From: a virus | IMG/VR virus record: IMGVR_UViG_3300044979_000004 | Location: 1-64,000 of that record | Direction: 5' to 3' (one strand) | Length of the DNA: 64,000 bases | Shown here: piece after piece, positions 1-64,000 of the stretch | How positions within the stretch are numbered: position 1 is the first letter of the stretch | How the letters are laid out: each line of letters starts with the position of its first letter | Position numbers and translations under genes: made by a program | The notes under the pieces: generated by a model | What the model was told of the DNA's origin: nothing | Databases searched by the model: none | What the model saw: the letters and a program-made list of their open reading frames with translations, nothing else

Positions 1-330
1 GGTCTGCGCTTCTCAGGTCTGCGCTTCTCAGGTCTGCGCCGCTCAGGTTTGCGCCGCTCAGGTTTGCGCTTCTCAGGTCTGCGCTTCTCAGGTCTGCGCC
101 GCTCAGGTTTGCGCCGCTCAGGTTTGCGCTTCTCAGGTCTGCGCTTCTCAGGTCTGCGCTTCTCAGGTTTGCGCCGCTCAGGTTTGCGCCGCTCAGGTTT
201 GCGCTTCTCAGGTTTGCGCCGCTCAGGTCTGCGCTTCTCAGGTCTGCGCTTCTCAGGTTTGCGCTTCTCAGGTCTGCGCTTCTCAGGTTTGCGCCGCTCA
301 GGTTTGCGCCGCTCAGGTTTGCGCCGCTCA
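1..330. repeat. 22 tandem copies of a 15-bp unit GGT(C/T)TGCGC(TT/CG)CTCA
   Basis: Directly visible; each unit encodes one pentapeptide repeat on the minus strand. Confidence 0.95.
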
Positions 331-394
331 GGGTATCCGCGTTAACAGTGTGGATTACACTTCCATTCCAACGATTTTTGATTTGAATTGACAT
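1..394 (-). CDS. Pentapeptide repeat protein (3' end runs off the window)
   Basis: Not in the ORF track. Minus strand reads [42 protein letters not shown]..., i.e. A(N/D)L(S/R)(G/S) pentapeptide units; ATG at 394. Confidence 0.9.
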
Positions 395-453
395 TTTCTT
401 TCATCCTTTTCTGTGCCTAAGGCACGGTTGAATTGCAGTTAGTTGATTGGTGA

Positions 454-1986
454 CTATTCCTCTCTCATCTTTCTGCCGGACGATGTTTCCATGACGTTTG
501 AGGTTTGAACGGCTCCATCCCAATTGTAGATGCCGTCATAAGACGCTGAGAGATACTTGCCTGATGAATCGCGCCTCAGTGCATCGATTCTAGCCTTATC
601 CGATACGGTAACAGGGACAATGTATTGCCCTGCCTGCTTAAGTGTGAGCTTAAGAGTGTGCGCCGTGTATGCACAGTTCTTAATCTCCGCCCCCGTCCAT
701 CCTTCGTCATTCGGCAATTCTGAATCAGTCATACCAAACTTTTGCTTATAGATATCCCATATCTTGTTTCTCTCATCCTGCGTAGCAGGCGCATCGAAAA
801 AGAATGTGGCAGCGCTAAACCGTCTCTTCAATTCGGGGGGGAGTGAGTTTACAGAGTTGCAAGTGGCCAGCATTAAAACCCGTCCGCCCGATATGGAATC
901 AATCATCCCTTGCGCATTGCGCAGGTACTCGTTAGAACTGCCAACGATGCCAGATTCCATGGCCGCGATATCAAACTTTATCGCAGGAATGCCGTACTTA
1001 TTCCCGATTGCCTTTGCAAGAGCGGACTTGCCCACTCCCGGTATCCCGAGTGAGAGAATACCTCGAATCTGCTTGTCTTCAGTCCATTCCAGCATGGTGC
1101 CGAGTTGTTTGGTTGATACTCCAGACATATCGGTTCCGGACCCTGCGAACCCCTTCTCTATCTCATCCATAAAAAGGATGAGGTTAGGCGGATTCAGACC
1201 TTCACATACTTGGCAGAGGTATTGCTTTACCTGATTCAATCCCCCGATATCGTCAAGTGTTTCTTTTCCGCTCAAAACCTGCAAACCTCTAGTTTGGTTA
1301 ATGGCTTGCCGTTTGCGCTCCCATAATTGATCGATGTCTAACTTTCCAGCTTTCTTGTCAATGCACATAGCTACGGATTGCTCACTCGGAAAGTAAGGCA
1401 ATCCGATTAAAGCTTTCGTTGCGCCGTCTAAGACCTCCGCTTTAGGTTCGGGGAGCTTGGCGAATTCAAAGATGGATTTAACGCATGCCTGAAGTATCTC
1501 AGCGGTGGGCAATGGCTCATCCAAAACTAAAATATCGTTCGATAGTTCCATAGGTAGAATTGATCCCGAACCTGTAAGGAGGATTAGCATCTTTCCGCCT
1601 TGTTTGAACGTGTCACGCAGGTTCCAAACCCCTTGGATCACATTAGGGTCATTCCCCCAAAAGAGATGAGCATTTGAAATGAAGAGAATGCTATCCTCTG
1701 GCAGTGAATCGGCCATGACTAGGCATTCGGTCAAAACCCGCGTTACCTCATTCTGTGCGCCTAGTTTGGCCAAGGTTTGAGTAATCGCCTTTCCGCCTGC
1801 GTCATTCAATCCCTGCCATCCCTTCAGGCAATCCCAAAGGATGAGGCTATATGGGGTTTGGGTTTTGAGGTTTTTAATCCCCTCTGTAGTCGAGTGGGCA
1901 TCATACGTCCGAATGCAGGCTAACGGCACTCCCGCCCGTAATGCTGCCTTGTACTGCTCATGGAACGATAGAGACATTTGAGTCAC
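454..1986 (-). CDS. AAA+ ATPase, Ycf46/SpoVK-like, with rearranged Walker motifs
   Basis: DIGGL box, ILFMDEIEK (Walker B), GIPGVGKS (Walker A), ATCN (sensor 1), LPPELKRRF, GWTGAEI. Confidence 0.85.
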   Translation of the reverse strand: MTQMSLSFHEQYKAALRAGVPLACIRTYDAHSTTEGIKNLKTQTPYSLILWDCLKGWQGLNDAGGKAITQTLAKLGAQNEVTRVLTECLVMADSLPEDSILFISNAHLFWGNDPNVIQGVWNLRDTFKQGGKMLILLTGSGSILPMELSNDILVLDEPLPTAEILQACVKSIFEFAKLPEPKAEVLDGATKALIGLPYFPSEQSVAMCIDKKAGKLDIDQLWERKRQAINQTRGLQVLSGKETLDDIGGLNQVKQYLCQVCEGLNPPNLILFMDEIEKGFAGSGTDMSGVSTKQLGTMLEWTEDKQIRGILSLGIPGVGKSALAKAIGNKYGIPAIKFDIAAMESGIVGSSNEYLRNAQGMIDSISGGRVLMLATCNSVNSLPPELKRRFSAATFFFDAPATQDERNKIWDIYKQKFGMTDSELPNDEGWTGAEIKNCAYTAHTLKLTLKQAGQYIVPVTVSDKARIDALRRDSSGKYLSASYDGIYNWDGAVQTSNVMETSSGRKMREE

Positions 1987-2018
1987 CTTTCAGCGTATTG
2001 AATACGCGGGTTAACGGG

Positions 2019-2636
2019 TTACGGTTTCCAAAAGAACACGGTGACCATTAAGGTTCTGCCCGTGCTATTGTACGTGTTAAATGCGTTGGGAAAGATTCTC
2101 CACCCTTGAGTGGGAAGCATATCATAAAACTCTTTTACTTGCCGTTTAAGTGTTCCACGTGGAACATTCGGCAATTGTCCGCGCCTACGAACATTTACCA
2201 GCATGTTAACTGCTAGTAGGGTTTTGGGCCGAGCATTAGCTAAGAATCTACCTAAGTTGCACATATTGTTACAGTTACTCATAACAGTATGTATTGCCTG
2301 CATACTGTCAAGATAATACAGCCCGTGCAAGTGTTTGCACCATTTAGCGAAATGAGTAAATGCATCCCCCTGAAAGAAAAGGCATTTAGGGTGCATGGCT
2401 GTGAATTCTTCACTGATATCATTTCTGTTAATACCAATGAATCGATCATTGAAATAGGGTTTCCATTGCTGCACATCAAAACTAGGGTGCAGATTCTCGC
2501 CATCAATACAGGACGGCACAGTAACGCATACGTCAAGACCGTTAGAACGATAATGGGTGAGCTTACGATACAGACTGATAATCGCTTTTCTGTGCCGATA
2601 CTTCGGGCTGAGATTGTAACCATTGTTGGCATCCAT
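2019..2636 (-). CDS. Hypothetical protein
   Basis: 205-aa ORF co-oriented and coupled with neighbours. Confidence 0.6.
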   Translation of the reverse strand: MDANNGYNLSPKYRHRKAIISLYRKLTHYRSNGLDVCVTVPSCIDGENLHPSFDVQQWKPYFNDRFIGINRNDISEEFTAMHPKCLFFQGDAFTHFAKWCKHLHGLYYLDSMQAIHTVMSNCNNMCNLGRFLANARPKTLLAVNMLVNVRRRGQLPNVPRGTLKRQVKEFYDMLPTQGWRIFPNAFNTYNSTGRTLMVTVFFWKP

Positions 2637-2724
2637 TACCGTATACCTCGCATGGTCTGTATTAGCAGTCCGATGAAAACCCGTGCATAGACTTCAATCG
2701 TATCGTACGGAGTGGATACTCTCA

Positions 2725-2910
2725 TTAGTTCCCATCCCGGTACTGTAAAGCAGTCTGGTACAGGGTAGCGCGTTTGGCATCCCTTGCAATCGCCTCACGG
2801 GTTACGGCTAGCAGTTGGGCTTTCCGGCGCATGGTCAGAATGTCCAATGCGAGAAAGATGCACACGGCCAGCAAAAAGAACGCTACGAAAATCAAGCTCA
2901 GAATCATCAT
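2725..2910 (-). CDS. Small single-pass membrane protein
   Basis: AAAGGAG RBS before ATG 2910; hydrophobic ILSLIFVAFFLLAVCIFLAL. Confidence 0.65.
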   Translation of the reverse strand: MMILSLIFVAFFLLAVCIFLALDILTMRRKAQLLAVTREAIARDAKRATLYQTALQYRDGN

Positions 2911-3394
2911 GGTTAGTTCTCCTTTAACTTGCATCTATGAGTATCGGCCATTTCTCCAAAAAGTGTCAATGGCAAACTATCAATATAGGGAGAAAATAGT
3001 TGCATGAGGTAACGCGGGTTTGGCCATTCGATTGCATACAAAACGGTCGAATTTTGTTACATTCTGTTACATTTATGCGTTTTGTTCAATGCTGGTGTAT
3101 AACATATTGATTCGATTGAATTTATACATACTGTTACATATCGTAACACTTTGATAGGCGTTTTTAATGGGTCACTCCCCCATAAAATCGACCCATGAGA
3201 GCCTAACCGGGTTAGCGTCGAAAATAGAGGCATTTACTAAATGGTAAACTTTTGCTGTAAGTTGTTGATTCTAAAGGGATGTTACTAACTTATAACTTTG
3301 TATTGCAGAGTATATACTATGTGAGCAATAGCTAACGGCGCAATAGGCGAAAATAAATATTCAAACTTAGAGAGTATGGCAAGTGACGTGCAAC

Positions 3395-3420
3395 AAAAAA
3401 CCCGCCCCATGAGGGACGGG
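3395..3420 (-). terminator. Rho-independent terminator
   Basis: Minus strand CCCGTCCC-TCAT-GGGGCGGG followed by TTTTTT. Confidence 0.8.
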
Positions 3421-3443
3421 CTAATTGCTAGCAGGCTGATAGG

Positions 3444-3623
3444 CTAGATGCTGGCGAGATACTTCCGCGCTGCATGTTTGGCTTGCTCAGCGGGCATATG
3501 CTTTGCGAAAATCGGCCTGATGGCATTGAAGCGGGCACCATAGGCAAGATTACCGGCCTGAGGCGCATGAGTCGATTTGAGAGCTTTGGTAAGCTGGCCT
3601 TTGACTGCCGGAGTCATTTTCAT
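3444..3623 (-). CDS. Small basic early protein (59 aa)
   Basis: Not in track: MKMTPAVKGQLTKALKSTHAPQAG...AARKYLASI*, GAAAGGA RBS, followed by the terminator. Confidence 0.6.
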   Translation of the reverse strand: MKMTPAVKGQLTKALKSTHAPQAGNLAYGARFNAIRPIFAKHMPAEQAKHAARKYLASI

Positions 3624-3683
3624 AGTTCATCCTTTCCGAGATGGGTTATGCGTATTTAATACGCGTATGGGGTTGGGCCTGCG

Positions 3684-3764
3684 TTAGAACATTGCCGCGA
3701 GCATAAAAGCAGTGAGGAACAGAGCAATCCGAAACTCCCATGTACGATACCATGCCGTTACCAT
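3684..3764 (-). CDS. Small hydrophobic peptide (26 aa)
   Basis: AAAGGAG RBS then MVTAWYRTWEFRIALFLTAFMLAAMF*. Confidence 0.5.
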   Translation of the reverse strand: MVTAWYRTWEFRIALFLTAFMLAAMF

Positions 3765-3918
3765 TTGATTCTCCTTTTCAAGGTTGAGGGTTAAAGGTTG
3801 ACGCGTATTTAATACGCGTATGAGGTAATGCTGAATCAATCTAACGGCATTGGATAGAGCTTTGAACATACAACGAATGGGGGAGATTGGTTAGACGCGC
3901 ATTGTTTACGCGTACGGG

Positions 3919-4005
3919 TTAGCGCTGCCGTCTATCTGCAATCCAGAGCAATACCGCTACCATGGCCAGGACGGTGAATAGATCATACAATTCGATACGG
4001 TGCAT
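3919..4005 (-). CDS. Small hydrophobic peptide (28 aa)
   Basis: AAGGGGG RBS then MHRIELYDLFTVLAMVAVLLWIADRRQR*. Confidence 0.45.
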   Translation of the reverse strand: MHRIELYDLFTVLAMVAVLLWIADRRQR

Positions 4006-4082
4006 GTAATCCCCCTTGCCTAGGAATAGAACATACCGGGCAAGTATATGTCAATGGGTTTTGTCTATAACACGTTAATGGG

Positions 4083-4622
4083 ATGGTAGAGACGCGTATT
4101 AAATACGCGTATGGGAGATTCGAGGAATATGGACAAAACGAGAATATGCAAAAACTGCACTACATAAAGACTAAGGCACTGGCGTATCAATATCAAATGA
4201 CTGACGACCAGTTCAAGGCTTTAATGAAGACGCAGGGAAACAAATGCCCGATATGCCTTTGCGTATTCGATACGCTCAAGGTTAAGCCATATATTGACCA
4301 TGACCATTCGTGCTGTGCTGGGCAAGTGACGTGTGGATCGTGCATACGCGGAATTCTATGCAATGCTTGCAATTCGCTGCTAGGCAAGCTGAAAGATTCT
4401 ACAAAGGCATTGCAACGCGCTATAGACTATCTAGACAAGCCTCACATCGTATTGCCGCCCTCACAGCCTGTCAAGCCTATACCTGTGCCGCCTGTCAAGC
4501 TAGAAGCTCTTGTTAAGGCGATGCCCATTTCTACCCCGTCTGAGGCCGCTCTGAAGCGTGAATTAGCTCGACGCAATTATGGACCTAGGCGCAGATTCTT
4601 CACTAGGCTGATAGTTAAGTGA
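4083..4622 (+). CDS. Endonuclease VII-like (His-Me) homing endonuclease
   Basis: QGNKCPIC...YIDHDH...IRGILCNACNSLLG; true start may be downstream. Confidence 0.85.
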   Translation: MVETRIKYAYGRFEEYGQNENMQKLHYIKTKALAYQYQMTDDQFKALMKTQGNKCPICLCVFDTLKVKPYIDHDHSCCAGQVTCGSCIRGILCNACNSLLGKLKDSTKALQRAIDYLDKPHIVLPPSQPVKPIPVPPVKLEALVKAMPISTPSEAALKRELARRNYGPRRRFFTRLIVK

Positions 4623-5041
4623 CCACTTAAGTGTCGAAAATCAAATGGATACATATGTGCGCAAAACTTGCTAATGAATACAAACCATGGTGACCATCCA
4701 TTAAAATCAACAATTTAAATGAGTTACACACGGCATACGCTCGGATGAGGCATTCTTGCCGTACACGTTTACAGCAACTTTAAGTTACTGAGTACTCACT
4801 TATTTATAAAGCCTTTAGAATCAGTAAGTCCCTAACCATCCCTTTTTTCGACCATGCCCGGCAGAGTCTCTCCACCATGCGGCTCGCGGCTGGACACGAG
4901 TCCCGGCCAGAAACTATCCACATCAGTCGGTAGGAGTCCCTAGGTATCTTTTTTGTATTCAGTAGGTTGTAGTACAGAAAAGGACGTTAACCATCCTTGT
5001 TAGTTCTTATATATGTATGCACACAAAAGAACCTCCAGTCA

Positions 5042-5881
5042 TTAGACGGGAGGTTCTTGTTTCATATATTTTAGCAATTGTTCCAAATCAGACACGCTTG
5101 AGTTTCTTTTTACCGTATTACATTTCAAGCATATAATTTTTACATTACCTTTTGTGTACCCTTTAAGAGAGTCTATTCTATCTAAAGACGGGCACCCTTC
5201 TTCCATAGGTCTTAATGGTACGCCCCAATTTAAAATCCTATTACATATAGGACAGCCCTCGGGAGGAGCAGTAAGTAACTCATCTCGGGCTCCATAGTCC
5301 CACTCTCGACCAGACACCTTGCATCTGTCTATGGCATTGCTAAACAACTTCTTGATCCTGCTCCCTCTGGATTCATACCAGGGTTTTGTAGTCTTTTTAG
5401 CTCTTTTCGGAACATGGCCAGTTAGGTACTTGGCGTAACGCCCTTTAGGTTGCTTCTCCCCGCATCCACATTTGCACAATCTATCCGCTCTTACCCTAAT
5501 TTTCCCGCCTCTCCTTTTTCTGCCAGCGGCTTTCTTACATTTTAACGAACAGTATTTCTTTAAGTGTGCGTAACAGGTTGCAGTGTTTACGGTAAAATTG
5601 GAGCTACACTCTTGCAAGGCACAAGTCCTAATTTCTACTTCTCCCCTGCCAATGGCTCGTTCCGCCCCCCGTTTCATAGCAACTGTACTCGGAGTAAAAT
5701 CACAACCGCAATGTTTCTTTCTATCCCTATACAGGTTGCGTCCGTCAACTACTAAAACAGTGCCACAATCACATATACAATTCCACATACTAGAAAACCG
5801 TACATCATTAGGAGCACGATCTTTTACATATAATTTTCCGAACTTGCACCCAGTCAAGTCTTTAGCTTTTGTTTTTACCAC
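5042..5881 (-). CDS. HNH-type homing endonuclease
   Basis: N-terminal DLTGCKFGKL...WNCICDCG and C-terminal CPIC...SLDRIDSLKGYTKGNVKIICLKCN. Confidence 0.8.
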   Translation of the reverse strand: MVKTKAKDLTGCKFGKLYVKDRAPNDVRFSSMWNCICDCGTVLVVDGRNLYRDRKKHCGCDFTPSTVAMKRGAERAIGRGEVEIRTCALQECSSNFTVNTATCYAHLKKYCSLKCKKAAGRKRRGGKIRVRADRLCKCGCGEKQPKGRYAKYLTGHVPKRAKKTTKPWYESRGSRIKKLFSNAIDRCKVSGREWDYGARDELLTAPPEGCPICNRILNWGVPLRPMEEGCPSLDRIDSLKGYTKGNVKIICLKCNTVKRNSSVSDLEQLLKYMKQEPPV

Positions 5882-5894
5882 GCAGTTCTATCCT

Positions 5895-6311
5895 TTATCG
5901 CCTGTAATTGGTTCCGCTCTCTAACAAGTCTTTCAAGTCTTCTATTTCTTCTTCCAACTCGGTGACCTTTCCTCTTAAATACTTTATAGCAAAGTCTTTC
6001 AGTTCTAGGCTATCCGCTGTCAAGAACCTGGTAGCGTCGAATACGTCCTTGTCCGTTACTGGTCCTTTAGGGACTTCTGGTACAACAGTGTCAAGCGGGC
6101 TGTCATCTACAGGTCCGTGGTGGGCAGACTTTGTGTACGCTTTACTCGATTCCTTCGTATTTAATACGTTTGTAGGGCAAGTCTCCACATGCTCTAGACT
6201 ATGGGTGCATCCTGGGCACGGGTGCAGATCGTCATGTAGGATTTTCTCAGGTTGCGTATCTAATACGTTTACGCTTATCACTGACGTGGTTTCTAGTTTA
6301 TATCCGAACAT
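5895..6311 (-). CDS. Hypothetical protein
   Basis: 138-aa ORF with RBS in a tightly packed minus-strand operon. Confidence 0.6.
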   Translation of the reverse strand: MFGYKLETTSVISVNVLDTQPEKILHDDLHPCPGCTHSLEHVETCPTNVLNTKESSKAYTKSAHHGPVDDSPLDTVVPEVPKGPVTDKDVFDATRFLTADSLELKDFAIKYLRGKVTELEEEIEDLKDLLESGTNYRR

Positions 6312-6312
6312 A

Positions 6313-6501
6313 CTACTCTCCTCTCAATTTCTTCTCTAGCAACTCGATCTGGGACTCCAGGGACAGAATCCTGTTGGTTTGCTGCTGAATCTTTACCAAC
6401 AACTCATCATAACCGTTTACAAAGTGAACTGCACATGGGCCGGAATGGTGCTTCGCTCGGCTACAATAACATCCGGGTGGTTGTAGTTTAGAACAATTCA
6501 T
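6313..6501 (-). CDS. Small Cys/His-containing protein
   Basis: CYCSRAKHHSGPCA motif plus short coiled coil; ATGA overlap with upstream gene. Confidence 0.55.
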   Translation of the reverse strand: MNCSKLQPPGCYCSRAKHHSGPCAVHFVNGYDELLVKIQQQTNRILSLESQIELLEKKLRGE

Positions 6502-7118
6502 GCCTCATCTCTGATCTTTCTTGGTCCAGTGGCCGGTGCCATCACGCTCTTAGTCGGTACCGGGGCAGCAGGCTGACTTGCTGATGATACGTTGGCAGCA
6601 TCCTGTCCGGTTTGTGCCAGTCCCCCTAGAAGACCCTGCAATCCTTGAAGTCCTGGGCCTTGTTGCTGACTTTGTTGCTGTTGGGCTTGCTCTTTCTGTA
6701 CAGCCTGAGACTGCTTATCCTTATACATCTGCTCAAGTAATTTGAGTTTATCTTGTTGTGTTGTCAGTTGCTCGTTGATCTTAGAACCGTTCAAGAAGCT
6801 TTTCTTCTTCTTGGTATTCCTTATCATGGCTTTTTGTAGTTCTATCTGCTGTTTAAGTTTTGCCTTTTGGTCTTCATCGTCTACCAAACTGTCAATAGTT
6901 TGACCAAGTTTGTACGCCATATCGTTTGACAAATCCTTCAGAGTCACATAATCGTCATAGCTATTTACAGGAAGTATTTGACCAGGAGGCGGCTCTAGGG
7001 TATTTGCGGCCAGCGGTTTGTACATAAACTTATCAAGCACGTTTGGAGTATCATAGTTCAAAATATCACCCATGCAATCGTCCGGTAATTTTAGCGTATT
7101 AAATACGTCAAGTGTCAC
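6498..7118 (-). CDS. Hypothetical coiled-coil, Gln-rich protein
   Basis: 206-aa ORF ending GPRKIRDEA. Confidence 0.6.
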   Translation of the reverse strand: MTLDVFNTLKLPDDCMGDILNYDTPNVLDKFMYKPLAANTLEPPPGQILPVNSYDDYVTLKDLSNDMAYKLGQTIDSLVDDEDQKAKLKQQIELQKAMIRNTKKKKSFLNGSKINEQLTTQQDKLKLLEQMYKDKQSQAVQKEQAQQQQSQQQGPGLQGLQGLLGGLAQTGQDAANVSSASQPAAPVPTKSVMAPATGPRKIRDEA

Positions 7119-7456
7119 TACGCCTCATCTCTGATCAGCCGTCCGGGTCTTTGCTCTTTAACCTGTGCCCCATCGTGCTTATGCTGGTCGCAGAATATCC
7201 CTAACTGTATCCATATATCATCTGGCACTTTCAACATAGTGATCTTGTCGAAGTCGATCTGTAGAATCTCTTGACAGGATTTGCAGTAGGCGCGGCAGTC
7301 CATCCCTCCGGATACAAGGTGTCTGGATTGGAGGACTACGTTAAAATTCGAGAGTCGAGCAATACCAATCATGGTTTCTTGCTCGATCCCTCGCTTAGAG
7401 TTTGCGTACAGAGACGACGCGGGGCCTCCGAATTTTATCTCTGCGCCAAAGTCCAT
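7118..7456 (-). CDS. Hypothetical protein (possible Zn ligands)
   Basis: CKSC...FCDQHKH; ends PGRLIRDEA. Confidence 0.6.
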   Translation of the reverse strand: MDFGAEIKFGGPASSLYANSKRGIEQETMIGIARLSNFNVVLQSRHLVSGGMDCRAYCKSCQEILQIDFDKITMLKVPDDIWIQLGIFCDQHKHDGAQVKEQRPGRLIRDEA

Positions 7457-7457
7457 G

Positions 7458-8135
7458 CTAGTCCTTTTCTATTTCTATCAGCCACGGCTTATTAACCGGC
7501 TCATATGCTTCATTACAGATTGCCGCATTGTAGAATTCTGTTCCGTTGGTACCGTACAAGTTTGTGTGCCCGTATCCGCCGTGAATATGGCCGAAGATAT
7601 GTACCCTTGGTCTGATCTTTTCAACCGCATCCATCAAATCTCGGCATCCTAGATGGTCATACGCGCCGAAATATGGCTCGGTTAGAGGCACCATTTTGTC
7701 AAGAATACCATGCGGCGGTCCATGGGTGATCAGAACGTCCGTGTCGGCAGGAATATTATCCCAATACTCCTTAATCTTCGGGCCACGGTGGACGTTAAAG
7801 GCCCAGTCATAAAACCACGGCTGGATTGGTGAGCCGTAGAATTTGAATCCGGCGATGTCTACTCCACTGTCTTGCAGGTAGATCACTCCTCGATCAAACT
7901 TTGACAGGCAGTAAGAGATGTCAGACTCAAACATCCGGTCATGATTCCCGGCCACTAGAATTTTATCATTGTGCGGTTGGGCAGAGAACCACTCCCCGAA
8001 GTCCTTAACCTCGGAGTGCCGGTATCCTGATCCCATCAGGTCGCCTGCAAACACTAACACATCAGCATCAGGCAGTTTTACTGACCGATGGTAGGTATGG
8101 GTGTCTGAGAAAGCTGCGATACTAAGCTTGGACAT
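7458..8135 (-). CDS. Calcineurin-like metallophosphoesterase
   Basis: SDTH, AGDL, AGNHD, ITHGPP, FGHIH motifs. Confidence 0.92.
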   Translation of the reverse strand: MSKLSIAAFSDTHTYHRSVKLPDADVLVFAGDLMGSGYRHSEVKDFGEWFSAQPHNDKILVAGNHDRMFESDISYCLSKFDRGVIYLQDSGVDIAGFKFYGSPIQPWFYDWAFNVHRGPKIKEYWDNIPADTDVLITHGPPHGILDKMVPLTEPYFGAYDHLGCRDLMDAVEKIRPRVHIFGHIHGGYGHTNLYGTNGTEFYNAAICNEAYEPVNKPWLIEIEKD

Positions 8136-8307
8136 TCTCTTCTACCCTTTCAACAGACAGCCAAGTGCCGCTTGCGTAGACTTTTACCATGACGTTCCCA
8201 TTAGTTACAAATAGCCTATCACCTTTTGATACTAAAAAAGAATCAGCAGTAACTGTCTCAACTGCTGATTCGCCATTTACGTTTACTCTTACTCTGATTG
8301 TTGACAT
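8122..8307 (-). CDS. Hypothetical protein
   Basis: AGAGGAG RBS before MSTIRV... Confidence 0.55.
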   Translation of the reverse strand: MSTIRVRVNVNGESAVETVTADSFLVSKGDRLFVTNGNVMVKVYASGTWLSVERVEENVQA

Positions 8308-8906
8308 TATTTCTCCTCTTTGTTCCAAATCTTTTCAAATTTCTTAGGCTTCCAAGTTGCCTGCTTTGCGTCCATCTTCTTCTTCACATACTCAATAGAG
8401 ATTGGGAAGAAGTTCTGAGCGTCAACTCCCACGTCAAAGCACAGTGGCGATTCGTCCATTGTACTCGATGGGTTAGCTTCCGGCAAAGCGGAATGTGAGT
8501 GGCCGTACAAATGGTAGGCTCCACGGTGACTACCATTCCACACTCTACAGGCGTAGTGGTGTAGGTAGATGTTTGGAAAGCCTTTTATCTGCAAGTTATA
8601 TGCGTCTCTGACGAATACAAAACTATCTTGAAGAATCTTATTATCAATTATGCGTTCGTCATGGTTGCCATAAATGAAATGATGTCTTCCGTTCAGAGCA
8701 TACCGAATCTCAAGGCACTCCTTGAGAGGGCATGTTTTCCAGAACATATCGCCTAGATGGAACACGTCATCGTTTTTACCAACTACCGAGTTGTGGTTGG
8801 CAATTAGTTTTTCCTTCATGTCCTGCAATCCGGAAAACGGCCTTCCTGTAAACCGGATGATGTTCAAATGTCCAAAATGTTCATCGGATGTGAAATGGGT
8901 TCCCAT
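8307..8906 (-). CDS. Calcineurin-like metallophosphoesterase
   Basis: FTSDEHFGH, HLGD, GNHD, LYGHSH, DVGVD; start moved to 8906 (AAGGA RBS; the longer ORF overlaps tRNA-Ser). Confidence 0.9.
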   Translation of the reverse strand: MGTHFTSDEHFGHLNIIRFTGRPFSGLQDMKEKLIANHNSVVGKNDDVFHLGDMFWKTCPLKECLEIRYALNGRHHFIYGNHDERIIDNKILQDSFVFVRDAYNLQIKGFPNIYLHHYACRVWNGSHRGAYHLYGHSHSALPEANPSSTMDESPLCFDVGVDAQNFFPISIEYVKKKMDAKQATWKPKKFEKIWNKEEK

Positions 8907-8920
8907 GTGTTCCTTTCTTG

Positions 8921-9015
8921 TGGAGGATGGCGTGTGATTCGAACACACGGAACCGGGTTCTGGCCGGTCCTTCGGTTTTCAGGACCGATGCCTTAAACCG
9001 CTCGGCCAGCCATCC
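8921..9015 (-). tRNA. tRNA-Ser(UGA)
   Basis: GGATGGC/GCCATCC acceptor, long variable arm, TCGGT-CCTGAAA-ACCGA anticodon arm (C33), CCA end. Confidence 0.9.
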
Positions 9016-9033
9016 TAATTCAATTGTAACTTT

Positions 9034-9062
9034 ATTATACCACAGGTCGCAGAAAAATGCAA
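9034..9062 (-). promoter_or_regulatory. Sigma70-type promoter
   Basis: TTGCAT-17-TATAAT with TG extension, upstream of tRNA-Ser. Confidence 0.7.
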
Positions 9063-9099
9063 GAGGTTTGTAGAAATTTTCGGGGGTTTTGACACAGGA

Positions 9100-9186
9100 T
9101 GGTCGGCCCAGAGGGACTTGAACCCCCATGCCCATTAGGGCGCTTGATTCTAAGTCAAGTGCGTCTGCGAATTTCGCCATGGGCCG
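9100..9186 (-). tRNA. tRNA-Leu(UAG)
   Basis: CGGCCCA/TGGGCCG acceptor, CTTGA-CTTAGAA-TCAAG arm, long variable arm, ACCA. Confidence 0.92.
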
Positions 9187-9190
9187 AATT

Positions 9191-9263
9191 TGGTGCCGGA
9201 GGCAGGCTTTGCACCTACTTCGGAAAGGTTATGAGCCTTCCTAGCACTGCTACGCGCCCCGGC
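9191..9263 (-). tRNA. tRNA with CAU anticodon (Met or Ile2), atypical D arm and T loop
   Basis: GCCGGGG/CTCCGGC acceptor, GAAGG-CTCATAA-CCTTT arm, T loop TGCAAAG, ACCA. Confidence 0.75.
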
Positions 9264-9353
9264 TAATCTTTTACAGCGCACTTGCGGAACAAATTACTGC
9301 CTTCTATGGTGCGCTCACAGGTTCTTTAGCAGTCTACTGTTATCCGCCAACTT

Positions 9354-9536
9354 CTAACTCGGCCTGCGGCAATTCCACTGTGCAGGACTTGGGACACTCA
9401 CTGCCAGTTTCATGTAAACCGGACTTCCGCCTCTTGCGTCGTCGTGAACATCACATTCTGGTCCTAGATCAGTTAGTTTTCCAATCTTCTCTTTAGTCCT
9501 TCCGCACACTGGGCACTTGTAGCTGTAAATTGCCAT
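9354..9536 (-). CDS. FmdB-like zinc-ribbon protein
   Basis: MAIYSYKCPVCG...PEC...M pattern; AGGAG RBS. Confidence 0.75.
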   Translation of the reverse strand: MAIYSYKCPVCGRTKEKIGKLTDLGPECDVHDDARGGSPVYMKLAVSVPSPAQWNCRRPS

Positions 9537-9640
9537 GTTACTCCTAAAATCATATATCCAGGGAATCGTCGTGGTCGATTAAGGTCAACGTCTTGACCCA
9601 CTAGCCCTCATGCACACCCACGCCAGCGGCTCGTTCAAAA

Positions 9641-9727
9641 TGGTCGGGGTAGGAGGATTCGAACCTCCAGTGATCTAATCTCCGATTTCCAAAACCGGAC
9701 GGCTCCCAACTACCGTTTTACACCCCG
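9641..9727 (-). tRNA. tRNA-Pro(UGG) with enlarged variable region
   Basis: CGGGGTG/TACCCCG acceptor, CCGGT-TTTGGAA-ATCGG arm, GGAGG-TTCGAAT-CCTCC T arm, ACCA. Confidence 0.85.
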
Positions 9728-9728
9728 A

Positions 9729-10007
9729 TTAACTAAAATGTACGATACCGTCTGAATCTGTTATTGCCGAAGAAGCATCAACCCAGAATCCGTTGACAGC
9801 TTCGCCTGAATCTCGGTTCCTGAGTGTGAATTGTGTTGTGCAGTTGCATCCATTGATCCGGAAGCCTCTGGCCTTCACGTTGATGGGAACCTCCCCGTCA
9901 TTATACACGATAGGGTAGTCCAAGTCACCAGTAATTTTTACTCGAAAAGCCATAGTCTCCTCAATGGGGTGGCCGGTGGAAGTCGAATCCACCAAAACTG
10001 GAGTCAC
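9729..10007 (-). CDS. Hypothetical protein
   Basis: ORF in operon; start may be the internal MAFRVK preceded by GAGGAG. Confidence 0.5.
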   Translation of the reverse strand: MTPVLVDSTSTGHPIEETMAFRVKITGDLDYPIVYNDGEVPINVKARGFRINGCNCTTQFTLRNRDSGEAVNGFWVDASSAITDSDGIVHFS

Positions 10008-10057
10008 AGTCTAGCCCAACGTACCGATAGTTGGCACGGCCACAGTCAATTAGTCAA

Positions 10058-10522
10058 TTAGTCGTGCTCGTAGTTTTCAGTCTCAACGCCGGTCTTAGTC
10101 ACTACGACCTTAGCGTGATCACCGAACATTCCGAGATAGTCATCGTCATCAAACAGTTCCAAGAAGTTCAGAATTTCCTTGACCGCTGAATCATTAACTG
10201 AAAGAGCCGTTTGGTCAACGTACTTTTTTCCGTCATAGTACTTCAGATTTAAAAGGCCAAAATATTCTCGCTCCTCGTCTTCATCGGTGAATTTAAAATC
10301 GATGTCATCAACATTAGCGCTAAATTCACATGTTTCACCATCATTGAAATAGGGTGTGTACTGCCTCCACGCAAAGTACTCCAAAGTGGGAAACTCTTGG
10401 AACAACGTGCTAGTAGCTTCCTTGAACAAAATCTTTGCGCTCTCACGAATCTTCTTGCTAAGTTCCTCACGCTGAGACCGAAGGTCTTTCAGCTTGTCTA
10501 CTGCTTCTTGATTCAAACTCAT
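10058..10522 (-). CDS. Conserved acidic phage protein
   Basis: WRQYTPYFNDGETCEF and FGDH...YEHD motifs, which I recognise from phage proteins next to DUF6915 genes. Confidence 0.7.
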   Translation of the reverse strand: MSLNQEAVDKLKDLRSQREELSKKIRESAKILFKEATSTLFQEFPTLEYFAWRQYTPYFNDGETCEFSANVDDIDFKFTDEDEEREYFGLLNLKYYDGKKYVDQTALSVNDSAVKEILNFLELFDDDDYLGMFGDHAKVVVTKTGVETENYEHD

Positions 10523-10914
10523 AGTTCGACCTTTCTCCTCACTGTATCACGTTTTGCTAATTTTGCAAATGATGGCGGTGCGCCAGCACCTTTTACCATC
10601 CACTCTTGTAATTCAATTTCCTGAAGGAAGTCCTGGGCAGATGGAATATATCGTCCGCCATAGTCTTCAAGAACGTGTTGCTCTCCAATATCCCTTACGG
10701 AGACTTTCCTGTTATCACTATTGGTAATGTTGTGCCCGAATACTTTCTCAAGAATCACAGACAGGAACCAAGCGTTATGAGTCAGTGCCCTATGTCTGCT
10801 ATCTGCGATCTGTCCTTTTGACGAGTCGAGTAAGTCATGAATAGTAAGGTAGTCCTCTGGAACCCCTCCCCACTTCCTTGCTGAAGACAACGCGTGAATG
10901 TATGGCTTAGCCAT
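10519..10914 (-). CDS. DUF6915-like protein
   Basis: PYIHALSSARKWGG.PEDY..IH...DSSK...HRALTH...GEQHVLED. Confidence 0.75.
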   Translation of the reverse strand: MAKPYIHALSSARKWGGVPEDYLTIHDLLDSSKGQIADSRHRALTHNAWFLSVILEKVFGHNITNSDNRKVSVRDIGEQHVLEDYGGRYIPSAQDFLQEIELQEWMVKGAGAPPSFAKLAKRDTVRRKVEL

Positions 10915-10925
10915 GATTCCTTTCT

Positions 10926-11002
10926 TGGGATTGGGGCAGGATTCGAACCTGTCGTTTCCACCGCTAATCAGTGGCGTCCTTGTCCACTAGACGACCCGCA
11001 CC
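10926..11002 (-). ncRNA. Degenerate tRNA-Glu-like element
   Basis: Glu-type D arm GTC-TAGTGGACAAG-GAC, CCACT/GGTGG stem with loop GATTAGC, GGTTCGAATCC T arm, poorly paired acceptor stem. Confidence 0.55.
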
Positions 11003-11020
11003 ATAAATCTTTTCTGAATC

Positions 11021-11163
11021 GGTGGGGATAGGTGGGAAACGAACCAATTCCTGTGTACTTCAGGATCACCAACTTCTTCTTCGTGGTTTTACATGTACAT
11101 TAGCCGTCGCCTCTGTCGATAATGTAAAACGGTGGAAGCGCTCTTCCCTTGAGCTATATCCCC
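11021..11163 (-). ncRNA. tRNA-like RNA with greatly extended anticodon arm
   Basis: GGGGATA/TATCCCC acceptor plus ACC, canonical D arm GCTC-AAGGGAA-GAGC, long GTTTTACAT/ATGTAAAAC stem in place of the anticodon loop. Confidence 0.65.
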
Positions 11164-11169
11164 ATAATC

Positions 11170-11578
11170 TCATGTGACCAGTTTCACACTTTCGTCAAGC
11201 CGGTCAAAAGCCGTCATATGTTTGTGCCATAACGCAACAACTTCAATTCTCGATTAATGTTGTCAAAACGCCGTTCTTGTCTTTTATTTGAGGCTCATGA
11301 AAGACGGATGAAACGTTGAGCCTTCTCAATCTTTGCCACTATTCTTTTACAAAGTCAGTGGCCAACTCCGTGTCCTAACTTCTTAGGCCATTACCAGATC
11401 GTTAACGTTTGTCTCAACGCCATAGTTGCTGTTTCCAGTAACCATGTTGGCAAGAAGTTCGTCAACAAGTCCAGTCTGCGAGTTTGTGCTTGCAGTTATT
11501 GGTTTACGCAGTTACGGCTGTCGTCTACCGGCACGTCCACAACACCTTGAATAGTACAATCGAAACCTGGACGCACCC
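11170..11578 (-). ncRNA. ssrA: tmRNA coding piece (5' acceptor strand, PK1, tag ORF, downstream pseudoknots); 3' boundary approximate
   Basis: Starts GGGTGCGTCCAGGTTTCGA; PK1-like CGGT..GCCG-TAA; resume context ATAACT-GCA; tag 11493-11383 ending LVMA*; pseudoknots GCCACT/AGTGGC and AGGCTCA/TGAGCCT. Confidence 0.88.
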
Positions 11579-11797
11579 AAAATTCAGCTAAGTTACCCAT
11601 TTGTAGGACTCGAACCTACGGCCATGTTATCTTAGCTTCATTTAGCATTGTCAACCCTGAGATTTGGCCGGGATCGAACCTGCACTTTTCTCCGACTTTG
11701 CTAAATTGATTGTGTAGAACTTATCGTTTCAACCAGCTAGCCAGCTAGCCAGCCAGCTAACGGGGTCTGGTTCTACACAAATTGTTAATACCAAACT

Positions 11798-11926
11798 TGG
11801 TGGATGCGGCGGGAATTGAACCCGCGTCTTATACTACAACATGCGCTTCATACGTGCGTACTTGTTTCCGGGTGCCTTTTGCCGAAGCTAATACAGCGAA
11901 GGTATCTAAAGAGCTACTTCACCCGG
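11798..11926 (-). ncRNA. ssrA: tmRNA acceptor piece (helix-2 strand, T arm, CCA), upstream of the coding piece; 5' boundary approximate
   Basis: Ends GACGCGGGTTCAATTCCCGCCGCATCCACCA; CGCATCC pairs with GGGTGCG giving G3:U70; TAGTATAA and GCACGT pair with TTGTACTA and ACGTGC of the coding piece. Confidence 0.88.
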
Positions 11927-11941
11927 CGTATTTAATACGTT

Positions 11942-12190
11942 TTACAGCTTGCTGATATCGGCCTTTACATCGGCAACAGCAGTCTTAACATCAGACTCAA
12001 CTGTTGCTACGGCGCTCTTAACTACAGGCGTTGCAGCAGCGACTACCACTCCAACCTTGGACTTCAGAGCAGCGATGTCTGACTTTGCTGCGGCGATGTC
12101 CGCATTTGCTGCTGTGCGGAACTTTGAATTGGTGACATACTCAACGCCACCAACGATAAGGGAAAGTACTACTCCGACTTCAAGAATCAT
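11942..12190 (-). CDS. Small membrane-anchored Ala/Val-rich protein
   Basis: AGGAG RBS, N-terminal hydrophobic helix, amphipathic repeats. Confidence 0.65.
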   Translation of the reverse strand: MILEVGVVLSLIVGGVEYVTNSKFRTAANADIAAAKSDIAALKSKVGVVVAAATPVVKSAVATVESDVKTAVADVKADISKL

Positions 12191-12198
12191 TTGTTCTC

Positions 12199-12657
12199 CT
12201 AAGTTTCAATTACATTAGGGGCCTCACAGCCCTCCACCACCTGATGTTTCCGGTCAGGCACGGGTTCTATCTGTCGAGCAACTTCTTTAACTTGTAAAGC
12301 TATTATACCACGCTGTCTCGGCCCTGTCAAGTACTTTTCACGTCTTTTTTTCTCTTTTTCTCTTGCAGCCCGTTCCAAAGCAACTGGTAATGCTCTATCT
12401 CGTTGAGCCTTCGTAGCTTCTTCACAAAACTTAGCTATCTCGTGCAGACTCGCGGAGTCAATCATGTTGGCTAAAGGGAAGAATACATAGGCAATAAAGT
12501 TCGTCTGCCATCTAATGTACCCTAACATTTGCCGGTTGTGTCTGTTGAAAGGAGTGTATTTCCTGGTTTTAGCTCCTTTTTTGACCGGCCCATCGTCTCT
12601 AAAGTCAATTTTAGGGCCTCGGAACCATCCTAGGGCTATCCGTTCAATCTCGATCAT
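12199..12657 (-). CDS. Hypothetical protein (probably leaderless)
   Basis: 152-aa ORF; ATG 7 nt after a -10 box. Confidence 0.6.
   Translation of the reverse strand: MIEIERIALGWFRGPKIDFRDDGPVKKGAKTRKYTPFNRHNRQMLGYIRWQTNFIAYVFFPLANMIDSASLHEIAKFCEEATKAQRDRALPVALERAAREKEKKRREKYLTGPRQRGIIALQVKEVARQIEPVPDRKHQVVEGCEAPNVIET
12302..12330 (-). promoter_or_regulatory. Consensus sigma70 promoter facing the tmRNA/tRNA cluster
   Basis: TTGACA-17-TATAAT with TG extension. Confidence 0.8.
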
Positions 12658-12663
12658 GTAACC

Positions 12664-12692
12664 ATTGTATCAAGAATTTGCCGACTTGTCAA
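12664..12692 (-). promoter_or_regulatory. Sigma70 promoter
   Basis: TTGACA-17-TACAAT, ATG 12657 at +7. Confidence 0.75.
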
Positions 12693-13059
12693 GCCCTTCC
12701 GCAAACTTTTTTAGAGCAGCCGCCTGATCCTTGATTACCTCGCGGGTTATATATCCCAGATGGTACGCAACGGTTTCCTCACAAGGTTTAGCGTTGATCC
12801 AATTGAACATATTCGAGACAGCGTGATAAACTTCGTGGACAATAACTCCACTAGGAGCATTAACCGGGTACACAAGATAAGTATGACTCTTAGTAGTGAA
12901 CTTAATGGTAAAAGCTTCTGTGTCACTACAGTCAAAGTCAGACGAAAGAAGTCCTTTCGACTTTAGTTTTTCGACTAAAGCACTTAGATCATCAGTAAAG
13001 ATGACGTAAATTCGGTAGCCATAAACAGGCATGGGAATGACTGTCTCGATTTGTCTCAT
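12670..13059 (-). CDS. HEXXH zinc-metallopeptidase-like protein
   Basis: IVHEVYHAV followed by EETVAY. Confidence 0.7.
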   Translation of the reverse strand: MRQIETVIPMPVYGYRIYVIFTDDLSALVEKLKSKGLLSSDFDCSDTEAFTIKFTTKSHTYLVYPVNAPSGVIVHEVYHAVSNMFNWINAKPCEETVAYHLGYITREVIKDQAAALKKFAEGLDKSANS

Positions 13060-15632
13060 TATTTGCTCCAGTAGTCTTCAATGTGATATTCACTCAGCAT
13101 TTTCAACTTTTTCACTTTAACTGCCCCGGCTCGATAAATTGCGTCTTCTAGTTCTTTGGCAACATCTTGGGCCAGTTCCGAGGGCACCGATACGACCAGT
13201 TCATCATGCACCATCTTCAACAGACGCGCATGATACTTGGGTAAAATATGAAACAGGAATCCTTTACCCTCAGAGTCAAATAGAGAAGACATTGCCAGCT
13301 TAATCACAGAAGCGTTAGCTCCTTGAATGCAATGATTCATACCTTGCCGTTCAATATTCTGGTGCATGGATGCAAACCTTTTAGCAATTTCGTCGTTACC
13401 TGGAGAACGGTGAGTCAGAGAAAACGTTTCGTCTTTTGTCGGTTTGCGCCCTTTGACTGTCTCAAATGTGATTAGGTTGTTGAGGCACTCCTCACTGGGA
13501 ACTAAAAATTTGTCCGGATCGTCTTCTAGAAGCAACTGCTTTGCCCTTTCCCAAGTAGGTTCCGGAAACAACCTACGTCTTCCGAACACGTCAAATGCTT
13601 TTTTGAAAATCTTAGCATCTGATCCCGACTTGCCTAGATAAGTCCAGATATTCGGGAAAAGCTGCTTATGCTTTGTGATAAGGTCGAGAGTTTCCGCGTA
13701 TGTCTTTCCAATTTGTTTGGAAAGCTTGCGTGGCCCGATCCCGTAACAAAGTCCGAAATTGGCGCTTTTAGTTGCATTACGCAGCGCATTATGTCCTTCG
13801 CATTTGCACTTAAACTTCTGCTGGCTTCCGTCTTCTTTTAATTTGTAGTAAGCGCAGTTCGGCAAAGCGAGCTTCGCCCATTCTTCTTCATAGAGCAGGG
13901 CTGTGCAGACACTATGAATATCCTCCCCACGATTAAATGCGTCGATCCAAATAGAATCGTTAGCCGCTTCAGCCAGCAGTCTTAGCTCGGCACCGCTCAT
14001 GTCAGTGGTTATCAACTTGTGACCGTCATCAGCAATAAAGCAGGACCGTATTTCCTTATCTTGCGGAAGATTCTGACCGTTTGGCTGGCTAGAACTGCTC
14101 CTTCCCGTTTCTGCTTCTTGTTGGTTGAAATGGCTGTGCAGTCGTTGGTCGCCGGGGTTCAGCCATCCTTCCTCCTTGCAGGCGTGCGTGGTCCAGCAGG
14201 TAGCCCAACTCGCTCCATAAGTCCCCACCAGCTTAGACAGTTCATGATATTTTTGAATCAATGTCATGACAGTCAAGTTGCTGTACTTTTCTAGAACTTC
14301 ATCGTCTAGGGAATCTATTTTGGCCAATTGCTTGTACATTTGCCGGAGAACTTTGATCAACTGTGCATTAGAACTGTAGTTGATAAGGGCCTCGCCTTCA
14401 CAATCAGCGGCAAGTTTGTTAATTGCTGTGCGCTTCTTTTTCAAATCGCTACACTTGGTTTTGAGAATTTCTTTTTCAAGTTTTCTCTGCTGCTCCCATT
14501 GACTCATTTGGACTTCTAGTTCGGCCTGTTGCAGGCGGTTGGTTGATGCCTCATCGCTGTCAGGGGCTAGCTTCCTGCTCTCTTTGCGCAGTGTGATGAG
14601 TTTCAACTTTAGGTCCAATTCTTGCGGGCGCGTCGTGTTGTATGACTTCCATTCATCCTCAAGGGCCAGAATAGTTTCATCCTTGATAATTTCATTCTTA
14701 GAGCCTACTAGGGGCAGAAAATACACATCCAAAGCCGAAACCACATCAGCCAACTCTTTCTTGTTCTTTTCCACACGAGCATTCCACTTTTCTACGTCAA
14801 GTCGTTCTCCGTGAATGTGCATGGATATAAAGGCGTTGATGGCTCCGTTTTCGATTTTGCAAATCTCTTCAAGATTGTCTCCTAGCACTTGCTGGTCAAG
14901 TTTTGCCAACAAGTCGGCAGCTTTATTCTGGCCTTTGGCTCGTAGGGATTTTACTGTGTTTCCTTTGATGATAAGTTCCTGAGCCTTTTTGATTGCTAAA
15001 GGTAAACGGGTGTCAAGTGCCGCGTATTCGATCTGAGCCTGCGACAGCAGTTGATCTAGTGTAAACGAAGTTTGAAGTTCCTTGTCAACCTGCATTCCGA
15101 AGTAGCGCCCGAACATTTCTTCAAGACCGTAAAACGCAAAATCCTTGAGGCTGTGAATTCCTGCGTAAATGCAGCGTTCGACTACACTTGTGTCGAACAA
15201 ATTCCATGGTTGTACACCAAAATTCCAATAGAATGTCGAGAACTCAAATCCTAGATTCACACCGACAAGTTCAAGTTTACCAGTCACATACGGAGTGATT
15301 GCTTGAATAAACTCTTGCAACTTTGGGGCCTTGTAGAGATTTTTACCATATTCTCCCTGGCAGTCGAATAGAAGATTAGAATCGCCATCGCACAATTCTA
15401 GAAGGTCTACGACATACTGTTTCTCAAGAACTCCGAACTGAATGGTCCGGCAGCGTCTCCAGTAAAAGTCTTTCTTTACATCTGTTTCCACATCAAGCCC
15501 CGTTGCTGTGTCCGACTTGCTAGCCTGTTCTTCCAAAAACTTTAGCAACAAGTCAATGCCTTGCGTATCGTTTACGTAAGTGACATTCAGCGGAGGGTTC
15601 AGCACTAGAGGCTTCAGTTCAACATTATCCAT
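13059..15632 (-). CDS. polA: Family A DNA polymerase with 3'-5' exonuclease
   Basis: Exo GLDVET and YAALD; TGRSSSSQPNGQNLP; motif A DMSGAELR; motif B RNATKSANFGLCYG; motif C MVHDELV. Confidence 0.95.
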   Translation of the reverse strand: MDNVELKPLVLNPPLNVTYVNDTQGIDLLLKFLEEQASKSDTATGLDVETDVKKDFYWRRCRTIQFGVLEKQYVVDLLELCDGDSNLLFDCQGEYGKNLYKAPKLQEFIQAITPYVTGKLELVGVNLGFEFSTFYWNFGVQPWNLFDTSVVERCIYAGIHSLKDFAFYGLEEMFGRYFGMQVDKELQTSFTLDQLLSQAQIEYAALDTRLPLAIKKAQELIIKGNTVKSLRAKGQNKAADLLAKLDQQVLGDNLEEICKIENGAINAFISMHIHGERLDVEKWNARVEKNKKELADVVSALDVYFLPLVGSKNEIIKDETILALEDEWKSYNTTRPQELDLKLKLITLRKESRKLAPDSDEASTNRLQQAELEVQMSQWEQQRKLEKEILKTKCSDLKKKRTAINKLAADCEGEALINYSSNAQLIKVLRQMYKQLAKIDSLDDEVLEKYSNLTVMTLIQKYHELSKLVGTYGASWATCWTTHACKEEGWLNPGDQRLHSHFNQQEAETGRSSSSQPNGQNLPQDKEIRSCFIADDGHKLITTDMSGAELRLLAEAANDSIWIDAFNRGEDIHSVCTALLYEEEWAKLALPNCAYYKLKEDGSQQKFKCKCEGHNALRNATKSANFGLCYGIGPRKLSKQIGKTYAETLDLITKHKQLFPNIWTYLGKSGSDAKIFKKAFDVFGRRRLFPEPTWERAKQLLLEDDPDKFLVPSEECLNNLITFETVKGRKPTKDETFSLTHRSPGNDEIAKRFASMHQNIERQGMNHCIQGANASVIKLAMSSLFDSEGKGFLFHILPKYHARLLKMVHDELVVSVPSELAQDVAKELEDAIYRAGAVKVKKLKMLSEYHIEDYWSK

Positions 15633-15638
15633 AAAGCT

Positions 15639-15667
15639 ATTCTACCACACACCTTAGCCGAAGTCAA
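15639..15667 (-). promoter_or_regulatory. Sigma70 promoter of DNA polymerase
   Basis: TTGACT-17-TAGAAT, ATG 15632 at +7. Confidence 0.75.
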
Positions 15668-15708
15668 TAAGGCAGTGAAAAATAAATGAAAAAATTTGCG
15701 GTTGGGTG

Positions 15709-15737
15709 TTGACAAACGACTTCATCTTTGGTATAAT
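15709..15737 (+). promoter_or_regulatory. Sigma70 promoter of RNase H (divergent from pol promoter)
   Basis: TTGACA-17-TATAAT, ATG 15744 at +7. Confidence 0.85.
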
Positions 15738-15743
15738 GGAAAT

Positions 15744-16202
15744 ATGATTAGTCCTAACCGACACCTTCTAGCACTCAACTTTGACGGCAGCATATCAAAA
15801 CCCAATCCTGGCGGTTTCGCAGCTTGGGGTGCTCATCTGTCTGATAATGGGGAAGTTGTCTGGGAGGGATCAGGTCCAATCGGTAGAGGGCCGGACATGA
15901 GCAACAACTATGCGGAATTCTTCGCACTGGCCAAAGGACTTGAGAAGGTGAATGAAATCATCTCTTCGAATCCTGAGGACAAATACAGCTTGCTGGTGCG
16001 CGGGGATTCCGATCTGGTTATTCATATCATGAACAAAGAGTGGCGTCCAAACGATTCCAAACTTTACTTTCCTGCCTATGAGCTTGCTGCAAAAGAGTTT
16101 AAGGCGATCAGGAGTAAGGGGGTTGCAGTAAATTTTGATTGGATTCCTCGTGAAAATAACACAAAAGCTGACGAGCTATCTCGTTGGCAGCAATGGCAAT
16201 AA
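15744..16202 (+). CDS. rnhA: Ribonuclease HI family protein
   Basis: FDGS..PNPGG, SNNYAEF, RGDSDLV, WIPRENNTKADELS. Confidence 0.9.
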   Translation: MISPNRHLLALNFDGSISKPNPGGFAAWGAHLSDNGEVVWEGSGPIGRGPDMSNNYAEFFALAKGLEKVNEIISSNPEDKYSLLVRGDSDLVIHIMNKEWRPNDSKLYFPAYELAAKEFKAIRSKGVAVNFDWIPRENNTKADELSRWQQWQ

Positions 16203-16940
16203 CCTTAGCTTCGCGGCACTGCGTCAAAGGGTTAAATTAACGGGCCGCTTCCGGCAAGAGGAAAAACTTGCAAACGTTAGGACAGCGCAAGACGGGTTCT
16301 GAGTAAAATCAGTTTTCTGAGCAACGGGGTAACGGGCTATAAACAAGTGAGTGATGAACTCCACCTTCGACTCAGGCGATAAAACCAGTATAAGAAAAAT
16401 CCGTTGTAAAGCGTGTGGGTTTGATTAAATTGCGTAAGCCTTGCTAAATCAGAAGGATGCGCGGGACGGGCCACTCCCACGGTTCAGCTATATCGATAGG
16501 TGATTGTTAAGTCTAACTCATTTAGAATCAATGAGATGATTAAGTCATGTTCTCCGTGAATACCTTTCAGTCTAAAGGAGATAGGTATACACGTGATTAG
16601 CGGGAGCCTAAAGACTGGGACAAGCATAAGCCCGTACTGTATCTGAAGCAAGTCCATTACTAAAGTACTGTGGCTTGGATAAATAAATACCGTTTGAATC
16701 TTGGTATAGAAGTCCTTTGTTTTGTTATAGTTGAAAATGTTGTCAAATGATATCTGCAAGTTGTTGAAAACAAAGTAATTATTTTAGATTATTATTTGAC
16801 ATGGTGTGGTATACTGGGTATATAAGATTGAGAACGGGCGGCGGCTCCTCCACGTATCCTTCGGGGTACGTCCGCCGTCCTAAAACCTATGAGGACCAAA
16901 GGGCCGACCACAAATCGGCCCTTTCCTTTTTGGAGACTAC

Positions 16941-17216
16941 ATGGCCCTGCCGATAACGTTCCAAGCCACTATCGCCTCTACAGGCGTCCCTCAGGCGCTC
17001 CCCAATAACTCTTTGATCAAGGGCGGCATGTTCGCAGCTAAGACAGGCAACAATGCTGCCGGAATCGCTATCGGCAACGGAGCCACTGATAGCGCAACCA
17101 CAGGATACTTGCTTCTTCCTGCTACGAATACCCCATTCATTCCTTTCCAAAGAAACACCAATTCATTTTACATCGAAGGCACATCAGGGGATGTCCTATC
17201 CTTCTTAGGGAGCTAA
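16941..17216 (+). CDS. Small beta-rich putative virion protein
   Basis: GGAG RBS; Gly/Ala/Thr-rich 91 aa. Confidence 0.6.
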   Translation: MALPITFQATIASTGVPQALPNNSLIKGGMFAAKTGNNAAGIAIGNGATDSATTGYLLLPATNTPFIPFQRNTNSFYIEGTSGDVLSFLGS

Positions 17217-17257
17217 GATAAATGCGTATTGAATACGCGCCATAAGGAGCCTACTGT

Positions 17258-17791
17258 ATGTCATTTAACAACACGTTTTATGGGCCACCATCTGAAATTT
17301 CGCCTGCCGGTCCACAATCGCCTTTGCTTGGCATTGACGTTGTTAACGACATCCTTTATGTAAACTCAGGTCGCGGTTGGGTTGAAATTGCATCAGGCGG
17401 CGGAAGCGGAATTACACAACTGACCGGGGATGTCACAGCAGGCCCAGGAACGGGATCAGAAGTCGCAACCCTGGCTACTGTAAACTCTAACGTAGGAAGT
17501 TTTACCAACGCCAATATCACCGTAAATGGTAAAGGGCTGATCACAGCGGCAGCAAACGGAACGGTAAGTTCCCCATTTTCTACTCCGGCAGCGACACCTT
17601 TTACCGCCCCGAACGGCGGAACAACGTATACTCTTCCTAGTGCGTCAGTGAATCCTACCGGATCGTTTTACTTTGTGAACGGAATCAAGAGAATTTATGG
17701 GACATATTACACGATTAGCGGGACTACGCTAACAATTCTATCCGCGACAAAGCCACAAACAGGAGACAGTCATGAAATTTATTACTCTTAG
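17258..17791 (+). CDS. Putative fibre/decoration protein
   Basis: LTGDVT and ITVNGKGLITAA fibre-shaft motifs; N-terminus shared with 19740 ORF. Confidence 0.7.
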   Translation: MSFNNTFYGPPSEISPAGPQSPLLGIDVVNDILYVNSGRGWVEIASGGGSGITQLTGDVTAGPGTGSEVATLATVNSNVGSFTNANITVNGKGLITAAANGTVSSPFSTPAATPFTAPNGGTTYTLPSASVNPTGSFYFVNGIKRIYGTYYTISGTTLTILSATKPQTGDSHEIYYS

Positions 17792-19541
17792 CCTGATTGT
17801 GCTTGCTGCCATTCTCGGACTGTCCGGAATCGCACAGTCTCAGCAAATCAATCCTAATGAGGACATTCGTTGGACAGCAGCTACCGGCTGCGCAACCGCT
17901 GGACTCCCTTTTGTTCCGGCTGATCAAAAGTGTGAGACTGTAGGAAATACAGGCACAGTTACTCAAGTTAATTCTGGAAATGCAGACCCACTATTTACTG
18001 TTGCTGTATCTCTCAATACAACAACTCCAACTTTCGCATTCACTCAGGAAAATGCAGCCCAGAACTCAGTCCTTGCCGGACCAGCAACAGGAGGCGCAGG
18101 ACCATATTCGTTTCAGACATCGCCGACTTTTAGTGCAGCTAACCTGACGAATTTCCCAACGTTCAATCAGAACACGACTGGAACTGCTGCCAACATTACA
18201 GCAACAACTAATTCTACTCTGACAAGTCTTCCAAATTTAGCATTGCCTTACGGACAACTTAGTGGAACAGTCCCAACTTGGAACCAGAACACTACAGGCA
18301 CAGCAGCAGGTCTTAGCGCACAACTTCCTATTAGTGGTGTTGGAACATCAGGGTTGAGCGGAACAGGACCAATCACTATCAACGCGGCGGGAGCCATCGG
18401 CTGCGCGACTTGCAGCACTGGGACTTCTACAGCGGCTCTGACTGGTAATAATTCTAACTCAGGAGCAGCCTCCGGGTCCACGTATAATGGCGGAACAGCA
18501 GTTACTTTTTCTGCTAATACATTTGGTGCAGGTTCTCTGGCAAATGCTAATACGTGGAGTGCGGCAAATATCTTTAGTGCAGCAGGAGCAGCATCTACAC
18601 CAGCTATACAATCTACTTGCGTCCCATATGCCGGTACAAATGCTAATTCATTCGGCTGTTTGGATTTAACATCTGGAAGTGCCGCGTCTATTACAACCCT
18701 GAATACAGCCGGTACGTATTTGACAATTAGACAGCCAACTGGCGGCACTGCGGATTTGATAAACGTGTTTAATGGAACTGCCTCCATGTTCAAAGTTACA
18801 TCGGGAGGGGCAGTAACGGCTACGGGCACAGGGTTTTTTAACAACTTGGTACTAAATTCAGCAGCAGCCAATATAACATCTCCATCGGCCACAGCCGCAA
18901 CACACGAAACACAATCCTCTTTACAGTTTGCAGGATCAAGCGGCAATAGTCTCCATGTGGGAATGGGTTCGACTTCTTCTACCGCCATTACAGCCGGAGA
19001 TAATTACTCGAATCTAATAGTAGGTGCCACCCCGGTCACAACCCCGGCAACAGGTACGAATTCATGGCTAGTCAACGAAGCCATTGACCCTATTGGTACG
19101 GTAACGAGCGGCGGCGCAGCCATTATAAACACTGCTGACCTTTACGTAGGGGCAGCAAGTGCAGCAGGTACAAATAATTATTCACTTTATGTGGCTGGAC
19201 CTCTCAATGCAGCCTCATATGGGTCAAATACTAATTGCTCTAGCTCAGCATCTCCTGCGGTTTGCGGATCGGCTTTGGCGGGAAGTGTTTTGATCCCCAC
19301 AGGCACAACCAGTGAAACTCTGACTGTAAATACCACAGCGGTAACGGCGAATAGTCAGATTTTCTTCTACCCTGACGATTCCTTAGGCACTAAACTGAGC
19401 ACCACATGTAATAGCACTCTGGCCACTCTAGCTGGAGGAAGTTTCATCAGTGGAAGAGTTTCAGGCGCATCGTTCACAATCACCTTTAACGGCAGCATAC
19501 TGACCAACGGGGTTTGCGGAAGTTACTTCATAATTAACTAG
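17772..19541 (+). CDS. Fibre-like protein with N-terminal signal peptide
   Basis: MKFITLSLIVLAAILGLSGIAQS; NQNTTGTAA repeats; Thr/Gly/Ser/Ala-rich. Confidence 0.7.
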   Translation: MKFITLSLIVLAAILGLSGIAQSQQINPNEDIRWTAATGCATAGLPFVPADQKCETVGNTGTVTQVNSGNADPLFTVAVSLNTTTPTFAFTQENAAQNSVLAGPATGGAGPYSFQTSPTFSAANLTNFPTFNQNTTGTAANITATTNSTLTSLPNLALPYGQLSGTVPTWNQNTTGTAAGLSAQLPISGVGTSGLSGTGPITINAAGAIGCATCSTGTSTAALTGNNSNSGAASGSTYNGGTAVTFSANTFGAGSLANANTWSAANIFSAAGAASTPAIQSTCVPYAGTNANSFGCLDLTSGSAASITTLNTAGTYLTIRQPTGGTADLINVFNGTASMFKVTSGGAVTATGTGFFNNLVLNSAAANITSPSATAATHETQSSLQFAGSSGNSLHVGMGSTSSTAITAGDNYSNLIVGATPVTTPATGTNSWLVNEAIDPIGTVTSGGAAIINTADLYVGAASAAGTNNYSLYVAGPLNAASYGSNTNCSSSASPAVCGSALAGSVLIPTGTTSETLTVNTTAVTANSQIFFYPDDSLGTKLSTTCNSTLATLAGGSFISGRVSGASFTITFNGSILTNGVCGSYFIIN

Positions 19542-19549
19542 GAGTCAGA

Positions 19550-19750
19550 TTGAGAGCGTCCAATACAACTAACAACCTACAGGGAGTAGACAGGGATGAC
19601 GCTGTTCGCGGGGCATTCAGTCCATCGTATACAGGCTTGCCGATGGTTAACACTCCTCCTCCAGAGTTTTCCAACAATATCACGCAATACAGCAACAAAA
19701 TTGAAAACGTATTTAATACGTTAGATCAGGAGAACGTAAATGTCATTTAA
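19550..19750 (+). CDS. Hypothetical protein
   Basis: AGGAG RBS, TTG start, fills the gap between fibre genes. Confidence 0.4.
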   Translation: MRASNTTNNLQGVDRDDAVRGAFSPSYTGLPMVNTPPPEFSNNITQYSNKIENVFNTLDQENVNVI

Positions 19751-20630
19751 CCAAACGTTTTTTGGACCGCCTAATGAAATTTCCCCCGCTGGTCCTCAAT
19801 CCCCTCTGTTGGGAATAGATGTAGAAAATGACATTTTGTATGTCAATTCTGGAAAAGGTTGGGTAGAAGTAGGGGCAAGTGGAAGTGGGGTGACAAGTCT
19901 TAACACACTTACGGGTGCAGTTACTTTATCAGCCGGTGGACAAATTGTACTCACTCCATCAGGAAATAACATTCAAATTGGTGGCCCGTCCGTTGCATCT
20001 GGAAATGCAGCTATTACAGTAACCGATACCTCGAACGTGTTTCATGTGTCAGGTGTCCCGGCCACAACCGGCTCCCTCGGAGTTGTGCAGCCAGATGGGA
20101 CTACCATTACTGTCAACGGTTCGGGAGTAATTTCGGCGTCAAGCAGCGGTGGCGGGGGACTAACTCAGATCGCAAAGCATGTCTCCTCAACTACGGAAGC
20201 GTCCATTACATTTTCTGCCATCCCTGGAACGTTTAGCAATCTATTGCTCGTATTTCAAGTGGCCGAATCCGGCAGCGCAGGACAAGACTTCGCTCTTCAG
20301 TTTAATGGCGACTCTGGTGCGAACTATAACTGGGGATTTGGTGCCAACACGGGAACGGGAAACGTTACAAACGGCGACACGTCCGGGCACTGCGGTTATC
20401 AGCAGAACACTAACTATCCGTCTTCTGGAAAAATTGACATACCCAACTATGCTGGAACAGTTCTACAAAAAGGATACGTTGGACAGAACGTGAGCGAATC
20501 TGATGGTAACCTTCTCACCCACGGAGGCATGTGGAACAACACAGCGGCAATTACTTCTATCACTCTGTTCCCCCTTGGATCATTGGAGTTTATTGCAGGA
20601 ACTACCTTCACTCTTTATGGACTACAGTAA
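19740..20630 (+). CDS. Putative tail fibre / receptor-binding protein
   Basis: GVTSLNTLTGAVTL, VQPDGTTITV, C-terminal ITFSAIP...FNGDSGANY...AITSITL...FTLYG domain. Confidence 0.7.
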   Translation: MSFNQTFFGPPNEISPAGPQSPLLGIDVENDILYVNSGKGWVEVGASGSGVTSLNTLTGAVTLSAGGQIVLTPSGNNIQIGGPSVASGNAAITVTDTSNVFHVSGVPATTGSLGVVQPDGTTITVNGSGVISASSSGGGGLTQIAKHVSSTTEASITFSAIPGTFSNLLLVFQVAESGSAGQDFALQFNGDSGANYNWGFGANTGTGNVTNGDTSGHCGYQQNTNYPSSGKIDIPNYAGTVLQKGYVGQNVSESDGNLLTHGGMWNNTAAITSITLFPLGSLEFIAGTTFTLYGLQ

Positions 20631-20765
20631 TAACAGTTTAAAGGATGCCCGTATATAATTCAGTTATATCATAATCGAGGCATCAAGCCCCTAGACGGGG
20701 CTTCTATCGCAGGGCAATGCGTTTCTAGAAGTAGGCGTGCATTGCCCCTGAAACCGGGAGCCGCA

Positions 20766-21185
20766 ATGTATTCGAAGGTACGGATCAAAAAGTCCGCTCT
20801 AGATTACTTCAGGCGGCAAGCCCGCAACGCTTATCCTAAAGAAATTCAGGCGTACCTACTTGGTGTTATAACATCTGTCAACGAAGTAAGAGTAACTGAT
20901 GTAGTCTATCCATATTGGTACGATACACAGACCTCAGAAGAAGTAGGATGGACAGCAGATGAATTCAAACAACTCAAAGAACGAGCCATAGCAGAACATA
21001 AAATGGTAGTTGGCGATATACACAGTCACCCAAATTATGACCCAGTTATGAGCGGCCAAGATTATCGTGCTGCCATTCTTGATTCACTGTTGGTTTGTGG
21101 AATCTGCTCAGTCCGAAAGAATAAGACTAAGGTGATCTTCTGGACACCGACTTCTTCACTGCCTTGTGAAGTTACTTATCTATAA
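20766..21185 (+). CDS. JAB/MPN+ domain metalloprotease
   Basis: PKEIQAYLLG...VGDIHSHPNYDPVMSGQD (E, HxH, S, D). Confidence 0.85.
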   Translation: MYSKVRIKKSALDYFRRQARNAYPKEIQAYLLGVITSVNEVRVTDVVYPYWYDTQTSEEVGWTADEFKQLKERAIAEHKMVVGDIHSHPNYDPVMSGQDYRAAILDSLLVCGICSVRKNKTKVIFWTPTSSLPCEVTYL

Positions 21186-21516
21186 TCCTTGGGAGGGGGC
21201 TATGATAAAGAGACGCAGCATTCATAGAAACAAGATGAAGAACCTAAGTCTGGACGAACGGCTGCATCCAAACCTCCGATTCCTTGCCGAGCTTCTATCT
21301 ATGATAGCAGACTCCGATGGAGATGAGCAGCAATTATTCAAGGACTTACTGAGGGCGCGATTCATCATGAAGAACGGCGTCAAGTGGCAACCTGAGAAAG
21401 AGGGTGAACCAGAAAAGATTGATCGCTCACAGGCAACGCTAGCATCGAAAGACATTATCAAAGGATTCATGGATAACATTCTTCAGGGGGAGACTGAAAA
21501 TGCCAGCAACATTTAG
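21166..21516 (+). CDS. Hypothetical protein
   Basis: ORF in operon; start likely MIKRRS after GGAGG. Confidence 0.5.
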   Translation: MKLLIYNPWEGAMIKRRSIHRNKMKNLSLDERLHPNLRFLAELLSMIADSDGDEQQLFKDLLRARFIMKNGVKWQPEKEGEPEKIDRSQATLASKDIIKGFMDNILQGETENASNI

Positions 21517-21709
21517 CGTCCCATTGGCGGACGCACAGAATTTTCAGAAAGTCTGGACCAATAGGGGTATAGCAATTGTACTCCCTGCGGAAGCCGCCCA
21601 GTTTGCCACGGATTTTGCTAACGTAGTTTTGCGTAACTTCATCGCTATGTGCCAAGAGCAGGCACAACAAAAACCAGTTGAGGAGAAGAAGCTCATCATA
21701 GAGGGGTAA
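21500..21709 (+). CDS. Hypothetical protein
   Basis: GGAG RBS, overlapping neighbour. Confidence 0.55.
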   Translation: MPATFSVPLADAQNFQKVWTNRGIAIVLPAEAAQFATDFANVVLRNFIAMCQEQAQQKPVEEKKLIIEG

Positions 21710-21710
21710 C

Positions 21711-21944
21711 ATGCTCTACCGGGCGTACTTCAATCGCAAGAAAGATTTTCCGTTTATTTGGTCATTTGATTCGGGTGACAGTTCAACTGAAGTCATAGTT
21801 CGCAACGTACATATCGGAGGGTGCCATGCGTGGACACATTATGAGCCGAAAGCCGGTGATAATGTGAATTCTCCTACAGCTTGGTTCTTCATCATGGCAG
21901 GATATGTCGAGATTATCGACGGCGAAGCTTATTTTACAGATTAG
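21711..21944 (+). CDS. Hypothetical protein
   Basis: GAGGGG RBS, tight packing. Confidence 0.55.
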   Translation: MLYRAYFNRKKDFPFIWSFDSGDSSTEVIVRNVHIGGCHAWTHYEPKAGDNVNSPTAWFFIMAGYVEIIDGEAYFTD

Positions 21945-21950
21945 AACTAC

Positions 21951-22025
21951 TGGCGAGTAGCATAATGGCAGTGTCGCAAACTGTTAATTTGTAGGGTGCA
22001 GGTTCGAATCCTGCCTTGCCAGCCA
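21951..22025 (+). tRNA. tRNA-Asn(GUU)
   Basis: TGGCGAG/CTTGCCA acceptor, GCAAA-CTGTTAA-TTTGT, GCCA end. Confidence 0.9.
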
Positions 22026-22031
22026 ATTTAA

Positions 22032-22106
22032 CCTTCTGTCGTTCAACGGACAGGACGCAGAGCTACGAACTCTGTGATGTTGGTTCGATTCCAACCGGGA
22101 GGCCCA
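22032..22106 (+). tRNA. tRNA-Arg(ACG)
   Basis: CCTTCTG/CGGGAGG acceptor, CAGAG-CTACGAA-CTCTG, CCA end. Confidence 0.9.
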
Positions 22107-22107
22107 G

Positions 22108-22605
22108 TTGCAAGAAATTTACACACATGTTTATGTCGGGGACGATTCGGATTACGAAAAAATCAAAGACAAAGACGATTGGCGCAGCGCACGAATGTGT
22201 AAGTTCGGGCCTGGAGGCCATAAAGAAAGCCTCGGATACACCACGATGGCAGCACCGAAGGGTAAGAACTATTTGTCTGTGACCAAAGATAACCGTCTCG
22301 CAGTAAATATCATAGATATGGAAGACCCTAATATGATCCCCTTCGATTGCGTAAAGATTGCACTCGATTATATTAAAGCACAGTTGGAGAATGGTAAGAA
22401 AGTGTTGGTAGCTTGTAACAGCGGACACTCACGCGGGCCATCCACAGGGCTAGCGTTTCTTCGCTCAATTGGCGACATGCCATACCACTTCATCAAAGCT
22501 GAAAATATCTACAAAGTACTCTACCCCAAATATGACCCAGGAATGGGAATGAGGCAGTTGCTCAGAGATTATTGGGGAGATTTGGAAAACCTGGAGATTA
22601 AATAA
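22108..22605 (+). CDS. Dual-specificity (Cys-based) phosphatase
   Basis: HVYVGD N-terminus, VLVACNSGHSRGPS CX5R loop. Confidence 0.85.
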   Translation: MQEIYTHVYVGDDSDYEKIKDKDDWRSARMCKFGPGGHKESLGYTTMAAPKGKNYLSVTKDNRLAVNIIDMEDPNMIPFDCVKIALDYIKAQLENGKKVLVACNSGHSRGPSTGLAFLRSIGDMPYHFIKAENIYKVLYPKYDPGMGMRQLLRDYWGDLENLEIK

Positions 22606-22943
22606 TGTCCGATGTTATGAATGAACTGAAGCACTCTTTGAGCGGTGAACACGAAAAGCCAAAGAAAGTGGTTCACAAGATGCACATAGAAAAGGCTAAG
22701 TCGGGCGGTCATATCATCACCCACGAGCACACTCATCCGGCGCACCACCCAGATGAAAAACATGTCACCAAAGGGGATGACGAACTAGCTTCTCACGTTC
22801 TTCAGAACATGGGAACTCCCAACCCAGGCGAAGCAGAGGCCGATGCAGGGCAGAGCGGAATTCCTGCCGGAGGAGCAGCACCCACTCCAGGCGCGTCAGC
22901 CGGAGCAGCCCCCGGTGGAGCACCATCGCCAGCGATGGCATAA
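22605..22943 (+). CDS. His-rich hypothetical protein
   Basis: Coupled ORF, low-complexity tail. Confidence 0.6.
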   Translation: MSDVMNELKHSLSGEHEKPKKVVHKMHIEKAKSGGHIITHEHTHPAHHPDEKHVTKGDDELASHVLQNMGTPNPGEAEADAGQSGIPAGGAAPTPGASAGAAPGGAPSPAMA

Positions 22944-22952
22944 GGAGCAGTC

Positions 22953-23501
22953 ATGGCAGATATCGCAGAGGGTCTACGAGACTCTTTCAATAACGTAGTG
23001 TCCGCTCCGGTCAAAGCTGTTGGGGATATGGTTGACAAGGTAAAAAGCACGTTCGGAGCTAAACCAAACACGGATTGGCACAGTGATATGGTAAAAAGTG
23101 CCAACGACTCTTTTAAGGCCGGACAGTCAAAGTCTGCTCCAGCACAGCCCAAACCGGCCCCCAAGCCTGCGCCAAAAGTTCCTAGCTATAAACACGGTAC
23201 GGATTATGTTCCTAAGACCGGACTTGCAAAGCTTCACAAAGGCGAAGCAGTTCTACCAAAGGATGAAGCCGAGCAGCACAGGCAGGAGAAAGACATGTCA
23301 AACAAGAATATGGAAACCGTACATCTATCACATCACAGAGTTGTAATGCACCTTCACAAAGGAGGTCTGCATAGGGCTTTGGGAATTCCTGAAGGAGAAA
23401 CGATTCCGAAAGAGAAAATCGAAGCGGCCAAGAATAGCAAGAACCAGCACGTGGCAAAGATGGCGGAACTTGCTCATACCATGGCAGGCTGGAAGCACTA
23501 A
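22953..23501 (+). CDS. Hypothetical protein
   Basis: AAGGAG RBS; YKHGTDYVPKTGLAKLHKGEAV and GGLHRALGIPEGE motifs. Confidence 0.65.
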   Translation: MADIAEGLRDSFNNVVSAPVKAVGDMVDKVKSTFGAKPNTDWHSDMVKSANDSFKAGQSKSAPAQPKPAPKPAPKVPSYKHGTDYVPKTGLAKLHKGEAVLPKDEAEQHRQEKDMSNKNMETVHLSHHRVVMHLHKGGLHRALGIPEGETIPKEKIEAAKNSKNQHVAKMAELAHTMAGWKH

Positions 23502-23524
23502 TAGTTAATGCATAAAGAGGAGAT

Positions 23525-25561
23525 ATGCAACTATCAAAACTAAGAGCACTATACGAGGATTGCAGGCATCTACCTCATTATCAACACAGAGATTTGATAG
23601 AGACTGAGTTGTTGGTCAAGGCGCTGAAAAGCTTCAATAAACTTCAAGAGGGACAGCAGGACAAGGCAATCAAAAATTGGTCAAAGCAGTTAGGAAAGGA
23701 ATCTTTAGATCAGACAGACTTCAACGAGTTGATCAAACTGCGATTAATGTGTCAGACCAATCTTTACTTTCTCTGCCACGTGCTAGAAAGCTACAATCAA
23801 ACCACGGTCAATACCCACGAAGACATCTGCAATGATTTTTTCGTACAGAAAGACCCCACGCACATAACGTTCGATCAGTTCGCTGATCAATATGTGGACC
23901 TAAAGCAGAGGTTGCTGTTGGTTCCCCGTGGAGGCTTCAAATCGTCATTGAACATGGCGGATTGCGTTCAGTGGATTATTTGCTTTCCGGCCATCACGAT
24001 TGCTATTCTAACAGGAGTTTTGCAGCTTGCCAAGGACTTTGTTGGCGAAGTAAAGATGCACTTCACCTATACAGAATCCGGTACAGACGGAAAAGGTAAG
24101 CCCCAGTACAGCAACCGTCAGATCATGGACAAGAAGACTGGCTATTGGTCAGATAGTATGTTTCAGGTTCTATTTCCTGAACACTGTTTATCACCACTAG
24201 AAGGCAATCAACTTGAGTTTCAGACTCCCGCAGCGGAAGAGGCCAAAGAGCCTACCGTCAGAGCGGCGTCTATCGATCAGGCATTGTCTGGTAGCCACTT
24301 TAACGTTCTAAAGCTTGATGACGTAATTACCAACGAAAACACCAAGACCCAGGCTCGTATGAAGGATACGACCAAGCAGATCAGCATTAACAACGGTCTT
24401 TTGAATCCAAATGGATTCTACGATGTGATTGGTACTTGGTATGATGAGCTAGATTACTACGGCGTCACTATTAAAAAGTTAGAAAAAAGAGCTAAGGATG
24501 AAGGTCTACTGGGACTTCTGCACGGCTCCGTTGACAGCGGACGATTCAATGTAAATCTCAGCTTCAAGGTTTACTTGAGAGCTTGTTGGTGGCCAACTAA
24601 AGAGGCCGAACTTGCCGGTAAAATTGAAGAAGAGATGACAAAGACAGACTGGGTTCTATGGTTCCCAGAACGCATGAGTTATGAATGGCTGATCGAGAAG
24701 CAGAAGAACGACTCTGACCTTGACGACGATGGTGATACCGGGTACTTCGCTATCAAGTATCTGAATAACCCAAGAAAGGTCAATAGGGTCAAGTTTCCAC
24801 GAGAACTGCTAGTGAGACGAACAATTCCTCATCATCAGTTCCCGCAACAAGGGATTGTAGTCACAGCCGTGGATACTGCCTACAGCACAAAATCTTGGGC
24901 AGATTTTACGGTCATCATTACGGCTTTGATTTTTGGCGGACGATTCTACATCATCAACATGGTCCGAGGTCGATTCAATGAGTATGATCTTCCAAAAGTT
25001 ATCGCAGGGGTTGGTGCCAAGTGGAAGCCGAGACGGATTGCTATTGAAGACTCGGTTGGCGTTAAGTGGATGGGACGAGAGCTTAAGCGAGAGCTTGACC
25101 TTCTTAAAATCTCTATCCCTGTCGAATTCTGCACACTTGGGTTCGGGTCCAAGCTTAGGTCCAAGCAACTCAAGGCTAAGCCCGTACTTCGGCTATTGGG
25201 AGATGAAAGATTGTACTTTCTCAACTCCTGTGAAGGATTAGAAGAAATCTACAGTGAAATGGAAAAATTTACTGGAACCAGCGACGATGCTCACGATGAT
25301 ATCATCTCTGCCATCTCTCTTCTGGTAGAACAGTTCGGAGGCTACGCTGACACCGATTCTAGAGTCAACTCTGTCAATCAAGACTACGTGAGTAACTTAC
25401 AAGCTCAGGATTTGCATAACCGACTTTATTGCCTAGGTAAATATGCTAGTTTGAATCAGACCGATGACAACCCAGTAACCCAGTTTCAGGTAAATCAGGC
25501 CGCAAATGCATTTCCTATTCAAGAGCCTTATGTTGATGTTTTAGGAGATTTGATGTCCTAG
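23525..25561 (+). CDS. terL: Terminase large subunit
   Basis: Walker A PRGGFKS, Walker B LKLDD, IGTWY, nuclease VDTAYS..ADFT and HDDIISA; upstream of portal. Confidence 0.9.
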   Translation: MQLSKLRALYEDCRHLPHYQHRDLIETELLVKALKSFNKLQEGQQDKAIKNWSKQLGKESLDQTDFNELIKLRLMCQTNLYFLCHVLESYNQTTVNTHEDICNDFFVQKDPTHITFDQFADQYVDLKQRLLLVPRGGFKSSLNMADCVQWIICFPAITIAILTGVLQLAKDFVGEVKMHFTYTESGTDGKGKPQYSNRQIMDKKTGYWSDSMFQVLFPEHCLSPLEGNQLEFQTPAAEEAKEPTVRAASIDQALSGSHFNVLKLDDVITNENTKTQARMKDTTKQISINNGLLNPNGFYDVIGTWYDELDYYGVTIKKLEKRAKDEGLLGLLHGSVDSGRFNVNLSFKVYLRACWWPTKEAELAGKIEEEMTKTDWVLWFPERMSYEWLIEKQKNDSDLDDDGDTGYFAIKYLNNPRKVNRVKFPRELLVRRTIPHHQFPQQGIVVTAVDTAYSTKSWADFTVIITALIFGGRFYIINMVRGRFNEYDLPKVIAGVGAKWKPRRIAIEDSVGVKWMGRELKRELDLLKISIPVEFCTLGFGSKLRSKQLKAKPVLRLLGDERLYFLNSCEGLEEIYSEMEKFTGTSDDAHDDIISAISLLVEQFGGYADTDSRVNSVNQDYVSNLQAQDLHNRLYCLGKYASLNQTDDNPVTQFQVNQAANAFPIQEPYVDVLGDLMS

Positions 25562-25570
25562 GAGGCGGCT

Positions 25571-25741
25571 ATGCCAGATAAGAGCGTTGAAGCTATCAAG
25601 AAAGCCGTAATCGCAGATTTCGAAAAACTAGGAACCGGCGAGAAAGTGTACTCCAAAGTCTTCAGCTTGCATATTTTGACAAAGTATGCTACACTGTTGT
25701 ATAAGCTCTATCAGAAATCGGAGCAGAAAGGAAAGGAATAG
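25571..25741 (+). CDS. Small hypothetical protein (56 aa)
   Basis: GGAGG RBS; MPDKSVEAIKKAVIADFEK... Confidence 0.45.
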   Translation: MPDKSVEAIKKAVIADFEKLGTGEKVYSKVFSLHILTKYATLLYKLYQKSEQKGKE

Positions 25742-25744
25742 TCG

Positions 25745-26326
25745 ATGCATGTTTACTTGATTCAGAACATTGTGAATGGCAAGTGCTACGTCGGGCAACA
25801 CGCGGGCGATGATTTGGATAAGTATTGGAAACATAACGTCCGAGCCGCACTGGCAGGTCGGGGAAATAAGCTATTTCTATACCGAGCCATCCGTAAATAC
25901 GGACCTGAAAATTTCACTATAAGAACGATCCATACCCCTGTAGATGCAGAGGACATGACGCGGGCTGAAATAGCGTATATAAAGTTTTTCGGGACTCAGG
26001 ATGACGAACTGGGATACAACATTACAGCAGGCGGTCCGGGAAGGCTCGGCACTACAAGCATCTGCTCTTCAGAGACCCGAAAGAAAATGTCTGACACGCG
26101 AAAAGGCGTTCCAAAAACAGAAGAATGGGCTAAAGCTATTGGCGATTCTCAAAGAGGCCGCAGTTTAACACCCGAGCACATCGCCGCATTAAAAGCCGGT
26201 CAGAAAGGCTGTAAAAAACCTCCGAGAACGGAAGAGCATAAGAAAAGGCTAAGAGAAAGCAGGGAACGTAACCGACTGGCTAAATTGACGCAGCGGGAGG
26301 AGTATAATGGCAGTGATTCAGCCTGA
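25745..26326 (+). CDS. Free-standing GIY-YIG homing endonuclease with NUMOD3-like repeats
   Basis: HVYLIQNIVNGKCYVGQ, AIRKYGPENF, GYNIT.GG, SETRKKMS. Confidence 0.9.
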   Translation: MHVYLIQNIVNGKCYVGQHAGDDLDKYWKHNVRAALAGRGNKLFLYRAIRKYGPENFTIRTIHTPVDAEDMTRAEIAYIKFFGTQDDELGYNITAGGPGRLGTTSICSSETRKKMSDTRKGVPKTEEWAKAIGDSQRGRSLTPEHIAALKAGQKGCKKPPRTEEHKKRLRESRERNRLAKLTQREEYNGSDSA

Positions 26327-28661
26327 CGGCAATAATCAAAATAGGGATTTAACTCCTCTTGATTATAATACAAATGGTGATATCAAAACAGTAGATGCAA
26401 CTACTGCATTAGTAGTAGGATCAGCTACTAGAGCTGAATCATACATCTCATCGAAACAATACTCACTAATGTGGAGAGACTCGGATTTACTCTATCAATC
26501 ACCCCGTCCAATTTCGGTCTTCGAAAACACATATATCCTTTAGAATGAATGACTTGGGGATATTAAAACCTTTTTTAATTGACTTGAACGCTGAAATGCC
26601 AACAAGGCGGAAGCAGGCGAAAGCCGGGCACCGTGAGAGACTAAACAAAGAGGCGCTTTAGAAATAAAGTGATGCGATAGTCCGTTCTCATGGGAACAAC
26701 AACCATGAGAGTTAGACAGAAATGATCTAACTCAATTAGTGATAAAACTAGTTGATAACACATAAAGAGAGCCTAATGTACAAAGATTTACTGTTGCCAA
26801 GGTAGTGAATGCAATCGTCCCACAACTTTACAAGGGATTATTTTACCAAGACCCACCAATGGTACTCCGTCCGCGTCCAGGTACATCACAAAATGTAACC
26901 GATGCAAAGACGGCGATGATTTCTTATCTACTAGATGAATGCAATTTTCGAGAAGAGACTAAAATTGGTTTGGAACAAATGGCATTTCTTGGTACGGGAC
27001 TTTGGAAGTGGGGAATTACCTACAAGAAGGTAATTACCAAAAAGCGCCAAGCTAGCACCACCAGCATTACATCTTCGACAACGACACCCAATGCTGAATC
27101 TGCGAATCTGACTATTCCGACGAATGCGCCGCCCAGTATTACCGTATCGGAAAGGTATGTTCCTCGACCTTACCTAGAAAGTAGAGAAATTAGTAAAGTA
27201 CTAGTTGATCCTCATTGCCCGGTCGGTGACATTCGTAGGGCAGATTGGGCAATTGACGTACGATACATGGACTTCTATCAGCTACAAGAGTTGATTAGGG
27301 GAATAGCAACGCTACCAGAGGACCATCCGGATAAGAAAGGATGGATTCTACCTAGCGAGATAGAGTTGAAGGCATGGTTTATGCCTCCTTCTAACGCGGG
27401 GACTCCTGCTCAGTTAGTGTCAGATCAAGCAGCATTGATTCGGGGAGTAGTAAACCACTCAGAAGAGATCAATGTTCAAACTTCTCCAGATTTGCTGTTT
27501 AAGAAACTAGAAGTTCTAGAGTACTGGGATAAGAAGAGAAAAATTCTAGTTATTGATCGTAAAAAGACAATCTATAAAGGAGATAATACTTTCGGAGTTA
27601 TTCCCTTCCTGTCGGCTAATTGGTGGAATCGCCCACGAGCTTTCTATGGCATGGGACTTGGACTTATTGTTGGACAGAACCAAAGAGTAGATCAAGGCAT
27701 AGTAAACGCGTTGCTAAAGATTCTATCTTTCGGAGTGAACCCCATCTATCTCCGGCGCAGAGATGCCAACACACCAACCCAGATGATTCGGACAGGTCTT
27801 GGAAAGATTCTATCTGTTGATGGTGAAGTTGACAAGGCTTACAAACTTCTGGAAACCCCAAAGGTTCCACCCGATGTTTGGAGCGCACTGGCCGAATCAG
27901 AGAAGGCTACCGAAAGTAGCTCAGGCGCAGATGCTCAACTCGTACAAGGATCATCAGCCGGTCCACGAAGTTCTATGGGTCGAACAGCAGGCGGTGCTGC
28001 GCAATTAGGGCAGGCTTCTGCTACAAGGTTAGACGGGCCGCTTGACAATTTTATTGAACAGGTTTTCAAACCCTGGATGTACATTCTAGATGGTCTTGTA
28101 TTTGAGTATTTCTCAGATCAAGAAATCTTCACCATCCTTGGTGAGGAGATGGGCAAGGACTTCGAAGTCGATCTACAGGCTTACCATGACTCTGTAATTG
28201 AGTATGAAACGCTGGCAGGCGCAAGTCTAGCAGCGAAGAGAACCATGAGCCAATCAATGACCTTGATTACTCAGATTTTCGAAAACCCAAACATTCAAGA
28301 GAACCTAGCTGACATCAACGAAGAGTATGTTGACTTCAAGCGCATCCTCAAGATGTGGATGGAATCAACCGAGTGGAAGGACTTCAACGATATCGTCAAG
28401 CCAATGACGCAACAGATGAAGGACAAGCGACAAGCCAAGTCGCAAGCCGCTCAGCAACAATCAAAACTAGCATCGCAACAGCAAATCAGCCAACAGAACT
28501 TCGGACAGAAGCAGCAGCTACAACAAGAAGCCGCTCAGCAACGAATTCAGAAGGACTTGATTGTTGGGTCGTTCTTGAACTCCTCTAAATCAGAGGCAGA
28601 GACAGGAACACCAAATGCAACCGGCGAGGGTGGAGCAGATCAACAGCCCGCTGAACTATAG
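26307..28661 (+). CDS. Portal protein, two exons 26307-26539 and 26768-28661 (708 aa after splicing)
   Basis: Position between terminase and scaffold; VLVDP, VLEYW, PRAFYGMG motifs; removing the intron restores one frame (...TYIL-EPNVQRF...). Confidence 0.85.
26540..26767 (+). mobile_element. ORF-less group I intron (228 nt) in portal gene
   Basis: P1 ATATCCT/GGGATAT with U:G at the 5' splice site; P7 elements GAGAGACTAA and GCGATAGTCCG; terminal G at 26767; in-frame exon join. Confidence 0.88.
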
Positions 28662-28726
28662 AAAAGTAACCGAACGGTTACAAATTAGAAAGTAACCGTT
28701 CGGTATCATCTCACTTAGGAGGATAA

Positions 28727-29098
28727 GTGGATATCGAAAAAAAGTATGAACCTGAGATGGAACTGAAGCCAAAGGAGATTGCGGATCTAGCAGCCATCGT
28801 CAGGCATCCTGGTTTCGCGGTAATCCAAAAGATTTCACGCTGTATGGTGGATCATTTTGTTCTAGCCTGGATCAATGCCAAGTCGGATACAGAAGTCCTC
28901 ATAGCACACAAGAAAGCACAAGTGGCTGCACAATTTTACGAAGGACAGATCGCACGCATCAGCGAAGAAATTGCTAATTACGGAATGTTGGTAAACACCG
29001 ACAATCAAACACCACTGGATGTAACAGAAGTACTGGAGATGGGAGAGTCTGTAGATTACAGCAACCAACTTGGTATAGCGGAAGAGGAGCCGTTTTAA
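28727..29098 (+). CDS. Small head-module protein
   Basis: AGGAGG RBS; typical small gene between portal and scaffold. Confidence 0.6.
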   Translation: MDIEKKYEPEMELKPKEIADLAAIVRHPGFAVIQKISRCMVDHFVLAWINAKSDTEVLIAHKKAQVAAQFYEGQIARISEEIANYGMLVNTDNQTPLDVTEVLEMGESVDYSNQLGIAEEEPF

Positions 29099-29101
29099 CC
29101 C

Positions 29102-30148
29102 ATGAGTGAAAATGCCATTGAAGAAGTAACAGTTCAGGAAATTATTCCTGTTGAACTACCAGAGCAGAGATACGAATTTCAGCCTGTTGATGATGAGGGA
29201 AGGCCCATCGGCGGACGCCAAGTAATCAAATACAGAACAAATGACGAGCTACGTGATCAACTTGTTAATCAGAACACCCTTCTGATTCGCAAGCTTCGCA
29301 AAGAGACTCGCAACAATCGCCTAGGCATTTCAGCAAAGGATGAGATTCCTGAAGATGCGCCAAAGTATACCGGGCCTATCGAATTCAAGCCGCGTGTAAT
29401 TGGCGACGATGAGCGCTATGACATTTCTAGACGCCTCCTCGATCCTAGCACCGCAATGGACGCAACAGCACAACTTCTAGAAGCTCAGCTTGGTGCTCCC
29501 CTATCCACGTTGGGACAGACTCTATCTGATATCCAGACCGAGAACCTGAAGCTACGCGCTAGAGTAGAAGTCAATGCATTTATGCAAGACAACCCAGACT
29601 ATTATAAGTGTGGAGAGAACTTCGAAGCAATTACATCATGGATGCTACGCTACGATCTAGCTCCAGTGAAGGCTAACTTTCAGAAGGCATACGACACTTT
29701 GAAGAGTGTTGGAGCACTAGTTGAAGGTCCGAGAGTGGAAATTCAAGCACCCGTACAGGCCCCACAGACCGTACAGGCGCTTCAGCCTGTAGTCGAGGAG
29801 ATTGAGAGACAGGAGATTCCGGTAGAGCCTGTTGCAGCTCCGCCAGTGACGCCTGTAGTGCGCGTCCCCTCTGGTCTGACTCGTGACAATAGTTCTGAAA
29901 TTGGACCCGTACAAGCACCTGGAAGTGATATCGTCTACGAGGCGACGTTTGGCGGAGAGATTAAGAAAGTCAACGGAGTCGAGACGGTAGTTGGCGGTCA
30001 AAAGAGAGTATTCACAGGCGCGGCTGCTATTGATGCTATGCCTGGAGAGGAATACAAGAGACGCCTGCTGCATGAGCCGGGATTTGCCAAAAAGGTACAA
30101 GCCCTAGACGAAGCTGCTCTGGCCGCAAGACGCGCCAAGAGGCAGTAA
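29102..30148 (+). CDS. Putative capsid scaffolding protein
   Basis: Acidic/helical, Pro-rich linker, C-terminal IDAMPGEEYKRRL; position before capsid. Confidence 0.65.
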   Translation: MSENAIEEVTVQEIIPVELPEQRYEFQPVDDEGRPIGGRQVIKYRTNDELRDQLVNQNTLLIRKLRKETRNNRLGISAKDEIPEDAPKYTGPIEFKPRVIGDDERYDISRRLLDPSTAMDATAQLLEAQLGAPLSTLGQTLSDIQTENLKLRARVEVNAFMQDNPDYYKCGENFEAITSWMLRYDLAPVKANFQKAYDTLKSVGALVEGPRVEIQAPVQAPQTVQALQPVVEEIERQEIPVEPVAAPPVTPVVRVPSGLTRDNSSEIGPVQAPGSDIVYEATFGGEIKKVNGVETVVGGQKRVFTGAAAIDAMPGEEYKRRLLHEPGFAKKVQALDEAALAARRAKRQ

Positions 30149-30576
30149 TGGTTATCTTGCGCAAAGCTGTAGATGATGATATTCAGGGCATTTGGGATTT
30201 GAATGCTCTGATCAGGCCGAGAGAGCCTATAACCACTTTGAAAGCGGTGTTTTCACAGCCTGAAACTGTTGCGTGGGTTATGATCGACAATTTTAGAGTT
30301 GTTGGGGCTTTAGTGGGAAAAACAAAATTTTCCCTACCGTACATTCATTCCATCGCCGTTGAGCCTTCATATAGGAGACAAAGATGGGCGTCCAAGTTAG
30401 TAAATGAGTTTGAACTACACTTTAGCCGAAAAGGTAAAGGAAATTATTGGCTTCAAGTAAGACACGACAATCCGGCACAAAAGCTGTACTTCGATTTAGG
30501 GTACAGAGTCGAGAGTGTTGATGAGAATTTTTATGGTCCGGAGTTGCATGGTTTATGCATGTACAAAAGGCCATAG
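30148..30576 (+). CDS. GNAT (RimI-like) acetyltransferase
   Basis: IHSIAVEPSYRRQRWASKL, LQVRHDNPAQKLYFDLGY. Confidence 0.85.
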   Translation: MVILRKAVDDDIQGIWDLNALIRPREPITTLKAVFSQPETVAWVMIDNFRVVGALVGKTKFSLPYIHSIAVEPSYRRQRWASKLVNEFELHFSRKGKGNYWLQVRHDNPAQKLYFDLGYRVESVDENFYGPELHGLCMYKRP

Positions 30577-30814
30577 CGTATTAAATACGCGCCTTTAGTT
30601 TGGCCGCGTATTGTTTACGCATGTACTATTTGGCATTCGCAGTCGGATTACTGTAGAGCCACCAACTAGCGTGAGGCAACTTCGGTTGAAGTCTTAACTG
30701 AAGTCAGAGAAACCACAGTCGGATTACTGTGTGAGTAGCTGACGCATAAGGACAGGAATTTCTAGGCATTGGAGGATGCAATAGAAGCTTCCCTAATCAA
30801 TAAGGATAACTACT

Positions 30815-31849
30815 ATGGCTGGCTACAGTCCGTCTAGCAATCAACAGTCTAATTTGCCTCAGTCAACGGTTCGTTACTACGACAAAAAGTTTCGTGAGAA
30901 CCTTAAGGCACAGACCCCATTCGTGGCATGTTCAGAGCGTCTTGACCTGCCTATGAAGTCAGGTAACCAGTACGAGATGTTCATGTACGTTCCTCTTGCG
31001 GCTAACACCGTACAGACTTTGGAAGGTACAGTAGGTTCGGGTATTTCAGTACAGGTTCTAACCACAACTGCAACCATCGGTGAATACGCTGATTACGCAA
31101 ACTTCTCAAGTCTGTCACTTGCTACCGCAATTGACAACACTGTCGAGAACGTTGCGCGTGAGCTTGCTTACCGCCTTGGTGAGTCTCTAAGCGCCCTTGT
31201 CCGTGCAACCGCTGACGGTGCAAACGCTGTTGACTCAAGCGTGCTGACACAGCTTGGCGCTTCAAGCTTGACTTCATTCACAACTTTGAGTCTTAACCAG
31301 ATTCGTAACTCTGTCCAGAGTCTTGCTGGCCGTTCGGTTCGTCCGTTCGACGAAGCTTCAAAGACATTCTGCGGAGTTATTCACCCATTTGCGCTAGGCG
31401 ACGTTCTTGCAGATCAGAGCAACGACTCACCTATCGACATTCTGAAGCACACCCCAGTGGGTCTTGCTCGTATGGAAGACTTGCTATCAACCGATCTAGC
31501 AGAAATGATCGAGCTTCCAAGCTCCGGTGTACGTTTCTTCCAGACAAACCAGGTTACTCAGACTACCAACTACAAGGGCGTAACGGGTCTAACGGCTCTA
31601 CGTACCTACATCTTTGGTCGTGACGGCATCTTCAGCATTAAGCTTGGTGCGCAGGGTGACACTGGCTTCGGTGACGGAGAGTGGCAGAACATCAAGTGCA
31701 ACATTGTTCAGAATGCTGAGCCAACTGTTGCTGATCCTGAAGGTCTAATCCCCGGATGGACTAGCTACAAGGTTCACTTCACAACTTCGCTTGGACCTGA
31801 TACTACCATCCGTATCCGCGAAATCGACGCTGCATCTGCGATTAGCTAA
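30815..31849 (+). CDS. Major capsid protein (N4-gp56-like)
   Basis: LPMKSG, GEYADY, IHPFALGD, YIFGRD, DPEG..GWTSYK; strong codon bias; followed by terminator. Confidence 0.85.
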   Translation: MAGYSPSSNQQSNLPQSTVRYYDKKFRENLKAQTPFVACSERLDLPMKSGNQYEMFMYVPLAANTVQTLEGTVGSGISVQVLTTTATIGEYADYANFSSLSLATAIDNTVENVARELAYRLGESLSALVRATADGANAVDSSVLTQLGASSLTSFTTLSLNQIRNSVQSLAGRSVRPFDEASKTFCGVIHPFALGDVLADQSNDSPIDILKHTPVGLARMEDLLSTDLAEMIELPSSGVRFFQTNQVTQTTNYKGVTGLTALRTYIFGRDGIFSIKLGAQGDTGFGDGEWQNIKCNIVQNAEPTVADPEGLIPGWTSYKVHFTTSLGPDTTIRIREIDAASAIS

Positions 31850-31861
31850 GATGCGCTAGCA

Positions 31862-31889
31862 TAGGGGAGCCTAAAAACTCCCCTAATTT
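31862..31889 (+). terminator. Hairpin terminator after capsid gene
   Basis: TAGGGGAG-loop-CTCCCCTA, weak T tract. Confidence 0.65.
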
Positions 31890-31911
31890 AGCTAATTAAG
31901 GAGAAAACAGA

Positions 31912-32397
31912 ATGTCTCAATTTAATTACGTTGGATCAGGTAACCCCACCAATGTGCCAGCACCGGGTTCAGAAGTCGCTAACTATTTGGACACTCTGAA
32001 TGATGCGTTGTGGTTCAGCACTGGAAGCGGTTGGGTTCCAAATTCACTGGCAGCGACGAAAAGTGCGCTACTATCTCAGACGGCTGCAACACAGGCCAAT
32101 GTTCTAACCTTCTCGGCCCCTAAGACGGGTATGTACCGCATCGACACTTATGCGGTGCAGATCGGAGCAACAGGCGGAACCCTTCCGTCAACCGCAGTAG
32201 CATACACTGAGGGTGATTCGGGTGCAACCGAGACTGGGCTTGCTGTTCAGACAACTGGGACCGGAACCAACAACGGCGACAACAAGAGTGGTTCAGTTAT
32301 CATCAACGCTAAAGGAGGAACCAACATCGTTGTCTCATCGGCCTCTGCCGCTACACTTACCTACACACTTAAAGCGCGTGTAGAATTCTTGGGATAA
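31912..32397 (+). CDS. Putative capsid decoration protein
   Basis: Beta-rich, follows capsid gene, AAGGAG RBS. Confidence 0.6.
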   Translation: MSQFNYVGSGNPTNVPAPGSEVANYLDTLNDALWFSTGSGWVPNSLAATKSALLSQTAATQANVLTFSAPKTGMYRIDTYAVQIGATGGTLPSTAVAYTEGDSGATETGLAVQTTGTGTNNGDNKSGSVIINAKGGTNIVVSSASAATLTYTLKARVEFLG

Positions 32398-32424
32398 TAC
32401 CCAAACTAATAGGAGAAATCAAAC

Positions 32425-33579
32425 ATGGCTTATCAAGCTACTACGGGTTTGGGAGTTGCCGCTAAGATCGTATCTCCGGGTAATGTGTCTGCAAAGACCG
32501 TTAACGGATATAACGAGATTGTGCTTTCACTTAGCGGAGCAAACGGACCTACAACATTTCAGCTAATCCCGCAACTTCAGGATGTCGCTGGAAATGAAAT
32601 CATTGCTGGTACTGCGTTTACCTTGTCGGCAGTTGCGGCCTCGTCTCCTGGTGCCCTCACCCTTACAGGTGTAGCTGCATCAGCCAATGGGACGGCGGTA
32701 TATAGCGGAACCATCACAGGCGGTGGATCGAATGCATACGTGGGGTACTCATTCACGATTGCTGGATTTACTAATTCTGTGAACAACGGCGTATTCATTT
32801 GCACAGCAAGCACTGGAAGCGCACTGACACTTGAGAACCTTGTAGCTGTTGCGGAAACGCACGCTGCTACAGCGACCCCCCTAGAGGGCACTGCTGTATA
32901 TACAGGCACAATCACTGGCGCTGGTACCGCTCTAACCCTAACGGGAGTGGCAGCATCATCTGGTGGGAATGCAGTTTACAGCGGAACCATCACAGGTGGT
33001 GCAAGCAACGGTCTAGTAAATCAGATTTTTGCTGTCACTGGCTTTACGAATTCTGCTAACAACGGAACATTCGTTGCGGTTGCAAGTTCTGCAAGCACAC
33101 TGACACTTAACAACGTGGCTGCGGTTGCTGAGACTCACGCAGGCACGGCCACTACAACATACGCTGGTCTAACTTTCACGGTTACCGGGTTTGCTGCTGC
33201 CAATAACAATGGAACATTCATTGCTACTGCGTCAACATCAACTACCCTGACTCTTGAGAATCCAGCAGCTACCGCTGTGACAGCAGCCGGTACTGCTACG
33301 ACTCAGGAAATCGAGGGTGGTAACGATTTGACCTACGTTGAGTATGGGTTCAAGACACTGACTGGGAACACCTATCAGCCTTCTGGAACACCTACACAGA
33401 TCGTCACAGTGTCCCCAACGGGTCTTGTGACTGCCGTGGCAAAGGGTGAAGGTCAAGTTGAGACTTCGTATCCTACATTCGATAACTCGATTGGGGACGT
33501 GGTTTCACCGGGCAACATCATGAATGGGCTGCCAATCAACAAGATTTACGCAGAAAATCGCGTTGTCGTGCTGATCTAA
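32425..33579 (+). CDS. Virion protein with three nested beta-domain repeats and Ig-like C-terminus
   Basis: Repeats of LTLTGVAAS..AVYSGTITG..GFTN..NNG.F..LTL.N; C-terminal IVTVSPTGLVTAVAKG. Confidence 0.7.
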   Translation: MAYQATTGLGVAAKIVSPGNVSAKTVNGYNEIVLSLSGANGPTTFQLIPQLQDVAGNEIIAGTAFTLSAVAASSPGALTLTGVAASANGTAVYSGTITGGGSNAYVGYSFTIAGFTNSVNNGVFICTASTGSALTLENLVAVAETHAATATPLEGTAVYTGTITGAGTALTLTGVAASSGGNAVYSGTITGGASNGLVNQIFAVTGFTNSANNGTFVAVASSASTLTLNNVAAVAETHAGTATTTYAGLTFTVTGFAAANNNGTFIATASTSTTLTLENPAATAVTAAGTATTQEIEGGNDLTYVEYGFKTLTGNTYQPSGTPTQIVTVSPTGLVTAVAKGEGQVETSYPTFDNSIGDVVSPGNIMNGLPINKIYAENRVVVLI

Positions 33580-33593
33580 CACAAGGAGAACCA

Positions 33594-33887
33594 ATGGAAC
33601 ACGAGGAAGAGGAGCTTCTGGTTTCAGTTCTACGTAGGAACAATCGAGTACGGCGCGGAGTTGAACGTAAACTGCGCCGTATTCTAGAAGATCAACGCAA
33701 TCGTCTGGACTTGATGTTTACAGCCCTCTGCGATGCGGATACAACAGCACAGGATGCGATTCAAGAAATCTGGGAGCGCGGTGGTTTAAATTGCAGCCCA
33801 GATGATGTTCAATCGATCATCGACTTGACAGTAGAGGCCCTACACGCTCTTAAGTCAAACACCCGCAATGCAGAATCGCAATCTTAA
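33594..33887 (+). CDS. Hypothetical protein
   Basis: AAGGAG RBS. Confidence 0.6.
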   Translation: MEHEEEELLVSVLRRNNRVRRGVERKLRRILEDQRNRLDLMFTALCDADTTAQDAIQEIWERGGLNCSPDDVQSIIDLTVEALHALKSNTRNAESQS

Positions 33888-34058
33888 AAGTTTCTCTTCA
33901 TATGGATTCCGTGAATGGTGGATTACTGGAAACGGAAGAAATATGGAGTACTTGTAATCAGTTAGGCAGGCCAGCCGCTTGATTACACCCCTACCGATTG
34001 AGAGTCATGGACTTCGGCGGGATGGGGACACGTTATTAGCATTCGTTAGAGGAGAACG

Positions 34059-34715
34059 ATGCCTACAGCACAGGAAATACAAGCAACTCAGGGAACACGC
34101 CTAAGTGAGACTAACCCATGGGACAGCTACGGCGACGAACTCGGAGTGAAGATGACGCCGGAACTCGCATCAGCAGTCGATGCCTACTCGCAGAAACGTT
34201 GGCAGAAAGACAAGGTTGGCTCTGAAACTCAGGAAGTCCTTGCCGAACAGAGAGAAATGAATGATGAGTTGGCTCAGCAATATCAATGGTTGACCAAAGA
34301 GGAATACGCTAACCAAGAAGCCAGAGTGGGGACCGTACTAGACTACGCATCTTTCATACAGAAACTACGCAGTATAGGGCTAGTGTGCCATTACCGTCAG
34401 CATCCGCACCATGACAAGGCGATTTTGTACATCTCTAGAAATGGACTGTCCGAGCCTGAACTTGCCTGTTGGGCGCAGATAAATGGACCTATGCCTGAGC
34501 TTTCTATGTTTAATTTTGATGACCACGGCGTTCCTTTGGCCGAGAAAAGACGCGGCTGGAGAACATGCTTACTTCAAATAATCCTAAAAGGGTTCATAAC
34601 TGAGGAAGTAGCAAACAAGTTGTTTGGGAAGCCTCGACTGACCAAAGAATTTGACAGATATAACTCAACGTTGTACGGGTTTAGAAATCGCGGAAAGGGA
34701 TGGGATGCCGAGTAA
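34059..34715 (+). CDS. Hypothetical protein
   Basis: GAGGAG RBS; RGWRTCLLQII motif. Confidence 0.65.
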   Translation: MPTAQEIQATQGTRLSETNPWDSYGDELGVKMTPELASAVDAYSQKRWQKDKVGSETQEVLAEQREMNDELAQQYQWLTKEEYANQEARVGTVLDYASFIQKLRSIGLVCHYRQHPHHDKAILYISRNGLSEPELACWAQINGPMPELSMFNFDDHGVPLAEKRRGWRTCLLQIILKGFITEEVANKLFGKPRLTKEFDRYNSTLYGFRNRGKGWDAE

Positions 34716-35034
34716 AGACCCGGATTACTTCAAAAGATACTACCGACTTAACAAAGACAAGAGACAGGCTAATGATCGCTTCAGACGTTATGGAATCACT
34801 CAGGAACAATATGATGAACTGCTAAAAAATCAGGATTACAAATGTAGAATTTGCAAAATCGATAAAGCAGACAATAGAGGCGGTAGCTGGCACACAGACC
34901 ATGACCATAAAACAGGAATTGTTCGATCACTTTTGTGTTCTTGCTGTAACAGTATGTTGGGCCACGCAAAAGATGATCCAGAGATTCTGAAACAAGCAGC
35001 AACATACCTTGAATTGCAGTATGTTGCTTATTAA
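34705..35034 (+). CDS. Endonuclease VII-like homing endonuclease
   Basis: RYGITQEQY..QDYKCRIC..DHDHKTGIVRSLLCSCCN. Confidence 0.88.
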   Translation: MPSKDPDYFKRYYRLNKDKRQANDRFRRYGITQEQYDELLKNQDYKCRICKIDKADNRGGSWHTDHDHKTGIVRSLLCSCCNSMLGHAKDDPEILKQAATYLELQYVAY

Positions 35035-35057
35035 GGCTAGAGGAGAGCCTAAGACTA

Positions 35058-35687
35058 ATGGGTAATTTGAATGACATCGTAGGCAAGACAGATGCGCCTA
35101 CTCAGACTGCTGAAACACCATCAACCAAGACCAAGATTTCGAAGGAAGTTGAAGCACTAGAACTTGAGAACCTTAGACTGGATGCAGAGACTAAGAAATT
35201 AGCTCTTGAAGCAGCACAGCTTGAAATTCGTGCTAAGAAGGCGCAGATTCAGGATTTGGAAGAAAGCCTAGCAGAGCGTGAACTGAAACGTGAGAATAAG
35301 CGCCAGCGCAGCCTTACAAACGGGGAAACCCTTAAGAGCCTTGACCGTGATGACAAAGCAGCGCAGAAGCGTTGTAACCACAAGAAAGGCGGAAACGGTA
35401 TTGTCGGAGTTAAGGGCGGACGAGGCGATGCTCCACAGCACGCCATCCTTCTACACACCTTTGCAAACGGTGATACGTGGGTTCGTTGCCTACGCTGCGG
35501 TAAGACGTGGAAGCCACCTGTAGAACGCGCTTACAAGTCACGCGAAGACTATCTTACTGCCTACGCAGAGTATCAGGCAGCATTGAATTTCCAGACCAAC
35601 AACTCACCATCCAGTTCGTACATGTTCAAGTATTCTGACAACGGAGAGTACTACCGTCAGGTCACAGAACACACCACGCTCCGCTGA
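35058..35687 (+). CDS. Coiled-coil protein with Zn-finger-like C-terminus
   Basis: Heptad region, CNHKKGG and CLRCGKTW. Confidence 0.65.
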   Translation: MGNLNDIVGKTDAPTQTAETPSTKTKISKEVEALELENLRLDAETKKLALEAAQLEIRAKKAQIQDLEESLAERELKRENKRQRSLTNGETLKSLDRDDKAAQKRCNHKKGGNGIVGVKGGRGDAPQHAILLHTFANGDTWVRCLRCGKTWKPPVERAYKSREDYLTAYAEYQAALNFQTNNSPSSSYMFKYSDNGEYYRQVTEHTTLR

Positions 35688-36194
35688 GTGCCTATGAAGA
35701 TATGCTCTGAATGTAGTGAAAAACAACTAGCCAAAGGCTTGTGTAGAAGGCACTATTACGCTGCAAAGCGTGCTAGTGCCAGCCCACACGACATCGAGGT
35801 TTACAAAAACAAACCACTCGCTAGGGCTGCTCAAAAGTGGGCCAATCAGACGGACGAGGAACGAATCGCGTACTCTGCAAAGTATAAAGAGGGTATCCGT
35901 AAGCGCAGGGAAAAATTATTTGATTACGTTCCTAACAAGTGTGCTTTATCAAAGTTGTCCAAGTGTACAATAAGCAACAAAGCTCTACATCGTGACCATG
36001 ATCATACATGCCCATGCGGAAGACCTAGAGGCTGTAATGATTGTTTCCGTGGCTTACTGTGCAATTATCACAACGCAGTAGTTCTGCCGGTCTTGGAGTC
36101 TTTAGAACTTGAATATATTCCTGAACTGGTCAAAGCATATTTAAAAGGCAGGCCACTTAAACAAGCTGACTTTTCTTTGCCAACAGTGGGATAA
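35688..36194 (+). CDS. Endonuclease VII-like protein
   Basis: AKGLCRRHY N-terminus; DHDHTCPC..CNDCFRGLLCNYHN. Confidence 0.75.
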   Translation: MPMKICSECSEKQLAKGLCRRHYYAAKRASASPHDIEVYKNKPLARAAQKWANQTDEERIAYSAKYKEGIRKRREKLFDYVPNKCALSKLSKCTISNKALHRDHDHTCPCGRPRGCNDCFRGLLCNYHNAVVLPVLESLELEYIPELVKAYLKGRPLKQADFSLPTVG

Positions 36195-36204
36195 GAGGAA
36201 TTTT

Positions 36205-36441
36205 ATGGCACCAGGAGCAAGCGTAACTATCCCATTTACTACCAGTGCGCCAGGGCCTTTCACCTTGGCGCACAATTTGGGCTATATACCTTCAACGGTA
36301 ATTTTTGAGATGACCAACTCCAATGCCGGAACCGTTTGGTTTCAAAGTCAGAGATATGATTCAGAGAATCTTTATCTAGAAGCGTCTGATGCTGGTGTTA
36401 GTGGATACGCCATTGTTTACGGCAGTTGCAGCGGTTGTTAG
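36205..36441 (+). CDS. Small virion protein, stand-alone copy of the next gene's N-terminal domain
   Basis: FTTSAPG.FTL.HNLG.IP..VIFE..VWFQ..RYD.ENLYL.ASDAGV shared with 36455 ORF. Confidence 0.7.
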   Translation: MAPGASVTIPFTTSAPGPFTLAHNLGYIPSTVIFEMTNSNAGTVWFQSQRYDSENLYLEASDAGVSGYAIVYGSCSGC

Positions 36442-36454
36442 GAGAGCATAGATA

Positions 36455-37804
36455 ATGCCAGCACAGACCCAAGTAGCCTTCACCACTTCCGCCCCCGGTA
36501 ACTTTACCCTACCACACAATCTAGGAGTCATACCAGGATCGGTAATTTTTGAGTTCACATCTGGTGGAGTTGTATGGTTTCAAAATACCCGCTATGATGC
36601 GGAAAATCTATATCTAGTAGCATCTGATGCTGGCGTGACTGGGTTCGCAATTGTGTTCGCAAGTACAACACCGTCTTGCAACATGCAGAACCTAAACTCC
36701 ACTATTAGATTACAAGAAGTGGTAGACGATGCTTCAACACTCGGAGATGTGGCTCCAGCCTTGGCAACAGGCGGCGCAAGCATGGCACCGGCCCTAAGTA
36801 TTGCTAATGATGTGATGCAAGCACTTATCAACGGCGGTCCAGCGGGACAACCGTTCAATTGGAAGTGGAATCGATATAATCTTCCGCCATTCGCCACGAT
36901 AAGTTTGCAACAAGACTATTTCATCCCTAACCTAGTCAATCTTGGATGGATTGAAAGTGCGTGGGCAGTGAATATCAATCAGACATCAATTCCTAAGCAG
37001 AAGACCTTTCTAGAGGTTCGCAAGGATTTAGAAGTCTCATATGACCAGACCACGTACCCAGGAAAGGTTTGCTGGCTTCCCAACAAGATGCTAACAGTTG
37101 GCACATGGGGACAAGCTCCACTAGGGCCTCAACCCGGTTACCCAAGCGGTCAGACGACCGTTGCTGGACCTGGATTGACGGGACAACAGAACCCCGGCCC
37201 AGGCGTGATTTACACCAACCCAATCGGAACACTGATTACTCCGATGAATGCAACTACGGCTATTGCTGATCCCTATGGTAATCTATGGTGCCTGACAACA
37301 TTTGGTCAGTGTGGCGATACCGAACCGACATGGCCCACTAACCCAACGTTCCCAACCCTTCGCAACCCGAACATTCTGCCGACAACGGTAGTTGACGGGT
37401 CATGCGTGTGGACAGCTATTAACCCGAACGGACAAGGTATAAGACTCGATCCAATTCCTCCTCAAACAGGGGTTGTTTGGATGATTCAGATTGTTGGGCA
37501 GATGAGGGCACCAAGGTTCTTTAACCTTAGTCAGTATATCAATCCGATTCCAGACGATTTTGAATGGGCCTTCAAACAGGGCTTCTTTGCTCAGTGTTAT
37601 CGAAGAAATCCGGACCCTAGAGTACGTGCTAAGTTCCAACAAGAACAGCAACTCTGGTTGGATGCTCTTGATAAGGCTGTCAAGCAAGTTGACCGTGAGA
37701 TGGACGATTTCGGATTCTACCCTACCTCCATGATCCTCGACACAGGTTGGGGCGTGAACCCGATTAATCCCGCGCAACCCTTCGGTCCCTGGACCGGATG
37801 GTAA
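36455..37804 (+). CDS. Putative head-tail adaptor / tail protein
   Basis: PFNWKWNR, QQDY, IRLDPIP, PIPDDF motifs; paralogous to 38598 ORF. Confidence 0.6.
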   Translation: MPAQTQVAFTTSAPGNFTLPHNLGVIPGSVIFEFTSGGVVWFQNTRYDAENLYLVASDAGVTGFAIVFASTTPSCNMQNLNSTIRLQEVVDDASTLGDVAPALATGGASMAPALSIANDVMQALINGGPAGQPFNWKWNRYNLPPFATISLQQDYFIPNLVNLGWIESAWAVNINQTSIPKQKTFLEVRKDLEVSYDQTTYPGKVCWLPNKMLTVGTWGQAPLGPQPGYPSGQTTVAGPGLTGQQNPGPGVIYTNPIGTLITPMNATTAIADPYGNLWCLTTFGQCGDTEPTWPTNPTFPTLRNPNILPTTVVDGSCVWTAINPNGQGIRLDPIPPQTGVVWMIQIVGQMRAPRFFNLSQYINPIPDDFEWAFKQGFFAQCYRRNPDPRVRAKFQQEQQLWLDALDKAVKQVDREMDDFGFYPTSMILDTGWGVNPINPAQPFGPWTGW

Positions 37805-37850
37805 TGATTCTAAATGACTTATTGTAATCCGGTATCTAGATAGAAAATGT

Positions 37851-37879
37851 TTGACAAATGTCTAGTGCCGTGTTATAAT
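37851..37879 (+). promoter_or_regulatory. Consensus sigma70 promoter
   Basis: TTGACA-17-TATAAT, ATG 37886 at +7. Confidence 0.85.
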
Positions 37880-37885
37880 AGGTGT

Positions 37886-38521
37886 ATGAATGATAAAAGA
37901 CATACTCATTGTAAGCAAGGACACGAGCTTACTGATGAAAATACTTACCAAGTCTACAATAAGAACGGGACCAAGAATGGAAGACGGTGCCGACTTTGCA
38001 CTAAAACACCTGCCGCTTTAGCATATAAGAATGCCAAAGCTAAAGAGTATTACGCAAACGATCCTGAGAAATTCAAAGCCGTTCAGAGGGATTATCGGTC
38101 TAGAACATACGTTCCAAAAGTAAAGCTGCCTAAGACGCATTGCAAACGGGGCCATGAATGGATACATGAAAATATCTACACATGGACTACCAAACAGAAC
38201 CACGTTTTAACGTGTTGTAAACTCTGCGCTAAAGAGAAATACTCTAGAAGAGCACTTCAAGTTAGAGAAAACCACTTGCAAAGAGCGTTTGGTCTAACGT
38301 TGCAACAATTTGGAACCATGCTAGAGGAGCAAGGTGGGACTTGTTATCTTTGTAAGACTACTGTACCGGGCGGCAACGGTGATTTTCACGTTGACCATTG
38401 TCACAAGTCAGGTAAAATAAGGAAACTACTTTGTATGGAGTGCAACCGGGCGTTAGGAGCGGTAAAGGACGATCCAGTTCTTCTCAGGCGAATGGCTGAC
38501 TACCTAGAACAGCATCAGTAA
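37886..38521 (+). CDS. Endonuclease VII-like homing endonuclease
   Basis: Two THCK.GHE..N..C..C repeats; QGGTCYLC..HVDHCHKSGKIRKLLCMECN. Confidence 0.88.
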   Translation: MNDKRHTHCKQGHELTDENTYQVYNKNGTKNGRRCRLCTKTPAALAYKNAKAKEYYANDPEKFKAVQRDYRSRTYVPKVKLPKTHCKRGHEWIHENIYTWTTKQNHVLTCCKLCAKEKYSRRALQVRENHLQRAFGLTLQQFGTMLEEQGGTCYLCKTTVPGGNGDFHVDHCHKSGKIRKLLCMECNRALGAVKDDPVLLRRMADYLEQHQ

Positions 38522-38538
38522 AAACACAAACACCACTT

Positions 38539-38587
38539 ATACCCCTAGATATAGGCGCTAAAGCCGTCTAGGGGTATTTTTCTTTTT
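38539..38587 (+). terminator. Rho-independent terminator
   Basis: ATACCCCTAGA...TCTAGGGGTAT followed by T tract. Confidence 0.8.
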
Positions 38588-38597
38588 GGAGATATAA

Positions 38598-39518
38598 ATG
38601 CCCGCATCAACAATCACAATTGCACAAACGGCGAACTGGGCAAGACGTTTCGTGTTCCTTCGCAACCTACAGCAGGGAAATTTTAACGAGCCTGCCATTA
38701 CGAGCGCCAATACAATTCTACAGACGATTGTGGGTGCGCCTTTTGCGTGGCGTTGGAACCGAGCGGTCATCGGATTCGTCACAGTCCCAGGACAACAGGA
38801 CTATACTATCTTCAATTGGCAACCCGATGAAGACCTAAGTTTAGGATATGTGTTGGTGGACAGCAATGGATACTCTCAGCAGGTTACAACTCCTGGTGAA
38901 ACTGGGTCTACGATTCCCACATTCAATCCAACAGTGGGACAGACTACTTCTGATGGATCAGTTGTGTGGACCAATATGGGATCGATTGGGGTTGGTAATA
39001 CATCGACTGAGTACAACTTCGACTGGATCGAAACAGCATCGGTACAAGAGACTACCAATCAGTGTACTAAGTCGTGGAAAGAAATATCAGTAAAACTGAA
39101 TCTTGCTCTTGAGTCAGCGCAAAGTCGCCCGCACGATGTATCGGCGCAGTATCAGGATGCTAACGGAAATATCACGTTCCGTTTAATGCCTACTCCAGAC
39201 AAAGCGTACCCGGTGGTGCTATCGATTCAGCAGAAACCTCCGGTCATTAACAGCATGGGAGACACTTGGGGACCGATTCCTGATGAATACAGTCGTCTTT
39301 ACAATTGGGGGTTTCTAGCCCTAGCGTATCTGTATGCTGATGATGCGAGATTCACTGCCGCTAACCAGAAGTTTATAGCGGCCCTTCTAAGCACATCTCA
39401 AGGTCTATCACAGACTGAGCGCAATATTTGGCTCAACAACTGGCAGGCCCTTACCGGCGTGCCTCTTGAGAATGCTAGCAAGGTTCAACAAGGATTCACT
39501 GGACGGAGTAACCTATAA
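38598..39518 (+). CDS. Putative head-tail adaptor / tail protein
   Basis: PFAWRWNR, GQQDY, FRLMPTPDKAY, PIPDEY. Confidence 0.6.
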   Translation: MPASTITIAQTANWARRFVFLRNLQQGNFNEPAITSANTILQTIVGAPFAWRWNRAVIGFVTVPGQQDYTIFNWQPDEDLSLGYVLVDSNGYSQQVTTPGETGSTIPTFNPTVGQTTSDGSVVWTNMGSIGVGNTSTEYNFDWIETASVQETTNQCTKSWKEISVKLNLALESAQSRPHDVSAQYQDANGNITFRLMPTPDKAYPVVLSIQQKPPVINSMGDTWGPIPDEYSRLYNWGFLALAYLYADDARFTAANQKFIAALLSTSQGLSQTERNIWLNNWQALTGVPLENASKVQQGFTGRSNL

Positions 39519-39802
39519 TGCCATCAAAAGTAGCCCTACCAATCAACACCTTTCAGCTAGCTAACGGCGCTCCAGTGGCGAACGGAAACCTTCTAATCAG
39601 GTTGAGCCAGCCGGGATCGGTTGATGATGCGCAAATCAACGCTAACTTCACCAGCATATCCCTTAACTCTAGCGGGCAGATTGAGGGTAGTCCTACGTTT
39701 TGGCCGAATGCTGATATTCTTCCGGCTGGAACCTACTACATTTTGTTGGTATTTTCATCATCAGGACAGAGAGTGGCCGGTGCTAACAAGTTAACGGTAT
39801 AG
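39518..39802 (+). CDS. Small virion protein (paralog of 42996 ORF)
   Basis: FQ..NG....NG.L..RL.Q..FWPN....P..TYY..SSSGQ. Confidence 0.65.
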   Translation: MPSKVALPINTFQLANGAPVANGNLLIRLSQPGSVDDAQINANFTSISLNSSGQIEGSPTFWPNADILPAGTYYILLVFSSSGQRVAGANKLTV

Positions 39803-39810
39803 GAGAGACG

Positions 39811-42708
39811 ATGAACATTTTTAAGAAGCTATTAGGACTGGCCGTTATTGCGCTAGCAGTTGTAACTCCTAACTACGCGCAACAGTATCAGTCACAAACC
39901 GCTCCAATTTACGCGACGAACGCCAAGTACGCCAATGGAGTATCACCTGGATTTGCTCTGACAGCGGGAACAGGGTTGAACATTTTGGTAGGACAGGGTA
40001 CGAGTTTTTGCAATACGGTGATTCAGGAAAGAACTACTACTGCCGCTGACACGCCTTTGGCACTTACTGCCAGTACGACAAATTATGTCTACCTTGATAC
40101 CACAGCTAATTGCGCTCCTGCGGTGAGCACTTCTGTATTTACAGCGACACAAATCCCATTGGCGAGAGTTGTAACAGGTACATCGTCTATTACCTCAATT
40201 GATGACGTGCGCGGGTACTTCTTTAACTCAGCAGGCACCCCTGGAGATGGAACGGTTACCAACTTGGTTGTTGGAAATCTGTCACCACTATTCACGTCAG
40301 GAGTGACTAATCCGACCAGCACGCCAAGCGTATCGTATACACTATCTACAACGGCCAATGACACTGTATTCGCTAACTTTAGCGGATCAACAGGTGCCCC
40401 TTCATGGTGGACACTGGCAGCGGGAGCAAACATCACGTTTACCCCTTCTGGTAGCACGCTAATCATTGCAGCGACAGGCGGTGGAGGCGGAAGTCTCACT
40501 CTTGAGCACAATGGCGTGGCACTTACGGACCAATCACTTCTTAATTTCAGTGACACTACTCCTTCGGCACCGGCTGGCAATGAGAATGTGACGTTTCAAT
40601 CGAACTCAGGTGGTGCGCTGTCCGGATACATTCCGACCACAGCCTCGCAACTTCAATTTACCCCTACCCCGCCAATATCAGGACAGTACGTGGTTGTGTA
40701 TGCCACAGCGGTAACCCCAATCGCAGGAGGTCTTGGACCGGGTTGCGGCATGACTTCAGTGCCAACAGGGTCCACTTTTTCTACCATAAATTCGCTTATA
40801 GCCGGAAACAACTCTTGCGGCAACGGTCTAACCTCTAACCAATGGGGAGCACTTTGGAGCAACTACACACTGCCTTCATATGTGGTGCCTGCCAATGTAA
40901 CGGCAATTTACGCGTTTGCGGTTAACAGTTTCGGACCCTGGTATCCTGGTACTTCAACTGTCGCGGTGACTTGTACGCCAGTTGGATCAGGTGCAGTTAA
41001 TTTGTACACTGCCAGTCAAGCGTACAATCTAACTCAGTTTACACAGCTTCTTTCAACTGCAACGGGAAGCAATATTGGGTCCACGACTTGTACGGGATAT
41101 GTGAACTATTCAAACCCTCCGCCATCAGGCGCGGTTACTACTTTGAACATGCCGAGCATTGGCTTGATTGTCTATTACACAGGTTCGGCTCCGCCCGCTA
41201 CGAACACTATCAATGTTGGTTCACCATTGTTCTACAATGCTGCGGATAACACTCTTGGAATCGACCCTAACGCGGAATTCCCTGCAAGCAGACTAGTAGG
41301 TGTGACAGTAAGTACACTACCTGCTGCTGCGGTAACCGTTGGAACTGTGACTCTGATCAAGGACGGAACTACATCCACTGATTGTACAACAGGTGGAGGT
41401 TCTAACCCTGTAGTTTGTTACTCTAACGGAACTGCCTACTCAGCATATGGAGGAGGCGGTGGAAGCGGAATCACAGCTTTAACTGGAGACGTAACGGCTA
41501 CGGGACCGGGTTCTGTTGCAGCTACAGTTGTGGACATCCCTCCTCACGTAGCACTAACCGGAACACCATCACCAGGGCAAGTTCCAACAGCAACAGGAGG
41601 CACTTCTGCCACATGGCAGACTCCTTCGGCTGCATCGAACAGTCCTCAGACAGTTCTTTTACCTAACGATACCACTACGGGAACAACTGTCGGACTAATG
41701 GCTTGCTGGAATACGTCAGCCATTCACCAACAGGAAGTTGTAAATTGTCCTGCTGGTACAGCTTCAAATGGCACGGACAATAACCCTCCTATTGTCGGTG
41801 TGTGTGTAGCCGGTTGCGGAACAAGCGGACTAGCAACTATCCAATTTGCCGGTCAGGTAAGTTGGAACTGCGACATGCAACTTGTGACTCCAACTGTCGG
41901 CAACGGCTATTGGGTTCAGGTGTCGGCAACTACTGCTGGTGAATGTACGCAACCAACAGGGTCATTTGCACCATCACCAAATGAGAACCCTGAAGGTAAC
42001 ACAGTACTAGGACGTGTACTAGCTCTCAACTCCGGAGTGGGAACGGCTGGAACAATTGAATTGCTGCCGTTCGGCTCATACGGACTTGGTAACGGTACGG
42101 GACCAGCAGTAACTAATTTTGCGTTGCTGTTCAACGGTTCACCTTTTGGGGCAATGTCGTATTCGGGTCAGGAACCATCTACATTCACCGTTCCATATGC
42201 AATCGCCACAAACGGCTTGTTTATACACCAACCAGGCTCCAACGCGGGTGCGGTGATTGGCAACGCCGGATTGGGAGTAAGCGGAACGGACATCTCTTTT
42301 GATATGTTTGTTCACGGTTCTGGAAGTCCGCCTCAATCGATGTTCCGATTCGATGGCTCTCAGTATCAACCGCCATCGGCTTGCGGCTCTGGAGGGTTCG
42401 CGGCTTGCAGTTCAGCTACCGGAACTATCACACTTGGCGGACACAACGGAAACTTCGATCCTGGCAACAGTACAGGAGTCTTTATCATCAAGCTAGCAGG
42501 AAATGCCACAACGTTTACTCCGGTAACGGATGACAACCCTGGTCATATTCTGACGTTTGAATTTGAAGCTCCTGCCAGCGGAGGACCGTTTACTTGGGCA
42601 TGGCCAAGTGGCTTTGTGAACGCACCAACTATATCACTTTCATCAGGGGCAAATGCAATTGTAGCTCAGTTCCTATTCGATGGCACTAACTATAATTACA
42701 TCCCATAG
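39811..42708 (+). CDS. Large fibre-like protein with N-terminal signal peptide
   Basis: MNIFKKLLGLAVIALAVVTPNYA-QQ; Thr/Gly-rich, GITALTGDVT shaft motif, many Cys. Confidence 0.7.
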   Translation: MNIFKKLLGLAVIALAVVTPNYAQQYQSQTAPIYATNAKYANGVSPGFALTAGTGLNILVGQGTSFCNTVIQERTTTAADTPLALTASTTNYVYLDTTANCAPAVSTSVFTATQIPLARVVTGTSSITSIDDVRGYFFNSAGTPGDGTVTNLVVGNLSPLFTSGVTNPTSTPSVSYTLSTTANDTVFANFSGSTGAPSWWTLAAGANITFTPSGSTLIIAATGGGGGSLTLEHNGVALTDQSLLNFSDTTPSAPAGNENVTFQSNSGGALSGYIPTTASQLQFTPTPPISGQYVVVYATAVTPIAGGLGPGCGMTSVPTGSTFSTINSLIAGNNSCGNGLTSNQWGALWSNYTLPSYVVPANVTAIYAFAVNSFGPWYPGTSTVAVTCTPVGSGAVNLYTASQAYNLTQFTQLLSTATGSNIGSTTCTGYVNYSNPPPSGAVTTLNMPSIGLIVYYTGSAPPATNTINVGSPLFYNAADNTLGIDPNAEFPASRLVGVTVSTLPAAAVTVGTVTLIKDGTTSTDCTTGGGSNPVVCYSNGTAYSAYGGGGGSGITALTGDVTATGPGSVAATVVDIPPHVALTGTPSPGQVPTATGGTSATWQTPSAASNSPQTVLLPNDTTTGTTVGLMACWNTSAIHQQEVVNCPAGTASNGTDNNPPIVGVCVAGCGTSGLATIQFAGQVSWNCDMQLVTPTVGNGYWVQVSATTAGECTQPTGSFAPSPNENPEGNTVLGRVLALNSGVGTAGTIELLPFGSYGLGNGTGPAVTNFALLFNGSPFGAMSYSGQEPSTFTVPYAIATNGLFIHQPGSNAGAVIGNAGLGVSGTDISFDMFVHGSGSPPQSMFRFDGSQYQPPSACGSGGFAACSSATGTITLGGHNGNFDPGNSTGVFIIKLAGNATTFTPVTDDNPGHILTFEFEAPASGGPFTWAWPSGFVNAPTISLSSGANAIVAQFLFDGTNYNYIP

Positions 42709-42717
42709 GAGAACGAC

Positions 42718-42993
42718 ATGAAGATAGACTTCATTAGATCAGCATTCAGTGAGCCAGACGGCAACGGATCGTCTTCACGAATATTGATTGCCATTCTTAT
42801 TGCATTTACACTAGGGGTAGGGATCGCATTCTCTACCCTAGTGTTTTCCAAGAGAGTAACAATCGATCAGTTCGAAGGGTACATGTCTTCTGGAGCAAAC
42901 TTTATCATAACTACATGCGGCCCACTGTACGGTATCAACAAAGTGTCGGACGCTTATAAGAACAGACCTGGGCAAAACAACCAAGGACAATAA
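42718..42993 (+). CDS. Two-helix membrane protein (holin-like)
   Basis: FSEPDGNGSSSR then hydrophobic segments, YGINK. Confidence 0.55.
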   Translation: MKIDFIRSAFSEPDGNGSSSRILIAILIAFTLGVGIAFSTLVFSKRVTIDQFEGYMSSGANFIITTCGPLYGINKVSDAYKNRPGQNNQGQ

Positions 42994-42995
42994 GC

Positions 42996-43331
42996 ATGGC
43001 AATAAACCAAATTTCGGGCGGAGCATTTCAAGATTCTGTCGGTAACGTGTTAGCTAACGGCTATCTTGTATTCCGATTAAATCAAGATGCAACCGTGACT
43101 ACCAATCCGCAAATCTGCTCAGACTATGAGGTAACAGTCCCGTTGGATGAGAATGGCAATGTAGTCCTATCGCCTGCTTATTCCTTCTGGCCAAATGATC
43201 AGCTAACACCAAGCAACACATTTTACACGGTAACAGCTTACTCGGCAAGTGGCCAGTTAGTTTGGGGACCATCTTACAATCGTGTACTCTCATCACCATC
43301 CCCATTTGATATTGGCGCATGGACGCCTTAA
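42996..43331 (+). CDS. Small virion protein (paralog of 39518 ORF)
   Basis: FQDSVGNVLANG..FWPNDQLTPSNTFY..SASGQLVWGP. Confidence 0.65.
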   Translation: MAINQISGGAFQDSVGNVLANGYLVFRLNQDATVTTNPQICSDYEVTVPLDENGNVVLSPAYSFWPNDQLTPSNTFYTVTAYSASGQLVWGPSYNRVLSSPSPFDIGAWTP

Positions 43332-43343
43332 AGGAGAACTACA

Positions 43344-46088
43344 GTGCCCAATAATTTAGGCCTAGCAGGGTCGAGCGCCCAGAAACAAACCAGATTTGCT
43401 CCCATCTTTACGAGCCGATTCTTTTCCGGACTTTGGACAAACCGCTCTCCTTTGCGCGATGCCACTACGTCTCGCATTGTTGAGAAATTTTATGGTCAAG
43501 CCGGGGATGCCTTGATCGCCGGAACGAATGTAGAGATTACAACGAAGCTTACTTTGGCCCGTAGACCCGGACTATCACTATATGACAGCTTCGACACCTT
43601 TACTGGAACAGACAGGTTCTACGAGTTTAAGCTGTTCAACACAACTACTGAACAGATCAATGTCATGATCGACACCGCCAATACCTTGTACTCACTCTTC
43701 GCCAGCGTGCGCAAGACTGTTTTCACAAAGAGCACAGGTGCCGGACAATCGTTCATGCAGTCAGTGGGAAATATCCTGTACTTTGGGGATGGGGTTGATA
43801 ACAAGAAGTGGCTACAAACTCTATTCGCTTGGACTGCAAACACCCCATTGGGGACAGGAACCACACCGTTTTTCACTACCTATTATACTGATTTTGTTGG
43901 CAACATACAGCAGCTTGTTGGCACCAATGTGCCAATTACCGGAACCGTTCTTACAGCGCCAAGCCCCGGCGTTGGTCCTGTACTAACTATCAACTCTAGC
44001 GTAGCTCTAAATTCTATCGTTGCTGTTGGAGATGAGATTACGTTTCCAAATGTCATGGTTGCAACGTGGCTGGAAAATCAAACATCAACGATTCTGAGTA
44101 TTACCGGCACATCAATGGTTGTGACGTATCCGCTGCAATGGCTTCAAGCAGCAGGAACTACCGCAGAGACAGTTAGTGGTATTGTGTATAATGGAGGCAC
44201 ACCTACAACCGGCTCAGTCGAACCTAGTAACACAGGCGGATTAAACCAAACTGCCAGCGTAGTTACGCCTGGAGCCAGCGGCTATACATATGTCACTGCA
44301 ACCATCGGAACATTGACAATTGATGGCTCAGCAGTGTGGGCAAATAGAGGCAATCCGGTAGAGAATTGGGGACTGTCTAATATCAATAATGCCCCGATGG
44401 TGCCGTTGCCCACAGCAACAACACATATTGGGCGAGGCGGGCAGATTCCTTTCTATGTAGCGGACAGCACCGTTTATTCAGTTGGGGAATTTGTAATTGA
44501 TACTAACAACAATATTCAGAAATGCACAACGGCTGGAACTACTGGCCTAGCAGGACCAACCTTTAATACAGTGTTGGGACAAACCACAGCGGATGGCTCA
44601 GTAGTATGGACGTTAGAATACACTGGAGCAACGAGCGCAACTAACGGTGGCTGGAGATACTGCGTAGCTCTGGTCAACACTTTAGACAACACCGTGTCCA
44701 ATTGCTCACCCTTGTCTTTGACTGTTGGTAATTTCACTGGAGCACAAGGAGTATTCATTCCACCGGGCGCAGGATTGCCAGCAAACTCCTCAGGTGCAGT
44801 AAGTATAGACACTCAAGCGGATTACGTAGCAATTTTCAGGACCACAGATGGGCAATCGGTTCCATTTTTGATTCCATCTACAAGTGGAGTCTTGAGCGCT
44901 ACATTACCACTTGCTGAATACTTACAACTCGGATTTATTGACACCGTGCCAGATTCACAGTTGAATAACCTTGTGTCCGGTGCTATTGCAGGAGAGAACA
45001 CCCCTCCTGCACCAGGAGCAATCAACCTTGCCTACCATTTGGGATGTATTTGGTACAGTATTGGAAATGTGGTATACTACACTTCTGGACCAGCGACACC
45101 AGTAGGCAACGGACTGAACGGCACTAATCCGTTAAATACAGATAGTATGCCTTCTCTAGTCAAGCGCCTTGTACCTACGGCAACTGGCATGTTGGTGTTT
45201 ACTGTATCGGATGTTTATCTGATTCAAGGAAGCAACACCGCCAATAGCCCAATTCTACCAGCACTGCCAATTCTTCCCGGTATTGGACTTCTTAGTTACA
45301 ATGCTTTGGACCTGAACGGGTCACTGATTGGTCTGTTTACTACAGACAACCAATTCTTGATTCTAGACCCTTCGAACGGAACTACATACGCAGGTCTGCC
45401 AATTGGGGATCAGTTGCTCATGAACAATGGCAACCCAGGCCAGAGTTGGAATCCGGCTACTGCCTATGTTGCATGGCACGTACAAGGTATGGATCAGGGC
45501 TGGTATCTTTGTGATGGTGTAAATGGATGGTATAAACTAATTCCGACGCCTTCACCAGAAGGACCGGGTTATACATGGTCACCTTTTGCCACGATCACAG
45601 GCGGAGCGGGAGCAGTTCAAAGCGTTGAAATTACACCGGGCGTACACAGGCTACTTGTTGCTCCCGTTGGAACTGGCTACATTCTACAGAGAAATCTAAA
45701 TGTGTGGACGGATAATGGAACACCGTATCCTGCGAACGCAACAGTCGGCTCAGCCGTACTGACGCAGCCCGGACAGGTTGCAACGGTTGCTCACATCGTA
45801 ACAGATTGTGTGAAGATCGGTTCTCCGCTTTCTCTTGGAGTCTTGGTGGACGAAGCGCTGCCTTATTATACCGGGCCTATTGACATCTTGAAACGTTGGG
45901 TGTCTGATCCACCAGGATTGAAAGAAAGTAGATCATTCTGGAGTCAACGATTCTATCTCTCGGAATTAGAAGATGAATCTGCCACAATGCGGCACATGCA
46001 AATTGTGATAATTTTCGACCCTAGCGACACGGTGGCCAACGAAATTCAGACATTGACCATATTTGGAGCCTTTTTGCAGGAGCAATAG
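43344..46088 (+). CDS. Putative tail nozzle / DNA stabilization protein
   Basis: 914 aa, N-terminal LARRPGL, beta-propeller-like segments; position before ejection proteins. Confidence 0.6.
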   Translation: MPNNLGLAGSSAQKQTRFAPIFTSRFFSGLWTNRSPLRDATTSRIVEKFYGQAGDALIAGTNVEITTKLTLARRPGLSLYDSFDTFTGTDRFYEFKLFNTTTEQINVMIDTANTLYSLFASVRKTVFTKSTGAGQSFMQSVGNILYFGDGVDNKKWLQTLFAWTANTPLGTGTTPFFTTYYTDFVGNIQQLVGTNVPITGTVLTAPSPGVGPVLTINSSVALNSIVAVGDEITFPNVMVATWLENQTSTILSITGTSMVVTYPLQWLQAAGTTAETVSGIVYNGGTPTTGSVEPSNTGGLNQTASVVTPGASGYTYVTATIGTLTIDGSAVWANRGNPVENWGLSNINNAPMVPLPTATTHIGRGGQIPFYVADSTVYSVGEFVIDTNNNIQKCTTAGTTGLAGPTFNTVLGQTTADGSVVWTLEYTGATSATNGGWRYCVALVNTLDNTVSNCSPLSLTVGNFTGAQGVFIPPGAGLPANSSGAVSIDTQADYVAIFRTTDGQSVPFLIPSTSGVLSATLPLAEYLQLGFIDTVPDSQLNNLVSGAIAGENTPPAPGAINLAYHLGCIWYSIGNVVYYTSGPATPVGNGLNGTNPLNTDSMPSLVKRLVPTATGMLVFTVSDVYLIQGSNTANSPILPALPILPGIGLLSYNALDLNGSLIGLFTTDNQFLILDPSNGTTYAGLPIGDQLLMNNGNPGQSWNPATAYVAWHVQGMDQGWYLCDGVNGWYKLIPTPSPEGPGYTWSPFATITGGAGAVQSVEITPGVHRLLVAPVGTGYILQRNLNVWTDNGTPYPANATVGSAVLTQPGQVATVAHIVTDCVKIGSPLSLGVLVDEALPYYTGPIDILKRWVSDPPGLKESRSFWSQRFYLSELEDESATMRHMQIVIIFDPSDTVANEIQTLTIFGAFLQEQ

Positions 46089-46160
46089 AATCAACAACTT
46101 ACAAGGAAACGATGAACAAGGGAAATAGAACAAATCATCCGATCCACAGGGAGATTTAAA

Positions 46161-46397
46161 ATGCCAGCATTAAGTGATGCAATCGGGCAGGATTTGAGTA
46201 ACTATGTTGGTGTAGAGCCAATAAGTGCCCAATCTAATCCCACAACAGCCAATGGGGGCACCGTAAGTCTATTGCCGGTAGGCACTGGATTTATTAGATG
46301 CCCTCTACCAATCCTGTCCCAAGCATCGGATCAGCTTAGATCATTTTATCTAGGCAACCGTGCAACACAGAATAGAATCTACGTAGCCCAGAGCTAA
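46161..46397 (+). CDS. Hypothetical protein
   Basis: GGGAG RBS. Confidence 0.5.
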   Translation: MPALSDAIGQDLSNYVGVEPISAQSNPTTANGGTVSLLPVGTGFIRCPLPILSQASDQLRSFYLGNRATQNRIYVAQS

Positions 46398-46404
46398 GGA
46401 ATAA

Positions 46405-46848
46405 ATGATCACGAGTCGATACATAACTGCGGAAGACTACCCGTTATTGGAAACAAGTTTAGCTGCTGATCCCTACCATAAAGGAACGTCAATAGATTTC
46501 TTCAAAGAGCAGAACACCGTTACAAGTGTGTATTCATTTGATGATGAGTTGATCTTGTTCACGAGAGGAAAAGTAGTATCAACCAGTGGACCGGCGTTCA
46601 TACAACTTGACATTCAATTTATCAACAACGAAAGTCGGGCTAAAAACCTGATAGTCATGTTGACAGGATTTTATGAATTGGAGAAGAAATCCAGACAAGA
46701 AGGATTTGCCGGATTCATATTCCACAGCGATGTACCTTTACTCCGGAAGTTTTGCATTCGCAGGCTAGGATTCAGCGAATGGGGAGACTTCTTGGTGAAA
46801 GTTTTTGAACAAGCGCCCCTTGACACGGGCCTAGGAGTTGAGGTATAA
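46405..46848 (+). CDS. Hypothetical protein, possibly GNAT-fold tail assembly factor
   Basis: LRKFCIRRLGF motif; position between nozzle and ejection genes. Confidence 0.5.
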   Translation: MITSRYITAEDYPLLETSLAADPYHKGTSIDFFKEQNTVTSVYSFDDELILFTRGKVVSTSGPAFIQLDIQFINNESRAKNLIVMLTGFYELEKKSRQEGFAGFIFHSDVPLLRKFCIRRLGFSEWGDFLVKVFEQAPLDTGLGVEV

Positions 46849-47642
46849 TGGCTTATACACATACACGGACCATCTTCGAATGGGACGAGAAGCGTATTAA
46901 ATACGTCAAGGTTTATGATGAAGGCTACGAATGGGACGGACCAGTAGATCAAGCGTGCGGCTCGACTCCGCAACAGAACCAGATTGAAGGTGCGCAGCAA
47001 AACTTTATGACCCAAGCGCAGTCTCAGGCGTCAACGGTATTTGGGGGAGCATCACAGGCGTTTAACAGTCTGATGAGCGCGTTTGCACCAATCGTCGCAG
47101 CCGGTCCAAGTCAACAAGGCTTCTCACAGCAACAGCTTTCGAATCTCAATTCCCAGGCTATCACACAGACGGGCATTTCTTACAAGAACGCTAAAGAAGC
47201 AGTCGGAGAGGCACAATCATCCGTTGGTGGCGGCAACGTATCTCTACCAAGTGGAACCCAAACTGGAGAGGATTTGGGACTGGCCGAAAGTGCCGCTAAC
47301 CAAACTTCCAGCGAACTTGGGCAGATTACACAAGCCAATTATGAAAAAGGTAATGCAAATTATAATGCCGCCGTATCTGGAGAGCTAGCAGCGCCGGGTG
47401 TTTTTTCGGCTTCAACCGGAGCAACCGGGGCGGCTACAAGCGCAGGATCAGCAGCCGCAAGCACGGCCAATCAAATCGCGTCGCAGAATAATTCATGGGT
47501 AGGAGCCGTTACCGGCCTAGCCGGGGCGTTGGGCGGTGCAGCATTAGGTGACCCGGCTCTGTTTGCAGGAAGTAGCAGTTCACAGGGCGCACAAGATGCC
47601 CAACAGGTATCGAACTATCAATCAGATGGAAATGGATTCTAG
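46848..47642 (+). CDS. Putative DNA ejection protein (small)
   Basis: N-terminal YEWDGPVDQACG leader, Gln/Ala/Gly-rich, C-terminal glycine zipper. Confidence 0.6.
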   Translation: MAYTHTRTIFEWDEKRIKYVKVYDEGYEWDGPVDQACGSTPQQNQIEGAQQNFMTQAQSQASTVFGGASQAFNSLMSAFAPIVAAGPSQQGFSQQQLSNLNSQAITQTGISYKNAKEAVGEAQSSVGGGNVSLPSGTQTGEDLGLAESAANQTSSELGQITQANYEKGNANYNAAVSGELAAPGVFSASTGATGAATSAGSAAASTANQIASQNNSWVGAVTGLAGALGGAALGDPALFAGSSSSQGAQDAQQVSNYQSDGNGF

Positions 47643-47651
47643 GAGCGTTAA

Positions 47652-50543
47652 ATGGATAACACATCACAGCCACAAGATCAGAGCACAAGTAGTAGCTCCT
47701 ACGCAGGCCACATTTCTCTTCCGGATGACGGTCAGGTTTTAAGCACCGATCAGCCTGCTTCCGGGTCCGAGACTCTTACGCCTCCTACTCCTCCCACACA
47801 GGGACAACCTGCTGGCGCTCCTACACAAGGACAACCTGCGCCCGGACAGCAGCCTCAACAAAGCGCTACAGGTGCCCAAGGACAGCCTGCGGGAAAAGGG
47901 CCTGATCTAAGTAAGCCCCAAGGCCAACAGACTCCTGGCGGTGCTCCACAGGCTCCTCCTGTTCCCCCTGCGGTGCAGAAGGCGTCTATATTCCACCAAG
48001 TCGCGGAAGCTCTTGCTGGCGGTCCCCGTTACAAATACGATGTTGATGCCAACGGTAACATGCAGAAGACCCCCGTTCCGGTCAGCAACGCGCATATTGG
48101 CATGGCAATCGCTCTTGAAGCTCTTCAGGGAACCTTGACTGGACTCAGCACACACGGCCCCCAAGCAGCCGCTCGCGGCGGACTAGAGGCTTTAGAACAG
48201 GGAAAGCAGCAAGTCCAACAGCGTGATCAGCAACAGCAGAAGATGGCAAGTGATGATTATGCTCGTAAAACTCAAATTGCTGAGACTAACATGCGTATGT
48301 ACTCCATGGCACGTCAAGTCGGAAAAATGAATGAAGAGTCCACCGATGCTTATATCGGCCAGTATCACGACCTAGCAACAAAACTTCAGAGTGAGTTTCC
48401 TGGTCAAGTTAAAGGGCCTATCAAGTATAGCGATTTCGGAAAGTACAATGTGACCCAAGACAATGCTATTCCGTTCTCCAAGGTTCCTAGATTGGATGCA
48501 AATGGACAACAGGCATTGGATGCGCGTGGCGTTCCTCAATGGGATATTAACTATCTCATTGTTGATCCCAAGCTAAAGGCTAGTGGTCTGTTCGACAAAG
48601 ATACGATTTCGACATTGAAGGAAATGGGCAAGCTTCCTGGCGACAGTGGAGACATGCTAACCAACACCCCTATGTCCCTGATGATGGCTCTTGGCTTAAA
48701 GTCTCAGGCCGCGCAATGGCAAGTTTCTAAGCAGACGTTCGGACACTTCTTTAATGATGTTGATGGAGCGGCAGCGAAGCCAGAAGCACCATCGACTTAC
48801 AAGCCAACTACATCACCAACGTTGCCAGCTAATATTCAGCCTCTTGCGGACACAGCAGCCAGCAAGTATGGCGTTCCTCCTGAATATATCAGAGGCTTGA
48901 TTTCTCAAGAGAGCGCAGGAAACCCCAACGCTGTAAGTCCTACTGGAGCTAAAGGTCTAATGCAGTTGACCAGTGGAACTGCAAAGGCCATGGGAGTACA
49001 AGACCCTATGAATCCACAGCAAAATGTGGACGGAGGGACAAAGTATTTCTCACAACTCCTACATCAATACAACGATCCTAAACTGGCGTTCGCAGCTTAT
49101 TACTCTGGACCCGGCGCTATCGACAAGAACGGGAAGATTGTGGACACAGATCAACACACAGCAGCAGACACGCAAAAGTATGTTGATGGCGTTACGGCGA
49201 AGGTTGGATTACAATCTCAGCCCACAGCGGTTCCTCAAGCTAACCCAGATGCTAAACCGGGAACAGTAGAAGGACAAACAAATCCGTCTACACGTTTGAG
49301 TCAAGCTCAATGGTCCGCTAAGTTTCCTCAGAGTCCCTCCGATTTTGCCGCTTTCAATGGCGTACTTTCTCAGACGGAAGATAACTACGGACAAGCAATT
49401 GCCCACATGAACGCAACTGGACAACAGAGTGCAGCCGCAAACGTAAGCGCATTCCTGGGTGGTCCTGATGCGATTGCACTTCATGATCGCAATAGAGCAG
49501 AGCAAATTCAACAGCACACGCTGGATGCACAAGCTGCCAAGACTGAAAAGTTGGCGGCAGACAAATCGGCCCTTGACATCCAAGCGCAGCAGAAGAAGCA
49601 AGCTGTTCTCGGAACTTTGGAATCGGCTCAGATTCCTGCCGACGCTTTGAAACAAGACCCGAAGGCTGTCATTCAGAATCTAAACGCACAGGGAGTCACC
49701 TTGCCTCCCGAAGCGATTAGAGATGCTATGGCTATTGCTAAATACGAAGCTCCAATTAACATTGCTTCAAATAAGCTATGGTTCAAGGACGCATCGTTGA
49801 ATCAGCAAGATTTGCTTGATGTGGTCAGGCAGTTCAACCCAACGTACGATGTCGGTAATTATGCCCCATTGCACGCATTTACTGCTCCTAATAGTCCGGC
49901 GTCCAAGACGTTCTCGGCTGCTGCCGGTATCGCCAATCACTTGAACCAGCTAGAACAAGCTGCTCAAGAGATTTCTAACAAGGGCAATGGCGCGGGACAA
50001 TATCCGGCCTTGAACGCTTTGAAGAATTACTACAACTATCAGAGTGGCCAAGCTGATTACGCAACTCTGCAAGCATTGACCAATGCAGTCAACGGTGAAA
50101 TTCCAAAGGTTCTGTCGGGTGGTTTTGCTCCTGATAAAGCTCAAGTCGATGCCGTCATGAAGAACATGACAGCAGATAATTCTCTACAACAGATTACAAA
50201 GCTAGTGGATATGTATACAGGTGTCATGCACGGCAAAGTTCAACCGTTTGATGAACAATATAATCAAATATCTGGATCAGCCGATAAGCATTTGCAGAAC
50301 ATTCCTAAATCTTTGGATGCTTTATTTCAGAAACACGGCTACGACACGCCATGGGCACAGCAGAATCAGCAACTAAATAACGGACAACAGACGAGACAGC
50401 AACAGCCACAACCACAACAGGCTAATACTGTACCCGCTGGAGCTTTTGCGGTTCGCAATACTCAAGGTCAAATTGCTGGCTACAAAGATGCTCAAGGTAA
50501 GATCACACTATTTAATCAGACTCAGCAGCAACCAACACAATAA
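47652..50543 (+). CDS. Internal virion/ejection protein with lytic transglycosylase (SLT) domain
   Basis: QESAGNPNAVSPTGAKGLMQL, DPMNPQQNVDGGTKY, AFAAYYSGPG. Confidence 0.85.
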   Translation: MDNTSQPQDQSTSSSSYAGHISLPDDGQVLSTDQPASGSETLTPPTPPTQGQPAGAPTQGQPAPGQQPQQSATGAQGQPAGKGPDLSKPQGQQTPGGAPQAPPVPPAVQKASIFHQVAEALAGGPRYKYDVDANGNMQKTPVPVSNAHIGMAIALEALQGTLTGLSTHGPQAAARGGLEALEQGKQQVQQRDQQQQKMASDDYARKTQIAETNMRMYSMARQVGKMNEESTDAYIGQYHDLATKLQSEFPGQVKGPIKYSDFGKYNVTQDNAIPFSKVPRLDANGQQALDARGVPQWDINYLIVDPKLKASGLFDKDTISTLKEMGKLPGDSGDMLTNTPMSLMMALGLKSQAAQWQVSKQTFGHFFNDVDGAAAKPEAPSTYKPTTSPTLPANIQPLADTAASKYGVPPEYIRGLISQESAGNPNAVSPTGAKGLMQLTSGTAKAMGVQDPMNPQQNVDGGTKYFSQLLHQYNDPKLAFAAYYSGPGAIDKNGKIVDTDQHTAADTQKYVDGVTAKVGLQSQPTAVPQANPDAKPGTVEGQTNPSTRLSQAQWSAKFPQSPSDFAAFNGVLSQTEDNYGQAIAHMNATGQQSAAANVSAFLGGPDAIALHDRNRAEQIQQHTLDAQAAKTEKLAADKSALDIQAQQKKQAVLGTLESAQIPADALKQDPKAVIQNLNAQGVTLPPEAIRDAMAIAKYEAPINIASNKLWFKDASLNQQDLLDVVRQFNPTYDVGNYAPLHAFTAPNSPASKTFSAAAGIANHLNQLEQAAQEISNKGNGAGQYPALNALKNYYNYQSGQADYATLQALTNAVNGEIPKVLSGGFAPDKAQVDAVMKNMTADNSLQQITKLVDMYTGVMHGKVQPFDEQYNQISGSADKHLQNIPKSLDALFQKHGYDTPWAQQNQQLNNGQQTRQQQPQPQQANTVPAGAFAVRNTQGQIAGYKDAQGKITLFNQTQQQPTQ

Positions 50544-50552
50544 GGTGGACTA

Positions 50553-53219
50553 ATGGATCAGCAACAAGTACAAACCGGAACACCACAGGCAGGAGGTTCA
50601 ACGCAGCTTCCTGCCGGATTTACTGTAGACTCGACACCATATCAGCCTCAACCTTCAGCCGGACAACCGGCTTCAGGACTACCGGCTGGATATACAGTAG
50701 ATTCTACCCCGCAACCGGCTCCTCATCAGACAGCCATACAGAAAGTTACATCGGGACTGGAAGGTGACAAAGGATCGGATTGGGAAAGTCCTGTCCTGGG
50801 GCAAGGTATTTCTGGTGCCATTAAATCGGGTGCGGGAGGTTTGGGTAATATTCTTGACATGCTTAATCACCCAAGCCGTACAGCTATTTCGGTTGGTAAC
50901 GAAAAGCCTGAAGATGAAGTCATGGTAAGAAACGCAGCCAACTCTTACCGAAAGGCGCACCCCGACGCAACCCATGAGCAGGTACAGGCATTTATTCAGC
51001 AGTACGTTCAAGCTCCTGTATCGAGTCACATCCAAGATGCGGCTAACTGGCTACGTTCTGGTGGAGAGCCTACAGGCTTTTGGCAGAAGGTTGGCGCTGT
51101 TGGAGAACAGGCCCTAGAGTGGATCGGAACAGACGGAATATCTAAGATGGCATCGGCTCCTGCTAAAGCAGCCGAAGTCGGAAAAGCGGTTGAAGCTGTT
51201 GACACGGTTGGGCACGCTAAGCAGACATCAATGATCGCTCAAGTGTTGAAGTCAAATCCAAAGCTAGCCGGTTTGGTGGCGATGGGATTGAAAGCTGGAA
51301 AAGATGCTCTGACAATGGGAACTGGGAATGCTGTACAAACCCTGGTCCACACTGAAGACCCAAATCAGGCAGCTAGCGCTGGAATTACTGGCGGATTGAC
51401 TGCCGGAGTGTTGAGTGGAGTTGGAAGTGGAATTTCAGCACTTGCATCCAAAGGCGGCTCAGCGGCCAGTGATATTGCGGAACTAGGGCAAACTGCCGCT
51501 AACGCTCCTACCGGAGCGGAAGTCAACAATCAATTGGCGGACAGCGTAAATCAAACTGTTGCACCTGAGTTACAATCAGCACAATATGCCTTGACTGAGG
51601 CTGAAGGCGGTCTAGCCAATGCTGCTCAGTCCCCTCGTGATCTTGGAGTAGGCGCACCTGAAAGTGCGGCCATTACTGCTCAAGCTCAGAAGGCCGCAAA
51701 GGATGCTTACGAACAGCTTGGTACTAATTACGAGAAAGCTTCTAATGCAATTAAGACCAAATTAGCAGGGGTAAACAGAGACTTCAACGGCAGCGCATTA
51801 CAGAAGGCAGCGCAAGACATCATGGGTACAGCAGAGGCAACAAAAGACCCAATTGGTGAGACTCTAAGCATTGCCAACCCTGCCAGCGCCAAAGTAACGT
51901 CTCAGCTACAGAAGCTTGCTGATCCAGCAAGTGAGTTGGCAGTTGATGAAGACGGTAACTCACAGCAACTCACAGCCGATAAGTTGCTAGGTTACGCAAA
52001 GCAAATCAAAGAGAACCTGCGCGGAACTGGTTGGGCCACAGACGAGCAAAGGGCAGATAGAGATGTTTATCACAAACTTCTAGATGGCGTTCATGCTGAT
52101 CTGGAAGACCTTGCTAACAAGCACGTACAGGCGAACCCCACTGAGAACGCCCAAGCAGAACAAGGGGTACTTGGTGCTGTTCAGAAAATGAACTCTGACT
52201 ACAAAGCGGGTATCGCACGGTTCAAGAACACCGATGTTCAAGCCTTGTTGAAAGGCGGGGACAATGATGTAGCTGGAAGATTGATGCGAGGCGGTACAAG
52301 TGTAAGTGACATTAACACTGTACGAGATGCAATCGGAAAGCAGGCGTTTGGAAAGCTAGCAGATAGCTCACTACAACGAATGGCAGCGGACGCAGTTGAC
52401 GCAACTACGGGAGACTTCAGTTTCAAGAAATTCTTGAGTAATTGGAATCGTATTCCTCCCGCAACACGCTCTGCTATGTTCCAAGATTCCACAAAAAGCG
52501 GAGCCTTAGAGCAAGCACTTTATCAGACACAGGCTATTAACAAATCTGGTGTGATTCCTGAAATGACACAGAAGTTGAAAGATGTGAACACTACTGTATC
52601 ACAGTTGCTAGGTAATGGGGATGTTAGTACATTATTGAAAGACCCAGAACGTGTAACTAATCTTTCTCAGACTCTTGGGCCAGATGGAATGCAAAGCCTC
52701 GGAACCTCTATTCTTCAGAACCAACTTCGTGAAGCAAGCACCGATGTAGCCGGAAAGGTAAAAACTCCTGATACAGGTAAGGTTCTAGACTTCATCAAGT
52801 CGTTGAAGGATTCTCCGGAAGTTGTGGATGCATTATTTAAGCCAACACCGCAGGCTGAGCAAGCGTACACTAAACTGATTGGACAGCTACAAAACGTACA
52901 ATCAGTCAAGAACGCTATCAAGGCCGGAATCATTGCTCCTACCATTGCTGGAGCCATCGGGTCTGGTCCTATTGGGCACATCATCGGCGGAATTCTTACA
53001 GCCGGGGAATTGGGCACAGCAACAGGCAGGGCAGTTCTTGAACATATCGCCAATAGTCCGAACAATTGGGCGACTCTCAGAGCCATCGACAACACTGTGA
53101 AAAGTCCCCTTGCCAAAACAGCCGGACGTGTGTTACAATACGGAGGTATGAAGGCGGCAAGTGGAAGCAGCCAGCAAGACGTACTTAACAGCACATCGGA
53201 TGTTTTGGGAGGAAGATGA
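50553..53219 (+). CDS. Putative DNA ejection protein (large)
   Basis: LPAGFTVD repeats, Ala/Gly-rich helical 888 aa; third of three ejection-type genes. Confidence 0.6.
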   Translation: MDQQQVQTGTPQAGGSTQLPAGFTVDSTPYQPQPSAGQPASGLPAGYTVDSTPQPAPHQTAIQKVTSGLEGDKGSDWESPVLGQGISGAIKSGAGGLGNILDMLNHPSRTAISVGNEKPEDEVMVRNAANSYRKAHPDATHEQVQAFIQQYVQAPVSSHIQDAANWLRSGGEPTGFWQKVGAVGEQALEWIGTDGISKMASAPAKAAEVGKAVEAVDTVGHAKQTSMIAQVLKSNPKLAGLVAMGLKAGKDALTMGTGNAVQTLVHTEDPNQAASAGITGGLTAGVLSGVGSGISALASKGGSAASDIAELGQTAANAPTGAEVNNQLADSVNQTVAPELQSAQYALTEAEGGLANAAQSPRDLGVGAPESAAITAQAQKAAKDAYEQLGTNYEKASNAIKTKLAGVNRDFNGSALQKAAQDIMGTAEATKDPIGETLSIANPASAKVTSQLQKLADPASELAVDEDGNSQQLTADKLLGYAKQIKENLRGTGWATDEQRADRDVYHKLLDGVHADLEDLANKHVQANPTENAQAEQGVLGAVQKMNSDYKAGIARFKNTDVQALLKGGDNDVAGRLMRGGTSVSDINTVRDAIGKQAFGKLADSSLQRMAADAVDATTGDFSFKKFLSNWNRIPPATRSAMFQDSTKSGALEQALYQTQAINKSGVIPEMTQKLKDVNTTVSQLLGNGDVSTLLKDPERVTNLSQTLGPDGMQSLGTSILQNQLREASTDVAGKVKTPDTGKVLDFIKSLKDSPEVVDALFKPTPQAEQAYTKLIGQLQNVQSVKNAIKAGIIAPTIAGAIGSGPIGHIIGGILTAGELGTATGRAVLEHIANSPNNWATLRAIDNTVKSPLAKTAGRVLQYGGMKAASGSSQQDVLNSTSDVLGGR

Positions 53220-53554
53220 GCGTCTTTAAAACCGTAGTAATCACACTGTCGGTATCTACTCTGTTGGTGTGGAACCTTGCGCTAACGCTAGGATTCTCTG
53301 GTGTGGCCGGACGATTGGAAGTTGTATCACAGCAGAACACACAATTGATCGCGCACTCACAAGAGCAGGATAGCACTATTGCAACCCTGATCGATGTGCA
53401 AGTCGAAGATCATAAGCAGCTACATAGTGACACTGCCACCGAAGATGCAATCATCAAGAAGTTGAACGAAGTGATCGTTGCTATTAACGAAGACAGAACG
53501 CCATCTACGCCGTCTCCTTCTAAAGAAGACAATAGTATTGCAAGGGGGCGCTAG
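53216..53554 (+). CDS. Membrane-anchored coiled-coil protein
   Basis: N-terminal hydrophobic helix. Confidence 0.55.
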   Translation: MSVFKTVVITLSVSTLLVWNLALTLGFSGVAGRLEVVSQQNTQLIAHSQEQDSTIATLIDVQVEDHKQLHSDTATEDAIIKKLNEVIVAINEDRTPSTPSPSKEDNSIARGR

Positions 53555-53961
53555 TGCTTAGGCAAGACGAAGTACAGAAGAGTCAGCTAGTATTGGCAGG
53601 CTGGCAGCACGGACATAGGTACGGCGGGTATCTAGCCGCCTCTATGGTAATGTCGTGTATTGCTAATAGACAAAGACTTGGGTGGGGATCGTGGATGGAA
53701 GTAATCGACGCAATCCCCTCTCGATCTGCTACAATCGAACAGCCCAAAGGCACTCCCTCTATATGGGAACCTCACTTCGTCAAGTTGCTACATGAAGTAG
53801 AAGCTATATTTGATGGAAGTAAGGACTATGCTAAAGGCGCACTATACTGGTTTGATTCAGCAGAACCAGTTACTAATCCATGGTTTCAGGAAAAGATATT
53901 AGGAGATGGTATCTCTCATCCTGTTGTAGGAAATATGAATTCTTTGATGTTCTTGAGGTAA
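53554..53961 (+). CDS. Possible SleB/Hydrolase_2-like cell wall hydrolase (divergent)
   Basis: VMSCIANR...DYAKGALYW..PWF pattern; catalytic Glu not evident. Confidence 0.45.
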   Translation: MLRQDEVQKSQLVLAGWQHGHRYGGYLAASMVMSCIANRQRLGWGSWMEVIDAIPSRSATIEQPKGTPSIWEPHFVKLLHEVEAIFDGSKDYAKGALYWFDSAEPVTNPWFQEKILGDGISHPVVGNMNSLMFLR

Positions 53962-54248
53962 TGATGATTGATCCTATCATATCACCTATAGTGTTGTACG
54001 AAGCTATTAAATTCTGGCTACCTGTTAGTGCTTTCTTTTTCGGCATCTACAAAGGTTGGGACTGGGTAAAAAGCACGATTAACGAAATTAAAACCGATGT
54101 AAAGGAAATGAAGGCAAGCATCTTAGAGCAGCGACAAGACTTCAGATCATTCCTGCTCCCACTGTTTGCTGTCGCGCAAGGCCAAGCGGCTAAAGCTCAG
54201 CCTGTTAGAGCTAAGAGAACTAGAAAAACACCAATCAAGAAGAAGTAG
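53961..54248 (+). CDS. Membrane protein (holin-like)
   Basis: GAGG RBS, hydrophobic N-terminus, coiled coil, basic tail. Confidence 0.5.
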   Translation: MMIDPIISPIVLYEAIKFWLPVSAFFFGIYKGWDWVKSTINEIKTDVKEMKASILEQRQDFRSFLLPLFAVAQGQAAKAQPVRAKRTRKTPIKKK

Positions 54249-54251
54249 CCC

Positions 54252-54280
54252 TTGACAAATGGTTTGCCATTTGGTATAAT
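54252..54280 (+). promoter_or_regulatory. Consensus sigma70 promoter
   Basis: TTGACA-17-TATAAT, ATG 54289 at +9. Confidence 0.85.
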
Positions 54281-54288
54281 GGTTCCAT

Positions 54289-54990
54289 ATGGGACATAAG
54301 ACAGGCCGTAAGGCTATAGACCTTGCTGGTCAATATTTTGAAAGATTGTGGGTGTTAAAGAGACACGGGACAAGAAATAACGGTAGACACGTTGTTTGGG
54401 AATGTTTGTGTCTATGTGGCAAGATTACCTACCAATATTCACAAAAGCTATTGCGTGGCAAGGTTAAAAGTTGCGGGTGCTTAAAAAAAGAAAAAGCAGC
54501 AGCAGGTATAAGCCCCAGGAAAAAAAGGCCATATGAACATCTATACAACAAGTTAGTGAAACGGGCTAAAGAGAGGGGTTACACGGTAAATTATTCCTAT
54601 TATTCGTACCTACAGCTAGTACACAGAAATAAATGGTGCCATTACTGCCACAAGAAACTACAGTTTAGTATAGTTAGTAGCAGTGGCGACAGACGCTTGA
54701 AGAACCAGGGCTACCAAGTTGACCGAAAGGATTCTAGTAGAGGCTATGAGGAGGGAAATTGCGTAGCGTGCTGCTTTAGGTGTAACTATGCAAAAGGTAA
54801 CACGTGTTCCCATGATGAGTGGCATGAAATGACTAGACCGTGGCGTGAAGGAATTTTGCCAATTGTGGAAGAGTCACTGGAACCGTCAGAGCCTCTAAAC
54901 GAAGCGACTGTCCGAGTCGGCAATTCGTTGATACATTCGTATGTGCCAGAAGATAAAGTCCGCAGAGACTATGAATACGAAGAAATCTAG
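54289..54990 (+). CDS. HNH-type homing endonuclease
   Basis: DLAGQYFERL..WECLCLCG..KSCGC; CHYC..VDRKDSSRGYEEGNCVACCFRCN. Confidence 0.85.
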   Translation: MGHKTGRKAIDLAGQYFERLWVLKRHGTRNNGRHVVWECLCLCGKITYQYSQKLLRGKVKSCGCLKKEKAAAGISPRKKRPYEHLYNKLVKRAKERGYTVNYSYYSYLQLVHRNKWCHYCHKKLQFSIVSSSGDRRLKNQGYQVDRKDSSRGYEEGNCVACCFRCNYAKGNTCSHDEWHEMTRPWREGILPIVEESLEPSEPLNEATVRVGNSLIHSYVPEDKVRRDYEYEEI

Positions 54991-55004
54991 TGTAGGAGAA
55001 AATT

Positions 55005-55253
55005 ATGGATAAGGCAATACCATTCGCAGAGAGGCCCGCAATACAGTTCATGTGTCTGCCCAAAAAAGAAGGCATTGAGGGAAAAATTGTGTTAAACCCG
55101 GACCAGGCTGGATTCGGGACGGTCATTTTGGAATTTGTTAATGTATCCGGGTGTGTGACGCCACAGAATAGAACTGTTTCTGTATATCCCACTCCCTCTG
55201 AGCTTTTTGAATTAAAAAAGACTCTTGATTTGTACTTCTCGGAAAAGACGTAA
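55005..55253 (+). CDS. Hypothetical protein
   Basis: AGGAG RBS. Confidence 0.5.
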   Translation: MDKAIPFAERPAIQFMCLPKKEGIEGKIVLNPDQAGFGTVILEFVNVSGCVTPQNRTVSVYPTPSELFELKKTLDLYFSEKT

Positions 55254-55432
55254 ACGAGTCAGGGCGAGAGAGGAACATGCTGTATGATTACGAAAACGAA
55301 GAAATGTAGTATAGGAGGAAAATGGTAACAGTTACTTTAACGGCGGCTGTAGTGAAATGGCTCATCGTGCTGTACGGAGTCAATGTAGTTTTGCTAGCAG
55401 CCAATTTGTACCTCAAGTTCAAGAAATAGCGC

Positions 55433-55461
55433 TTGACAGGCTCCTGCAATTCTGATACAAT
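55433..55461 (+). promoter_or_regulatory. Sigma70 promoter
   Basis: TTGACA-17-TACAAT. Confidence 0.75.
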
Positions 55462-55549
55462 GGTTTTGTAGATTGAACCGTGGTCATTTGTGCAGCTTTC
55501 CGGTTGAACACAAAAGTGAGGATAGGCGGTTCAATCTACACGAAGGAGA

Positions 55550-55762
55550 ATGATGCTATTTGAGGATGATATTGGATACATGACGTTTCATTTCGACTCG
55601 GAAGGAGACCCTGTGGACTTGGAAATGTGTGCCAATGTGCCTGAGATTCTAAATGACCATCAAATGATGGAAAAAATTTCATCGTATCTAATCAGGAGAC
55701 TAAATGGAAATTCAGTACAGTCGCAAAACCAAGCTGATCGAAACAGCTTACCGTCTAGGTGA
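55550..55762 (+). CDS. Hypothetical protein
   Basis: AAGGAG RBS. Confidence 0.45.
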   Translation: MMLFEDDIGYMTFHFDSEGDPVDLEMCANVPEILNDHQMMEKISSYLIRRLNGNSVQSQNQADRNSLPSR

Positions 55763-55854
55763 GTTTTTTACGACCAAGATTCAACACCTTCTAGTCACTT
55801 CTCAGTTACATGATTGGGACAAGGTAACAACTTCACAGAAGTAAATGGAGGCAG

Positions 55855-57159
55855 ATGGCAGACGTATCGTATACGCTGGAAGAAGTCATAAGCAATATGA
55901 AGTGGTTTATTGAGCATTACGGCAAAGCCACTCGAAAGGAATACAGAGCAGCCGAAGCCAAAGGCGCTCTCCCAGAAAGTGTCTGGGGAAAGCACTTCAA
56001 GAGTTTCACGGAATTTAAGGAAGCAGCCTCAGCGGAGATTCCAAAGGTGTCCTCCGAAGAAGAGAAGCACGAATTTAAGGACAATGTGTGGAACGTTCAT
56101 ATTCCACAAACTTCGATTCGCACCCTTCCGGAACTGTTGGAACATTGTAAGGTAGACACATCGATCTGGCGCGTTGAGAGGTTCATCGTCAACAAGTGGG
56201 AGATGGGCGCTAAGAATGCAGACGGAGATGTAATTGTTACTCCTTTGTTTCAAGTGAAGGCTACGCTCGTTCAGAAGGATGAGGTCATAGCGGCTCGTAA
56301 AGAAATCGAAGACTTGAAGGAAGAGGCAAAGAAGTTCGCACATGAACCGTTTGATGTTGTGAAGCTAAGTCCTCTACAGTTCTCCGGCAATTCTTTAGAG
56401 ATTCTTATACCTGACCTTCATGCCGGTAAGTTCGCCTGGGGCAAGGAAACAGGTCATCAGGATTATGATACACCCACAGCAATTCAAACGTATGAACGTG
56501 CGTTGGATAACATTTTATCGCAAGCTGCACACTATGTCATAGACGAGATTGTACTAGGTGTTGGCAACGATCTGTTGAACTCAGATGATTACAACAGTCA
56601 GACGACAAAGGGAACTCTAGTCAACAGTGACACGAGGTATCAGAAAACTTACAAAGCTGTGAGACAGATGATTGTACGTGCTGTTGAGAAGTGCCGCACT
56701 TACACAAAGAAGGTAGTCGTAAAGGTAATCCCTGGTAACCATGATACACAGTCGATGTTTACCTTGGGAGATTCCTTGGAATGTTGGTTCCACAATTACA
56801 AGGATGTGGAAATTGACAACGCCCCGACGCCTCACAAGTTCTACACATGGGGAAAAGTTCTTCTAGGCTTTACCCACGGGGACAAAGGAAAGAAGGCCGA
56901 TTACGGAATTTGGATGGCCACAGAGCGTCCAGAAGATTTCGGCAAGTCCAAGTTTCGTGAGATTCATATTGGGCATACACATGGGTTGAAGGTAGATGAA
57001 AAGTTCGGAGTTAGAGTGCGAACATTTGCAGCCCTCTGTCCGCCCGATGCTTGGCACTCTGCGGAACACTTTGTAGGAAACTTGAGACAGGCTGAGGCAA
57101 TTGTCTGGAACAAGGAAGCAGGACGAATTGCGGAGTTTATCCATACGGAGCTAGACTAA
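55855..57159 (+). CDS. Calcineurin-like metallophosphoesterase with N-terminal extension
   Basis: PDLHAGK, GNDLL, PGNHD, THGD, IGHTH. Confidence 0.85.
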   Translation: MADVSYTLEEVISNMKWFIEHYGKATRKEYRAAEAKGALPESVWGKHFKSFTEFKEAASAEIPKVSSEEEKHEFKDNVWNVHIPQTSIRTLPELLEHCKVDTSIWRVERFIVNKWEMGAKNADGDVIVTPLFQVKATLVQKDEVIAARKEIEDLKEEAKKFAHEPFDVVKLSPLQFSGNSLEILIPDLHAGKFAWGKETGHQDYDTPTAIQTYERALDNILSQAAHYVIDEIVLGVGNDLLNSDDYNSQTTKGTLVNSDTRYQKTYKAVRQMIVRAVEKCRTYTKKVVVKVIPGNHDTQSMFTLGDSLECWFHNYKDVEIDNAPTPHKFYTWGKVLLGFTHGDKGKKADYGIWMATERPEDFGKSKFREIHIGHTHGLKVDEKFGVRVRTFAALCPPDAWHSAEHFVGNLRQAEAIVWNKEAGRIAEFIHTELD

Positions 57160-57344
57160 TGAGCTACAGTTTCCATACAGAAGAGGATTTATTTCCTTTG
57201 CAATATGCACGTCAGGGTGATATAGTCAAATTAGATGGACTCTGGTATCGTATCGAACGCAAGACGACTACAGCCGTTTCGTTGAGCCGGTATTATTGGT
57301 ATCACCGACTCTGGGACCGGCTGACGAAAGGAAAGGAAGTATAA
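57159..57344 (+). CDS. Small hypothetical protein
   Basis: TAATG coupling; resembles the next ORF (DLFPL..G.....Y). Confidence 0.5.
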   Translation: MSYSFHTEEDLFPLQYARQGDIVKLDGLWYRIERKTTTAVSLSRYYWYHRLWDRLTKGKEV

Positions 57345-57559
57345 TGTTTTCACCCTTGGATTTGTTTCCATTGAAAGTGAACGCTACATTCCCGTTTGCC
57401 GATGTGAATGTAGGTGAGGTTTTCAGCATTGGAACCGAGCGATACAAACTTCTTAGCAGGAATGCGTGCAGCGTTCGCCTGCTCCAATGGTTCAGAATTT
57501 ATGATTGGGCATTAGCAGCAATCGGGAGGAAAGTTGTCGAATCGTCAAGAAAGATTTAA
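57344..57559 (+). CDS. Small hypothetical protein
   Basis: TAATG coupling, AAGGA RBS. Confidence 0.5.
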   Translation: MFSPLDLFPLKVNATFPFADVNVGEVFSIGTERYKLLSRNACSVRLLQWFRIYDWALAAIGRKVVESSRKI

Positions 57560-57971
57560 CAGTCCATATCCAGACGGAGGCCCGCACGGTTTTGCGGTAG
57601 CTACCGGACAATTACAGTTGCAGCAACAGAAGCCGACAAAAGGCAAGTATCTGCCAACAGACCCGGCAGCAAGAAAGAAGATTCCATTGTTCTCTGGACT
57701 CATGAAGTATTTTCCCGACGCGCTCGTAGCGGTAGCCAAGGTATCTCAGGCTGGAAATGATCAGCACAATCCGGGCGAAAAATTGCACTGGAGCAGAGAT
57801 AAATCTTCAGACCATGAAGACACTCTTATGCGTCATCTTTTGGAGTCCGGTGAAGTTGATGTGGACGGCCACAGGCATTCAGCTAAGATGGCGTGGCGTG
57901 CTCTAGCCACTCTTCAGTTAGAGATTGAAGCGGCGGAAGGTAAAGGAGAACAAAGTGCCAGCGAAAAGTAG
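57534..57971 (+). CDS. dATP/dGTP diphosphohydrolase-like (DUF5664-type) domain protein
   Basis: YFPDALVAVAKVS..GNDQHNPG..LHW..D.LMRHL..HSAKMAWRALA. Confidence 0.75.
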   Translation: MSNRQERFNSPYPDGGPHGFAVATGQLQLQQQKPTKGKYLPTDPAARKKIPLFSGLMKYFPDALVAVAKVSQAGNDQHNPGEKLHWSRDKSSDHEDTLMRHLLESGEVDVDGHRHSAKMAWRALATLQLEIEAAEGKGEQSASEK

Positions 57972-58211
57972 AGCACAGGTCGGTTTCATCATGAGTAACC
58001 CTGAGAAGTTTGGCGGGAAGAAGAAAGCTCTTAACGAGTGGGTGAAGCCCACAAAAGGGAAGAAACTTCCCAAGAAGGTAAAAAGTGGAAAAGGCAAGTA
58101 GTCAACCAAGAGCCAACAACGAGCAAGGTGGATGGTCGGTTTTTGAAAAGTGGGCAGGAATGAAGTGGTTCTCAAACGGACCCTTACTGCCGCCTTGTGA
58201 GGAGAAGGAAA

Positions 58212-58964
58212 ATGTCCCAATCACCAACGGAACTAGCAAAACTGGAAGCAAGCGCCCAAAGCGTCGTAAGTAACTCAACCTCGTGGATTTTGCAGCATGA
58301 GCGGTTGATCATCATTGTTTTAGTCCTGGCCTTGTTAGGATGGGGGACTGAGAAAGCGTTCGACCTTGTAGCGAGTCGCGATAAGCAGGCGGCTACACTG
58401 ACCGCGCAGACCCTCGCGGCACAGCAACAGAAGGATCAGGAGTTGAGTCAAGCTGTAGCACAAACTACGGCCCAATATCAAGCCCTGGTACAGACGTTGA
58501 CACAACAGAACACACAGTTGGCTACGGCTGTATCCGCAAGAAACAAAGCGTTGACCGTTCAGCAAACTACTGACACCACGCTGACGCCATCGCAGCTAAC
58601 GGATAGATGGGCGAATTTAGCGAAAGTGGACTCCGGCAAAATCGCTGTGTCCGGAGATACGATTGTGGTTACCCCTGATGCGGCTTTGGATACAGTGCAG
58701 CAACTAGAACAAGTTCCAGTGTTGACGTTAAATCTTGAGGATGAAACTACTCAGCTAACCAACACCAAGAGTGAACTGGCAAGTGCAAATCAAGCTATCG
58801 GCCAACAGAAAGCAGATATCACCGGACTGACCGCGCAGATCGCAGATCAAAAGAAAGCTGACGCAACAGAGCTGGCTGCGGAAAAAGCGGCAGCTCGTAA
58901 GAGCAAGTTGAAGTGGTTTGGTGCAGGATTCGTAGCAGGATTCATTGCGGGGCACATATGGTAA
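58212..58964 (+). CDS. Membrane-anchored coiled-coil protein (spanin-like)
   Basis: N-terminal TM, long Gln/Thr/Ala heptads, C-terminal hydrophobic WFGAGFVAGFIAG. Confidence 0.6.
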   Translation: MSQSPTELAKLEASAQSVVSNSTSWILQHERLIIIVLVLALLGWGTEKAFDLVASRDKQAATLTAQTLAAQQQKDQELSQAVAQTTAQYQALVQTLTQQNTQLATAVSARNKALTVQQTTDTTLTPSQLTDRWANLAKVDSGKIAVSGDTIVVTPDAALDTVQQLEQVPVLTLNLEDETTQLTNTKSELASANQAIGQQKADITGLTAQIADQKKADATELAAEKAAARKSKLKWFGAGFVAGFIAGHIW

Positions 58965-59109
58965 GTTCAAAACGCCATCTGTTTCCTTGGTATAAAATTG
59001 TTTGGAACCTCATTTGGGTTTTGCCTCTACTAATTAGCTTTAGCCTATTGTATATCTGTGTGCTATGTGCTCAGGGGCCTAGACGGGCAAATGAGGTAAA
59101 GAATTCAAT

Positions 59110-59298
59110 ATGGTAGAAATCAAGGCAACCATAGGACAATATGCCGATTATTTTGATACTGGAATGTGGTCTATGAAAGATGGGAACATGGTTGGACCAG
59201 AAGATTTGACTATGCGACAGTTAAGGGACTTTCTACTAGCAAGTGGTGGCTGTGTTTATCTTGGTAAGGATAATAGATTTCATTGGATACCAAAGTAG
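59110..59298 (+). CDS. Hypothetical protein
   Basis: 62-aa ORF before tRNA cluster. Confidence 0.4.
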   Translation: MVEIKATIGQYADYFDTGMWSMKDGNMVGPEDLTMRQLRDFLLASGGCVYLGKDNRFHWIPK

Positions 59299-59306
59299 TT
59301 AAATGT

Positions 59307-59382
59307 GGGTTAGTAGCTCAATTGGGAGAGCATTCCCCTTGCACGGGAACGGTTGCAGGTTCGATGCCTGTCTGATCCACCA
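59307..59382 (+). tRNA. tRNA-Ala(UGC)
   Basis: GGGTTAG/CTGATCC with G3:U70, TTCCC-CTTGCAC-GGGAA, ACCA. Confidence 0.93.
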
Positions 59383-59507
59383 AAGTTACGAATGGTCGCC
59401 GCTGAGAGGGCACTCCGATGCGGCCTAAGACGAGCAAAGCGTCTGCCATTTCAGCGGCACGCCGGAACACTGTGATTTGCAGTCATAAGATTCGGCATGT
59501 CGTGTTT

Positions 59508-59582
59508 AGTCGCCTAGCTCAGAGGCAGAGCATCGCACCTACACTGCGAGGGTCGAGATTTCGAAATTCTCGGTGACTACCA
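59508..59582 (+). tRNA. tRNA-Val(UAC)
   Basis: AGTCGCC/GGTGACT, TCGCA-CCTACAC-TGCGA (C33), ACCA. Confidence 0.88.
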
Positions 59583-59635
59583 ATTTGGAACATAAACGTT
59601 CCATAACAGCCGTTAACGTAACATTTATGTTACAC

Positions 59636-59709
59636 TCGCAGTTCGTCCAACGGCAGGACAGCGGACTTTGACTCCGTGAATCAAAGTTCGAATCTTTGAC
59701 TGCGGGCCA
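59636..59709 (+). tRNA. tRNA-Gln(UUG)
   Basis: TCGCAGT/ACTGCGG, GCGGA-CTTTGAC-TCCGT, GCCA. Confidence 0.9.
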
Positions 59710-59717
59710 TGTTTTAA

Positions 59718-59792
59718 GCGGGATTAGTGTTAGTGGTAGCAAGCTAGTCTTCCAAACTAGAAGGGTCAGTCCGAGTCTGACATTCCGCTCCA
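59718..59792 (+). tRNA. tRNA-Gly(UCC)
   Basis: GCGGGAT/ATTCCGC, CTAGT-CTTCCAA-ACTAG, TCCA. Confidence 0.9.
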
Positions 59793-59803
59793 ATTCAGAT
59801 TTC

Positions 59804-59879
59804 GCCTCTGTAGTTCAGTTGGTAGAGCATCGGTTTTGTAAACCGAATGTCGCCCGTTCGATCCGGGCCGGAGGCTCCA
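59804..59879 (+). tRNA. tRNA-Thr(UGU)
   Basis: GCCTCTG/CGGAGGC, TCGGT-TTTGTAA-ACCGA, TCCA. Confidence 0.93.
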
Positions 59880-59888
59880 GTTTCACAC

Positions 59889-59964
59889 AGGTTCATGGTC
59901 TAACGGCTATGATGCGCGTCTCCAAAACGCTGCGGTTACGGTTCGAATCCGTATGAGCCTGCCA
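59889..59964 (+). tRNA. tRNA-Trp(CCA)
   Basis: AGGTTCA/TGAGCCT, GCGT-CTCCAAA-ACGC, GCCA. Confidence 0.9.
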
Positions 59965-59980
59965 AAAGATTAGGAGGAAC

Positions 59981-60601
59981 ATGCAACCAGTAATTATTGA
60001 TCTATCCCATTACAACGGAGTGGTAGACTTCAACAAGGTAAAAGCAGACGGAATCGAAGCTGTGATCCTCAAGGCAACCCAGGGAACGTCTATGACAGAT
60101 TCCAAGCTAGCCTCAAATGCTTTGGCGGCGAGAGCGGCTGGCTTGCTGATTGGAGCATATCACTACGGAGTGGCCGGTGACCCAGAAGCCCAGGCGGAAT
60201 ACTTTTTGTCAGCTATCGCGCAAATTGATACAGTTGATACATTCCTTGCTGTCCTAGACTTTGAACGTGGTACATCTAATATGAGTCTAGCCGATGCCAA
60301 GACATTTCTCGACACGGTTCAGGGGAAGATGGGAGTTGTCCCAACTCTCTACACAGGCGAATACCTAAAGAGCTTCGGCAAGCAGTCAACCCTTCTCGGA
60401 TACCCCCTCTGGTTGTCAGAATACGGCCCTCAGGCTAAGCTGCCTGCCGGTTTTGACACTTGGACCTTCTGGCAGTTTACGAACGGCGTTGTAGGCCCTC
60501 TACCGCACACTATTAACGGCGTTACGGGCATTGTTGACATCAGTTATTTCAACGGCACGGTAGACGAACTCAAGGCGTTTTGGGCAGCACACTCTTCATA
60601 G
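59981..60601 (+). CDS. GH25 muramidase (endolysin)
   Basis: IDLSHYNG, KATQG, GAYHY, LDFE, WTFWQFT, VDISYFNG. Confidence 0.92.
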   Translation: MQPVIIDLSHYNGVVDFNKVKADGIEAVILKATQGTSMTDSKLASNALAARAAGLLIGAYHYGVAGDPEAQAEYFLSAIAQIDTVDTFLAVLDFERGTSNMSLADAKTFLDTVQGKMGVVPTLYTGEYLKSFGKQSTLLGYPLWLSEYGPQAKLPAGFDTWTFWQFTNGVVGPLPHTINGVTGIVDISYFNGTVDELKAFWAAHSS

Positions 60602-60621
60602 TCTCACTAGGCGGTAACATT

Positions 60622-60665
60622 TAACCCCAGTCCTCTGATAAAGGATTGGGGTTTCTTGTCTTTTT
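60622..60665 (+). terminator. Rho-independent terminator
   Basis: AACCCCAGTCCT...AGGATTGGGGTT then T-rich tail. Confidence 0.75.
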
Positions 60666-60709
60666 GGTAACACATAGTAAACAATACGGGGAAACAATTG
60701 AAACATAAA

Positions 60710-62344
60710 ATGTCAACGTTCGCAAGAACGATCACTGAACAAAAATACTCAGACACCAAGCCAGATGGAAGTAAAGAGACTTGGGCAGATATCGCACACA
60801 GAGTTGCTACTAACGTACTGAAATCAATCAACGCACCACAGGAACAGATAGATATAACTGAAAGACTTATTTTAGAGAGGAAGTTTATCCCAGGAGGACG
60901 GTATTTGTATGCGTCCGGCAGACCATTCCATCAGGTTCAGAATTGCTTGCTGATGAGAGCGGAGGATAGCAGGGAAGGATGGGCAGACCATCTCCACAAG
61001 TGCGCCATGGCTCTTATGACAGGCGCAGGCATCGGAATCACTTACGGCCTTGTACGGCCTCGTGGTGCGGTAATTAAACGCACAGGTGGACTAGCTACCG
61101 GGCCTATCGCCCTCATGCAGATTACAAACGAGTGTGGACGCGGGATCATGCAAGGCGGCAGTCGTCGCTCGGCAATCTGGGCCGGACTTCCCTGGTGGCA
61201 TAAAGACGTTATGGAGTTTATCGGACTGAAGAACTGGTCACCGGAAGTACGGGCACTTAAGGCTAAGGACTTCAATTTCCCGGCCACAATGGATATGACG
61301 AACATATCGGTTCAGCTAGACGATGAGTTTTTCAAAGCGTATCACGATACGCAGCATGACAAGCATCAATGGGCCTCGGACGTGTACTGGGCTGTTGTCC
61401 AACAAATGCTTAAAACCGCAGAACCAGGATTCAGCATTGACTGCGGAAAGAATGCTGGTGAAGATTTAAGGAACGCTTGTACTGAGGTTACTAGTTATGA
61501 TGATTCCGATATTTGTAACCTTGGTAGTATTAATATGGCTAACATCTCGTCATTGGAGGAAATGAACGAGGCAACTAAGTATGGAACTGAATTCCTGCTA
61601 GCCGGTACATTGTACAGCGACATTCCATATGACAAGGTAGGGGAGATTCGGGAGAAGAACCGCCGCCTCGGATTAGGCTTGATGGGACTGCACGAATGGT
61701 TATTGAAGAAAGGATATGACTATGCCGGAAACGAAGAACTTGAGACGTATCTTAACGTCTATACGCAGAGCGGCATTATCGCGAATGCCCTGGCGGACAA
61801 ACTTGGTATCAGCAGGCCAGTTAAAACACGAGCCATCGCTCCAACCGGAACAATTGGAATTATTGCGGAAACTACTACGGGAATGGAGCCGATCTTCTGC
61901 GTAGCTCTTAAGAGACGATATCTGGACGGGAACGTGTGGAAATATCAGTACGTCATCGACCCCACAGCCAAGCGCCTGATTGAGAGTGGTGTTGATCCGG
62001 ACACTATTGAGGATGCCTACACCTTAGCCAAGAACGTTGAAAAGCGTGTAGCGTTCCAAGCATGGCTACAGAAATTCGTAGACCACTCGATTAGCAGTAC
62101 GATTAACTTACCGGCATGGGGAACCGAGTACAATAACGAAAGCACTGTGCAAAGTTTTGGGGACATGCTGATCAAATACCTGCCCGATCTTAGAGGGATA
62201 ACGTGCTACCCTGATGGCGCAAGAGGCGGACAGCCACTCACGCCGGTCAAGTACGCGACGGCAATGAAACACGAGGGAGAGATTTTTATAGAGGCAATGG
62301 ATATTTGTGAATTAAGCAAGGGCGGGGGTGCATGTGGTTCGTGA
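60710..62344 (+). CDS. nrdJ: Class II (adenosylcobalamin-dependent) ribonucleotide reductase
   Basis: FIPGGRYL, QNC, QGGSRRSA, RNACTE, CNLGS, RRLGLG, APTGT, ISSTIN, C-terminal C..GGAC; no beta-subunit gene adjacent. Confidence 0.88.
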   Translation: MSTFARTITEQKYSDTKPDGSKETWADIAHRVATNVLKSINAPQEQIDITERLILERKFIPGGRYLYASGRPFHQVQNCLLMRAEDSREGWADHLHKCAMALMTGAGIGITYGLVRPRGAVIKRTGGLATGPIALMQITNECGRGIMQGGSRRSAIWAGLPWWHKDVMEFIGLKNWSPEVRALKAKDFNFPATMDMTNISVQLDDEFFKAYHDTQHDKHQWASDVYWAVVQQMLKTAEPGFSIDCGKNAGEDLRNACTEVTSYDDSDICNLGSINMANISSLEEMNEATKYGTEFLLAGTLYSDIPYDKVGEIREKNRRLGLGLMGLHEWLLKKGYDYAGNEELETYLNVYTQSGIIANALADKLGISRPVKTRAIAPTGTIGIIAETTTGMEPIFCVALKRRYLDGNVWKYQYVIDPTAKRLIESGVDPDTIEDAYTLAKNVEKRVAFQAWLQKFVDHSISSTINLPAWGTEYNNESTVQSFGDMLIKYLPDLRGITCYPDGARGGQPLTPVKYATAMKHEGEIFIEAMDICELSKGGGACGS

Positions 62345-62906
62345 GTGCTTGGTACAAAATTGTGAAAAGGCACACAAATCTCGTGGGCTTTGTGCAACAC
62401 ATTACGAGCACTGGTACAGACATGGAAGATACGTTCATTTAGTGCTTCCTAAGACCGTCCGTAAAGTATGTAGTATAGAAGGGTGCTATCAGCTAGCAGA
62501 CGCTAAAACCATGTGTCCACCACATTACCGAAGATGGAGGCGTGACCAAGGCCTAGATCAGAAACAGACTAAAGAGTATGCTGCTAAATTTCAACGAACT
62601 TTACAAGGCAGGTGGACAGCACTTAAGCAAGCAGCAAAGAATAAAGATTTAGGATTCAACATCACAAAGGAGCAGCATCGATATTTGCTATCTCTTCCTT
62701 GCGAGTATTGTAAGGAATCTCTTAATGAAACAGGACACGCTTTAGATAGAAAAGATAGTACTGTTGGCTATCTTTTCACAAATGTAGTCCCGTGCTGCTA
62801 TAATTGCAATAAGATTAAAAATGACATACTAACTTACGAAGAAATGTTAGCCGCCATGGAAGCAGTTTTAGAAGTTAGAGCAAAGAATAACCCCTCCAAA
62901 ACATAG
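62328..62906 (+). CDS. HNH-type homing endonuclease
   Basis: RGLCATHY/MCPPHY repeats; PCEYC..LDRKDSTVGY..NVVPCCYNCN. Confidence 0.8.
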   Translation: MHVVRECLVQNCEKAHKSRGLCATHYEHWYRHGRYVHLVLPKTVRKVCSIEGCYQLADAKTMCPPHYRRWRRDQGLDQKQTKEYAAKFQRTLQGRWTALKQAAKNKDLGFNITKEQHRYLLSLPCEYCKESLNETGHALDRKDSTVGYLFTNVVPCCYNCNKIKNDILTYEEMLAAMEAVLEVRAKNNPSKT

Positions 62907-62965
62907 AAGGGGTATTTGAGAGTTGTGGAAGTTAGGAATAAGAGGCCGGGTTAAACCCCGGCCTT
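62888..62965. terminator. Two hairpins at the convergence of plus- and minus-strand operons
   Basis: ACCCCT...AGGGGT and AGGCCGGG...CCCGGCCT inverted repeats. Confidence 0.6.
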
Positions 62966-63370
62966 ATCTTTCTTGGTGAGTACTCGATCCTCCACGTAGC
63001 CAATAATGCTAGGAACTAGTTTGGTCGGATGGAAGTAATCCCAGGACAGGTATGCGCCGGAGTGCGACATGTCGAATGTGCCGAAAACCTTACTGTCCCT
63101 ATCCATAAGAAGCTCTTGCAGATCGGCTTCCGCTGTCTTGTGATGATCCAGCACTGTGATTTTAGTGGCCTTCGATGCCAGTTCCAACATGACCGGCTTC
63201 TTGTAACTGAAGTCCAACATGTATACTTCGCGCCCCGTAACGTCCGGTGGAGGGTTGCCGTGGATGGCCGGGTAGAATTCCCAGTCAGGGTGTGCCAGCC
63301 AACATGCCCAAGCTGCGGTAAACCCGTCCTGGCATGGGCTATGATAGATTACTAGCGGTTTGTTATTCAT
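62951..63370 (-). pseudogene. DHH-family phosphoesterase, C-terminally truncated
   Basis: VIYH..C.DGF.AAW, LDFSY, LDHHKTA, SGAYLSW, YVEDR then an early stop. Confidence 0.65.
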
Positions 63371-63648
63371 TTGCCCTCATGTGAACACATTTTGTACTTA
63401 CCATTTACTTCTCCGTTGTTCATGTCGGTAACATGAAATACTTCTCCATGCTGCCCGTTGAATTTTCCGCACTCCGGACACTGGTTGTCCATAAACATTT
63501 TCACAATTCCGGCAGCAAGTGTACGACTTCCGTGCCCGTCAATTGTTATTACAGTGTTTGGATAGCACAAATTGCCCTCATGTTTCAGGACAACTACCGT
63601 TGAATCACTTAGTTCAACAATTTCAGCAGACTTCTTTACGCTTGACAT
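63367..63648 (-). CDS. Hypothetical protein with CxxC motif
   Basis: CPECGK..H...C; coupled ORF. Confidence 0.55.
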   Translation of the reverse strand: MSSVKKSAEIVELSDSTVVVLKHEGNLCYPNTVITIDGHGSRTLAAGIVKMFMDNQCPECGKFNGQHGEVFHVTDMNNGEVNGKYKMCSHEGK

Positions 63649-63998
63649 GATTTAAATCCCCAATCTCTTACTTTCTTCGTTGTAAACACCAAGGACCATG
63701 AGGTTCCGTAAGGTGTAATAATGCTGTGCGAGAACTCAGCCGGTCTATACAAAATTGACCCTGGCCTGCGTTTGTAGACCTTGTATTCGTCCTGATCGCC
63801 TACACGTTCCAAATACCCGTTCCACAGCAGAATGGTCAAGAAACTCCAGGGATGATCATGACAGGCCGGATGCCAACATGGAGCATCCAGCCGGTGCAAG
63901 TAAAGATTGCCCCAAGGAGTCTTGAGAAGGGTAAACCTGTAGAAGACTTCTCCCAATTCCTTCCAGCCAATTTCTTTGTACGGAAGAATCTTGCACAA
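63636..63998 (-). CDS. Cupin-like protein (5' end may lie outside window)
   Basis: LYLH..CHDHPWSF..GYLE..RPAEFSHSI. Confidence 0.7.
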   Translation of the reverse strand: MCKILPYKEIGWKELGEVFYRFTLLKTPWGNLYLHRLDAPCWHPACHDHPWSFLTILLWNGYLERVGDQDEYKVYKRRPGSILYRPAEFSHSIITPYGTSWSLVFTTKKVRDWGFKSCQA

Positions 63999-64000
63999 CA

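Follow-up and report, generated by a model that had tools for sequence, protein, structure and literature searches.

The gene on the minus strand at positions 454..1986 of the virus record IMGVR_UViG_3300044979_000004 is predicted, with high confidence, to encode an active, Ycf46-like two-module AAA+ ATPase of the classic clade in which the β3-α3 unit has been moved ahead of β1 (the window analysed here is the stretch of 64,000 nucleotides from position 1 of that record). The AAA+ core is among the most studied protein folds, and the order of its elements is treated as fixed, with β3-α3, which comprises Walker B, pore loop 2 and helix α3, normally located between α2 and β4. The chain of classic-clade proteins runs through Walker A, β2, Walker B and sensor 1, whereas in the window protein the Walker B strand precedes Walker A, and the catalytic module reads DIGGL, Walker B strand and helix (D274/E275), P-loop (K320), sensor 1 (N377) and arginine pair (R388/R389). 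An initial annotation, made from the sequence alone, had claimed this inversion and placed the Walker B block at about 1170-1075 and the Walker A block at about 1065-920; the exact motif order in the open reading frame bears out the claim, and those positions are off by a few bases at most. The rearrangement is a non-circular permutation of the AAA+ core. The relocation of Walker B is confirmed as an observation, and its interpretation as a rewired P-loop topology resulting from two swapped blocks is supported by profile hits, relatives with the normal order, conservation, structural modeling and coevolution.

Counted from the GTG at 1986, the open reading frame encodes 510 amino acids and terminates with the stop codon at 454-456; residues are numbered throughout on this 510-residue product. 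The true start is likely the ATG at 1977, which is preceded, seven bases upstream, by AAGGTG and yields a protein of 507 residues, the same length as the database copy (P0002). The protein has two modules, of which the N-terminal one is AAA-like and degenerate and the C-terminal one is catalytic (Table 1). The N-terminal module (residues 5-257 in the alignment) matches phrog_8638 with an E-value of 3.4e-41, is collinear with the relatives that have the normal order, and includes R26, T27, D29, N105, H107, Q118, N122, R124 and D156 among its conserved polar residues. The lid of the catalytic module aligns with the AAA lid regions of VAT and p97, and database sources label members of the family 'SpoVK/Ycf46/Vps4 family AAA+-type ATPase'.

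Table 1. Features of the permuted ATPase, with residues counted from the GTG start and coordinates given in the window
Feature	Residues	Coordinates	Strand	Remarks
N-terminal module	about 5-215	1342..1974	(-)	Degenerate AAA-like α/β domain and helical lid, without P-loop
DIGGL	246-250	1237..1251	(-)	Opens the catalytic module
Relocated unit	268-306	1069..1185	(-)	Walker B strand, loop, helix α3
Walker B strand LILFMDE (in LILFMDEIEK)	269-275	1162-1182	(-)	D274/E275
Pore-loop-2-like loop	276-289	inside 1069..1185	(-)	
Helix α3	290-304	1075-1119	(-)	
Walker A unit	307-366	889..1068	(-)	Strand β1, P-loop, α1, β2, pore-loop-1 region, α2
P-loop GIPGVGKS	314-321	1024-1047	(-)	K320
Sensor-1 strand VLMLATCN	370-377	856-879	(-)	N377; directly after α2
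Sensor-1 strand and arginine pair together		820..879	(-)	
Arginine pair in ELKRRF	R388/R389	820-825	(-)	
Helical lid of catalytic module	about 400-475	562..789	(-)	Includes GWTGAEI; A433 at sensor-2 position
C-terminal tail SGRKMREE	503-510	457..480	(-)	Basic-hydrophobic; pLDDT low (51-58)

All catalytic motifs are intact, as the initial annotation had stated, and there is no second Walker B beyond the P-loop: the window protein contains a single copy of the family motif DE[IVL][EDN]K, at position 274, and in the AlphaFold model three residues separate the helix 350-366 from the sensor-1 strand 370-376. The Pfam AAA profile PF00004 scores 48.6 bits against the window protein (cut-off 21.2), in three stretches. 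The initial annotation had expected two out-of-order partial hits from this profile; what PF00004 actually yields is a single piece, its best stretch, which aligns residues 311-358 to profile positions 2-49, whereas in a relative with the normal order it covers positions 8-129 in one piece. The expected pattern was recovered when the family profile was compared with the D2 domain of VAT (5vc7): residues 321-373 of the VAT chain align to profile positions 304-356, residues 376-429 to positions 260-311, out of order and covering the relocated block, and residues 424-501 to positions 366-438. Collinear profiles of the PF00004 type thus miss part of the domain, and proteins of this kind may be under-called or mis-split in automated annotation and in structure-based classification.

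The AlphaFold2 model of the ATPase (pLDDT 92.5, pTM 0.83) has the AAA α/β fold with a helical lid, its strands and helices following one another in the permuted order, and block means across residues 262-400 range from 83 to 97. Superposed as a whole on the D1-D2 modules of p97/Cdc48, the model gives a Z-score of 17 with 396-405 residues aligned. The catalytic part (residues ~232-482), compared with Vps4, spastin, FIGL1 and p97-D2 using VIA-align, yields Z-scores of 15.6-16.5 at an rmsd of 2.6-3.2 Å over 197-214 residues, and the superpositions extend to residues 477-487. About 40 residues, the size of the moved block, remain unaligned in the VIA-align comparisons; the superpositions depend on sequence order and are blind to the location of the moved block, so that the support for the place of the moved strand in the sheet comes from coevolution.

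Coevolution was analyzed in 341 sequences (Meff 255; 27261 residue pairs). The relocated strand is coupled with the sensor-1 strand at ranks 20, 26 and 86 among the 27261 pairs; L269, at the start of the relocated strand, is coupled with S366, at the end of α2, at rank 3; L250 of DIGGL with G319 of the P-loop at rank 8; and β1 with β5 at rank 29. Helix α3 is coupled with α2 and with the pore-loop-1 region. The couplings between β3 and β2 (ranks 332 and 364) and between β1 and β4 (rank 200) are weak. These patterns suggest that the relocated strand adjoins the sensor-1 strand as it does in the normal sheet and, when considered together with the order of secondary structure elements and the superpositions, that it would be inserted between β4 and β2.

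The proposed chain order is linker, β3, α3, β1 (P-loop), α1, β2, α2, β4 (sensor 1), β5 and lid. In this arrangement, all strands would be parallel and each new connection would cross the sheet in the old direction, so that the normal sheet order 5-1-4-3-2 and the active site could be kept. What would change is the covalent coupling: α3 and pore loop 2 would lead into the P-loop strand, and α2 and pore loop 1 into the sensor-1 strand. The permuted family can thus be considered a natural experiment on how helix-to-strand connectivity couples the nucleotide state to the pore loops. The protein presumably functions as a ring-shaped, ATP-driven remodeller, with both ring formation and the existence of a substrate being parts of this prediction. 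The region corresponding to pore loop 1 is SGIVGSS, which contains no aromatic residue, so that the classic threading mechanism is not assured.

The most serious alternative accepts the permutation but holds that the moved block fills out the sheet of an adjacent subunit in a three-dimensional domain swap, so that the active fold would form only in the oligomer. AAA proteins are obligate oligomers, the connections from the linker to β3 and from α3 to β1 are short, and coevolution is blind to the difference between contacts within and between chains, but the monomer model is confident across residues 262-400 and superposes on monomeric AAA domains within the rmsd range given above. We consider a swap of this kind improbable.

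The permutation itself would be illusory if the upstream hhhhDE motif were a look-alike in the linker or at the end of the N-terminal module and the catalytic module were a pseudo-ATPase that has lost its Walker B and binds nucleotide without hydrolysing it. In favour of this view, the N-terminal module too is AAA-like and degenerate, the second glycine of the P-loop, G319, is relaxed, and the Pfam match is confined to the first 49 profile positions. However, the homology extends well beyond the DE pair. The 37-residue block 270-306 aligns with the Walker B block of gp65 of the Aeromonas phage HJ05 (residues 353-390) with a score of 62, and because none of 1000 shuffles (27.2 +/- 4.1) reached this score, the match is not a chance resemblance of motifs; the resemblance spans the Walker B strand, the loop and α3 both in the relatives with the normal order and in VAT. 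Those relatives, which share the two-module build, have the block after helix α2 and only a standard N-linker at the place it occupies in the window protein, and in the alignment of the two groups reciprocal gaps appear at the two block positions.

Conservation also argues against the look-alike. The 342 collinear relatives all keep the permuted order, with D or E at 274 (D in 339, the conservative replacement E in 3), and E275 and K320 are present in every one of them; N377 and R389 are each found in 341, the sole exception being a 354-residue fragment. Other positions vary to a greater extent: G319 is G in 191 of the 342 sequences, A in 87 and S in 54, and R388 is R in 271. The two glycines of DIGGL, G248 and G249, do not vary in any of 16 sequences. 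In two family members, inteins are inserted directly after sensor 1; inteins at sensor 1 are typical of essential active sites, and we count these insertions toward selection on the catalytic site. Together with the coevolution of the moved strand with the sensor-1 strand, these observations make the pseudo-ATPase explanation very improbable, and the reading of the protein as an active permuted ATPase is preferred.

The permuted family is large (1097 cluster representatives at E <= 1e-30). Walker B precedes Walker A in all 121 proteins that the database search retrieved (117 by pattern and 4 P-loop variants by alignment), as it does, by pattern, in 73 of 81 viral loci and in 50 of 80 loci in bacterial genomes, mostly Acidobacteriota; the same order is found in gp103 of the cultured phage Tunturi_3. 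A single 'A<B' order flag raised by a loose pattern was not borne out, all 342 sequences being collinear at D274/E275 and K320. The existence of a large natural family in which the Walker B unit precedes the P-loop and the catalytic residues are under strong selection indicates that the AAA+ fold tolerates a non-circular permutation.

The possibility that the order is an artefact of gene calling, or of an assembly that mis-joined two parts of an ordinary AAA gene in the metagenomic contig, was raised by the metagenomic origin of the record and by the location of the gene ~450 bases from the contig start, beside a highly repetitive pentapeptide-repeat gene, but is practically negligible given the permuted order in the 73 independent viral contigs and all aligned relatives, in the cultured phage, whose genome is complete, and in bacterial genome bins, and given short contigs from three studies that bridge the junctions. 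These independent Logan contigs rule out mis-assembly of the two blocks at all three junctions, covering 1036-1186 with no differences, 895-1218 and 664-924; each spans part of the gene, some runs leave parts of it without cover, and two of the three sequencing runs hold small shares (0.07 and 0.05).

The sister family with the normal order is also large: Walker A precedes Walker B in 120 of 121 proteins, and the remaining one carries an intein in the P-loop. In an unrooted tree built with the block columns dropped from 70 rows that we chose (39 of about 340 permuted and 31 of the 121 normal-order sequences), the two groups are split by one branch with an SH-aLRT support of 100, which implies one change and leaves its direction unindicated. 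Most likely, the permutation arose once, in a lineage of phages or mobile elements that branched from Ycf46-like ATPases with the normal order. One likely route would be a tandem duplication of the segment from β1 to α3, followed by loss of the outer halves. Among the loci and aligned relatives examined, no form was found in which a Walker B lies on both sides of the P-loop. One locus (L077) was considered as a duplication intermediate and rejected: its second DE-type motif lies far toward the C-terminus, at residue 533. A vestigial Walker B copy in the N-linker of the normal-order proteins was suggested by a partial MAFFT alignment with the relocated strand; this match is likely an alignment artefact and was set aside because the linker resembles the standard AAA N-linker.

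Closest in build among phage proteins are gp65 of HJ05 (WEV89366.1) and gp050 of the Rhizobium phage vB_RleS_L338C (L338C; AHC30467.1), which have the same two modules and the same catalytic residues as the window protein and are collinear with it in the N-terminal module, the P-loop unit, sensor 1 and the lid (23-24% identity, E-value 1e-22; BLASTP aligns residues 7-260 of the window protein collinearly with both). They differ in that the Walker B unit follows α2, and they fall on the other side of the fully supported branch. The best structural matches over both modules are the type II proteins p97/VCP, Cdc48, NVL, Rix7 and Drg1, with tandem modules (Z-score about 17 over 390-409 aligned residues; Foldseek E-value 1e-13); the Walker A, Walker B, sensor-1 and arginine motifs of the window protein are those of the classic clade, as in this group. 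However, both modules of the p97/VCP group have the normal order and bind nucleotide, whereas in the window protein the first lacks a P-loop and the second is the permuted one, and the identity is 13-18%. The putative kinship with Ycf46 of cyanobacteria and plastids (with Ycf35, that is, DUF1257) is taken from the name and the database labels; the function of Ycf46 is poorly known.

Two other assignments were tried and rejected. Circularly permuted P-loop NTPases are exemplified by the cpGTPases; in the window protein, the DIGGL helix and the C-terminal β4-β5-lid keep their places, and because only an internal unit moved, the permutation is not circular. The anti-phage ATPase IetA/IteA matches the P-loop region only (22 bits against a cut-off of 510 for NCBIfam IteA; 26.6 bits over residues 310-356 only for PADLOC IetA), and membership was rejected on account of this local match. 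Another natural non-circular permutation has been described for the HK97-like fold of Bordetella phage BPP-1 (PMC3863775), where, likewise, secondary structure elements are reordered with the three-dimensional fold kept, in a fold different from AAA+. Our literature search turned up no non-circular permutation in the AAA+ core; outside subscription journals, it yielded no report of an AAA+ protein whose Walker B precedes Walker A and no account of the function of the AAA-DUF1257-DUF2997-DUF3150 module. The main text of the Tunturi phage paper (PMC11924767) contains no occurrence of ATPase, AAA or Walker.

This gene module, AAA-DUF1257-DUF2997-DUF3150, is found in relatives of the window protein, and the ATPase probably works within it there. 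A DUF3150-like gene is present at 68 of the 81 relatives' loci and DUF1257 at 30 of the 81, and DUF1257 followed by DUF2997 downstream is a feature that the normal-order phage ATPases share with relatives of the window protein. Ycf35 is another name for DUF1257, which in cyanobacteria is clustered with DUF2997 (PMC4284462). The permuted family also flags a module that is broadly distributed among soil phages, prophages and plasmids. When all 23 open reading frames of a 70%-identical locus were compared, using tblastn, with the window and positions 72000-89199, no match was detected downstream of the ATPase, and searches of the whole 89-kb record with a DUF3150-like protein and with PF06868 gave no match. 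The record, with an estimated completeness of 93%, stops about 450 bases beyond the downstream end of the ATPase gene; because it is a fragment that ends beside this gene, the absence of the partner genes shows little. A PDB profile search with the DUF3150-like neighbour gave nothing below an E-value of 0.18.

A broader reading, which we put forward tentatively and consider rather doubtful, would combine these features. The permutation would have made a working AAA+ motor with new wiring and loosened the constraints on the active site; the arginine that contacts the γ-phosphate would have moved at least about 30 times in the clade between position 388, the trans 'finger', and position 433, the cis sensor-2 site, with arginine never at both; and the motor, together with DUF3150 partners that share a C-terminal GRK(M/I/F)R tail, might form a hitherto undescribed machine of phages and plasmids (AAA, DUF1257, DUF2997, DUF3150) docking on a common receptor through the tail. 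R388 covaries with position 433, which is A433 in the window protein. The normal-order family has an R-x-G-R arginine pair where the permuted family has R-R, and its sensor-2 position is never arginine in the 120 sequences sampled. The tail pattern is found in 44 of 77 ATPases and 32 of 68 DUF3150-like neighbours, compared with 45 of 1735 other open reading frames.

The window makes up the opening 64 kb of a metagenomic virus record of 89,199 bases (completeness estimate, 93%). Besides the AAA ATPase, it encodes a family-A DNA polymerase, large terminase, portal and an internal virion protein that contains a transglycosylase domain. Translation of the ATPase ORF bears out the motif order described in the initial annotation, namely, DIGGL, Walker B, P-loop, sensor 1 and arginine. 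The ATPase likely starts at the ATG at position 1977, yielding a 507-aa protein of the same length as its database copy P0002. A second Walker B motif would not fit after the P-loop: in the structural model, only three residues separate helix 350-366 from the sensor-1 strand (370-376).

Features of the ATPase gene and other genes of the window (plain ranges are nucleotide positions in the window; residue numbers follow the 510-aa version)
Feature	Position	Strand	Remark
AAA ATPase ORF	454..1986	minus	510 aa counted from GTG
N-terminal degenerate AAA-like module	1342-1974 (residues 5-215)	minus	without P-loop
DIGGL	residues 246-250	minus	first motif along the ATPase chain
LILFMDEIEK (Walker B)	D274/E275	minus	second motif, after DIGGL
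Gly/Ser-rich loop, then helix	helix, residues 290-304	minus	after LILFMDEIEK
GIPGVGKS (P-loop)	K320	minus	downstream of helix 290-304
VLMLATCN (sensor 1)	N377	minus	downstream of GIPGVGKS
ELKRRF	R388/R389	minus	downstream of VLMLATCN
ATPase C-terminal tail, SGRKMREE	457-480	minus	basic-hydrophobic pattern
Pentapeptide-repeat protein gene	2-394	minus	after ATPase, runs off contig start
Tail of 206-aa protein (6498-7118), GPRKIRDEA	6501-6530	minus	shares ATPase tail pattern
Tail of 112-aa protein (7118-7456), PGRLIRDEA	7121-7150	minus	shares ATPase tail pattern

Mis-assembly is excluded as the source of this motif order because short public contigs (rather than raw reads) from three studies bridge the junctions, and independent assemblies agree. 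An identical 151-base piece, whose run may be the source sample, covers 1036-1186 (alpha3 into beta1); a piece that is ~91% identical covers 895-1218 (linker into beta3 and alpha3 into beta1); and a third piece covers 664-924 (alpha2 into the sensor-1 strand).

Profile comparisons break up into partial or out-of-order pieces. The best piece of the Pfam AAA model on the window protein spans profile positions 2-49 only, compared with positions 8-129 in one piece on a normal-order relative. A search of solved structures with a 117-relative profile gave three out-of-order matches to domain D2 of the archaeal ATPase VAT (5vc7), that is, the P-loop unit (VAT chain 321-373, profile 304-356), the Walker B unit (376-429, profile 260-311) and the segment from sensor 1 onward (424-501, profile 366-438). 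The phage proteins HJ05 gp65 (Aeromonas phage) and L338C gp050 (Rhizobium phage) share the two-module build of the window protein, but have the normal chain order. In BLASTP, the window protein aligns collinearly with both, with two reciprocal gaps, one opposite window residues ~266-306 and the other opposite the Walker B unit of the phage proteins. Window residues 270-306 alone align with the Walker B unit of HJ05 gp65 (353-390) with a score of 62, against 27.2 +/- 4.1 for shuffled sequences, none of which (0/1000) reached 62. Judged from these alignments, the Walker B-first order is homologous to the normal one and not a look-alike.

An AlphaFold2 model built with the 117-sequence alignment (pLDDT 92.5, pTM 0.83) contains, in chain order, helix 251-262, strand 269-273, helix 290-304, strand 308-314, helix 320-331, strand 335-338, helix 350-366, strand 370-376, strand 393-397 and the lid helices. 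Taken as a whole, the model fits p97/Cdc48 D1-D2 (Z ~17, 396-405 residues, rmsd ~5 A), which identifies the N-terminal half as a degenerate AAA-like module. For the catalytic half, superpositions on Vps4, spastin, fidgetin-like 1 and p97-D2 give Z 15.6-16.5 and rmsd 2.6-3.2 A, with 197-214 residues aligned from a span of ~250; the ~40 residues that stay unaligned are about as many as the moved unit contains, and an aligner bound to chain order has no way to place that unit. Mean-field direct coupling analysis (341 sequences, effective number 255; 239 columns, 27,261 pairs) links the relocated strand to the sensor-1 strand (M273-M372, L271-M372 and I270-V370, ranks 20, 26 and 86), the start of the relocated strand to the end of alpha2 (L269-S366, rank 3), and beta1 to beta5 (S312-F397, rank 29); alpha3 is coupled to alpha2 and the pore-loop-1 region. 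This pattern is the one expected if the sheet order 5-1-4-3-2 is kept, with weak beta3-beta2 (ranks 332 and 364) and beta1-beta4 (rank 200) signals. Thus, the element order of the model, the superpositions and the couplings between the relocated and sensor-1 strands support the earlier proposal of a rewired P-loop topology produced by two swapped blocks. Natural non-circular permutations are known in folds other than AAA+, reportedly including the HK97-like fold of phage BPP-1. In the openly accessible literature, apart from supplements, we found neither a description of Walker B preceding Walker A in an AAA+ domain nor a function for the AAA-DUF1257-DUF2997-DUF3150 module.

A word-indexed search, in which 8000 candidates were scored, produced 2178 matches at E <= 0.001, and an exhaustive search of 50%-identity representatives produced 5669 (1097 at E <= 1e-30). 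Homologs with the same order were found: by pattern, Walker B precedes Walker A in 117 of 121 proteins from the word-indexed search, and the other four, which differ only in P-loop variants, are Walker B-first by alignment; the order is also detected by pattern in 73 of 81 viral loci (80 fetched and the window). It is present in gp103 of Tunturi_3, a cultured podovirus with a complete 97.6 kb genome. Among the best 80 of 451 matches in bacterial genome bins, 50 loci, mostly of Acidobacteriota, were permuted by pattern, ten lower-identity Planctomycetota loci showed normal order, and the pattern gave no call for 20. In this same set, the permuted copies cluster in Acidobacteriota bins (Terriglobia, Bryobacteraceae) and occur once each in bins of Dormibacterota, Chthonomonadales, Myxococcales, Dehalococcoidia and Nitrospirota; bin MFD05580.bin.1.127 carries copies on four contigs.

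Conservation was counted in one alignment of 342 sequences. E275 and K320 are invariant, position 274 is D in 339 sequences and E in 3, and N377 and R389 are each conserved in 341, the exception in both cases being the same 354-aa fragment. The Walker B-first order is family-wide and under selection. The second glycine of the GxxxxGK[ST] P-loop, G319 (window 1030-1032), is relaxed across the permuted family: of the 342 sequences, 191 have G at this position, 87 have A and 54 have S.

For a maximum-likelihood tree, we chose 70 rows (the window protein, 20/117 database relatives, 18/76 viral-locus proteins and 31/121 normal-order proteins) and took out both Walker B column blocks. All 39 permuted rows are split from all 31 normal-order rows by one branch (SH-aLRT 100), that is, by one change. 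The tree fits a single permutation event; being unrooted, it does not give the direction. The simplest route would be that the beta1-to-alpha3 segment was duplicated in tandem, after which the first copy lost its front and the second its back.

Given that every catalytic element expected at a classic-clade AAA site is present and conserved, the window protein is probably an active ATPase that would form a ring and act on a substrate. The permutation would alter covalent connections only: the N-linker would now lead into beta3; alpha3, downstream of the pore-loop-2 region, into beta1 and the P-loop; and alpha2, downstream of the pore-loop-1 region, into the sensor-1 strand. Pore loop 1 contains no aromatic residue in either the window protein (SGIVGSS) or normal-order relatives, so that classic threading is not assured.

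The strongest coupling of all pairs connects R388, at the trans-finger position (window 820-825 region), with lid position 433, the sensor-2 position (window 688-690). Across the permuted family, arginines at these positions are mutually exclusive: Arg occupies 388 but not 433 in 271 of the 342 aligned sequences, 433 but not 388 in 68, both in none, and neither (or a gap) in 3. The window protein is in the R388/A433 state. On a FastTree tree of the 342 sequences, at least 31 switches between the states are required, a number that tree error may inflate. In contrast, the 120 normal-order proteins show no toggle: all of them keep the two finger arginines, and none has Arg at the lid position. 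In the N-terminal module, the invariant polar residues are R26, T27 and D29 at the would-be P-loop site, N105 and H107 at the would-be Walker B site, and Q118, N122 and R124. These residues suggest a conserved, putative binding site rather than a scaffold alone.

In relatives, several conserved genes lie downstream of the ATPase on its strand, encoding DUF1257 (30/81 loci), DUF2997, a ~108-aa protein (21/81) and a DUF3150-like protein of ~313 aa (68/81; PF11348 matches 13 of the 40 members scanned); in normal-order phages, DUF1257 and DUF2997 occupy the same places as in permuted relatives. None of these four genes was found in the window's own record, 89,199 bases and an estimated 93% complete, in which the contig ends downstream of the ATPase. 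The pentapeptide-repeat gene at that end consists of near-identical 15- and 30-base repeats, within which the assembly probably broke; such a break would explain the missing partners. Upstream of the ATPase are DNA-metabolism genes encoding endonuclease VII, an HNH-type endonuclease, two phosphoesterases and DNA polymerase. The C-terminal tail pattern occurs in 44/77 ATPases, 32/68 DUF3150-like neighbours and 45/1735 other ORFs, and may represent a shared docking peptide.

Inteins usually reside in essential active sites. Two permuted members (P0272 and P0341) contain inteins directly after the sensor-1 strand, one with a LAGLIDADG endonuclease, and P0127, a normal-order close relative of HJ05 gp65, carries an intein with an HNH endonuclease inside its P-loop.

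Follow-up and report, generated by a model that had tools for sequence, protein, structure and literature searches.

The genome of an uncultured soil phage carries a palindromic word, CGTAT-N3-ATACG, in clear excess, with a distinct placement relative to genes and with conservation in related genomes. We tentatively interpret these sites as operators that together form a network for a dimeric DNA-binding regulator encoded by the phage; the binding itself, the identity of the protein and the sign of its effect all belong to this tentative interpretation. The phage record (IMGVR_UViG_3300044979_000004; 89,199 bp, 93% complete), whose positions 1–64000 form the window, i.e., the whole 64,000-nt stretch analysed, is a relative of the Acidobacteria phage Tunturiibacter phage Tunturi_3. 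This is a podovirus lineage with genomes of 90–100 kb, and its only isolate forms plaques (PMC11924767).

A scan of the window with CGTATNNNATACG gave 14 exact matches, which recovered every copy listed by the first-pass annotation, including the eight claimed for the first 7.2 kb. The two variants listed there fared differently: the one at 30607 is a one-mismatch form (CGTATTGTTTACG), whereas that at 3898 is weak, with two mismatches (CGTAAACAATGCG). Dinucleotide-preserving shuffles of the window (n = 100) held a mean of 0.02 copies and at most one. Over the whole record, 19 exact copies were found, the five beyond the window lying at 71882, 77661, 84432, 85129 and 87921, and the reversed, non-complemented control pattern had no match. 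Codon-preserving shuffles (n = 300), a check proposed in the first-pass annotation, did not reproduce the count within ORFs, here crude calls, either: the ORFs held 14 copies, the shuffles 0.7 on average and never more than 4. The looser CGTA-N5-TACG behaved alike, with 17 copies observed where the shuffles averaged 1.96 and peaked at 6. The definition of the motif is sharp, since only six one-mismatch sites accompany the 19 exact ones in the record. In a survey of palindromes with 5-bp arms (gaps 0–7) or 4-bp arms (gaps 0–9), its family was the sole outstanding one.

With regard to its shape, the palindrome is perfect and often reaches 15–19 bp, the extended form G-CGTAT-N3-ATACG-C being present in 13 of the 19 copies and T..A at the inner positions in 15. 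Its half-sites of 4–5 bp lie 9–10 bp apart from centre to centre around an AT-rich middle, and the cluster at 3.6–4.1 kb has additional half-sites directly adjoining the palindrome (ATACG|CGTAT). The letters of the stem are invariant, the centre varies and no compensatory changes were seen among the variants, which together argue for the reading of bases on duplex DNA rather than for a mere hairpin. The sites in the window are as follows:

1994..2006, minus strand: motif copy, sense reading CGTATTCAATACG; 12 nt past the stop of a 205-aa gene and 16 nt ahead of the AAA ATPase ATG
3651..3663, minus strand: motif copy, adjoined by a third half-site (catACG|CGTAT...); 27 nt ahead of the ATG of a 59-aa gene (3444–3623)
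3804..3816, minus strand: motif copy within a 19-bp perfect palindrome, ACGCGTATTAAATACGCGT; 40 nt ahead of a 26-codon hydrophobic ORF
3898..3910, minus strand: weak two-mismatch variant; 7 nt past the stop of a 29-codon ORF
4095..4107, no strand assigned: motif copy, a 19-bp palindrome where two genes diverge; 22 nt ahead of a plus-strand endonuclease VII-like ATG and 90 nt ahead of a minus-strand 29-codon ORF
4262..4274, plus strand: motif copy within the endonuclease VII-like gene; not conserved in G002
6156..6168, minus strand: motif copy where it is uncertain whether the DNA is coding, upstream of an HNH endonuclease gene
6255..6267, minus strand: motif copy, sense reading CGTATTAGATACG; in the same uncertain-coding stretch as 6156, upstream of the HNH endonuclease gene
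7095..7107, minus strand: motif copy; 10 nt past the stop of a 112-aa gene and 21 nt ahead of the ATG of a 191-aa gene (6498–7073)
11927..11939, minus strand: motif copy; 3 nt past the stop of an 82-aa ORF and 69 nt ahead of the permuted tmRNA gene (Rfam RF04321, 11458–11857, minus strand)
17225..17237, plus strand: motif copy; 8 nt past a stop and 20 nt ahead of the ATG of the first of two paralogous genes
19708..19720, plus strand: motif copy; 19 nt ahead of the ATG of the second paralogous gene
30577..30589, plus strand: motif copy directly past the stop of the upstream gene, 225 nt ahead of the major capsid gene; first of the capsid-leader pair, 30 bp apart
30607..30619, plus strand: one-mismatch variant, second of the capsid-leader pair; exact copy in G002
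46893..46905, plus strand: motif copy in codons 16–20 of a 264-aa gene, 45 nt past a perfect TTGACA-18-TATAAT promoter
55863..55875, plus strand: motif copy with the centre CGT, in codons 3–7 of a DNA repair exonuclease gene

Copies had been described ahead of the ATPase, the tmRNA and the capsid leader, and these stand with the distances given above, as do those ahead of the two paralogous genes, whose N-termini are related. The naming of the latter as fibre genes was not borne out: the first (17258–17791) had no Pfam or PHROG match and, for the second (19740–20630), a batch Pfam search had no fibre family among the matches listed.

Site-by-site manual reading placed 10 of the 19 exact copies in short non-coding spacers, the genome being ~88–90% coding. 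Spacer copies lie 11–41 nt ahead of start codons and others within the first codons, and copies gather near ribosome-binding regions (−41 to +45 of the start codon); three of them (84432, 55863 and 46893) are downstream of the start codon of the gene concerned. By automatic ORF calls, closeness to gene starts was only 2.5-fold in the phage, G001 and G003 and was absent in G007 and Tunturi_3, and a looser test combining Shine–Dalgarno and start codon was not significant. In G006, G007 and Tunturi_3, the majority of the copies are intragenic and distant from starts. Across the phage, copies occur in both gene blocks, over 89 kb. Good sigma-70 promoters were found at most 90 nt upstream of 2 of the 19 copies, and of 6 of 44 over four genomes, compared with ~7% of random places; most copies would thus need to act as roadblocks inside operons.

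Conservation of the motif, which had been proposed as a test, was found in relatives: in five related genomes, no other palindrome is as strongly over-represented as the motif or its core CGTA-N5-TACG. Core counts were 23 in the phage, 22 in G006, 18 in G003, 11 each in G007 and Tunturi_3, 1 in G008 and 0 in G010; judged by sequence, the motif is missing from the last two relatives. The exact form numbered 0 to 8 in 11 further records. Such lineage specificity would be anticipated if the site evolves together with its protein. Some positions are conserved, namely the copies preceding the AAA ATPase, the tmRNA and the capsid leader; intragenic sites are not conserved. In particular, the ATPase-gene copy (1994) has an orthologue in G003 and variants in G001 and G006, the place matching 11927 in G001 holds two copies, N3 and N4, and that matching 19708 in G001 also holds a copy. 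A one-mismatch form, CGTACTTGATACG, lies in G003 13 nt ahead of the homologue of the first paralogous gene, and one-mismatch forms occupy the codons matching 46893 in G002 and G003. In G003, G006, G007 and Tunturi_3, the DNA repair exonuclease gene has a sigma-70 promoter 23–36 nt ahead and no motif.

Furthermore, the stretch within 6 kb of the start of the ATPase gene is richer in copies than a uniform distribution would make it in the phage (9 vs 3.2), G003 (7 vs 2.2), G006 (6 vs 2.7) and G007 (4 vs 1.6). This stretch holds small, variable ORFs adjoining an AT-rich non-coding region. One strain contig is without 3626–4093, i.e., without the unit carrying copy 3804; with two units dropped, this variant keeps one copy ~30 nt ahead of the 59-aa gene.

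We also compared the motif with candidate host sequences. A host regulon motif such as an SOS box found no support in this indirect comparison, as neither the host-like Acidobacteriaceae MAG (13 copies vs 9 for a control pattern) nor a Bryobacteraceae MAG (9 vs 27) showed an excess. The lack of excess in the host-like genome points to an element-encoded rather than a host factor. Elsewhere, an unrelated record, L272, carries the 15-mer GCGTATTWAATACGC twice, around and inside the TTGACA-17-TACAAT promoter of a hicA/hicB pair, which makes the sequence plausible as an operator.

The first-pass annotation had seen no cognate protein in the window, and we agree; our candidate, the 134-aa orphan gene P0005, lies outside it, at 84,697–85,101. 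Homologues of P0005 are present in four motif-bearing complete genomes (the phage, G003, G006 and G007) and absent from Tunturi_3, G008 and G010, an association drawn from seven mutually related genomes. Its sigma-70 promoter, TTGACA-17-TGgTAYYAT, is conserved, and a motif copy lies 13, 18 and 6 nt past the −10 box in the phage, G003 and G006, respectively; no copy follows the promoter in G007. By sequence, the copy after the P0005 promoter stands in an operator position, and a site at the start region of the candidate regulator's own promoter, as in autoregulation, is conserved in three of the four genomes. The predicted P0005 model is confident at residues 70–125 only, and its comparison with known folds returned nothing at E ≤ 0.001 in Foldseek and Z < 5 in VIA-align. 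The search for HTH, RHH or ParB genes elsewhere, suggested earlier, yielded no such domain among the matches listed. In particular, the matches listed from Pfam and PHROG searches of the phage ORFs (for 111 ORFs, the best 25 of 34 Pfam families) gave no HTH, HicB or ribbon-helix-helix domain, no sigma factor and no phage RNA polymerase, nor a DNA-binding domain in any ORF, P0005 and P0006 included.

The idea of a network of dimeric-protein sites, put forward from the first, is therefore partly sustained: geometry, abutting half-sites, conservation and the copy at P0005 in three of four genomes speak for it, and two features speak against it. Read in the direction of transcription, the centre is TAA 11 times and TTA twice in the phage, a bias that a symmetric dimer does not predict and that counts against the operator reading. 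The sense strand is A-rich, which may account for part of this TAA/TTA bias. As to the second feature, copy 30577, with its 3-nt spacer, aligns with a 4-nt-spacer copy in G002, CGTATATGAATACG, which a purely symmetric duplex site does not predict; G001 has seven copies each of the 3-nt and 4-nt forms, and all eight 4-nt-spacer copies in G001 and G002 are oriented alike relative to transcription. The centre bias and the 4-nt form keep alive a promoter reading and an RNA-hairpin reading.

The main rival to the operator reading is that the motif is the central element of a promoter class that is specific to the phage and has no −35 box, at which an unrecognised phage factor would redirect host RNA polymerase, with transcription starting at or just past the right arm; we regard this as a serious competitor, though on balance unlikely. 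It would account for the spacing of 11–41 nt ahead of start codons, for the copies ahead of the tmRNA and, in G001, of tRNA-Ser, for the pair heading the capsid leader, for copy 4095 exactly between two diverging genes, for the orientation bias, for the copy retained in the strain variant ahead of the 59-aa gene and for the scarcity of canonical promoters in the structural block. A sigma-70 promoter and the motif also change places, at the ATPase gene (sigma-70 in Tunturi_3, motif in the phage and G003) and at tRNA-Ser (sigma-70 in the phage; in G001, a motif copy abutting the tRNA 5' end), an exchange that suggests a better fit to a promoter. Alignment of 44 sites from four genomes revealed no −35 box or other conserved flank, i.e., no information beyond the motif ±1 nt, as is the case for T4 late and Thermus phage middle/late promoters. 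Against this reading, a promoter does not require a perfect palindrome, the best −10-like hexamers in the motif lack the usual last T, and the Pfam/PHROG matches listed include no sigma factor, RNA polymerase or known co-factor. Copies 84432, 55863 and 46893 lie past the start codon of the gene to be served, most copies in G006, G007 and Tunturi_3 are intragenic and away from starts, and the copy just downstream of a strong sigma-70 promoter in the phage, G003 and G006 is in an operator position.

Three conventional elements were rejected. The 44 aligned sites have no −35 TTGACA/−10 TATAAT at 16–18 bp spacing around them, which speaks against a sigma-70 promoter; consensus promoters of this type are found elsewhere in the genome, seven of them with 12/12 matches. 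A T7-like single-subunit RNA polymerase promoter was dismissed, given no conservation more than 1 nt past the motif and no RNA_pol family match, and an intrinsic terminator, given stems with three GC pairs and no true T run; a lax terminator scan picked up 2 of the 14 window copies (17225 and 30577).

It is improbable that the element acts in RNA, as a 6-bp stem with a 3–4-nt loop in 5' untranslated regions that is bound by a phage protein or serves processing or stability. The four copies folded were all predicted to form a hairpin (−5.9 to −6.0 kcal/mol), loops of 3 or 4 nt stand at orthologous places, copies surround ribosome-binding regions and their orientation is biased with transcription. 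Hairpin-binding proteins usually read a fixed loop rather than a fixed stem, the reverse of what is seen here. Moreover, compensatory or G–U changes are missing among the variants, the preferred inner T..A pair leaves a 1-nt loop, abutting third half-sites make no sense in RNA, and a hairpin flush with a tRNA 5' end would be expected to impede RNase P.

Slightly more improbable still is a DNA transaction other than transcription, with copies serving as hotspots of cassette exchange or as replication, nicking or recombinase sites. The concentration near the ATPase gene start amid small variable ORFs, the strain contig lacking the stretch between two copies and the two paralogous genes, each with a copy, which form an insertion relative to G001, would agree with it, as would the at least six HNH or endonuclease VII-type genes of the phage and an Acidobacteriaceae genome with five copies in 1.7 kb beside two serine recombinases. 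However, no nuclease or recombinase is linked to the site, no resolvase was found in the phage record among the matches listed, placement just ahead of ribosome-binding sites is not predicted, and cleavage or nicking of both strands of a palindrome would sever the genome.

Very improbable is a set of hairpin promoters of the N4 type, for which one of the large orphan structural proteins would have to be a virion RNA polymerase. The 5-bp stem and 3-nt loop match N4 early promoter geometry, the cluster lies near small genes ending in a strong terminator, and the largest ORFs, orphans of 888–965 aa, have no family match; the stems, however, are AT-rich and weak, the centre base follows no fixed template-strand rule, copies are genome-wide and also precede capsid and tail-region genes, no RNA polymerase family matched the phage ORFs, and a DxDxD motif was found, among ORFs of at least 300 aa, only in the large terminase. 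The lineage does have the podovirus type and 90–100 kb size (PMC11924767).

Among the known systems close to an operator network of this kind are the stoperators of mycobacteriophage L5 and its cluster A relatives, ~20–30 copies of one asymmetric 13-bp word in early and late regions, many in short co-directional spacers, biased in orientation with transcription, with one copy at the regulator's own promoter, and targeted, in a temperate phage, by the prophage repressor. The phage resembles them in its dispersed ~13-bp word (19 copies in both gene blocks, 10 of them, by manual reading, in short spacers) and in the copy at the promoter of the candidate regulator P0005. It differs in that its word is a perfect palindrome with bias in the centre only, in that the Pfam/PHROG matches listed for the 93% complete record contain no repressor, integrase or partition family, and in that the sole isolate of the lineage is a plaque-forming podovirus (PMC11924767). 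Partition, considered by the first-pass annotation, and L5-type prophage silencing are unlikely, because no ParB, ParA, partition or lysogeny genes were found among the matches listed (111 ORFs; best 25 of 34 families). Toxin–antitoxin and other autoregulated operators share the placement at a promoter, as at P0005 and, in a presumed operator role, at hicA/hicB of L272, but have one or two copies per operon in comparison with ~20 dispersed in the phage, which has no detected HicB, ribbon-helix-helix or HTH domain.

Phage promoters without a −35 box, such as T4 late promoters (TATAAATA; factors gp55/gp33) and the extended −10 promoters of Thermus phage P23-45 (gp39/gp76), are asymmetric words. 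They are similar in being short, conserved, AT-rich and upstream of several gene classes next to host promoters elsewhere, and different in that the phage motif is palindromic with GC clamps and none of the known factors was found. The PeSL of T4-type phages, an early promoter plus a ~50-nt stem-loop, likewise flank small variable ORFs in a plastic region, and a strain variant of our phage differs by whole word-plus-ORF units; the phage word, in contrast, has only 13–19 bp and also occurs in the structural block.

In the preferred reading of the motif as an operator network, each subunit of the regulator would read one CGTA(T) half-site of duplex DNA, the two half-sites being separated by roughly one turn of the helix, with an AT-rich centre between them that deforms easily. 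The probable source of the regulator is a small operon at 84.0–85.1 kb, with P0005 or its neighbour P0006 as candidates; there the regulator would cover the point where transcription from its own sigma-70-type promoter begins and so keep its own synthesis in check. Bound at copies in spacers or first codons, it would keep host RNA polymerase from initiating or from passing. In this way, it may set the level or timing of a regulon comprising the AAA ATPase, a row of tiny membrane-peptide genes, a homing-endonuclease gene, the tmRNA, the two paralogous tail-region genes and the capsid gene.

The palindrome CGTAT-N3-ATACG is a real and non-random motif that is conserved within a clade of related phages and acts in cis as a signal at the fronts of genes. 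All 14 exact copies that the first-pass annotation had placed in the window were recovered at precisely the same positions, compared with an expectation of 0.02 copies derived from dinucleotide-preserving shuffles. In the whole 89,199-bp IMG/VR record, whose first 64 kb make up the window, we counted 19 exact copies, no copy of the reversed control pattern, and only 6 one-mismatch sites besides the exact ones. The word extends outwards to G...C in 13 of the 19 copies and carries an inner T..A in 15 of them, which gives the full form GCGTATT-N-AATACGC; a duplex of the motif would be GCGTATTAAATACGC. Codon-preserving shuffles, against which the first-pass annotation had suggested weighing the count, were also run (n = 300); inside the crude ORF calls they averaged 0.7 motifs and never exceeded 4, compared with 14 observed, so that the finding withstands this comparison. 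An artefact of codon phase was likewise ruled out, the same-phase spacings of 2 and 8 nt giving 3 and 0 copies versus 23 at a spacing of 5 nt. A literature search found no occurrence of the motif strings in published papers.

With regard to location, manual reading along the local gene direction placed 10 of the 19 copies in short non-coding spacers, typically 0–12 nt past a stop codon and 16–27 nt ahead of the next ATG:

1994, spacer copy 5′ of the AAA ATPase gene
3651, spacer copy
3804, spacer copy
4095, spacer copy
7095, spacer copy
11927, spacer copy 5′ of the tmRNA
17225, spacer copy, just ahead of the first of two paralogous genes
19708, spacer copy, just ahead of the second paralogous gene
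30577, spacer copy
85129, spacer copy

The copies at 84432, 55863 and 46893 fall no later than codon 20 of a gene. The remaining ones are deep within coding sequence, and the two RNA ligase genes account for two of these. When automatic ORF calls were used, near-start copies amounted to 42% in the present phage (16% at random), 43% in the related fragment G001 (14%) and 39% in the complete relative G003 (16%); with the same calls, no excess of start proximity was found in the relatives G007 or Tunturi_3, and a lenient SD-plus-start test gave no significance. In our own judgement, the manual site reading suits the present genome better than the automatic calls.

On the minus strand at 4107-3400, three motif-plus-tiny-ORF units (29, 26 and 59 codons) form a row closed by a strong terminator, and a third half-site abuts the motif (ATACG directly followed by CGTAT) to give 19-bp palindromes. 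Among the 40 differences listed of 663 in short strain contigs from four DNA runs, none fell in a motif copy, a number too small to test selection. The motif cluster adjoins a 460-nt AT-rich non-coding stretch (window 2940-3400) with repeated ATGTAACAG words. This stretch, which has a strong terminator on one side and on the other a TTGACA-18-GATACT promoter, could be an origin of replication. Gaps of 500–700 nt without a convincing minus-strand ORF follow both RNA ligase genes (record 70,800-71,495 and 76,970-77,454) and may hold RNA genes.

The best database relative of the phage is Tunturiibacter phage Tunturi_3 (capsid protein 89% identical, DNA polymerase 44%), a 97.6-kb podovirus infecting an Acidobacterium (PMC11924767). 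None of the terms promoter, tmRNA, RNA polymerase and palindrom- occurs in the main text of that paper, whose supplementary tables may annotate gp78 and gp84. A near-identity DNA search of window positions 1-20000 against the phage collection gave no match; the ATPase protein retrieved only 22–31% identical proteins from metagenome contigs and the RNR protein only stray MAG contigs from genome contigs. The genome is organized into two blocks:

62.9-89.2 kb plus 0-15.6 kb, minus strand, replication, RNA-repair and many small genes
15.7-62.9 kb, plus strand, structural genes

The window carries 12 tRNA genes (ARAGORN), 11 of which were also detected by Rfam, and a permuted tmRNA; at least 4 endonuclease VII-like and 2 HNH genes are encoded in the record. 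Seven sites match TTGACA-16/18-TATAAT at 12 of 12 positions, mostly with an extended TG, and two of these perfect sigma-70 promoters stand immediately 5′ of homing-endonuclease-type genes. They include:

window 12302-12330, minus strand, perfect sigma-70 consensus promoter
window 15709-15737, plus strand, perfect sigma-70 consensus promoter
window 37851-37879, plus strand, perfect sigma-70 consensus promoter
window 46820-46849, plus strand, perfect sigma-70 consensus promoter
window 54252-54280, plus strand, perfect sigma-70 consensus promoter
record 85637-85665, minus strand, perfect sigma-70 consensus promoter

The presence of such sites indicates that the host polymerase uses ordinary promoters here and that the palindrome is a second type of signal. 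The promoter of the DNA polymerase gene is kept in the present phage, G001, G003, the relative G006 and Tunturi_3. No phage RNA polymerase, sigma factor, ParB or HTH/RHH family was found among 30 ORFs searched singly and 111 in batch (best 25 of 34 matched families), and the DxDxD motif was absent from the large orphan ORFs. In a PDB sequence search, the AAA ATPase grouped with classical Cdc48/Vps4-type AAA proteins and not with replication initiators.

The distribution of the motif was followed in relatives. An IMG/VR scan for the 15-mer returned 48 contigs, and when the 13-mer was recounted in the fetched loci, more than one copy occurred only in kin of the present phage and in one unrelated contig, whose pair, 157 bp apart, may be due to chance; a pair at a further locus (L257) proved to be a longer REP-like hairpin and not the motif. 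The fragments G001 (31.8 kb) and G002 (21.9 kb), both derived from a single metagenome, are collinear with positions 0.4-47.5 kb at approximately 70% nucleotide identity; between them they contain eight 3-nt-spacer and eight 4-nt-spacer copies, and the 99-kb G003 has 8 exact copies. Of the 268 capsid-related IMG/VR records, 80 were retrieved, some 15 of them being inspected over the full record; ten further capsid relatives contained 6, 4, 3, 2, 1, 0, 0, 0, 0 and 0 exact copies. The looser core CGTA-N5-TACG was counted 23 times in the present phage, 22 in G006, 18 in G003, 11 in G007, 11 in Tunturi_3, once in G008 and not at all in G010, being the top palindrome with 4-bp arms in the first four and joint second in Tunturi_3, where GAAG at gap 8 leads with 13 copies. 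The exact form is absent from Tunturi_3. Since its 11 loose copies are little above other frequent palindromes there, its membership is uncertain.

Several sites were conserved individually. The copy 5′ of the ATPase gene is exact in the present phage and G003 and variant in G001 and G006; the site 5′ of the tmRNA is shared with G001, and one 5′ of the paralogous gene, or of the gene next to it, is also kept. In the capsid leader, a pair of copies is shared with G002, whose 4-nt-spacer copy aligns with a 3-nt-spacer copy of the present phage. The intragenic RNA ligase copies were not kept in G003 or Tunturi_3. Other repeats were noted in these genomes. The capsid leader also contains the hairpin word CAGTCGGATTACTG twice (window 30650-30665 and 30718-30733), kept in G002 and G003 and with close variants in Tunturi_3, and it resembles an RNA operator of the capsid mRNA leader. 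A second repeat family of the record (GCGCAAACCTGAGAAGCGCA and ACTCGCAGCC, 12–14 occurrences) and a different 12-copy repeat in G001 are probably tandem coding repeats. In Tunturi_3, four tandem 13-bp repeats AAACGTACTCAAT occupy 79,610-79,662 (L002 29610-29662) within a 1.6-kb unannotated gap, the last ending in a one-mismatch form of the motif, CGTACTCAATACG.

Our preferred reading, to which we give somewhat less than an even chance, is that the copies form a network of operators or roadblocks for a dimeric regulator encoded by the phage, the operon of P0005, an orphan protein, being its candidate source. Invariant arms around a variable centre, variants that break pairs rather than compensate, half-sites about one turn apart, abutting half-sites and a lineage-specific excess all speak for a site that a protein reads on duplex DNA. 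Repressors bind sites that cover the start region of strong promoters, and such a site usually stands at the gene of the regulator itself. The clearest single result for the operator reading is the promoter-motif arrangement of P0005 itself (134 aa, no family, 84,697-85,101), whose homologues were found in G003, G006 and G007 and not in Tunturi_3, G008 or G010. Its promoter TTGACA-17-TGgTAYYAT is kept in all 4 genomes, and a motif copy follows the -10 box after 13 nt in the present phage, 18 nt in G003 and 6 nt in G006, with none in G007. An activator site at -40 or beyond was ruled out, the start codons being too near. The layout is like that of L5 stoperators. These are defined by asymmetry of the site and by the temperate nature of the phage; the present site is a palindrome and the phage is apparently lytic, and the motif is therefore not classed as a stoperator. 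The orphan neighbours 6498-7073 and 7118-7456 (both minus strand) share their last five residues, IRDEA, which was ruled out as a docking tail because it is not kept in G003; the 112-aa member has a Cys/His pattern suggesting a zinc site.

Other observations argue against a protein site and favour a phage-specific promoter class lacking a -35 box, a reading that we hold to be unlikely overall. No recognisable DNA-binding domain was found in P0005, and its structural model (pLDDT 77–87 only at residues 70-125; strand-helix-strand-strand) had no Foldseek match at E ≤ 0.001 and VIA-align Z < 5. Only 6 of 44 copies have a nearby promoter, versus about 7% of random places, so that most would have to work from within operons. 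Transcription direction biases the centre (TAA 11, TTA 2 in the present phage; purine-rich in the sense direction in 8 of 8 four-nt-spacer copies of G001/G002), and the spacer varies between 3 and 4 nt. Furthermore, promoter and motif appear exchanged at two genes: the ATPase gene has a sigma-70 promoter in Tunturi_3 and the motif in the present phage and G003, while the tRNA-Ser of the present phage is preceded, at a distance of 18 nt, by a sigma-70 promoter (TTGCAT-17-TGgTATAAT) and that of G001 has the motif flush with its 5′ end:

G001 L052 11687-11700, 4-nt-spacer copy whose end coincides with the first base of tRNA-Ser (ARAGORN)

A similar swap at the exonuclease gene is ambiguous as evidence because the copy of the present phage sits within the first codons, and an ECF-type promoter with a CGTA -10 element was ruled out by the lack of an AAC-type -35 box.

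An RNA-level hairpin, for which a fold of -6 kcal/mol is predicted, is improbable. We see a slim chance of a non-transcriptional DNA role such as cassette exchange, to which one soil-metagenome strain contig lends some support by joining 3625 to 4094 with 26 other letters between, so that two motif-plus-small-ORF units (3626-4093) are gone. N4-like hairpin promoters are very improbable.

Returning to the operator reading, the same word was also found elsewhere. In an unrelated genome record, the same 15-mer flanks and fills the TTGACA-17-TACAAT promoter of a hicA/hicB pair. The Acidobacteriaceae MAG G016 as a whole shows no excess (13 copies versus 9 of the control pattern); 5 of the 13 crowd into 1.7 kb next to genes for a resolvase-type and a large serine recombinase:

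L299 4600-6320 (G016 contig 4, about 1,102,100-1,103,810), five CGTAY-N3-RTACG copies between the resolvase-type and large serine recombinase genes

Four of these five fall within a gap of about 700 nt that is free of ORFs, and a similar segment of about 60 nt follows each copy. No protein resembling a phage protein was found in the 12-kb G016 stretch, and the cluster sits in another mobile element. Taken together, it is conceivable, if rather improbable as a whole, that a clade of large, apparently lytic Acidobacteria podophages runs a private regulon through a new-fold DNA-binding protein of the P0005 family, with cross-talk to a resident element. Such a protein would shut down its own promoter and occupy about 20 palindromic roadblocks, splitting the genome into separately timed cassettes, and as an integrated element of one Acidobacteriaceae genome has a cluster of this operator word next to recombinases, phage and element might read, or jam, each other's switches.

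Acidobacteriota are a dominant soil phylum, and to our knowledge almost nothing is known of gene control in their phages. The motif offers a concrete, testable handle: the word is short and defined, a partner gene can be proposed for it, and operator and promoter occur as a conserved pair; Tunturi_3 is a cultured relative, but with the looser core only. If the protein is confirmed, it would represent a new regulator family with a regulon that takes in a phage tmRNA as well as the capsid gene; should the copies prove to be promoters, they would constitute a new phage promoter class in a host that otherwise has canonical promoters.

What the first reader, a model, noticed from the sequence alone, without database searches (positions are those of the whole stretch)
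11170..11926. Phage-encoded circularly permuted (two-piece) tmRNA
Seen on the minus strand: the tmRNA 3' module (GAC-GCGGG-TTCAATT-CCCGC-CGCATCC-ACCA, ending 11798) lies upstream of the 5' module (GGGTGCG-TCCAGGTTTCGA, starting 11578). The pieces are complementary: acceptor stem with the Ala identity pair G3:U70, helix 2 TTGTACTA/TAGTATAA and ACGTGC/GCACGT. The coding piece keeps PK1, the ATAACT-GCA resume signal, a tag ORF and at least two more pseudoknots. Known: permuted two-piece tmRNAs occur in Alphaproteobacteria, some cyanobacteria, some Betaproteobacteria and certain mitochondria, typically with short intervening segments and fewer pseudoknots. Inference: an independent phage permutation with the break near the last pseudoknot and a 219-nt spacer, giving the phage its own ribosome-rescue RNA that uses host SmpB and AlaRS.
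Basis: partly seen in the sequence, partly recalled or inferred. Interest (0 to 1): 0.92.

Follow-up and report, generated by a model that had tools for sequence, protein, structure and literature searches.

The report
Two-piece tmRNA gene in soil phage
This uncultured soil phage really does carry a back-to-front (two-piece) gene for tmRNA, the RNA that frees stalled ribosomes, but such phage genes are already known, and this one is a long-spacer member of a family shared by its relatives, including a phage that can be grown in the laboratory.

Summary
On the minus strand the tRNA-like 3' module ends at 11798 and lies upstream of the 5' module, which starts at 11578; the spacer is 219 nt. Rfam's permuted-tmRNA model matches end to end (81.8 bits, cut-off 47).

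It is not a one-off. The window is a Tunturi_3-like podophage (portal 65%, DNA polymerase 44.5% identical to Tunturiibacter phage Tunturi_3, Acidobacteriota host). Of 31 related viral contigs, 20 carry the gene, including 8 of 8 near-complete ones; 19 of those 20 have it just downstream of polA. Tunturi_3 carries it too, unannotated.

Across 17 distinct copies the two pieces covary: 97% of cells paired, 16 of 22 pairs changed on both sides, G3:U70 in all 17. Tags are 14-37 residues (36 here, ending LVMA), against 8-10 in sampled Acidobacteriota, which have one-piece tmRNA.

The window's spacer is the longest of the 17. A ~134-nt insert with T-arm-like motifs, missing from the nearest relative, accounts for the excess.

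Phage two-piece tmRNAs are already in print, and this scan has noted many on other DNA. "Independent permutation" is unproven: the rearrangement predates the clade, the layout matches the betaproteobacterial type, and no subtype model reaches threshold.

Verdict: real, new member of a known kind, moderate interest.

The parts
11927..11939 (.). Dyad CGTAT-N3-ATACG between the upstream ORF's stop (11942) and the tmRNA unit. It is one of 14 copies in the window and may be a phage regulatory site; its function is unknown.
   Evidence: 14 matches against 0.02 expected in shuffles. Also noted by earlier scan note e1-6123257.
11864..11926 (-). Leader upstream of the acceptor piece, with a predicted hairpin closed by CCGGGTG/CACCCGG. 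Whether it is part of the mature RNA is unknown.
   Evidence: Read. Not conserved in sequence in relatives.
11798..11863 (-). Acceptor piece (tRNA-like 3' module). It holds the conserved AAGTACGCACG, the helix-2 3' strands (GCACG 11857-11853; TAGTATAA 11836-11829), the T stem-loop (11825-11809), the acceptor 3' strand CGCATCC (11808-11802) and an encoded ACCA (11801-11798).
11579..11797 (-). Intervening sequence, 219 nt, presumably removed during maturation. It contains a long hairpin (stems about 11780-11770 and 11720-11710) shared with the nearest relative, with a GCTGGCTA-type repeat at its tip.
   Evidence: fold -67 kcal/mol, z -3.0; alignment with L053; lengths of 10-219 nt in 17 copies.
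11579..11712 (-). Window-specific insert of about 134 nt inside the intervening sequence. It has two T-arm-like motifs (GGTTCGATCC, GGTTCGAGTCC), 13-nt imperfect inverted ends and AATTT on both flanks. It is a tRNA-derived or tRNA-like element of unknown role.
   Evidence: absent in L053; tRNA model 15.8 bits, E 5.3, not significant; no other copy in the genome or loci; ARAGORN finds no tRNA; likeness to tRNAs is limited to the T arm.
11335..11578 (-). Coding piece, minimal extent. It holds the acceptor 5' strand GGGTGCG (11578-11572), the D-loop analogue TCCAGGTTTCGA (11571-11560), the helix-2 5' strands (TTGTACTA 11559-11552; CGTGC 11535-11531), predicted PK1 (about 11530-11505), the tag frame, helix 5 and a PK2-like pseudoknot. 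The true 3' end is unknown.
11383..11493 (-). Tag reading frame: resume codon GCA at 11493-11491, 36 codons (ASTNSQTGLVDELLANMVTGNSNYGVETNVNDLVMA), stop TAA at 11385-11383 inside helix 5 (CCTAA/TTAGG, 11387-11374).
   Evidence: The nearest relative L053 keeps a 36-codon frame ending NDLVMA.
11335..11371 (-). PK2-like H-type pseudoknot: hairpin GCCACTG/TAGTGGC with loop ACTTTGTAAAAGAA, whose 5' part can pair with the upstream ACGGAGT.
   Evidence: loop motif in 12 of 16 copies; stems covary. The same layout occurs in betaproteobacterial two-piece tmRNAs.
11270..11322 (-). Possible further pseudoknot (GGCTCA/TGAGCC with GTCTTT/AAAGAC), predicted for this window only.
   Evidence: My reading. It has no counterpart in L053, where a tRNA gene follows PK2 directly.

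Best explanation
Window 11863-11335 (minus strand) is a functional-looking, circularly permuted tmRNA (ssrA) gene of a Tunturi_3-like soil podophage. It belongs to a gene family inherited throughout that phage clade. Proposed mechanism: the gene is transcribed with neighbouring tRNA-like genes, and host tRNA-processing enzymes remove the 219-nt intervening sequence. RNase P would cut at G11578; endo- and exonucleases would trim back to the encoded CCA at 11798. The two resulting RNAs stay together through the 7-bp acceptor stem and helix 2. Host AlaRS charges the molecule through G3:U70. With host SmpB and EF-Tu it enters stalled ribosomes, and translation resumes at GCA 11493, adding a 36-residue tag ending LVMA. 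For the phage, the likely benefit is to keep ribosomes free during infection and to mark truncated proteins with its own, much longer tag. Shown: gene order, covarying pairings, an intact tag frame in 16 of the 17 distinct copies (the 17th runs off its contig end inside the tag), clade-wide conservation and synteny, and no SmpB gene found in the record. Inferred: processing, charging, tagging and the benefit to the phage. The extra-long spacer comes from a secondary ~134-nt insertion of tRNA-like sequence into a segment that is discarded anyway.
For: RF04321 matches full length at 81.8 bits against a cut-off of 47. All 17 distinct copies have a 7/7 acceptor stem with G3:U70 and a 5/5 T stem. 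On 22 pairs, 97.1% of cells are paired against 74.3% in shuffles, and 16 pairs changed on both sides, reached by 0 of 500 shuffles. Tag frames of 14-37 codons, ending in a hydrophobic residue plus Ala, are open in the 16 of 17 distinct copies whose sequence reaches a tag end; L037 runs off its contig end inside the tag. ARAGORN independently gave the same tag in 8 of the 9 distinct copies it detected. The stop codon sits in helix 5 and a PK2-like pseudoknot covaries. The gene is present in 20 of 31 related contigs, in 8 of 8 that are at least 90% complete, and in cultured Tunturi_3. By my arithmetic, it lies within about 4 kb downstream of polA on the same strand in 19 of 20. No SmpB or RF-1 gene was found in the record. 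The sampled hosts' phylum uses one-piece tmRNA with 8-10-residue tags. The insert is absent from the nearest relative.
Against: There is no expression or end-mapping evidence for this locus. Only Logan contigs were available. One soil metatranscriptome contig matches 11379-11528 at about 88% (a relative, and possibly DNA in the library), and none spans the gene. The tag ends in MA rather than the usual AA, so its fate is unknown. The large insert could impair processing in this particular phage. No sigma-70-like promoter or intrinsic terminator was found on the minus strand. The host of this phage is inferred from 44.5% (polA) and 65% (portal) identity to Tunturi_3, not shown. PK1 is predicted only.
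Confidence: 0.85

Rival explanations
1. Origin rival A: the clade's ancestor permuted a host-like one-piece tmRNA independently of the alpha, beta and cyanobacterial lineages.
For: The alpha, beta and cyano models do not reach their cut-offs on the window or on 11 of 12 relatives tested. In a 140-sequence tree the phage copies form their own clade (support 0.69, with one bacterial intruder), apart from three true beta two-piece genes (support 0.96). The 5' domain (positions 8-45) has an Acidobacteriota one-piece tmRNA as top or tied-top neighbour in 11 of 17 copies, although that phylum makes up 25% of the panel. A 23-nt PK1 word shared by several phage copies has 0 exact matches in the genome-contig collection, which holds one genome for each of 185,579 species.
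Against: The break point (after PK2, with PK3 and PK4 missing) and the PK2 loop motif are the same as in true beta two-piece genes such as L197. The tree rests on 171 columns and has low support. The panel was chosen by a 3' motif and lacks alpha and cyano genes. Likeness to the host could be adaptation to host SmpB rather than ancestry.
Confidence: 0.4
2. Origin rival B: the family descends from a bacterial two-piece tmRNA of the betaproteobacterial type, or shares a mobile ancestor with it, and diverged in phages.
For: RF01850 is the best subtype model for 10 of 12 relatives, and 9 of those 10 alignments span the whole model (1-331), including the post-tag hairpin. The piece order, the break after PK2 and the loop ..CUUGGCAACAGAA.. 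are seen in L197.
Against: Scores of 35-56 bits are far below the cut-off of 84, while true beta genes score 169-296. Standard tmRNA 5' halves in Burkholderiales reach similar sub-threshold scores. Tags differ in length and sequence (10 against 14-37 residues). The tree shows no affinity.
Confidence: 0.3
3. In this particular phage the gene is decaying: the 134-nt insert in the spacer has broken maturation, and only relatives have a working copy.
For: The spacer is the longest of 17, 219 nt against 10-118 nt in the others. The insert is unique to the window. Default ARAGORN fails on it.
Against: Every functional element outside the spacer is intact, including a canonical T loop, the D-loop GG, G3:U70, the CCA and a 36-codon open tag frame of the same length as in L053. 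The spacer is discarded anyway. Published permuted genes tolerate a tRNA gene or a repeat element there (PMC11915505).
Confidence: 0.1
4. It acts as a decoy or modulator that competes with host tmRNA for SmpB, rather than as a rescue and tagging RNA.
For: A CDS-less phage tmRNA-like RNA from phage DS6A is reported to inhibit the endogenous tmRNA (PMC11915505, passage read). The phage has no SmpB gene of its own.
Against: A long tag frame with a degron-like C-terminus, helix 5 and PK1/PK2 is kept across 16 diverged copies. A mere decoy would not need these.
Confidence: 0.08
5. Artefact: a tRNA or tmRNA 3' fragment that happens to lie upstream of the 5' half of a one-piece tmRNA, which is how RF04321 gives false hits.
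For: Exactly this artefact occurs in Acidobacteriota. In a sample of 151 genomes, 5 had RF04321 hits over the cut-off; those 5 and one just under it (6 loci inspected) were each a tRNA gene just upstream of a standard tmRNA.
Against: In the window, RF00023 finds no one-piece gene, only the 3' piece at 30.7 bits. The upstream piece is not a tRNA; it carries the helix-2 strands complementary to the downstream piece. Acceptor and helix-2 pairs between the pieces covary in 17 copies.
Confidence: 0.02

Closest known systems
Circularly permuted (two-piece) tmRNA genes, Rfam RF04321 tmRNA_permuted (PMC11915505)
   Same: Gene order (acceptor piece, intervening sequence, coding piece), 7-bp acceptor stem with G3:U70, T arm, encoded CCA, helix 2 holding the pieces together, PK1, resume codon and tag frame. 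The full-length model match is at 81.8 bits.
   Different: Spacer of 219 nt with a tRNA-like insert. Tag of 36 residues ending LVMA. Carried by a soil phage related to an Acidobacteriota phage, and the sampled members of that host phylum have one-piece tmRNA.
Betaproteobacterial two-piece tmRNA, Rfam RF01850 (true examples L195-L197)
   Same: Break after PK2 with PK3 and PK4 absent. A PK2 of the same topology, with a loop motif close to ..CUUGGCAACAGAA... It is the best-scoring subtype model for 10 of 12 relatives.
   Different: The window scores only 9.6 bits (local) and relatives 35-56 bits against a cut-off of 84. Beta tags have 10 residues (ANDE.FA.AA type). Beta spacers are about 30-50 nt in the three examples. 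The tree shows no affinity.
Phage-encoded two-piece tmRNAs of marine and freshwater phages (Melnitz, pelagimyophages; Buchholz et al. 2022, PMC9004378)
   Same: A phage carries its own permuted ssrA. [quoted passage not shown]
   Different: Those phages are alphaproteobacterial-type genes, mostly aquatic (50 of 53), and some have a glutamine riboswitch. This family is from soil, is not alpha-type by Rfam (except L036), has long tags and is syntenic with polA.
Permuted tmRNA genes with cargo in the intervening sequence (tRNA-Ala in one; a repetitive element in the 1152-bp gene; PMC11915505)
   Same: The discarded spacer tolerates inserted sequence, and one published case holds a tRNA gene.
   Different: Here the insert is not a recognisable tRNA (15.8 bits). 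It has only T-arm-like motifs and inverted ends.
One-piece tmRNA of Acidobacteriota (RF00023 hits at 143-188 bits)
   Same: The 5' D-loop and helix-2 region (..GTCACGG.TTCGACGG.. in several family members) and the conserved 3' motif ..TA.GCA.GT.. before the T arm.
   Different: One-piece order, four pseudoknots in the Rfam model alignment, and tags of 8-10 residues ending YAA or LAA.

Membership tests
Permuted tmRNA (Rfam RF04321) | Covariance-model score at or above the curated cut-off, full-length match | tested here: met
   81.8 bits against 47, model positions 1-213
Permuted tmRNA (Rfam RF04321) | tRNA-like 3' module encoded upstream of the 5' module on the same strand, with no one-piece alternative | tested here: met
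   CCA end at 11798, G1 at 11578. RF00023 matches only the 3' piece at 30.7 bits.
Permuted tmRNA (Rfam RF04321) | Acceptor stem formed between the two pieces, with the alanine identity pair G3:U70 | tested here: met
   7/7 pairs. G:U at the third pair in 17 of 17 copies, and pairs 4-6 covary.
Permuted tmRNA (Rfam RF04321) | T arm and encoded CCA | tested here: met
   GCGGG-TTCAATT-CCCGC, then ACCA. The T stem is 5/5 in all 17 copies.
Permuted tmRNA (Rfam RF04321) | Helix 2 pairing that holds the pieces together | tested here: met
   Duplex of -23.8 kcal/mol in the window. Helix-2 pairs are 88-99% paired, with changes on both sides in 8 of 10 pairs.
Permuted tmRNA (Rfam RF04321) | Resume codon and tag frame ending in a degron-like C-terminus, with the stop codon in helix 5 | tested here: met
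   GCA at 11493, 36 codons..NDLVMA, TAA in CCTAA/TTAGG. Deviations: the tag ends MA rather than AA and is 3-4 times the host length.
Permuted tmRNA (Rfam RF04321) | Pseudoknot PK1 upstream of the resume codon | tested here: inconclusive
   The PK1 hairpin aligns to the model without flagged non-standard pairs. The second stem is my reading only. The family has two PK1 sequence types that MAFFT did not align consistently.
Permuted tmRNA (Rfam RF04321) | Maturation into two RNAs, alanylation, SmpB-dependent trans-translation | not testable with these tools
   Only Logan contigs were available, so no ends could be read.
Betaproteobacterial two-piece tmRNA (Rfam RF01850) | Model score at or above the cut-off of 84 bits | tested here: not met
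   Window 9.6 bits, local. Relatives 35-56 bits. True members 169-296 bits.
Betaproteobacterial two-piece tmRNA (Rfam RF01850) | Coding piece ends after a PK2 with a conserved loop; PK3 and PK4 absent | tested here: met
Alphaproteobacterial two-piece tmRNA (Rfam RF01849) | Model score at or above the cut-off of 50 bits | tested here: not met
   No listed hit on the window at E up to 10; one lower overlapping clan hit was hidden. Among relatives, L036 (60 bits, full length, not syntenic) and L049 (57.9 bits, tRNA domain only) reach the cut-off.
Cyanobacterial two-piece tmRNA (Rfam RF01851) | Model score at or above its cut-off | tested here: not met
   Never the listed best clan member on the window or on 12 relatives. 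Lower overlapping clan hits are hidden by the tool, so its exact scores were not seen.
Standard one-piece tmRNA (Rfam RF00023) | 5' and 3' tRNA-like halves flank the tag and four pseudoknots in that order | tested here: not met
   Only a 5'-truncated match to the 3' piece, 30.7 bits against 47.

The most novel reading that the evidence does not exclude
Tunturi_3-like soil phages, whose known host phylum uses one-piece tmRNA with 8-10-residue tags, have vertically kept a two-piece tmRNA lineage of their own. On this reading it arose by a permutation event separate from the three bacterial ones. It writes a phage-specific 14-37-residue tag onto stalled proteins, giving them a different fate from host-tagged ones. 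Its discarded spacer serves as a landing pad for tRNA-like mobile sequence, as in this window.
Probability: 0.2. Interest if true: 0.6.

Novelty: new member of a known kind. Interest (0 to 1): 0.35.

Why it matters
This is an annotation correction plus a usable lead. A ribosome-rescue RNA gene is present and unannotated in a cultured Acidobacteriota phage (Tunturi_3, PP885686, about 88172-88396) and in at least 20 related soil viral contigs. Default ARAGORN misses 8 of the 17 distinct copies. Tunturi 3 and its host can be grown, so three open questions become testable in a pair where phage and host tmRNA differ in form (two-piece against one-piece) and tag length. The questions are why phages carry tmRNA, whether long phage tags change the fate of tagged proteins, and how two-piece tmRNA matures. 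It also extends phage two-piece tmRNAs from mainly aquatic phages to soil. Finally, RF04321 gives false positives where a tRNA gene precedes a standard tmRNA gene.

Tried and rejected
Nucleotide search of 11100-12000 against 50,697 phage records found nothing.

Exact-word scans of IMG/VR with two words from the gene found only one relative. The polA alignment was the productive route.

A scan of genome contigs with polA gave one distant alphaproteobacterial MAG, of no use for the host question.

A 23-nt PK1 word had 0 matches in genome contigs. By my script, 108 of those are one-piece, 9 are unclassified, 2 are ambiguous and 1 looked permuted. That last one (L079) was a one-piece gene cut by the locus edge.

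BLAST of the coding pieces against 136 bacterial loci gave only two short, uninformative hits (24-25 nt, for L052 and L054). Acceptor pieces matched many phyla through the T arm.

RF04321 hits in Acidobacteriota looked at first like a host two-piece lineage. All 6 inspected were a tRNA gene followed by a standard tmRNA.

Eight Burkholderiales genomes had sub-threshold RF01850 hits (41-50 bits). In the six that I printed, the hit covers a sequence that looks to me like the 5' half of a standard one-piece tmRNA. L204 and L200 were not printed.

Sequencing runs: 10 were listed and none holds half of the sampled words. I laid 4. No contig spans the gene. Cover at 11800-11828 is by 31-mers of the generic T arm. 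X2 gave nothing. Parts without cover prove nothing.

The insert as a tRNA: rejected as a recognisable tRNA. The tRNA model gives 15.8 bits at E 5.3, ARAGORN finds none even at -ps80, and the best local alignment to 207 phage tRNAs scores 41 against a shuffle maximum of 38, through the T arm only. The insert as a repeated element: no second copy in the genome or in any locus.

No sigma-70-like promoter or terminator was found on the minus strand.

The papers by Sharkady and Williams 2004 and Keiler et al. 2000 were not held. What I say about the alpha and cyano architectures beyond the Rfam outputs is recalled.

Supplements are closed. Table S1 of PMC9004378 (list of phage two-piece tmRNAs) and Supplementary Table S2 and the sequence files of PMC11915505 could show whether any member of this family is already catalogued. 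I could not see them.

That this family is not described in print rests on searches, and on 0 mentions of 'tmRNA' in the Tunturi paper.
Full report
WHAT IS THERE. Read on the minus strand, the sequence has, in this order:
- a conserved AAGTACGCACG;
- the 3' strands of helix 2;
- a T stem-loop GCGGG-TTCAATT-CCCGC;
- the acceptor 3' strand CGCATCC and an encoded ACCA ending at 11798;
- 219 nt of spacer;
- GGGTGCG (starting at 11578), TCCAGGTTTCGA, the 5' strands of helix 2 and a PK1-like region;
- the context ..AATAACT-GCA, and a 36-codon frame ending GTA ATG GCC TAA at 11385-11383.

Rfam release 15 holds a general model for permuted tmRNA (RF04321). It matches 11857-11458 over its whole length at 81.8 bits (cut-off 47, E 4e-14) and treats the spacer as one insertion. 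The one-piece model RF00023 matches only the 3' piece (30.7 bits, truncated). The beta model gives 9.6 bits locally, and no alpha or cyano hit is listed. Default ARAGORN does not report the gene. With a relaxed threshold it reports a permuted tmRNA at about 11890-11292 with a wrong tag start.

WHOSE GENE IT IS. The window is the first 64 kb of an 89,199-bp IMG/VR virus record estimated to be 93% complete. Its DNA polymerase is 44.5% identical, and its portal 65% identical, to those of Tunturiibacter phage Tunturi_3. Tunturi_3 is a 97.6-kb podovirus isolated on an Acidobacteriota host, and for the portal it is the only hit among 50,697 phage records (PMC11924767, passages read). The tmRNA lies in the minus-strand replication block, which holds an AAA ATPase, a phosphoesterase, a DUF6915 protein and polA, among tRNA genes. 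Tunturi_3 has an RF04321 match (63.3 bits) at 88172-88396. That is an unannotated gap downstream of its polA, and its paper never mentions tmRNA.

A FAMILY, NOT A SINGLE EVENT. A polA alignment found 31 related IMG/VR loci.
- Of these records, 21 have an RF04321 match at E up to 0.01 and 20 are over the cut-off.
- All 8 records that are at least 90% complete have the gene.
- By my arithmetic on the coordinates, 19 of the 20 lie within about 4 kb downstream of polA on the same strand.
- The exception is L036, 24 kb away. It is also one of only two copies that reach the alpha model's cut-off, and the only one that matches it full length (60 bits).
- Most of the 10 records with no match at all (an 11th, G025, has only a 26-bit partial match) are fragments that end near polA, or are the most distant relatives (36-39% identity).

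Together with the window and Tunturi_3 there are 17 distinct sequences. All 17 have a 7/7 acceptor stem with G3:U70 and a 5/5 T stem. Spacers measure 10, 23, 24, 25, 25, 27, 57, 74, 77, 81, 85, 88, 91, 104, 109, 118 and 219 nt.

I named a 22-pair structure (acceptor stem, T stem and two parts of helix 2) on a MAFFT alignment. Its pairs are 97.1% standard, against 74.3% in 500 shuffles and 32-45% when the partner is slid. Sixteen pairs changed on both sides, and no shuffle reached any observed measure. This excludes the artefact found below.

TAG AND DOWNSTREAM STRUCTURE. Open frames from an Ala, Gly or Val resume codon run 14-37 codons and end in ..LVMA..LLAA..MLAA..LVAA and the like in 16 copies. 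The 17th is cut by a contig end. ARAGORN, where it detects the gene (13 of 22 sequences, 9 of 17 distinct), gives the same tag in 8 of 9. The window and its nearest relative L053 both have 36 codons and share 17 of 36 residues, by my count.

The stop codon sits in a small hairpin (helix 5) in all 16 copies whose sequence reaches the stop. A hairpin with a conserved loop (..CCUAGCAACAGAA.., in the window ACUUUGUAAAAGAA) follows in 12 of 16. Its stem differs from copy to copy, and the 5' part of the loop can pair with the strand just upstream, which makes an H-type pseudoknot. A further pseudoknot that I can draw at about 11322-11270 has no counterpart in L053, where a tRNA gene follows directly. 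So 'at least two more pseudoknots' is half supported.

THE LONG SPACER. The first 90 nt or so form a long hairpin that L053 shares. The remaining ~134 nt (11712-11579) are absent from L053.
- The insert has two T-arm-like motifs, 13-nt imperfect inverted ends and AATTT on both flanks (my reading).
- It folds well: the whole spacer gives -67 kcal/mol, z -3.0.
- It is not a recognisable tRNA (15.8 bits, E 5.3; no ARAGORN call).
- It resembles tRNAs only in the T arm.
- It has no second copy in the genome or in any locus.

The database paper reports an intact tRNA-Ala gene in one intervening sequence as unique, and a repetitive element in another. Earlier notes of this scan describe protein genes and homing nucleases in phage tmRNA spacers on other DNA (not checked here). 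The window's insert fits that pattern of a tolerant, discarded segment. What the insert is remains open.

HOSTS. Five of five Terriglobia and Bryobacterales genomes have a one-piece tmRNA (161-185 bits). In a sample of 151 Acidobacteriota genomes, 5 gave RF04321 hits over the cut-off. Those 5, and one just below it, were each a tRNA gene immediately upstream of a standard tmRNA (143-188 bits). This is a false-positive mode of the model. Host-phylum tags have 8-10 residues (ANQQMAYAA, ANNTQFAYAA, ANNFALAA and similar). The phage record has no SmpB and no RF-1-domain gene.

ORIGIN. Three things point to the beta type. First, RF01850 is the best subtype model for 10 of 12 relatives, and 9 of those 10 alignments are full length. 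Second, three true beta genes (169-296 bits) show the same break after PK2. Third, one of them (L197) has nearly the same PK2 loop.

Four things point away from it.
- Scores are 35-56 bits against a cut-off of 84, a range that ordinary one-piece 5' halves also reach.
- Beta tags have 10 residues.
- In a FastTree tree of 140 sequences and 171 columns, the phage copies form their own clade (support 0.69, with one bacterial sequence inside), apart from the beta clade (support 0.96).
- The nearest neighbour of the 5' domain is an Acidobacteriota one-piece tmRNA in 11 of 17 copies, ties included, with that phylum at 25% of a biased panel.

I cannot decide between an independent permutation and descent from a two-piece ancestor. 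Either way the event is old relative to this phage.

EXPRESSION. No run holds the locus. One soil metatranscriptome contig matches 11379-11528 with 17 differences and 2 gaps. One permafrost metatranscriptome contig matches 11182-11318 with 9 differences. Both come from relatives and may be DNA carried in the libraries. This is at most a weak hint.

WHAT IS KNOWN. Buchholz et al. 2022 (PMC9004378, passages read) found tmRNA in 402 of 18,146 phage genomes, giving 133 unique forms. ARAGORN called 53 of these two-piece, and 50 of those 53 came from marine or aquatic samples. The same paper describes the two-piece ssrA of Melnitz. The 2025 database paper (PMC11915505, passages read) lists 79 phage tmRNAs and 11,946 permuted genes and is the source of RF04321. 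A word search of this scan's earlier notes also returned thousands of findings that hold these words; six of the eight shown describe permuted tmRNA genes in other phages.

What is new here:
- the clade (soil, Tunturi_3-like, unannotated in the cultured isolate);
- the long tags;
- the failure to reach any subtype cut-off;
- the outlier spacer.

VERDICT. This is a new member of a known kind. Interest is 0.35, most of it from having a cultured phage-host pair in which the questions can be tested.

Noticed in passing
window 11021-11163 (-): A 143-nt tRNA-like element lies downstream of the tmRNA coding piece. It has a perfect acceptor stem GGGGATA/TATCCCC and a canonical D arm, then a long hairpin where the anticodon arm should be. 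Neither ARAGORN nor the Rfam tRNA model calls it. An earlier scan note (e1-6123258) also records it.
   Followed up: partly
window 10927-11001 (-): A weak tRNA-like gene (Rfam tRNA 18.8 bits, below the cut-off of 29). ARAGORN at -ps90 reads it as tRNA-Stop with anticodon UUA. The acceptor stem is poor and the anticodon loop is GAUUAGC. I saw similar GGGTCGTCTA.. elements upstream of the tmRNA in L054 and L038.
   Followed up: partly
window 1994-55875; one copy at 11927-11939: The dyad CGTAT-N3-ATACG occurs 14 times against 0.02 expected, often just upstream of gene starts. One copy sits directly upstream of the tmRNA unit. Its function is unknown.
   Followed up: partly
L053, L055, L041, L049, L036 against the other 12 copies: The five copies whose T loop is not of the TTCRA type (TAGCATAA, TAGCATAT, GGCGGCA, GGCAGAA, TGCGAAT) are exactly the five whose D-loop analogue has lost its GG. 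The 12 copies with a canonical T loop all keep GG. This 17-of-17 association suggests that a tertiary contact was lost or replaced together, several times over.
   Followed up: partly
PP885686.1 88172-88396 (L003 1501-1725, -): Cultured Tunturiibacter phage Tunturi_3 carries an unannotated permuted tmRNA (63.3 bits) with a 29-residue tag ending MLAA. It also encodes an RF-1-domain (ArfB-like) protein, gp125, which the window's genome lacks.
   Followed up: partly
L184-L189 (Acidobacteriota genomes): RF04321 scores over its cut-off (49.6-58 bits) where a tRNA gene lies just upstream of a standard one-piece tmRNA. This is a false-positive mode of the model.
   Followed up: yes
window about 11170-11214 (-); L004 about 14650-14695: A conserved stretch..GACGGCTTT.GACCGGCTTGACGAA.AGTGTGAAACTGGTCA.., is shared by the window and its nearest relative, upstream of the next tRNA-like gene. 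A permafrost metatranscriptome contig covers 11182-11318. It may be a promoter or a processing signal.
   Followed up: no
L045 1231-1334: A weak YrlA (Y RNA-like) match (31.9 bits, cut-off 69) lies just upstream of the tmRNA of a relative.
   Followed up: no
window 11729-11760 (-): A short GCTGGCTA-type repeat forms the tip of the spacer hairpin. L053 has a different palindromic tip at the same place.
   Followed up: no
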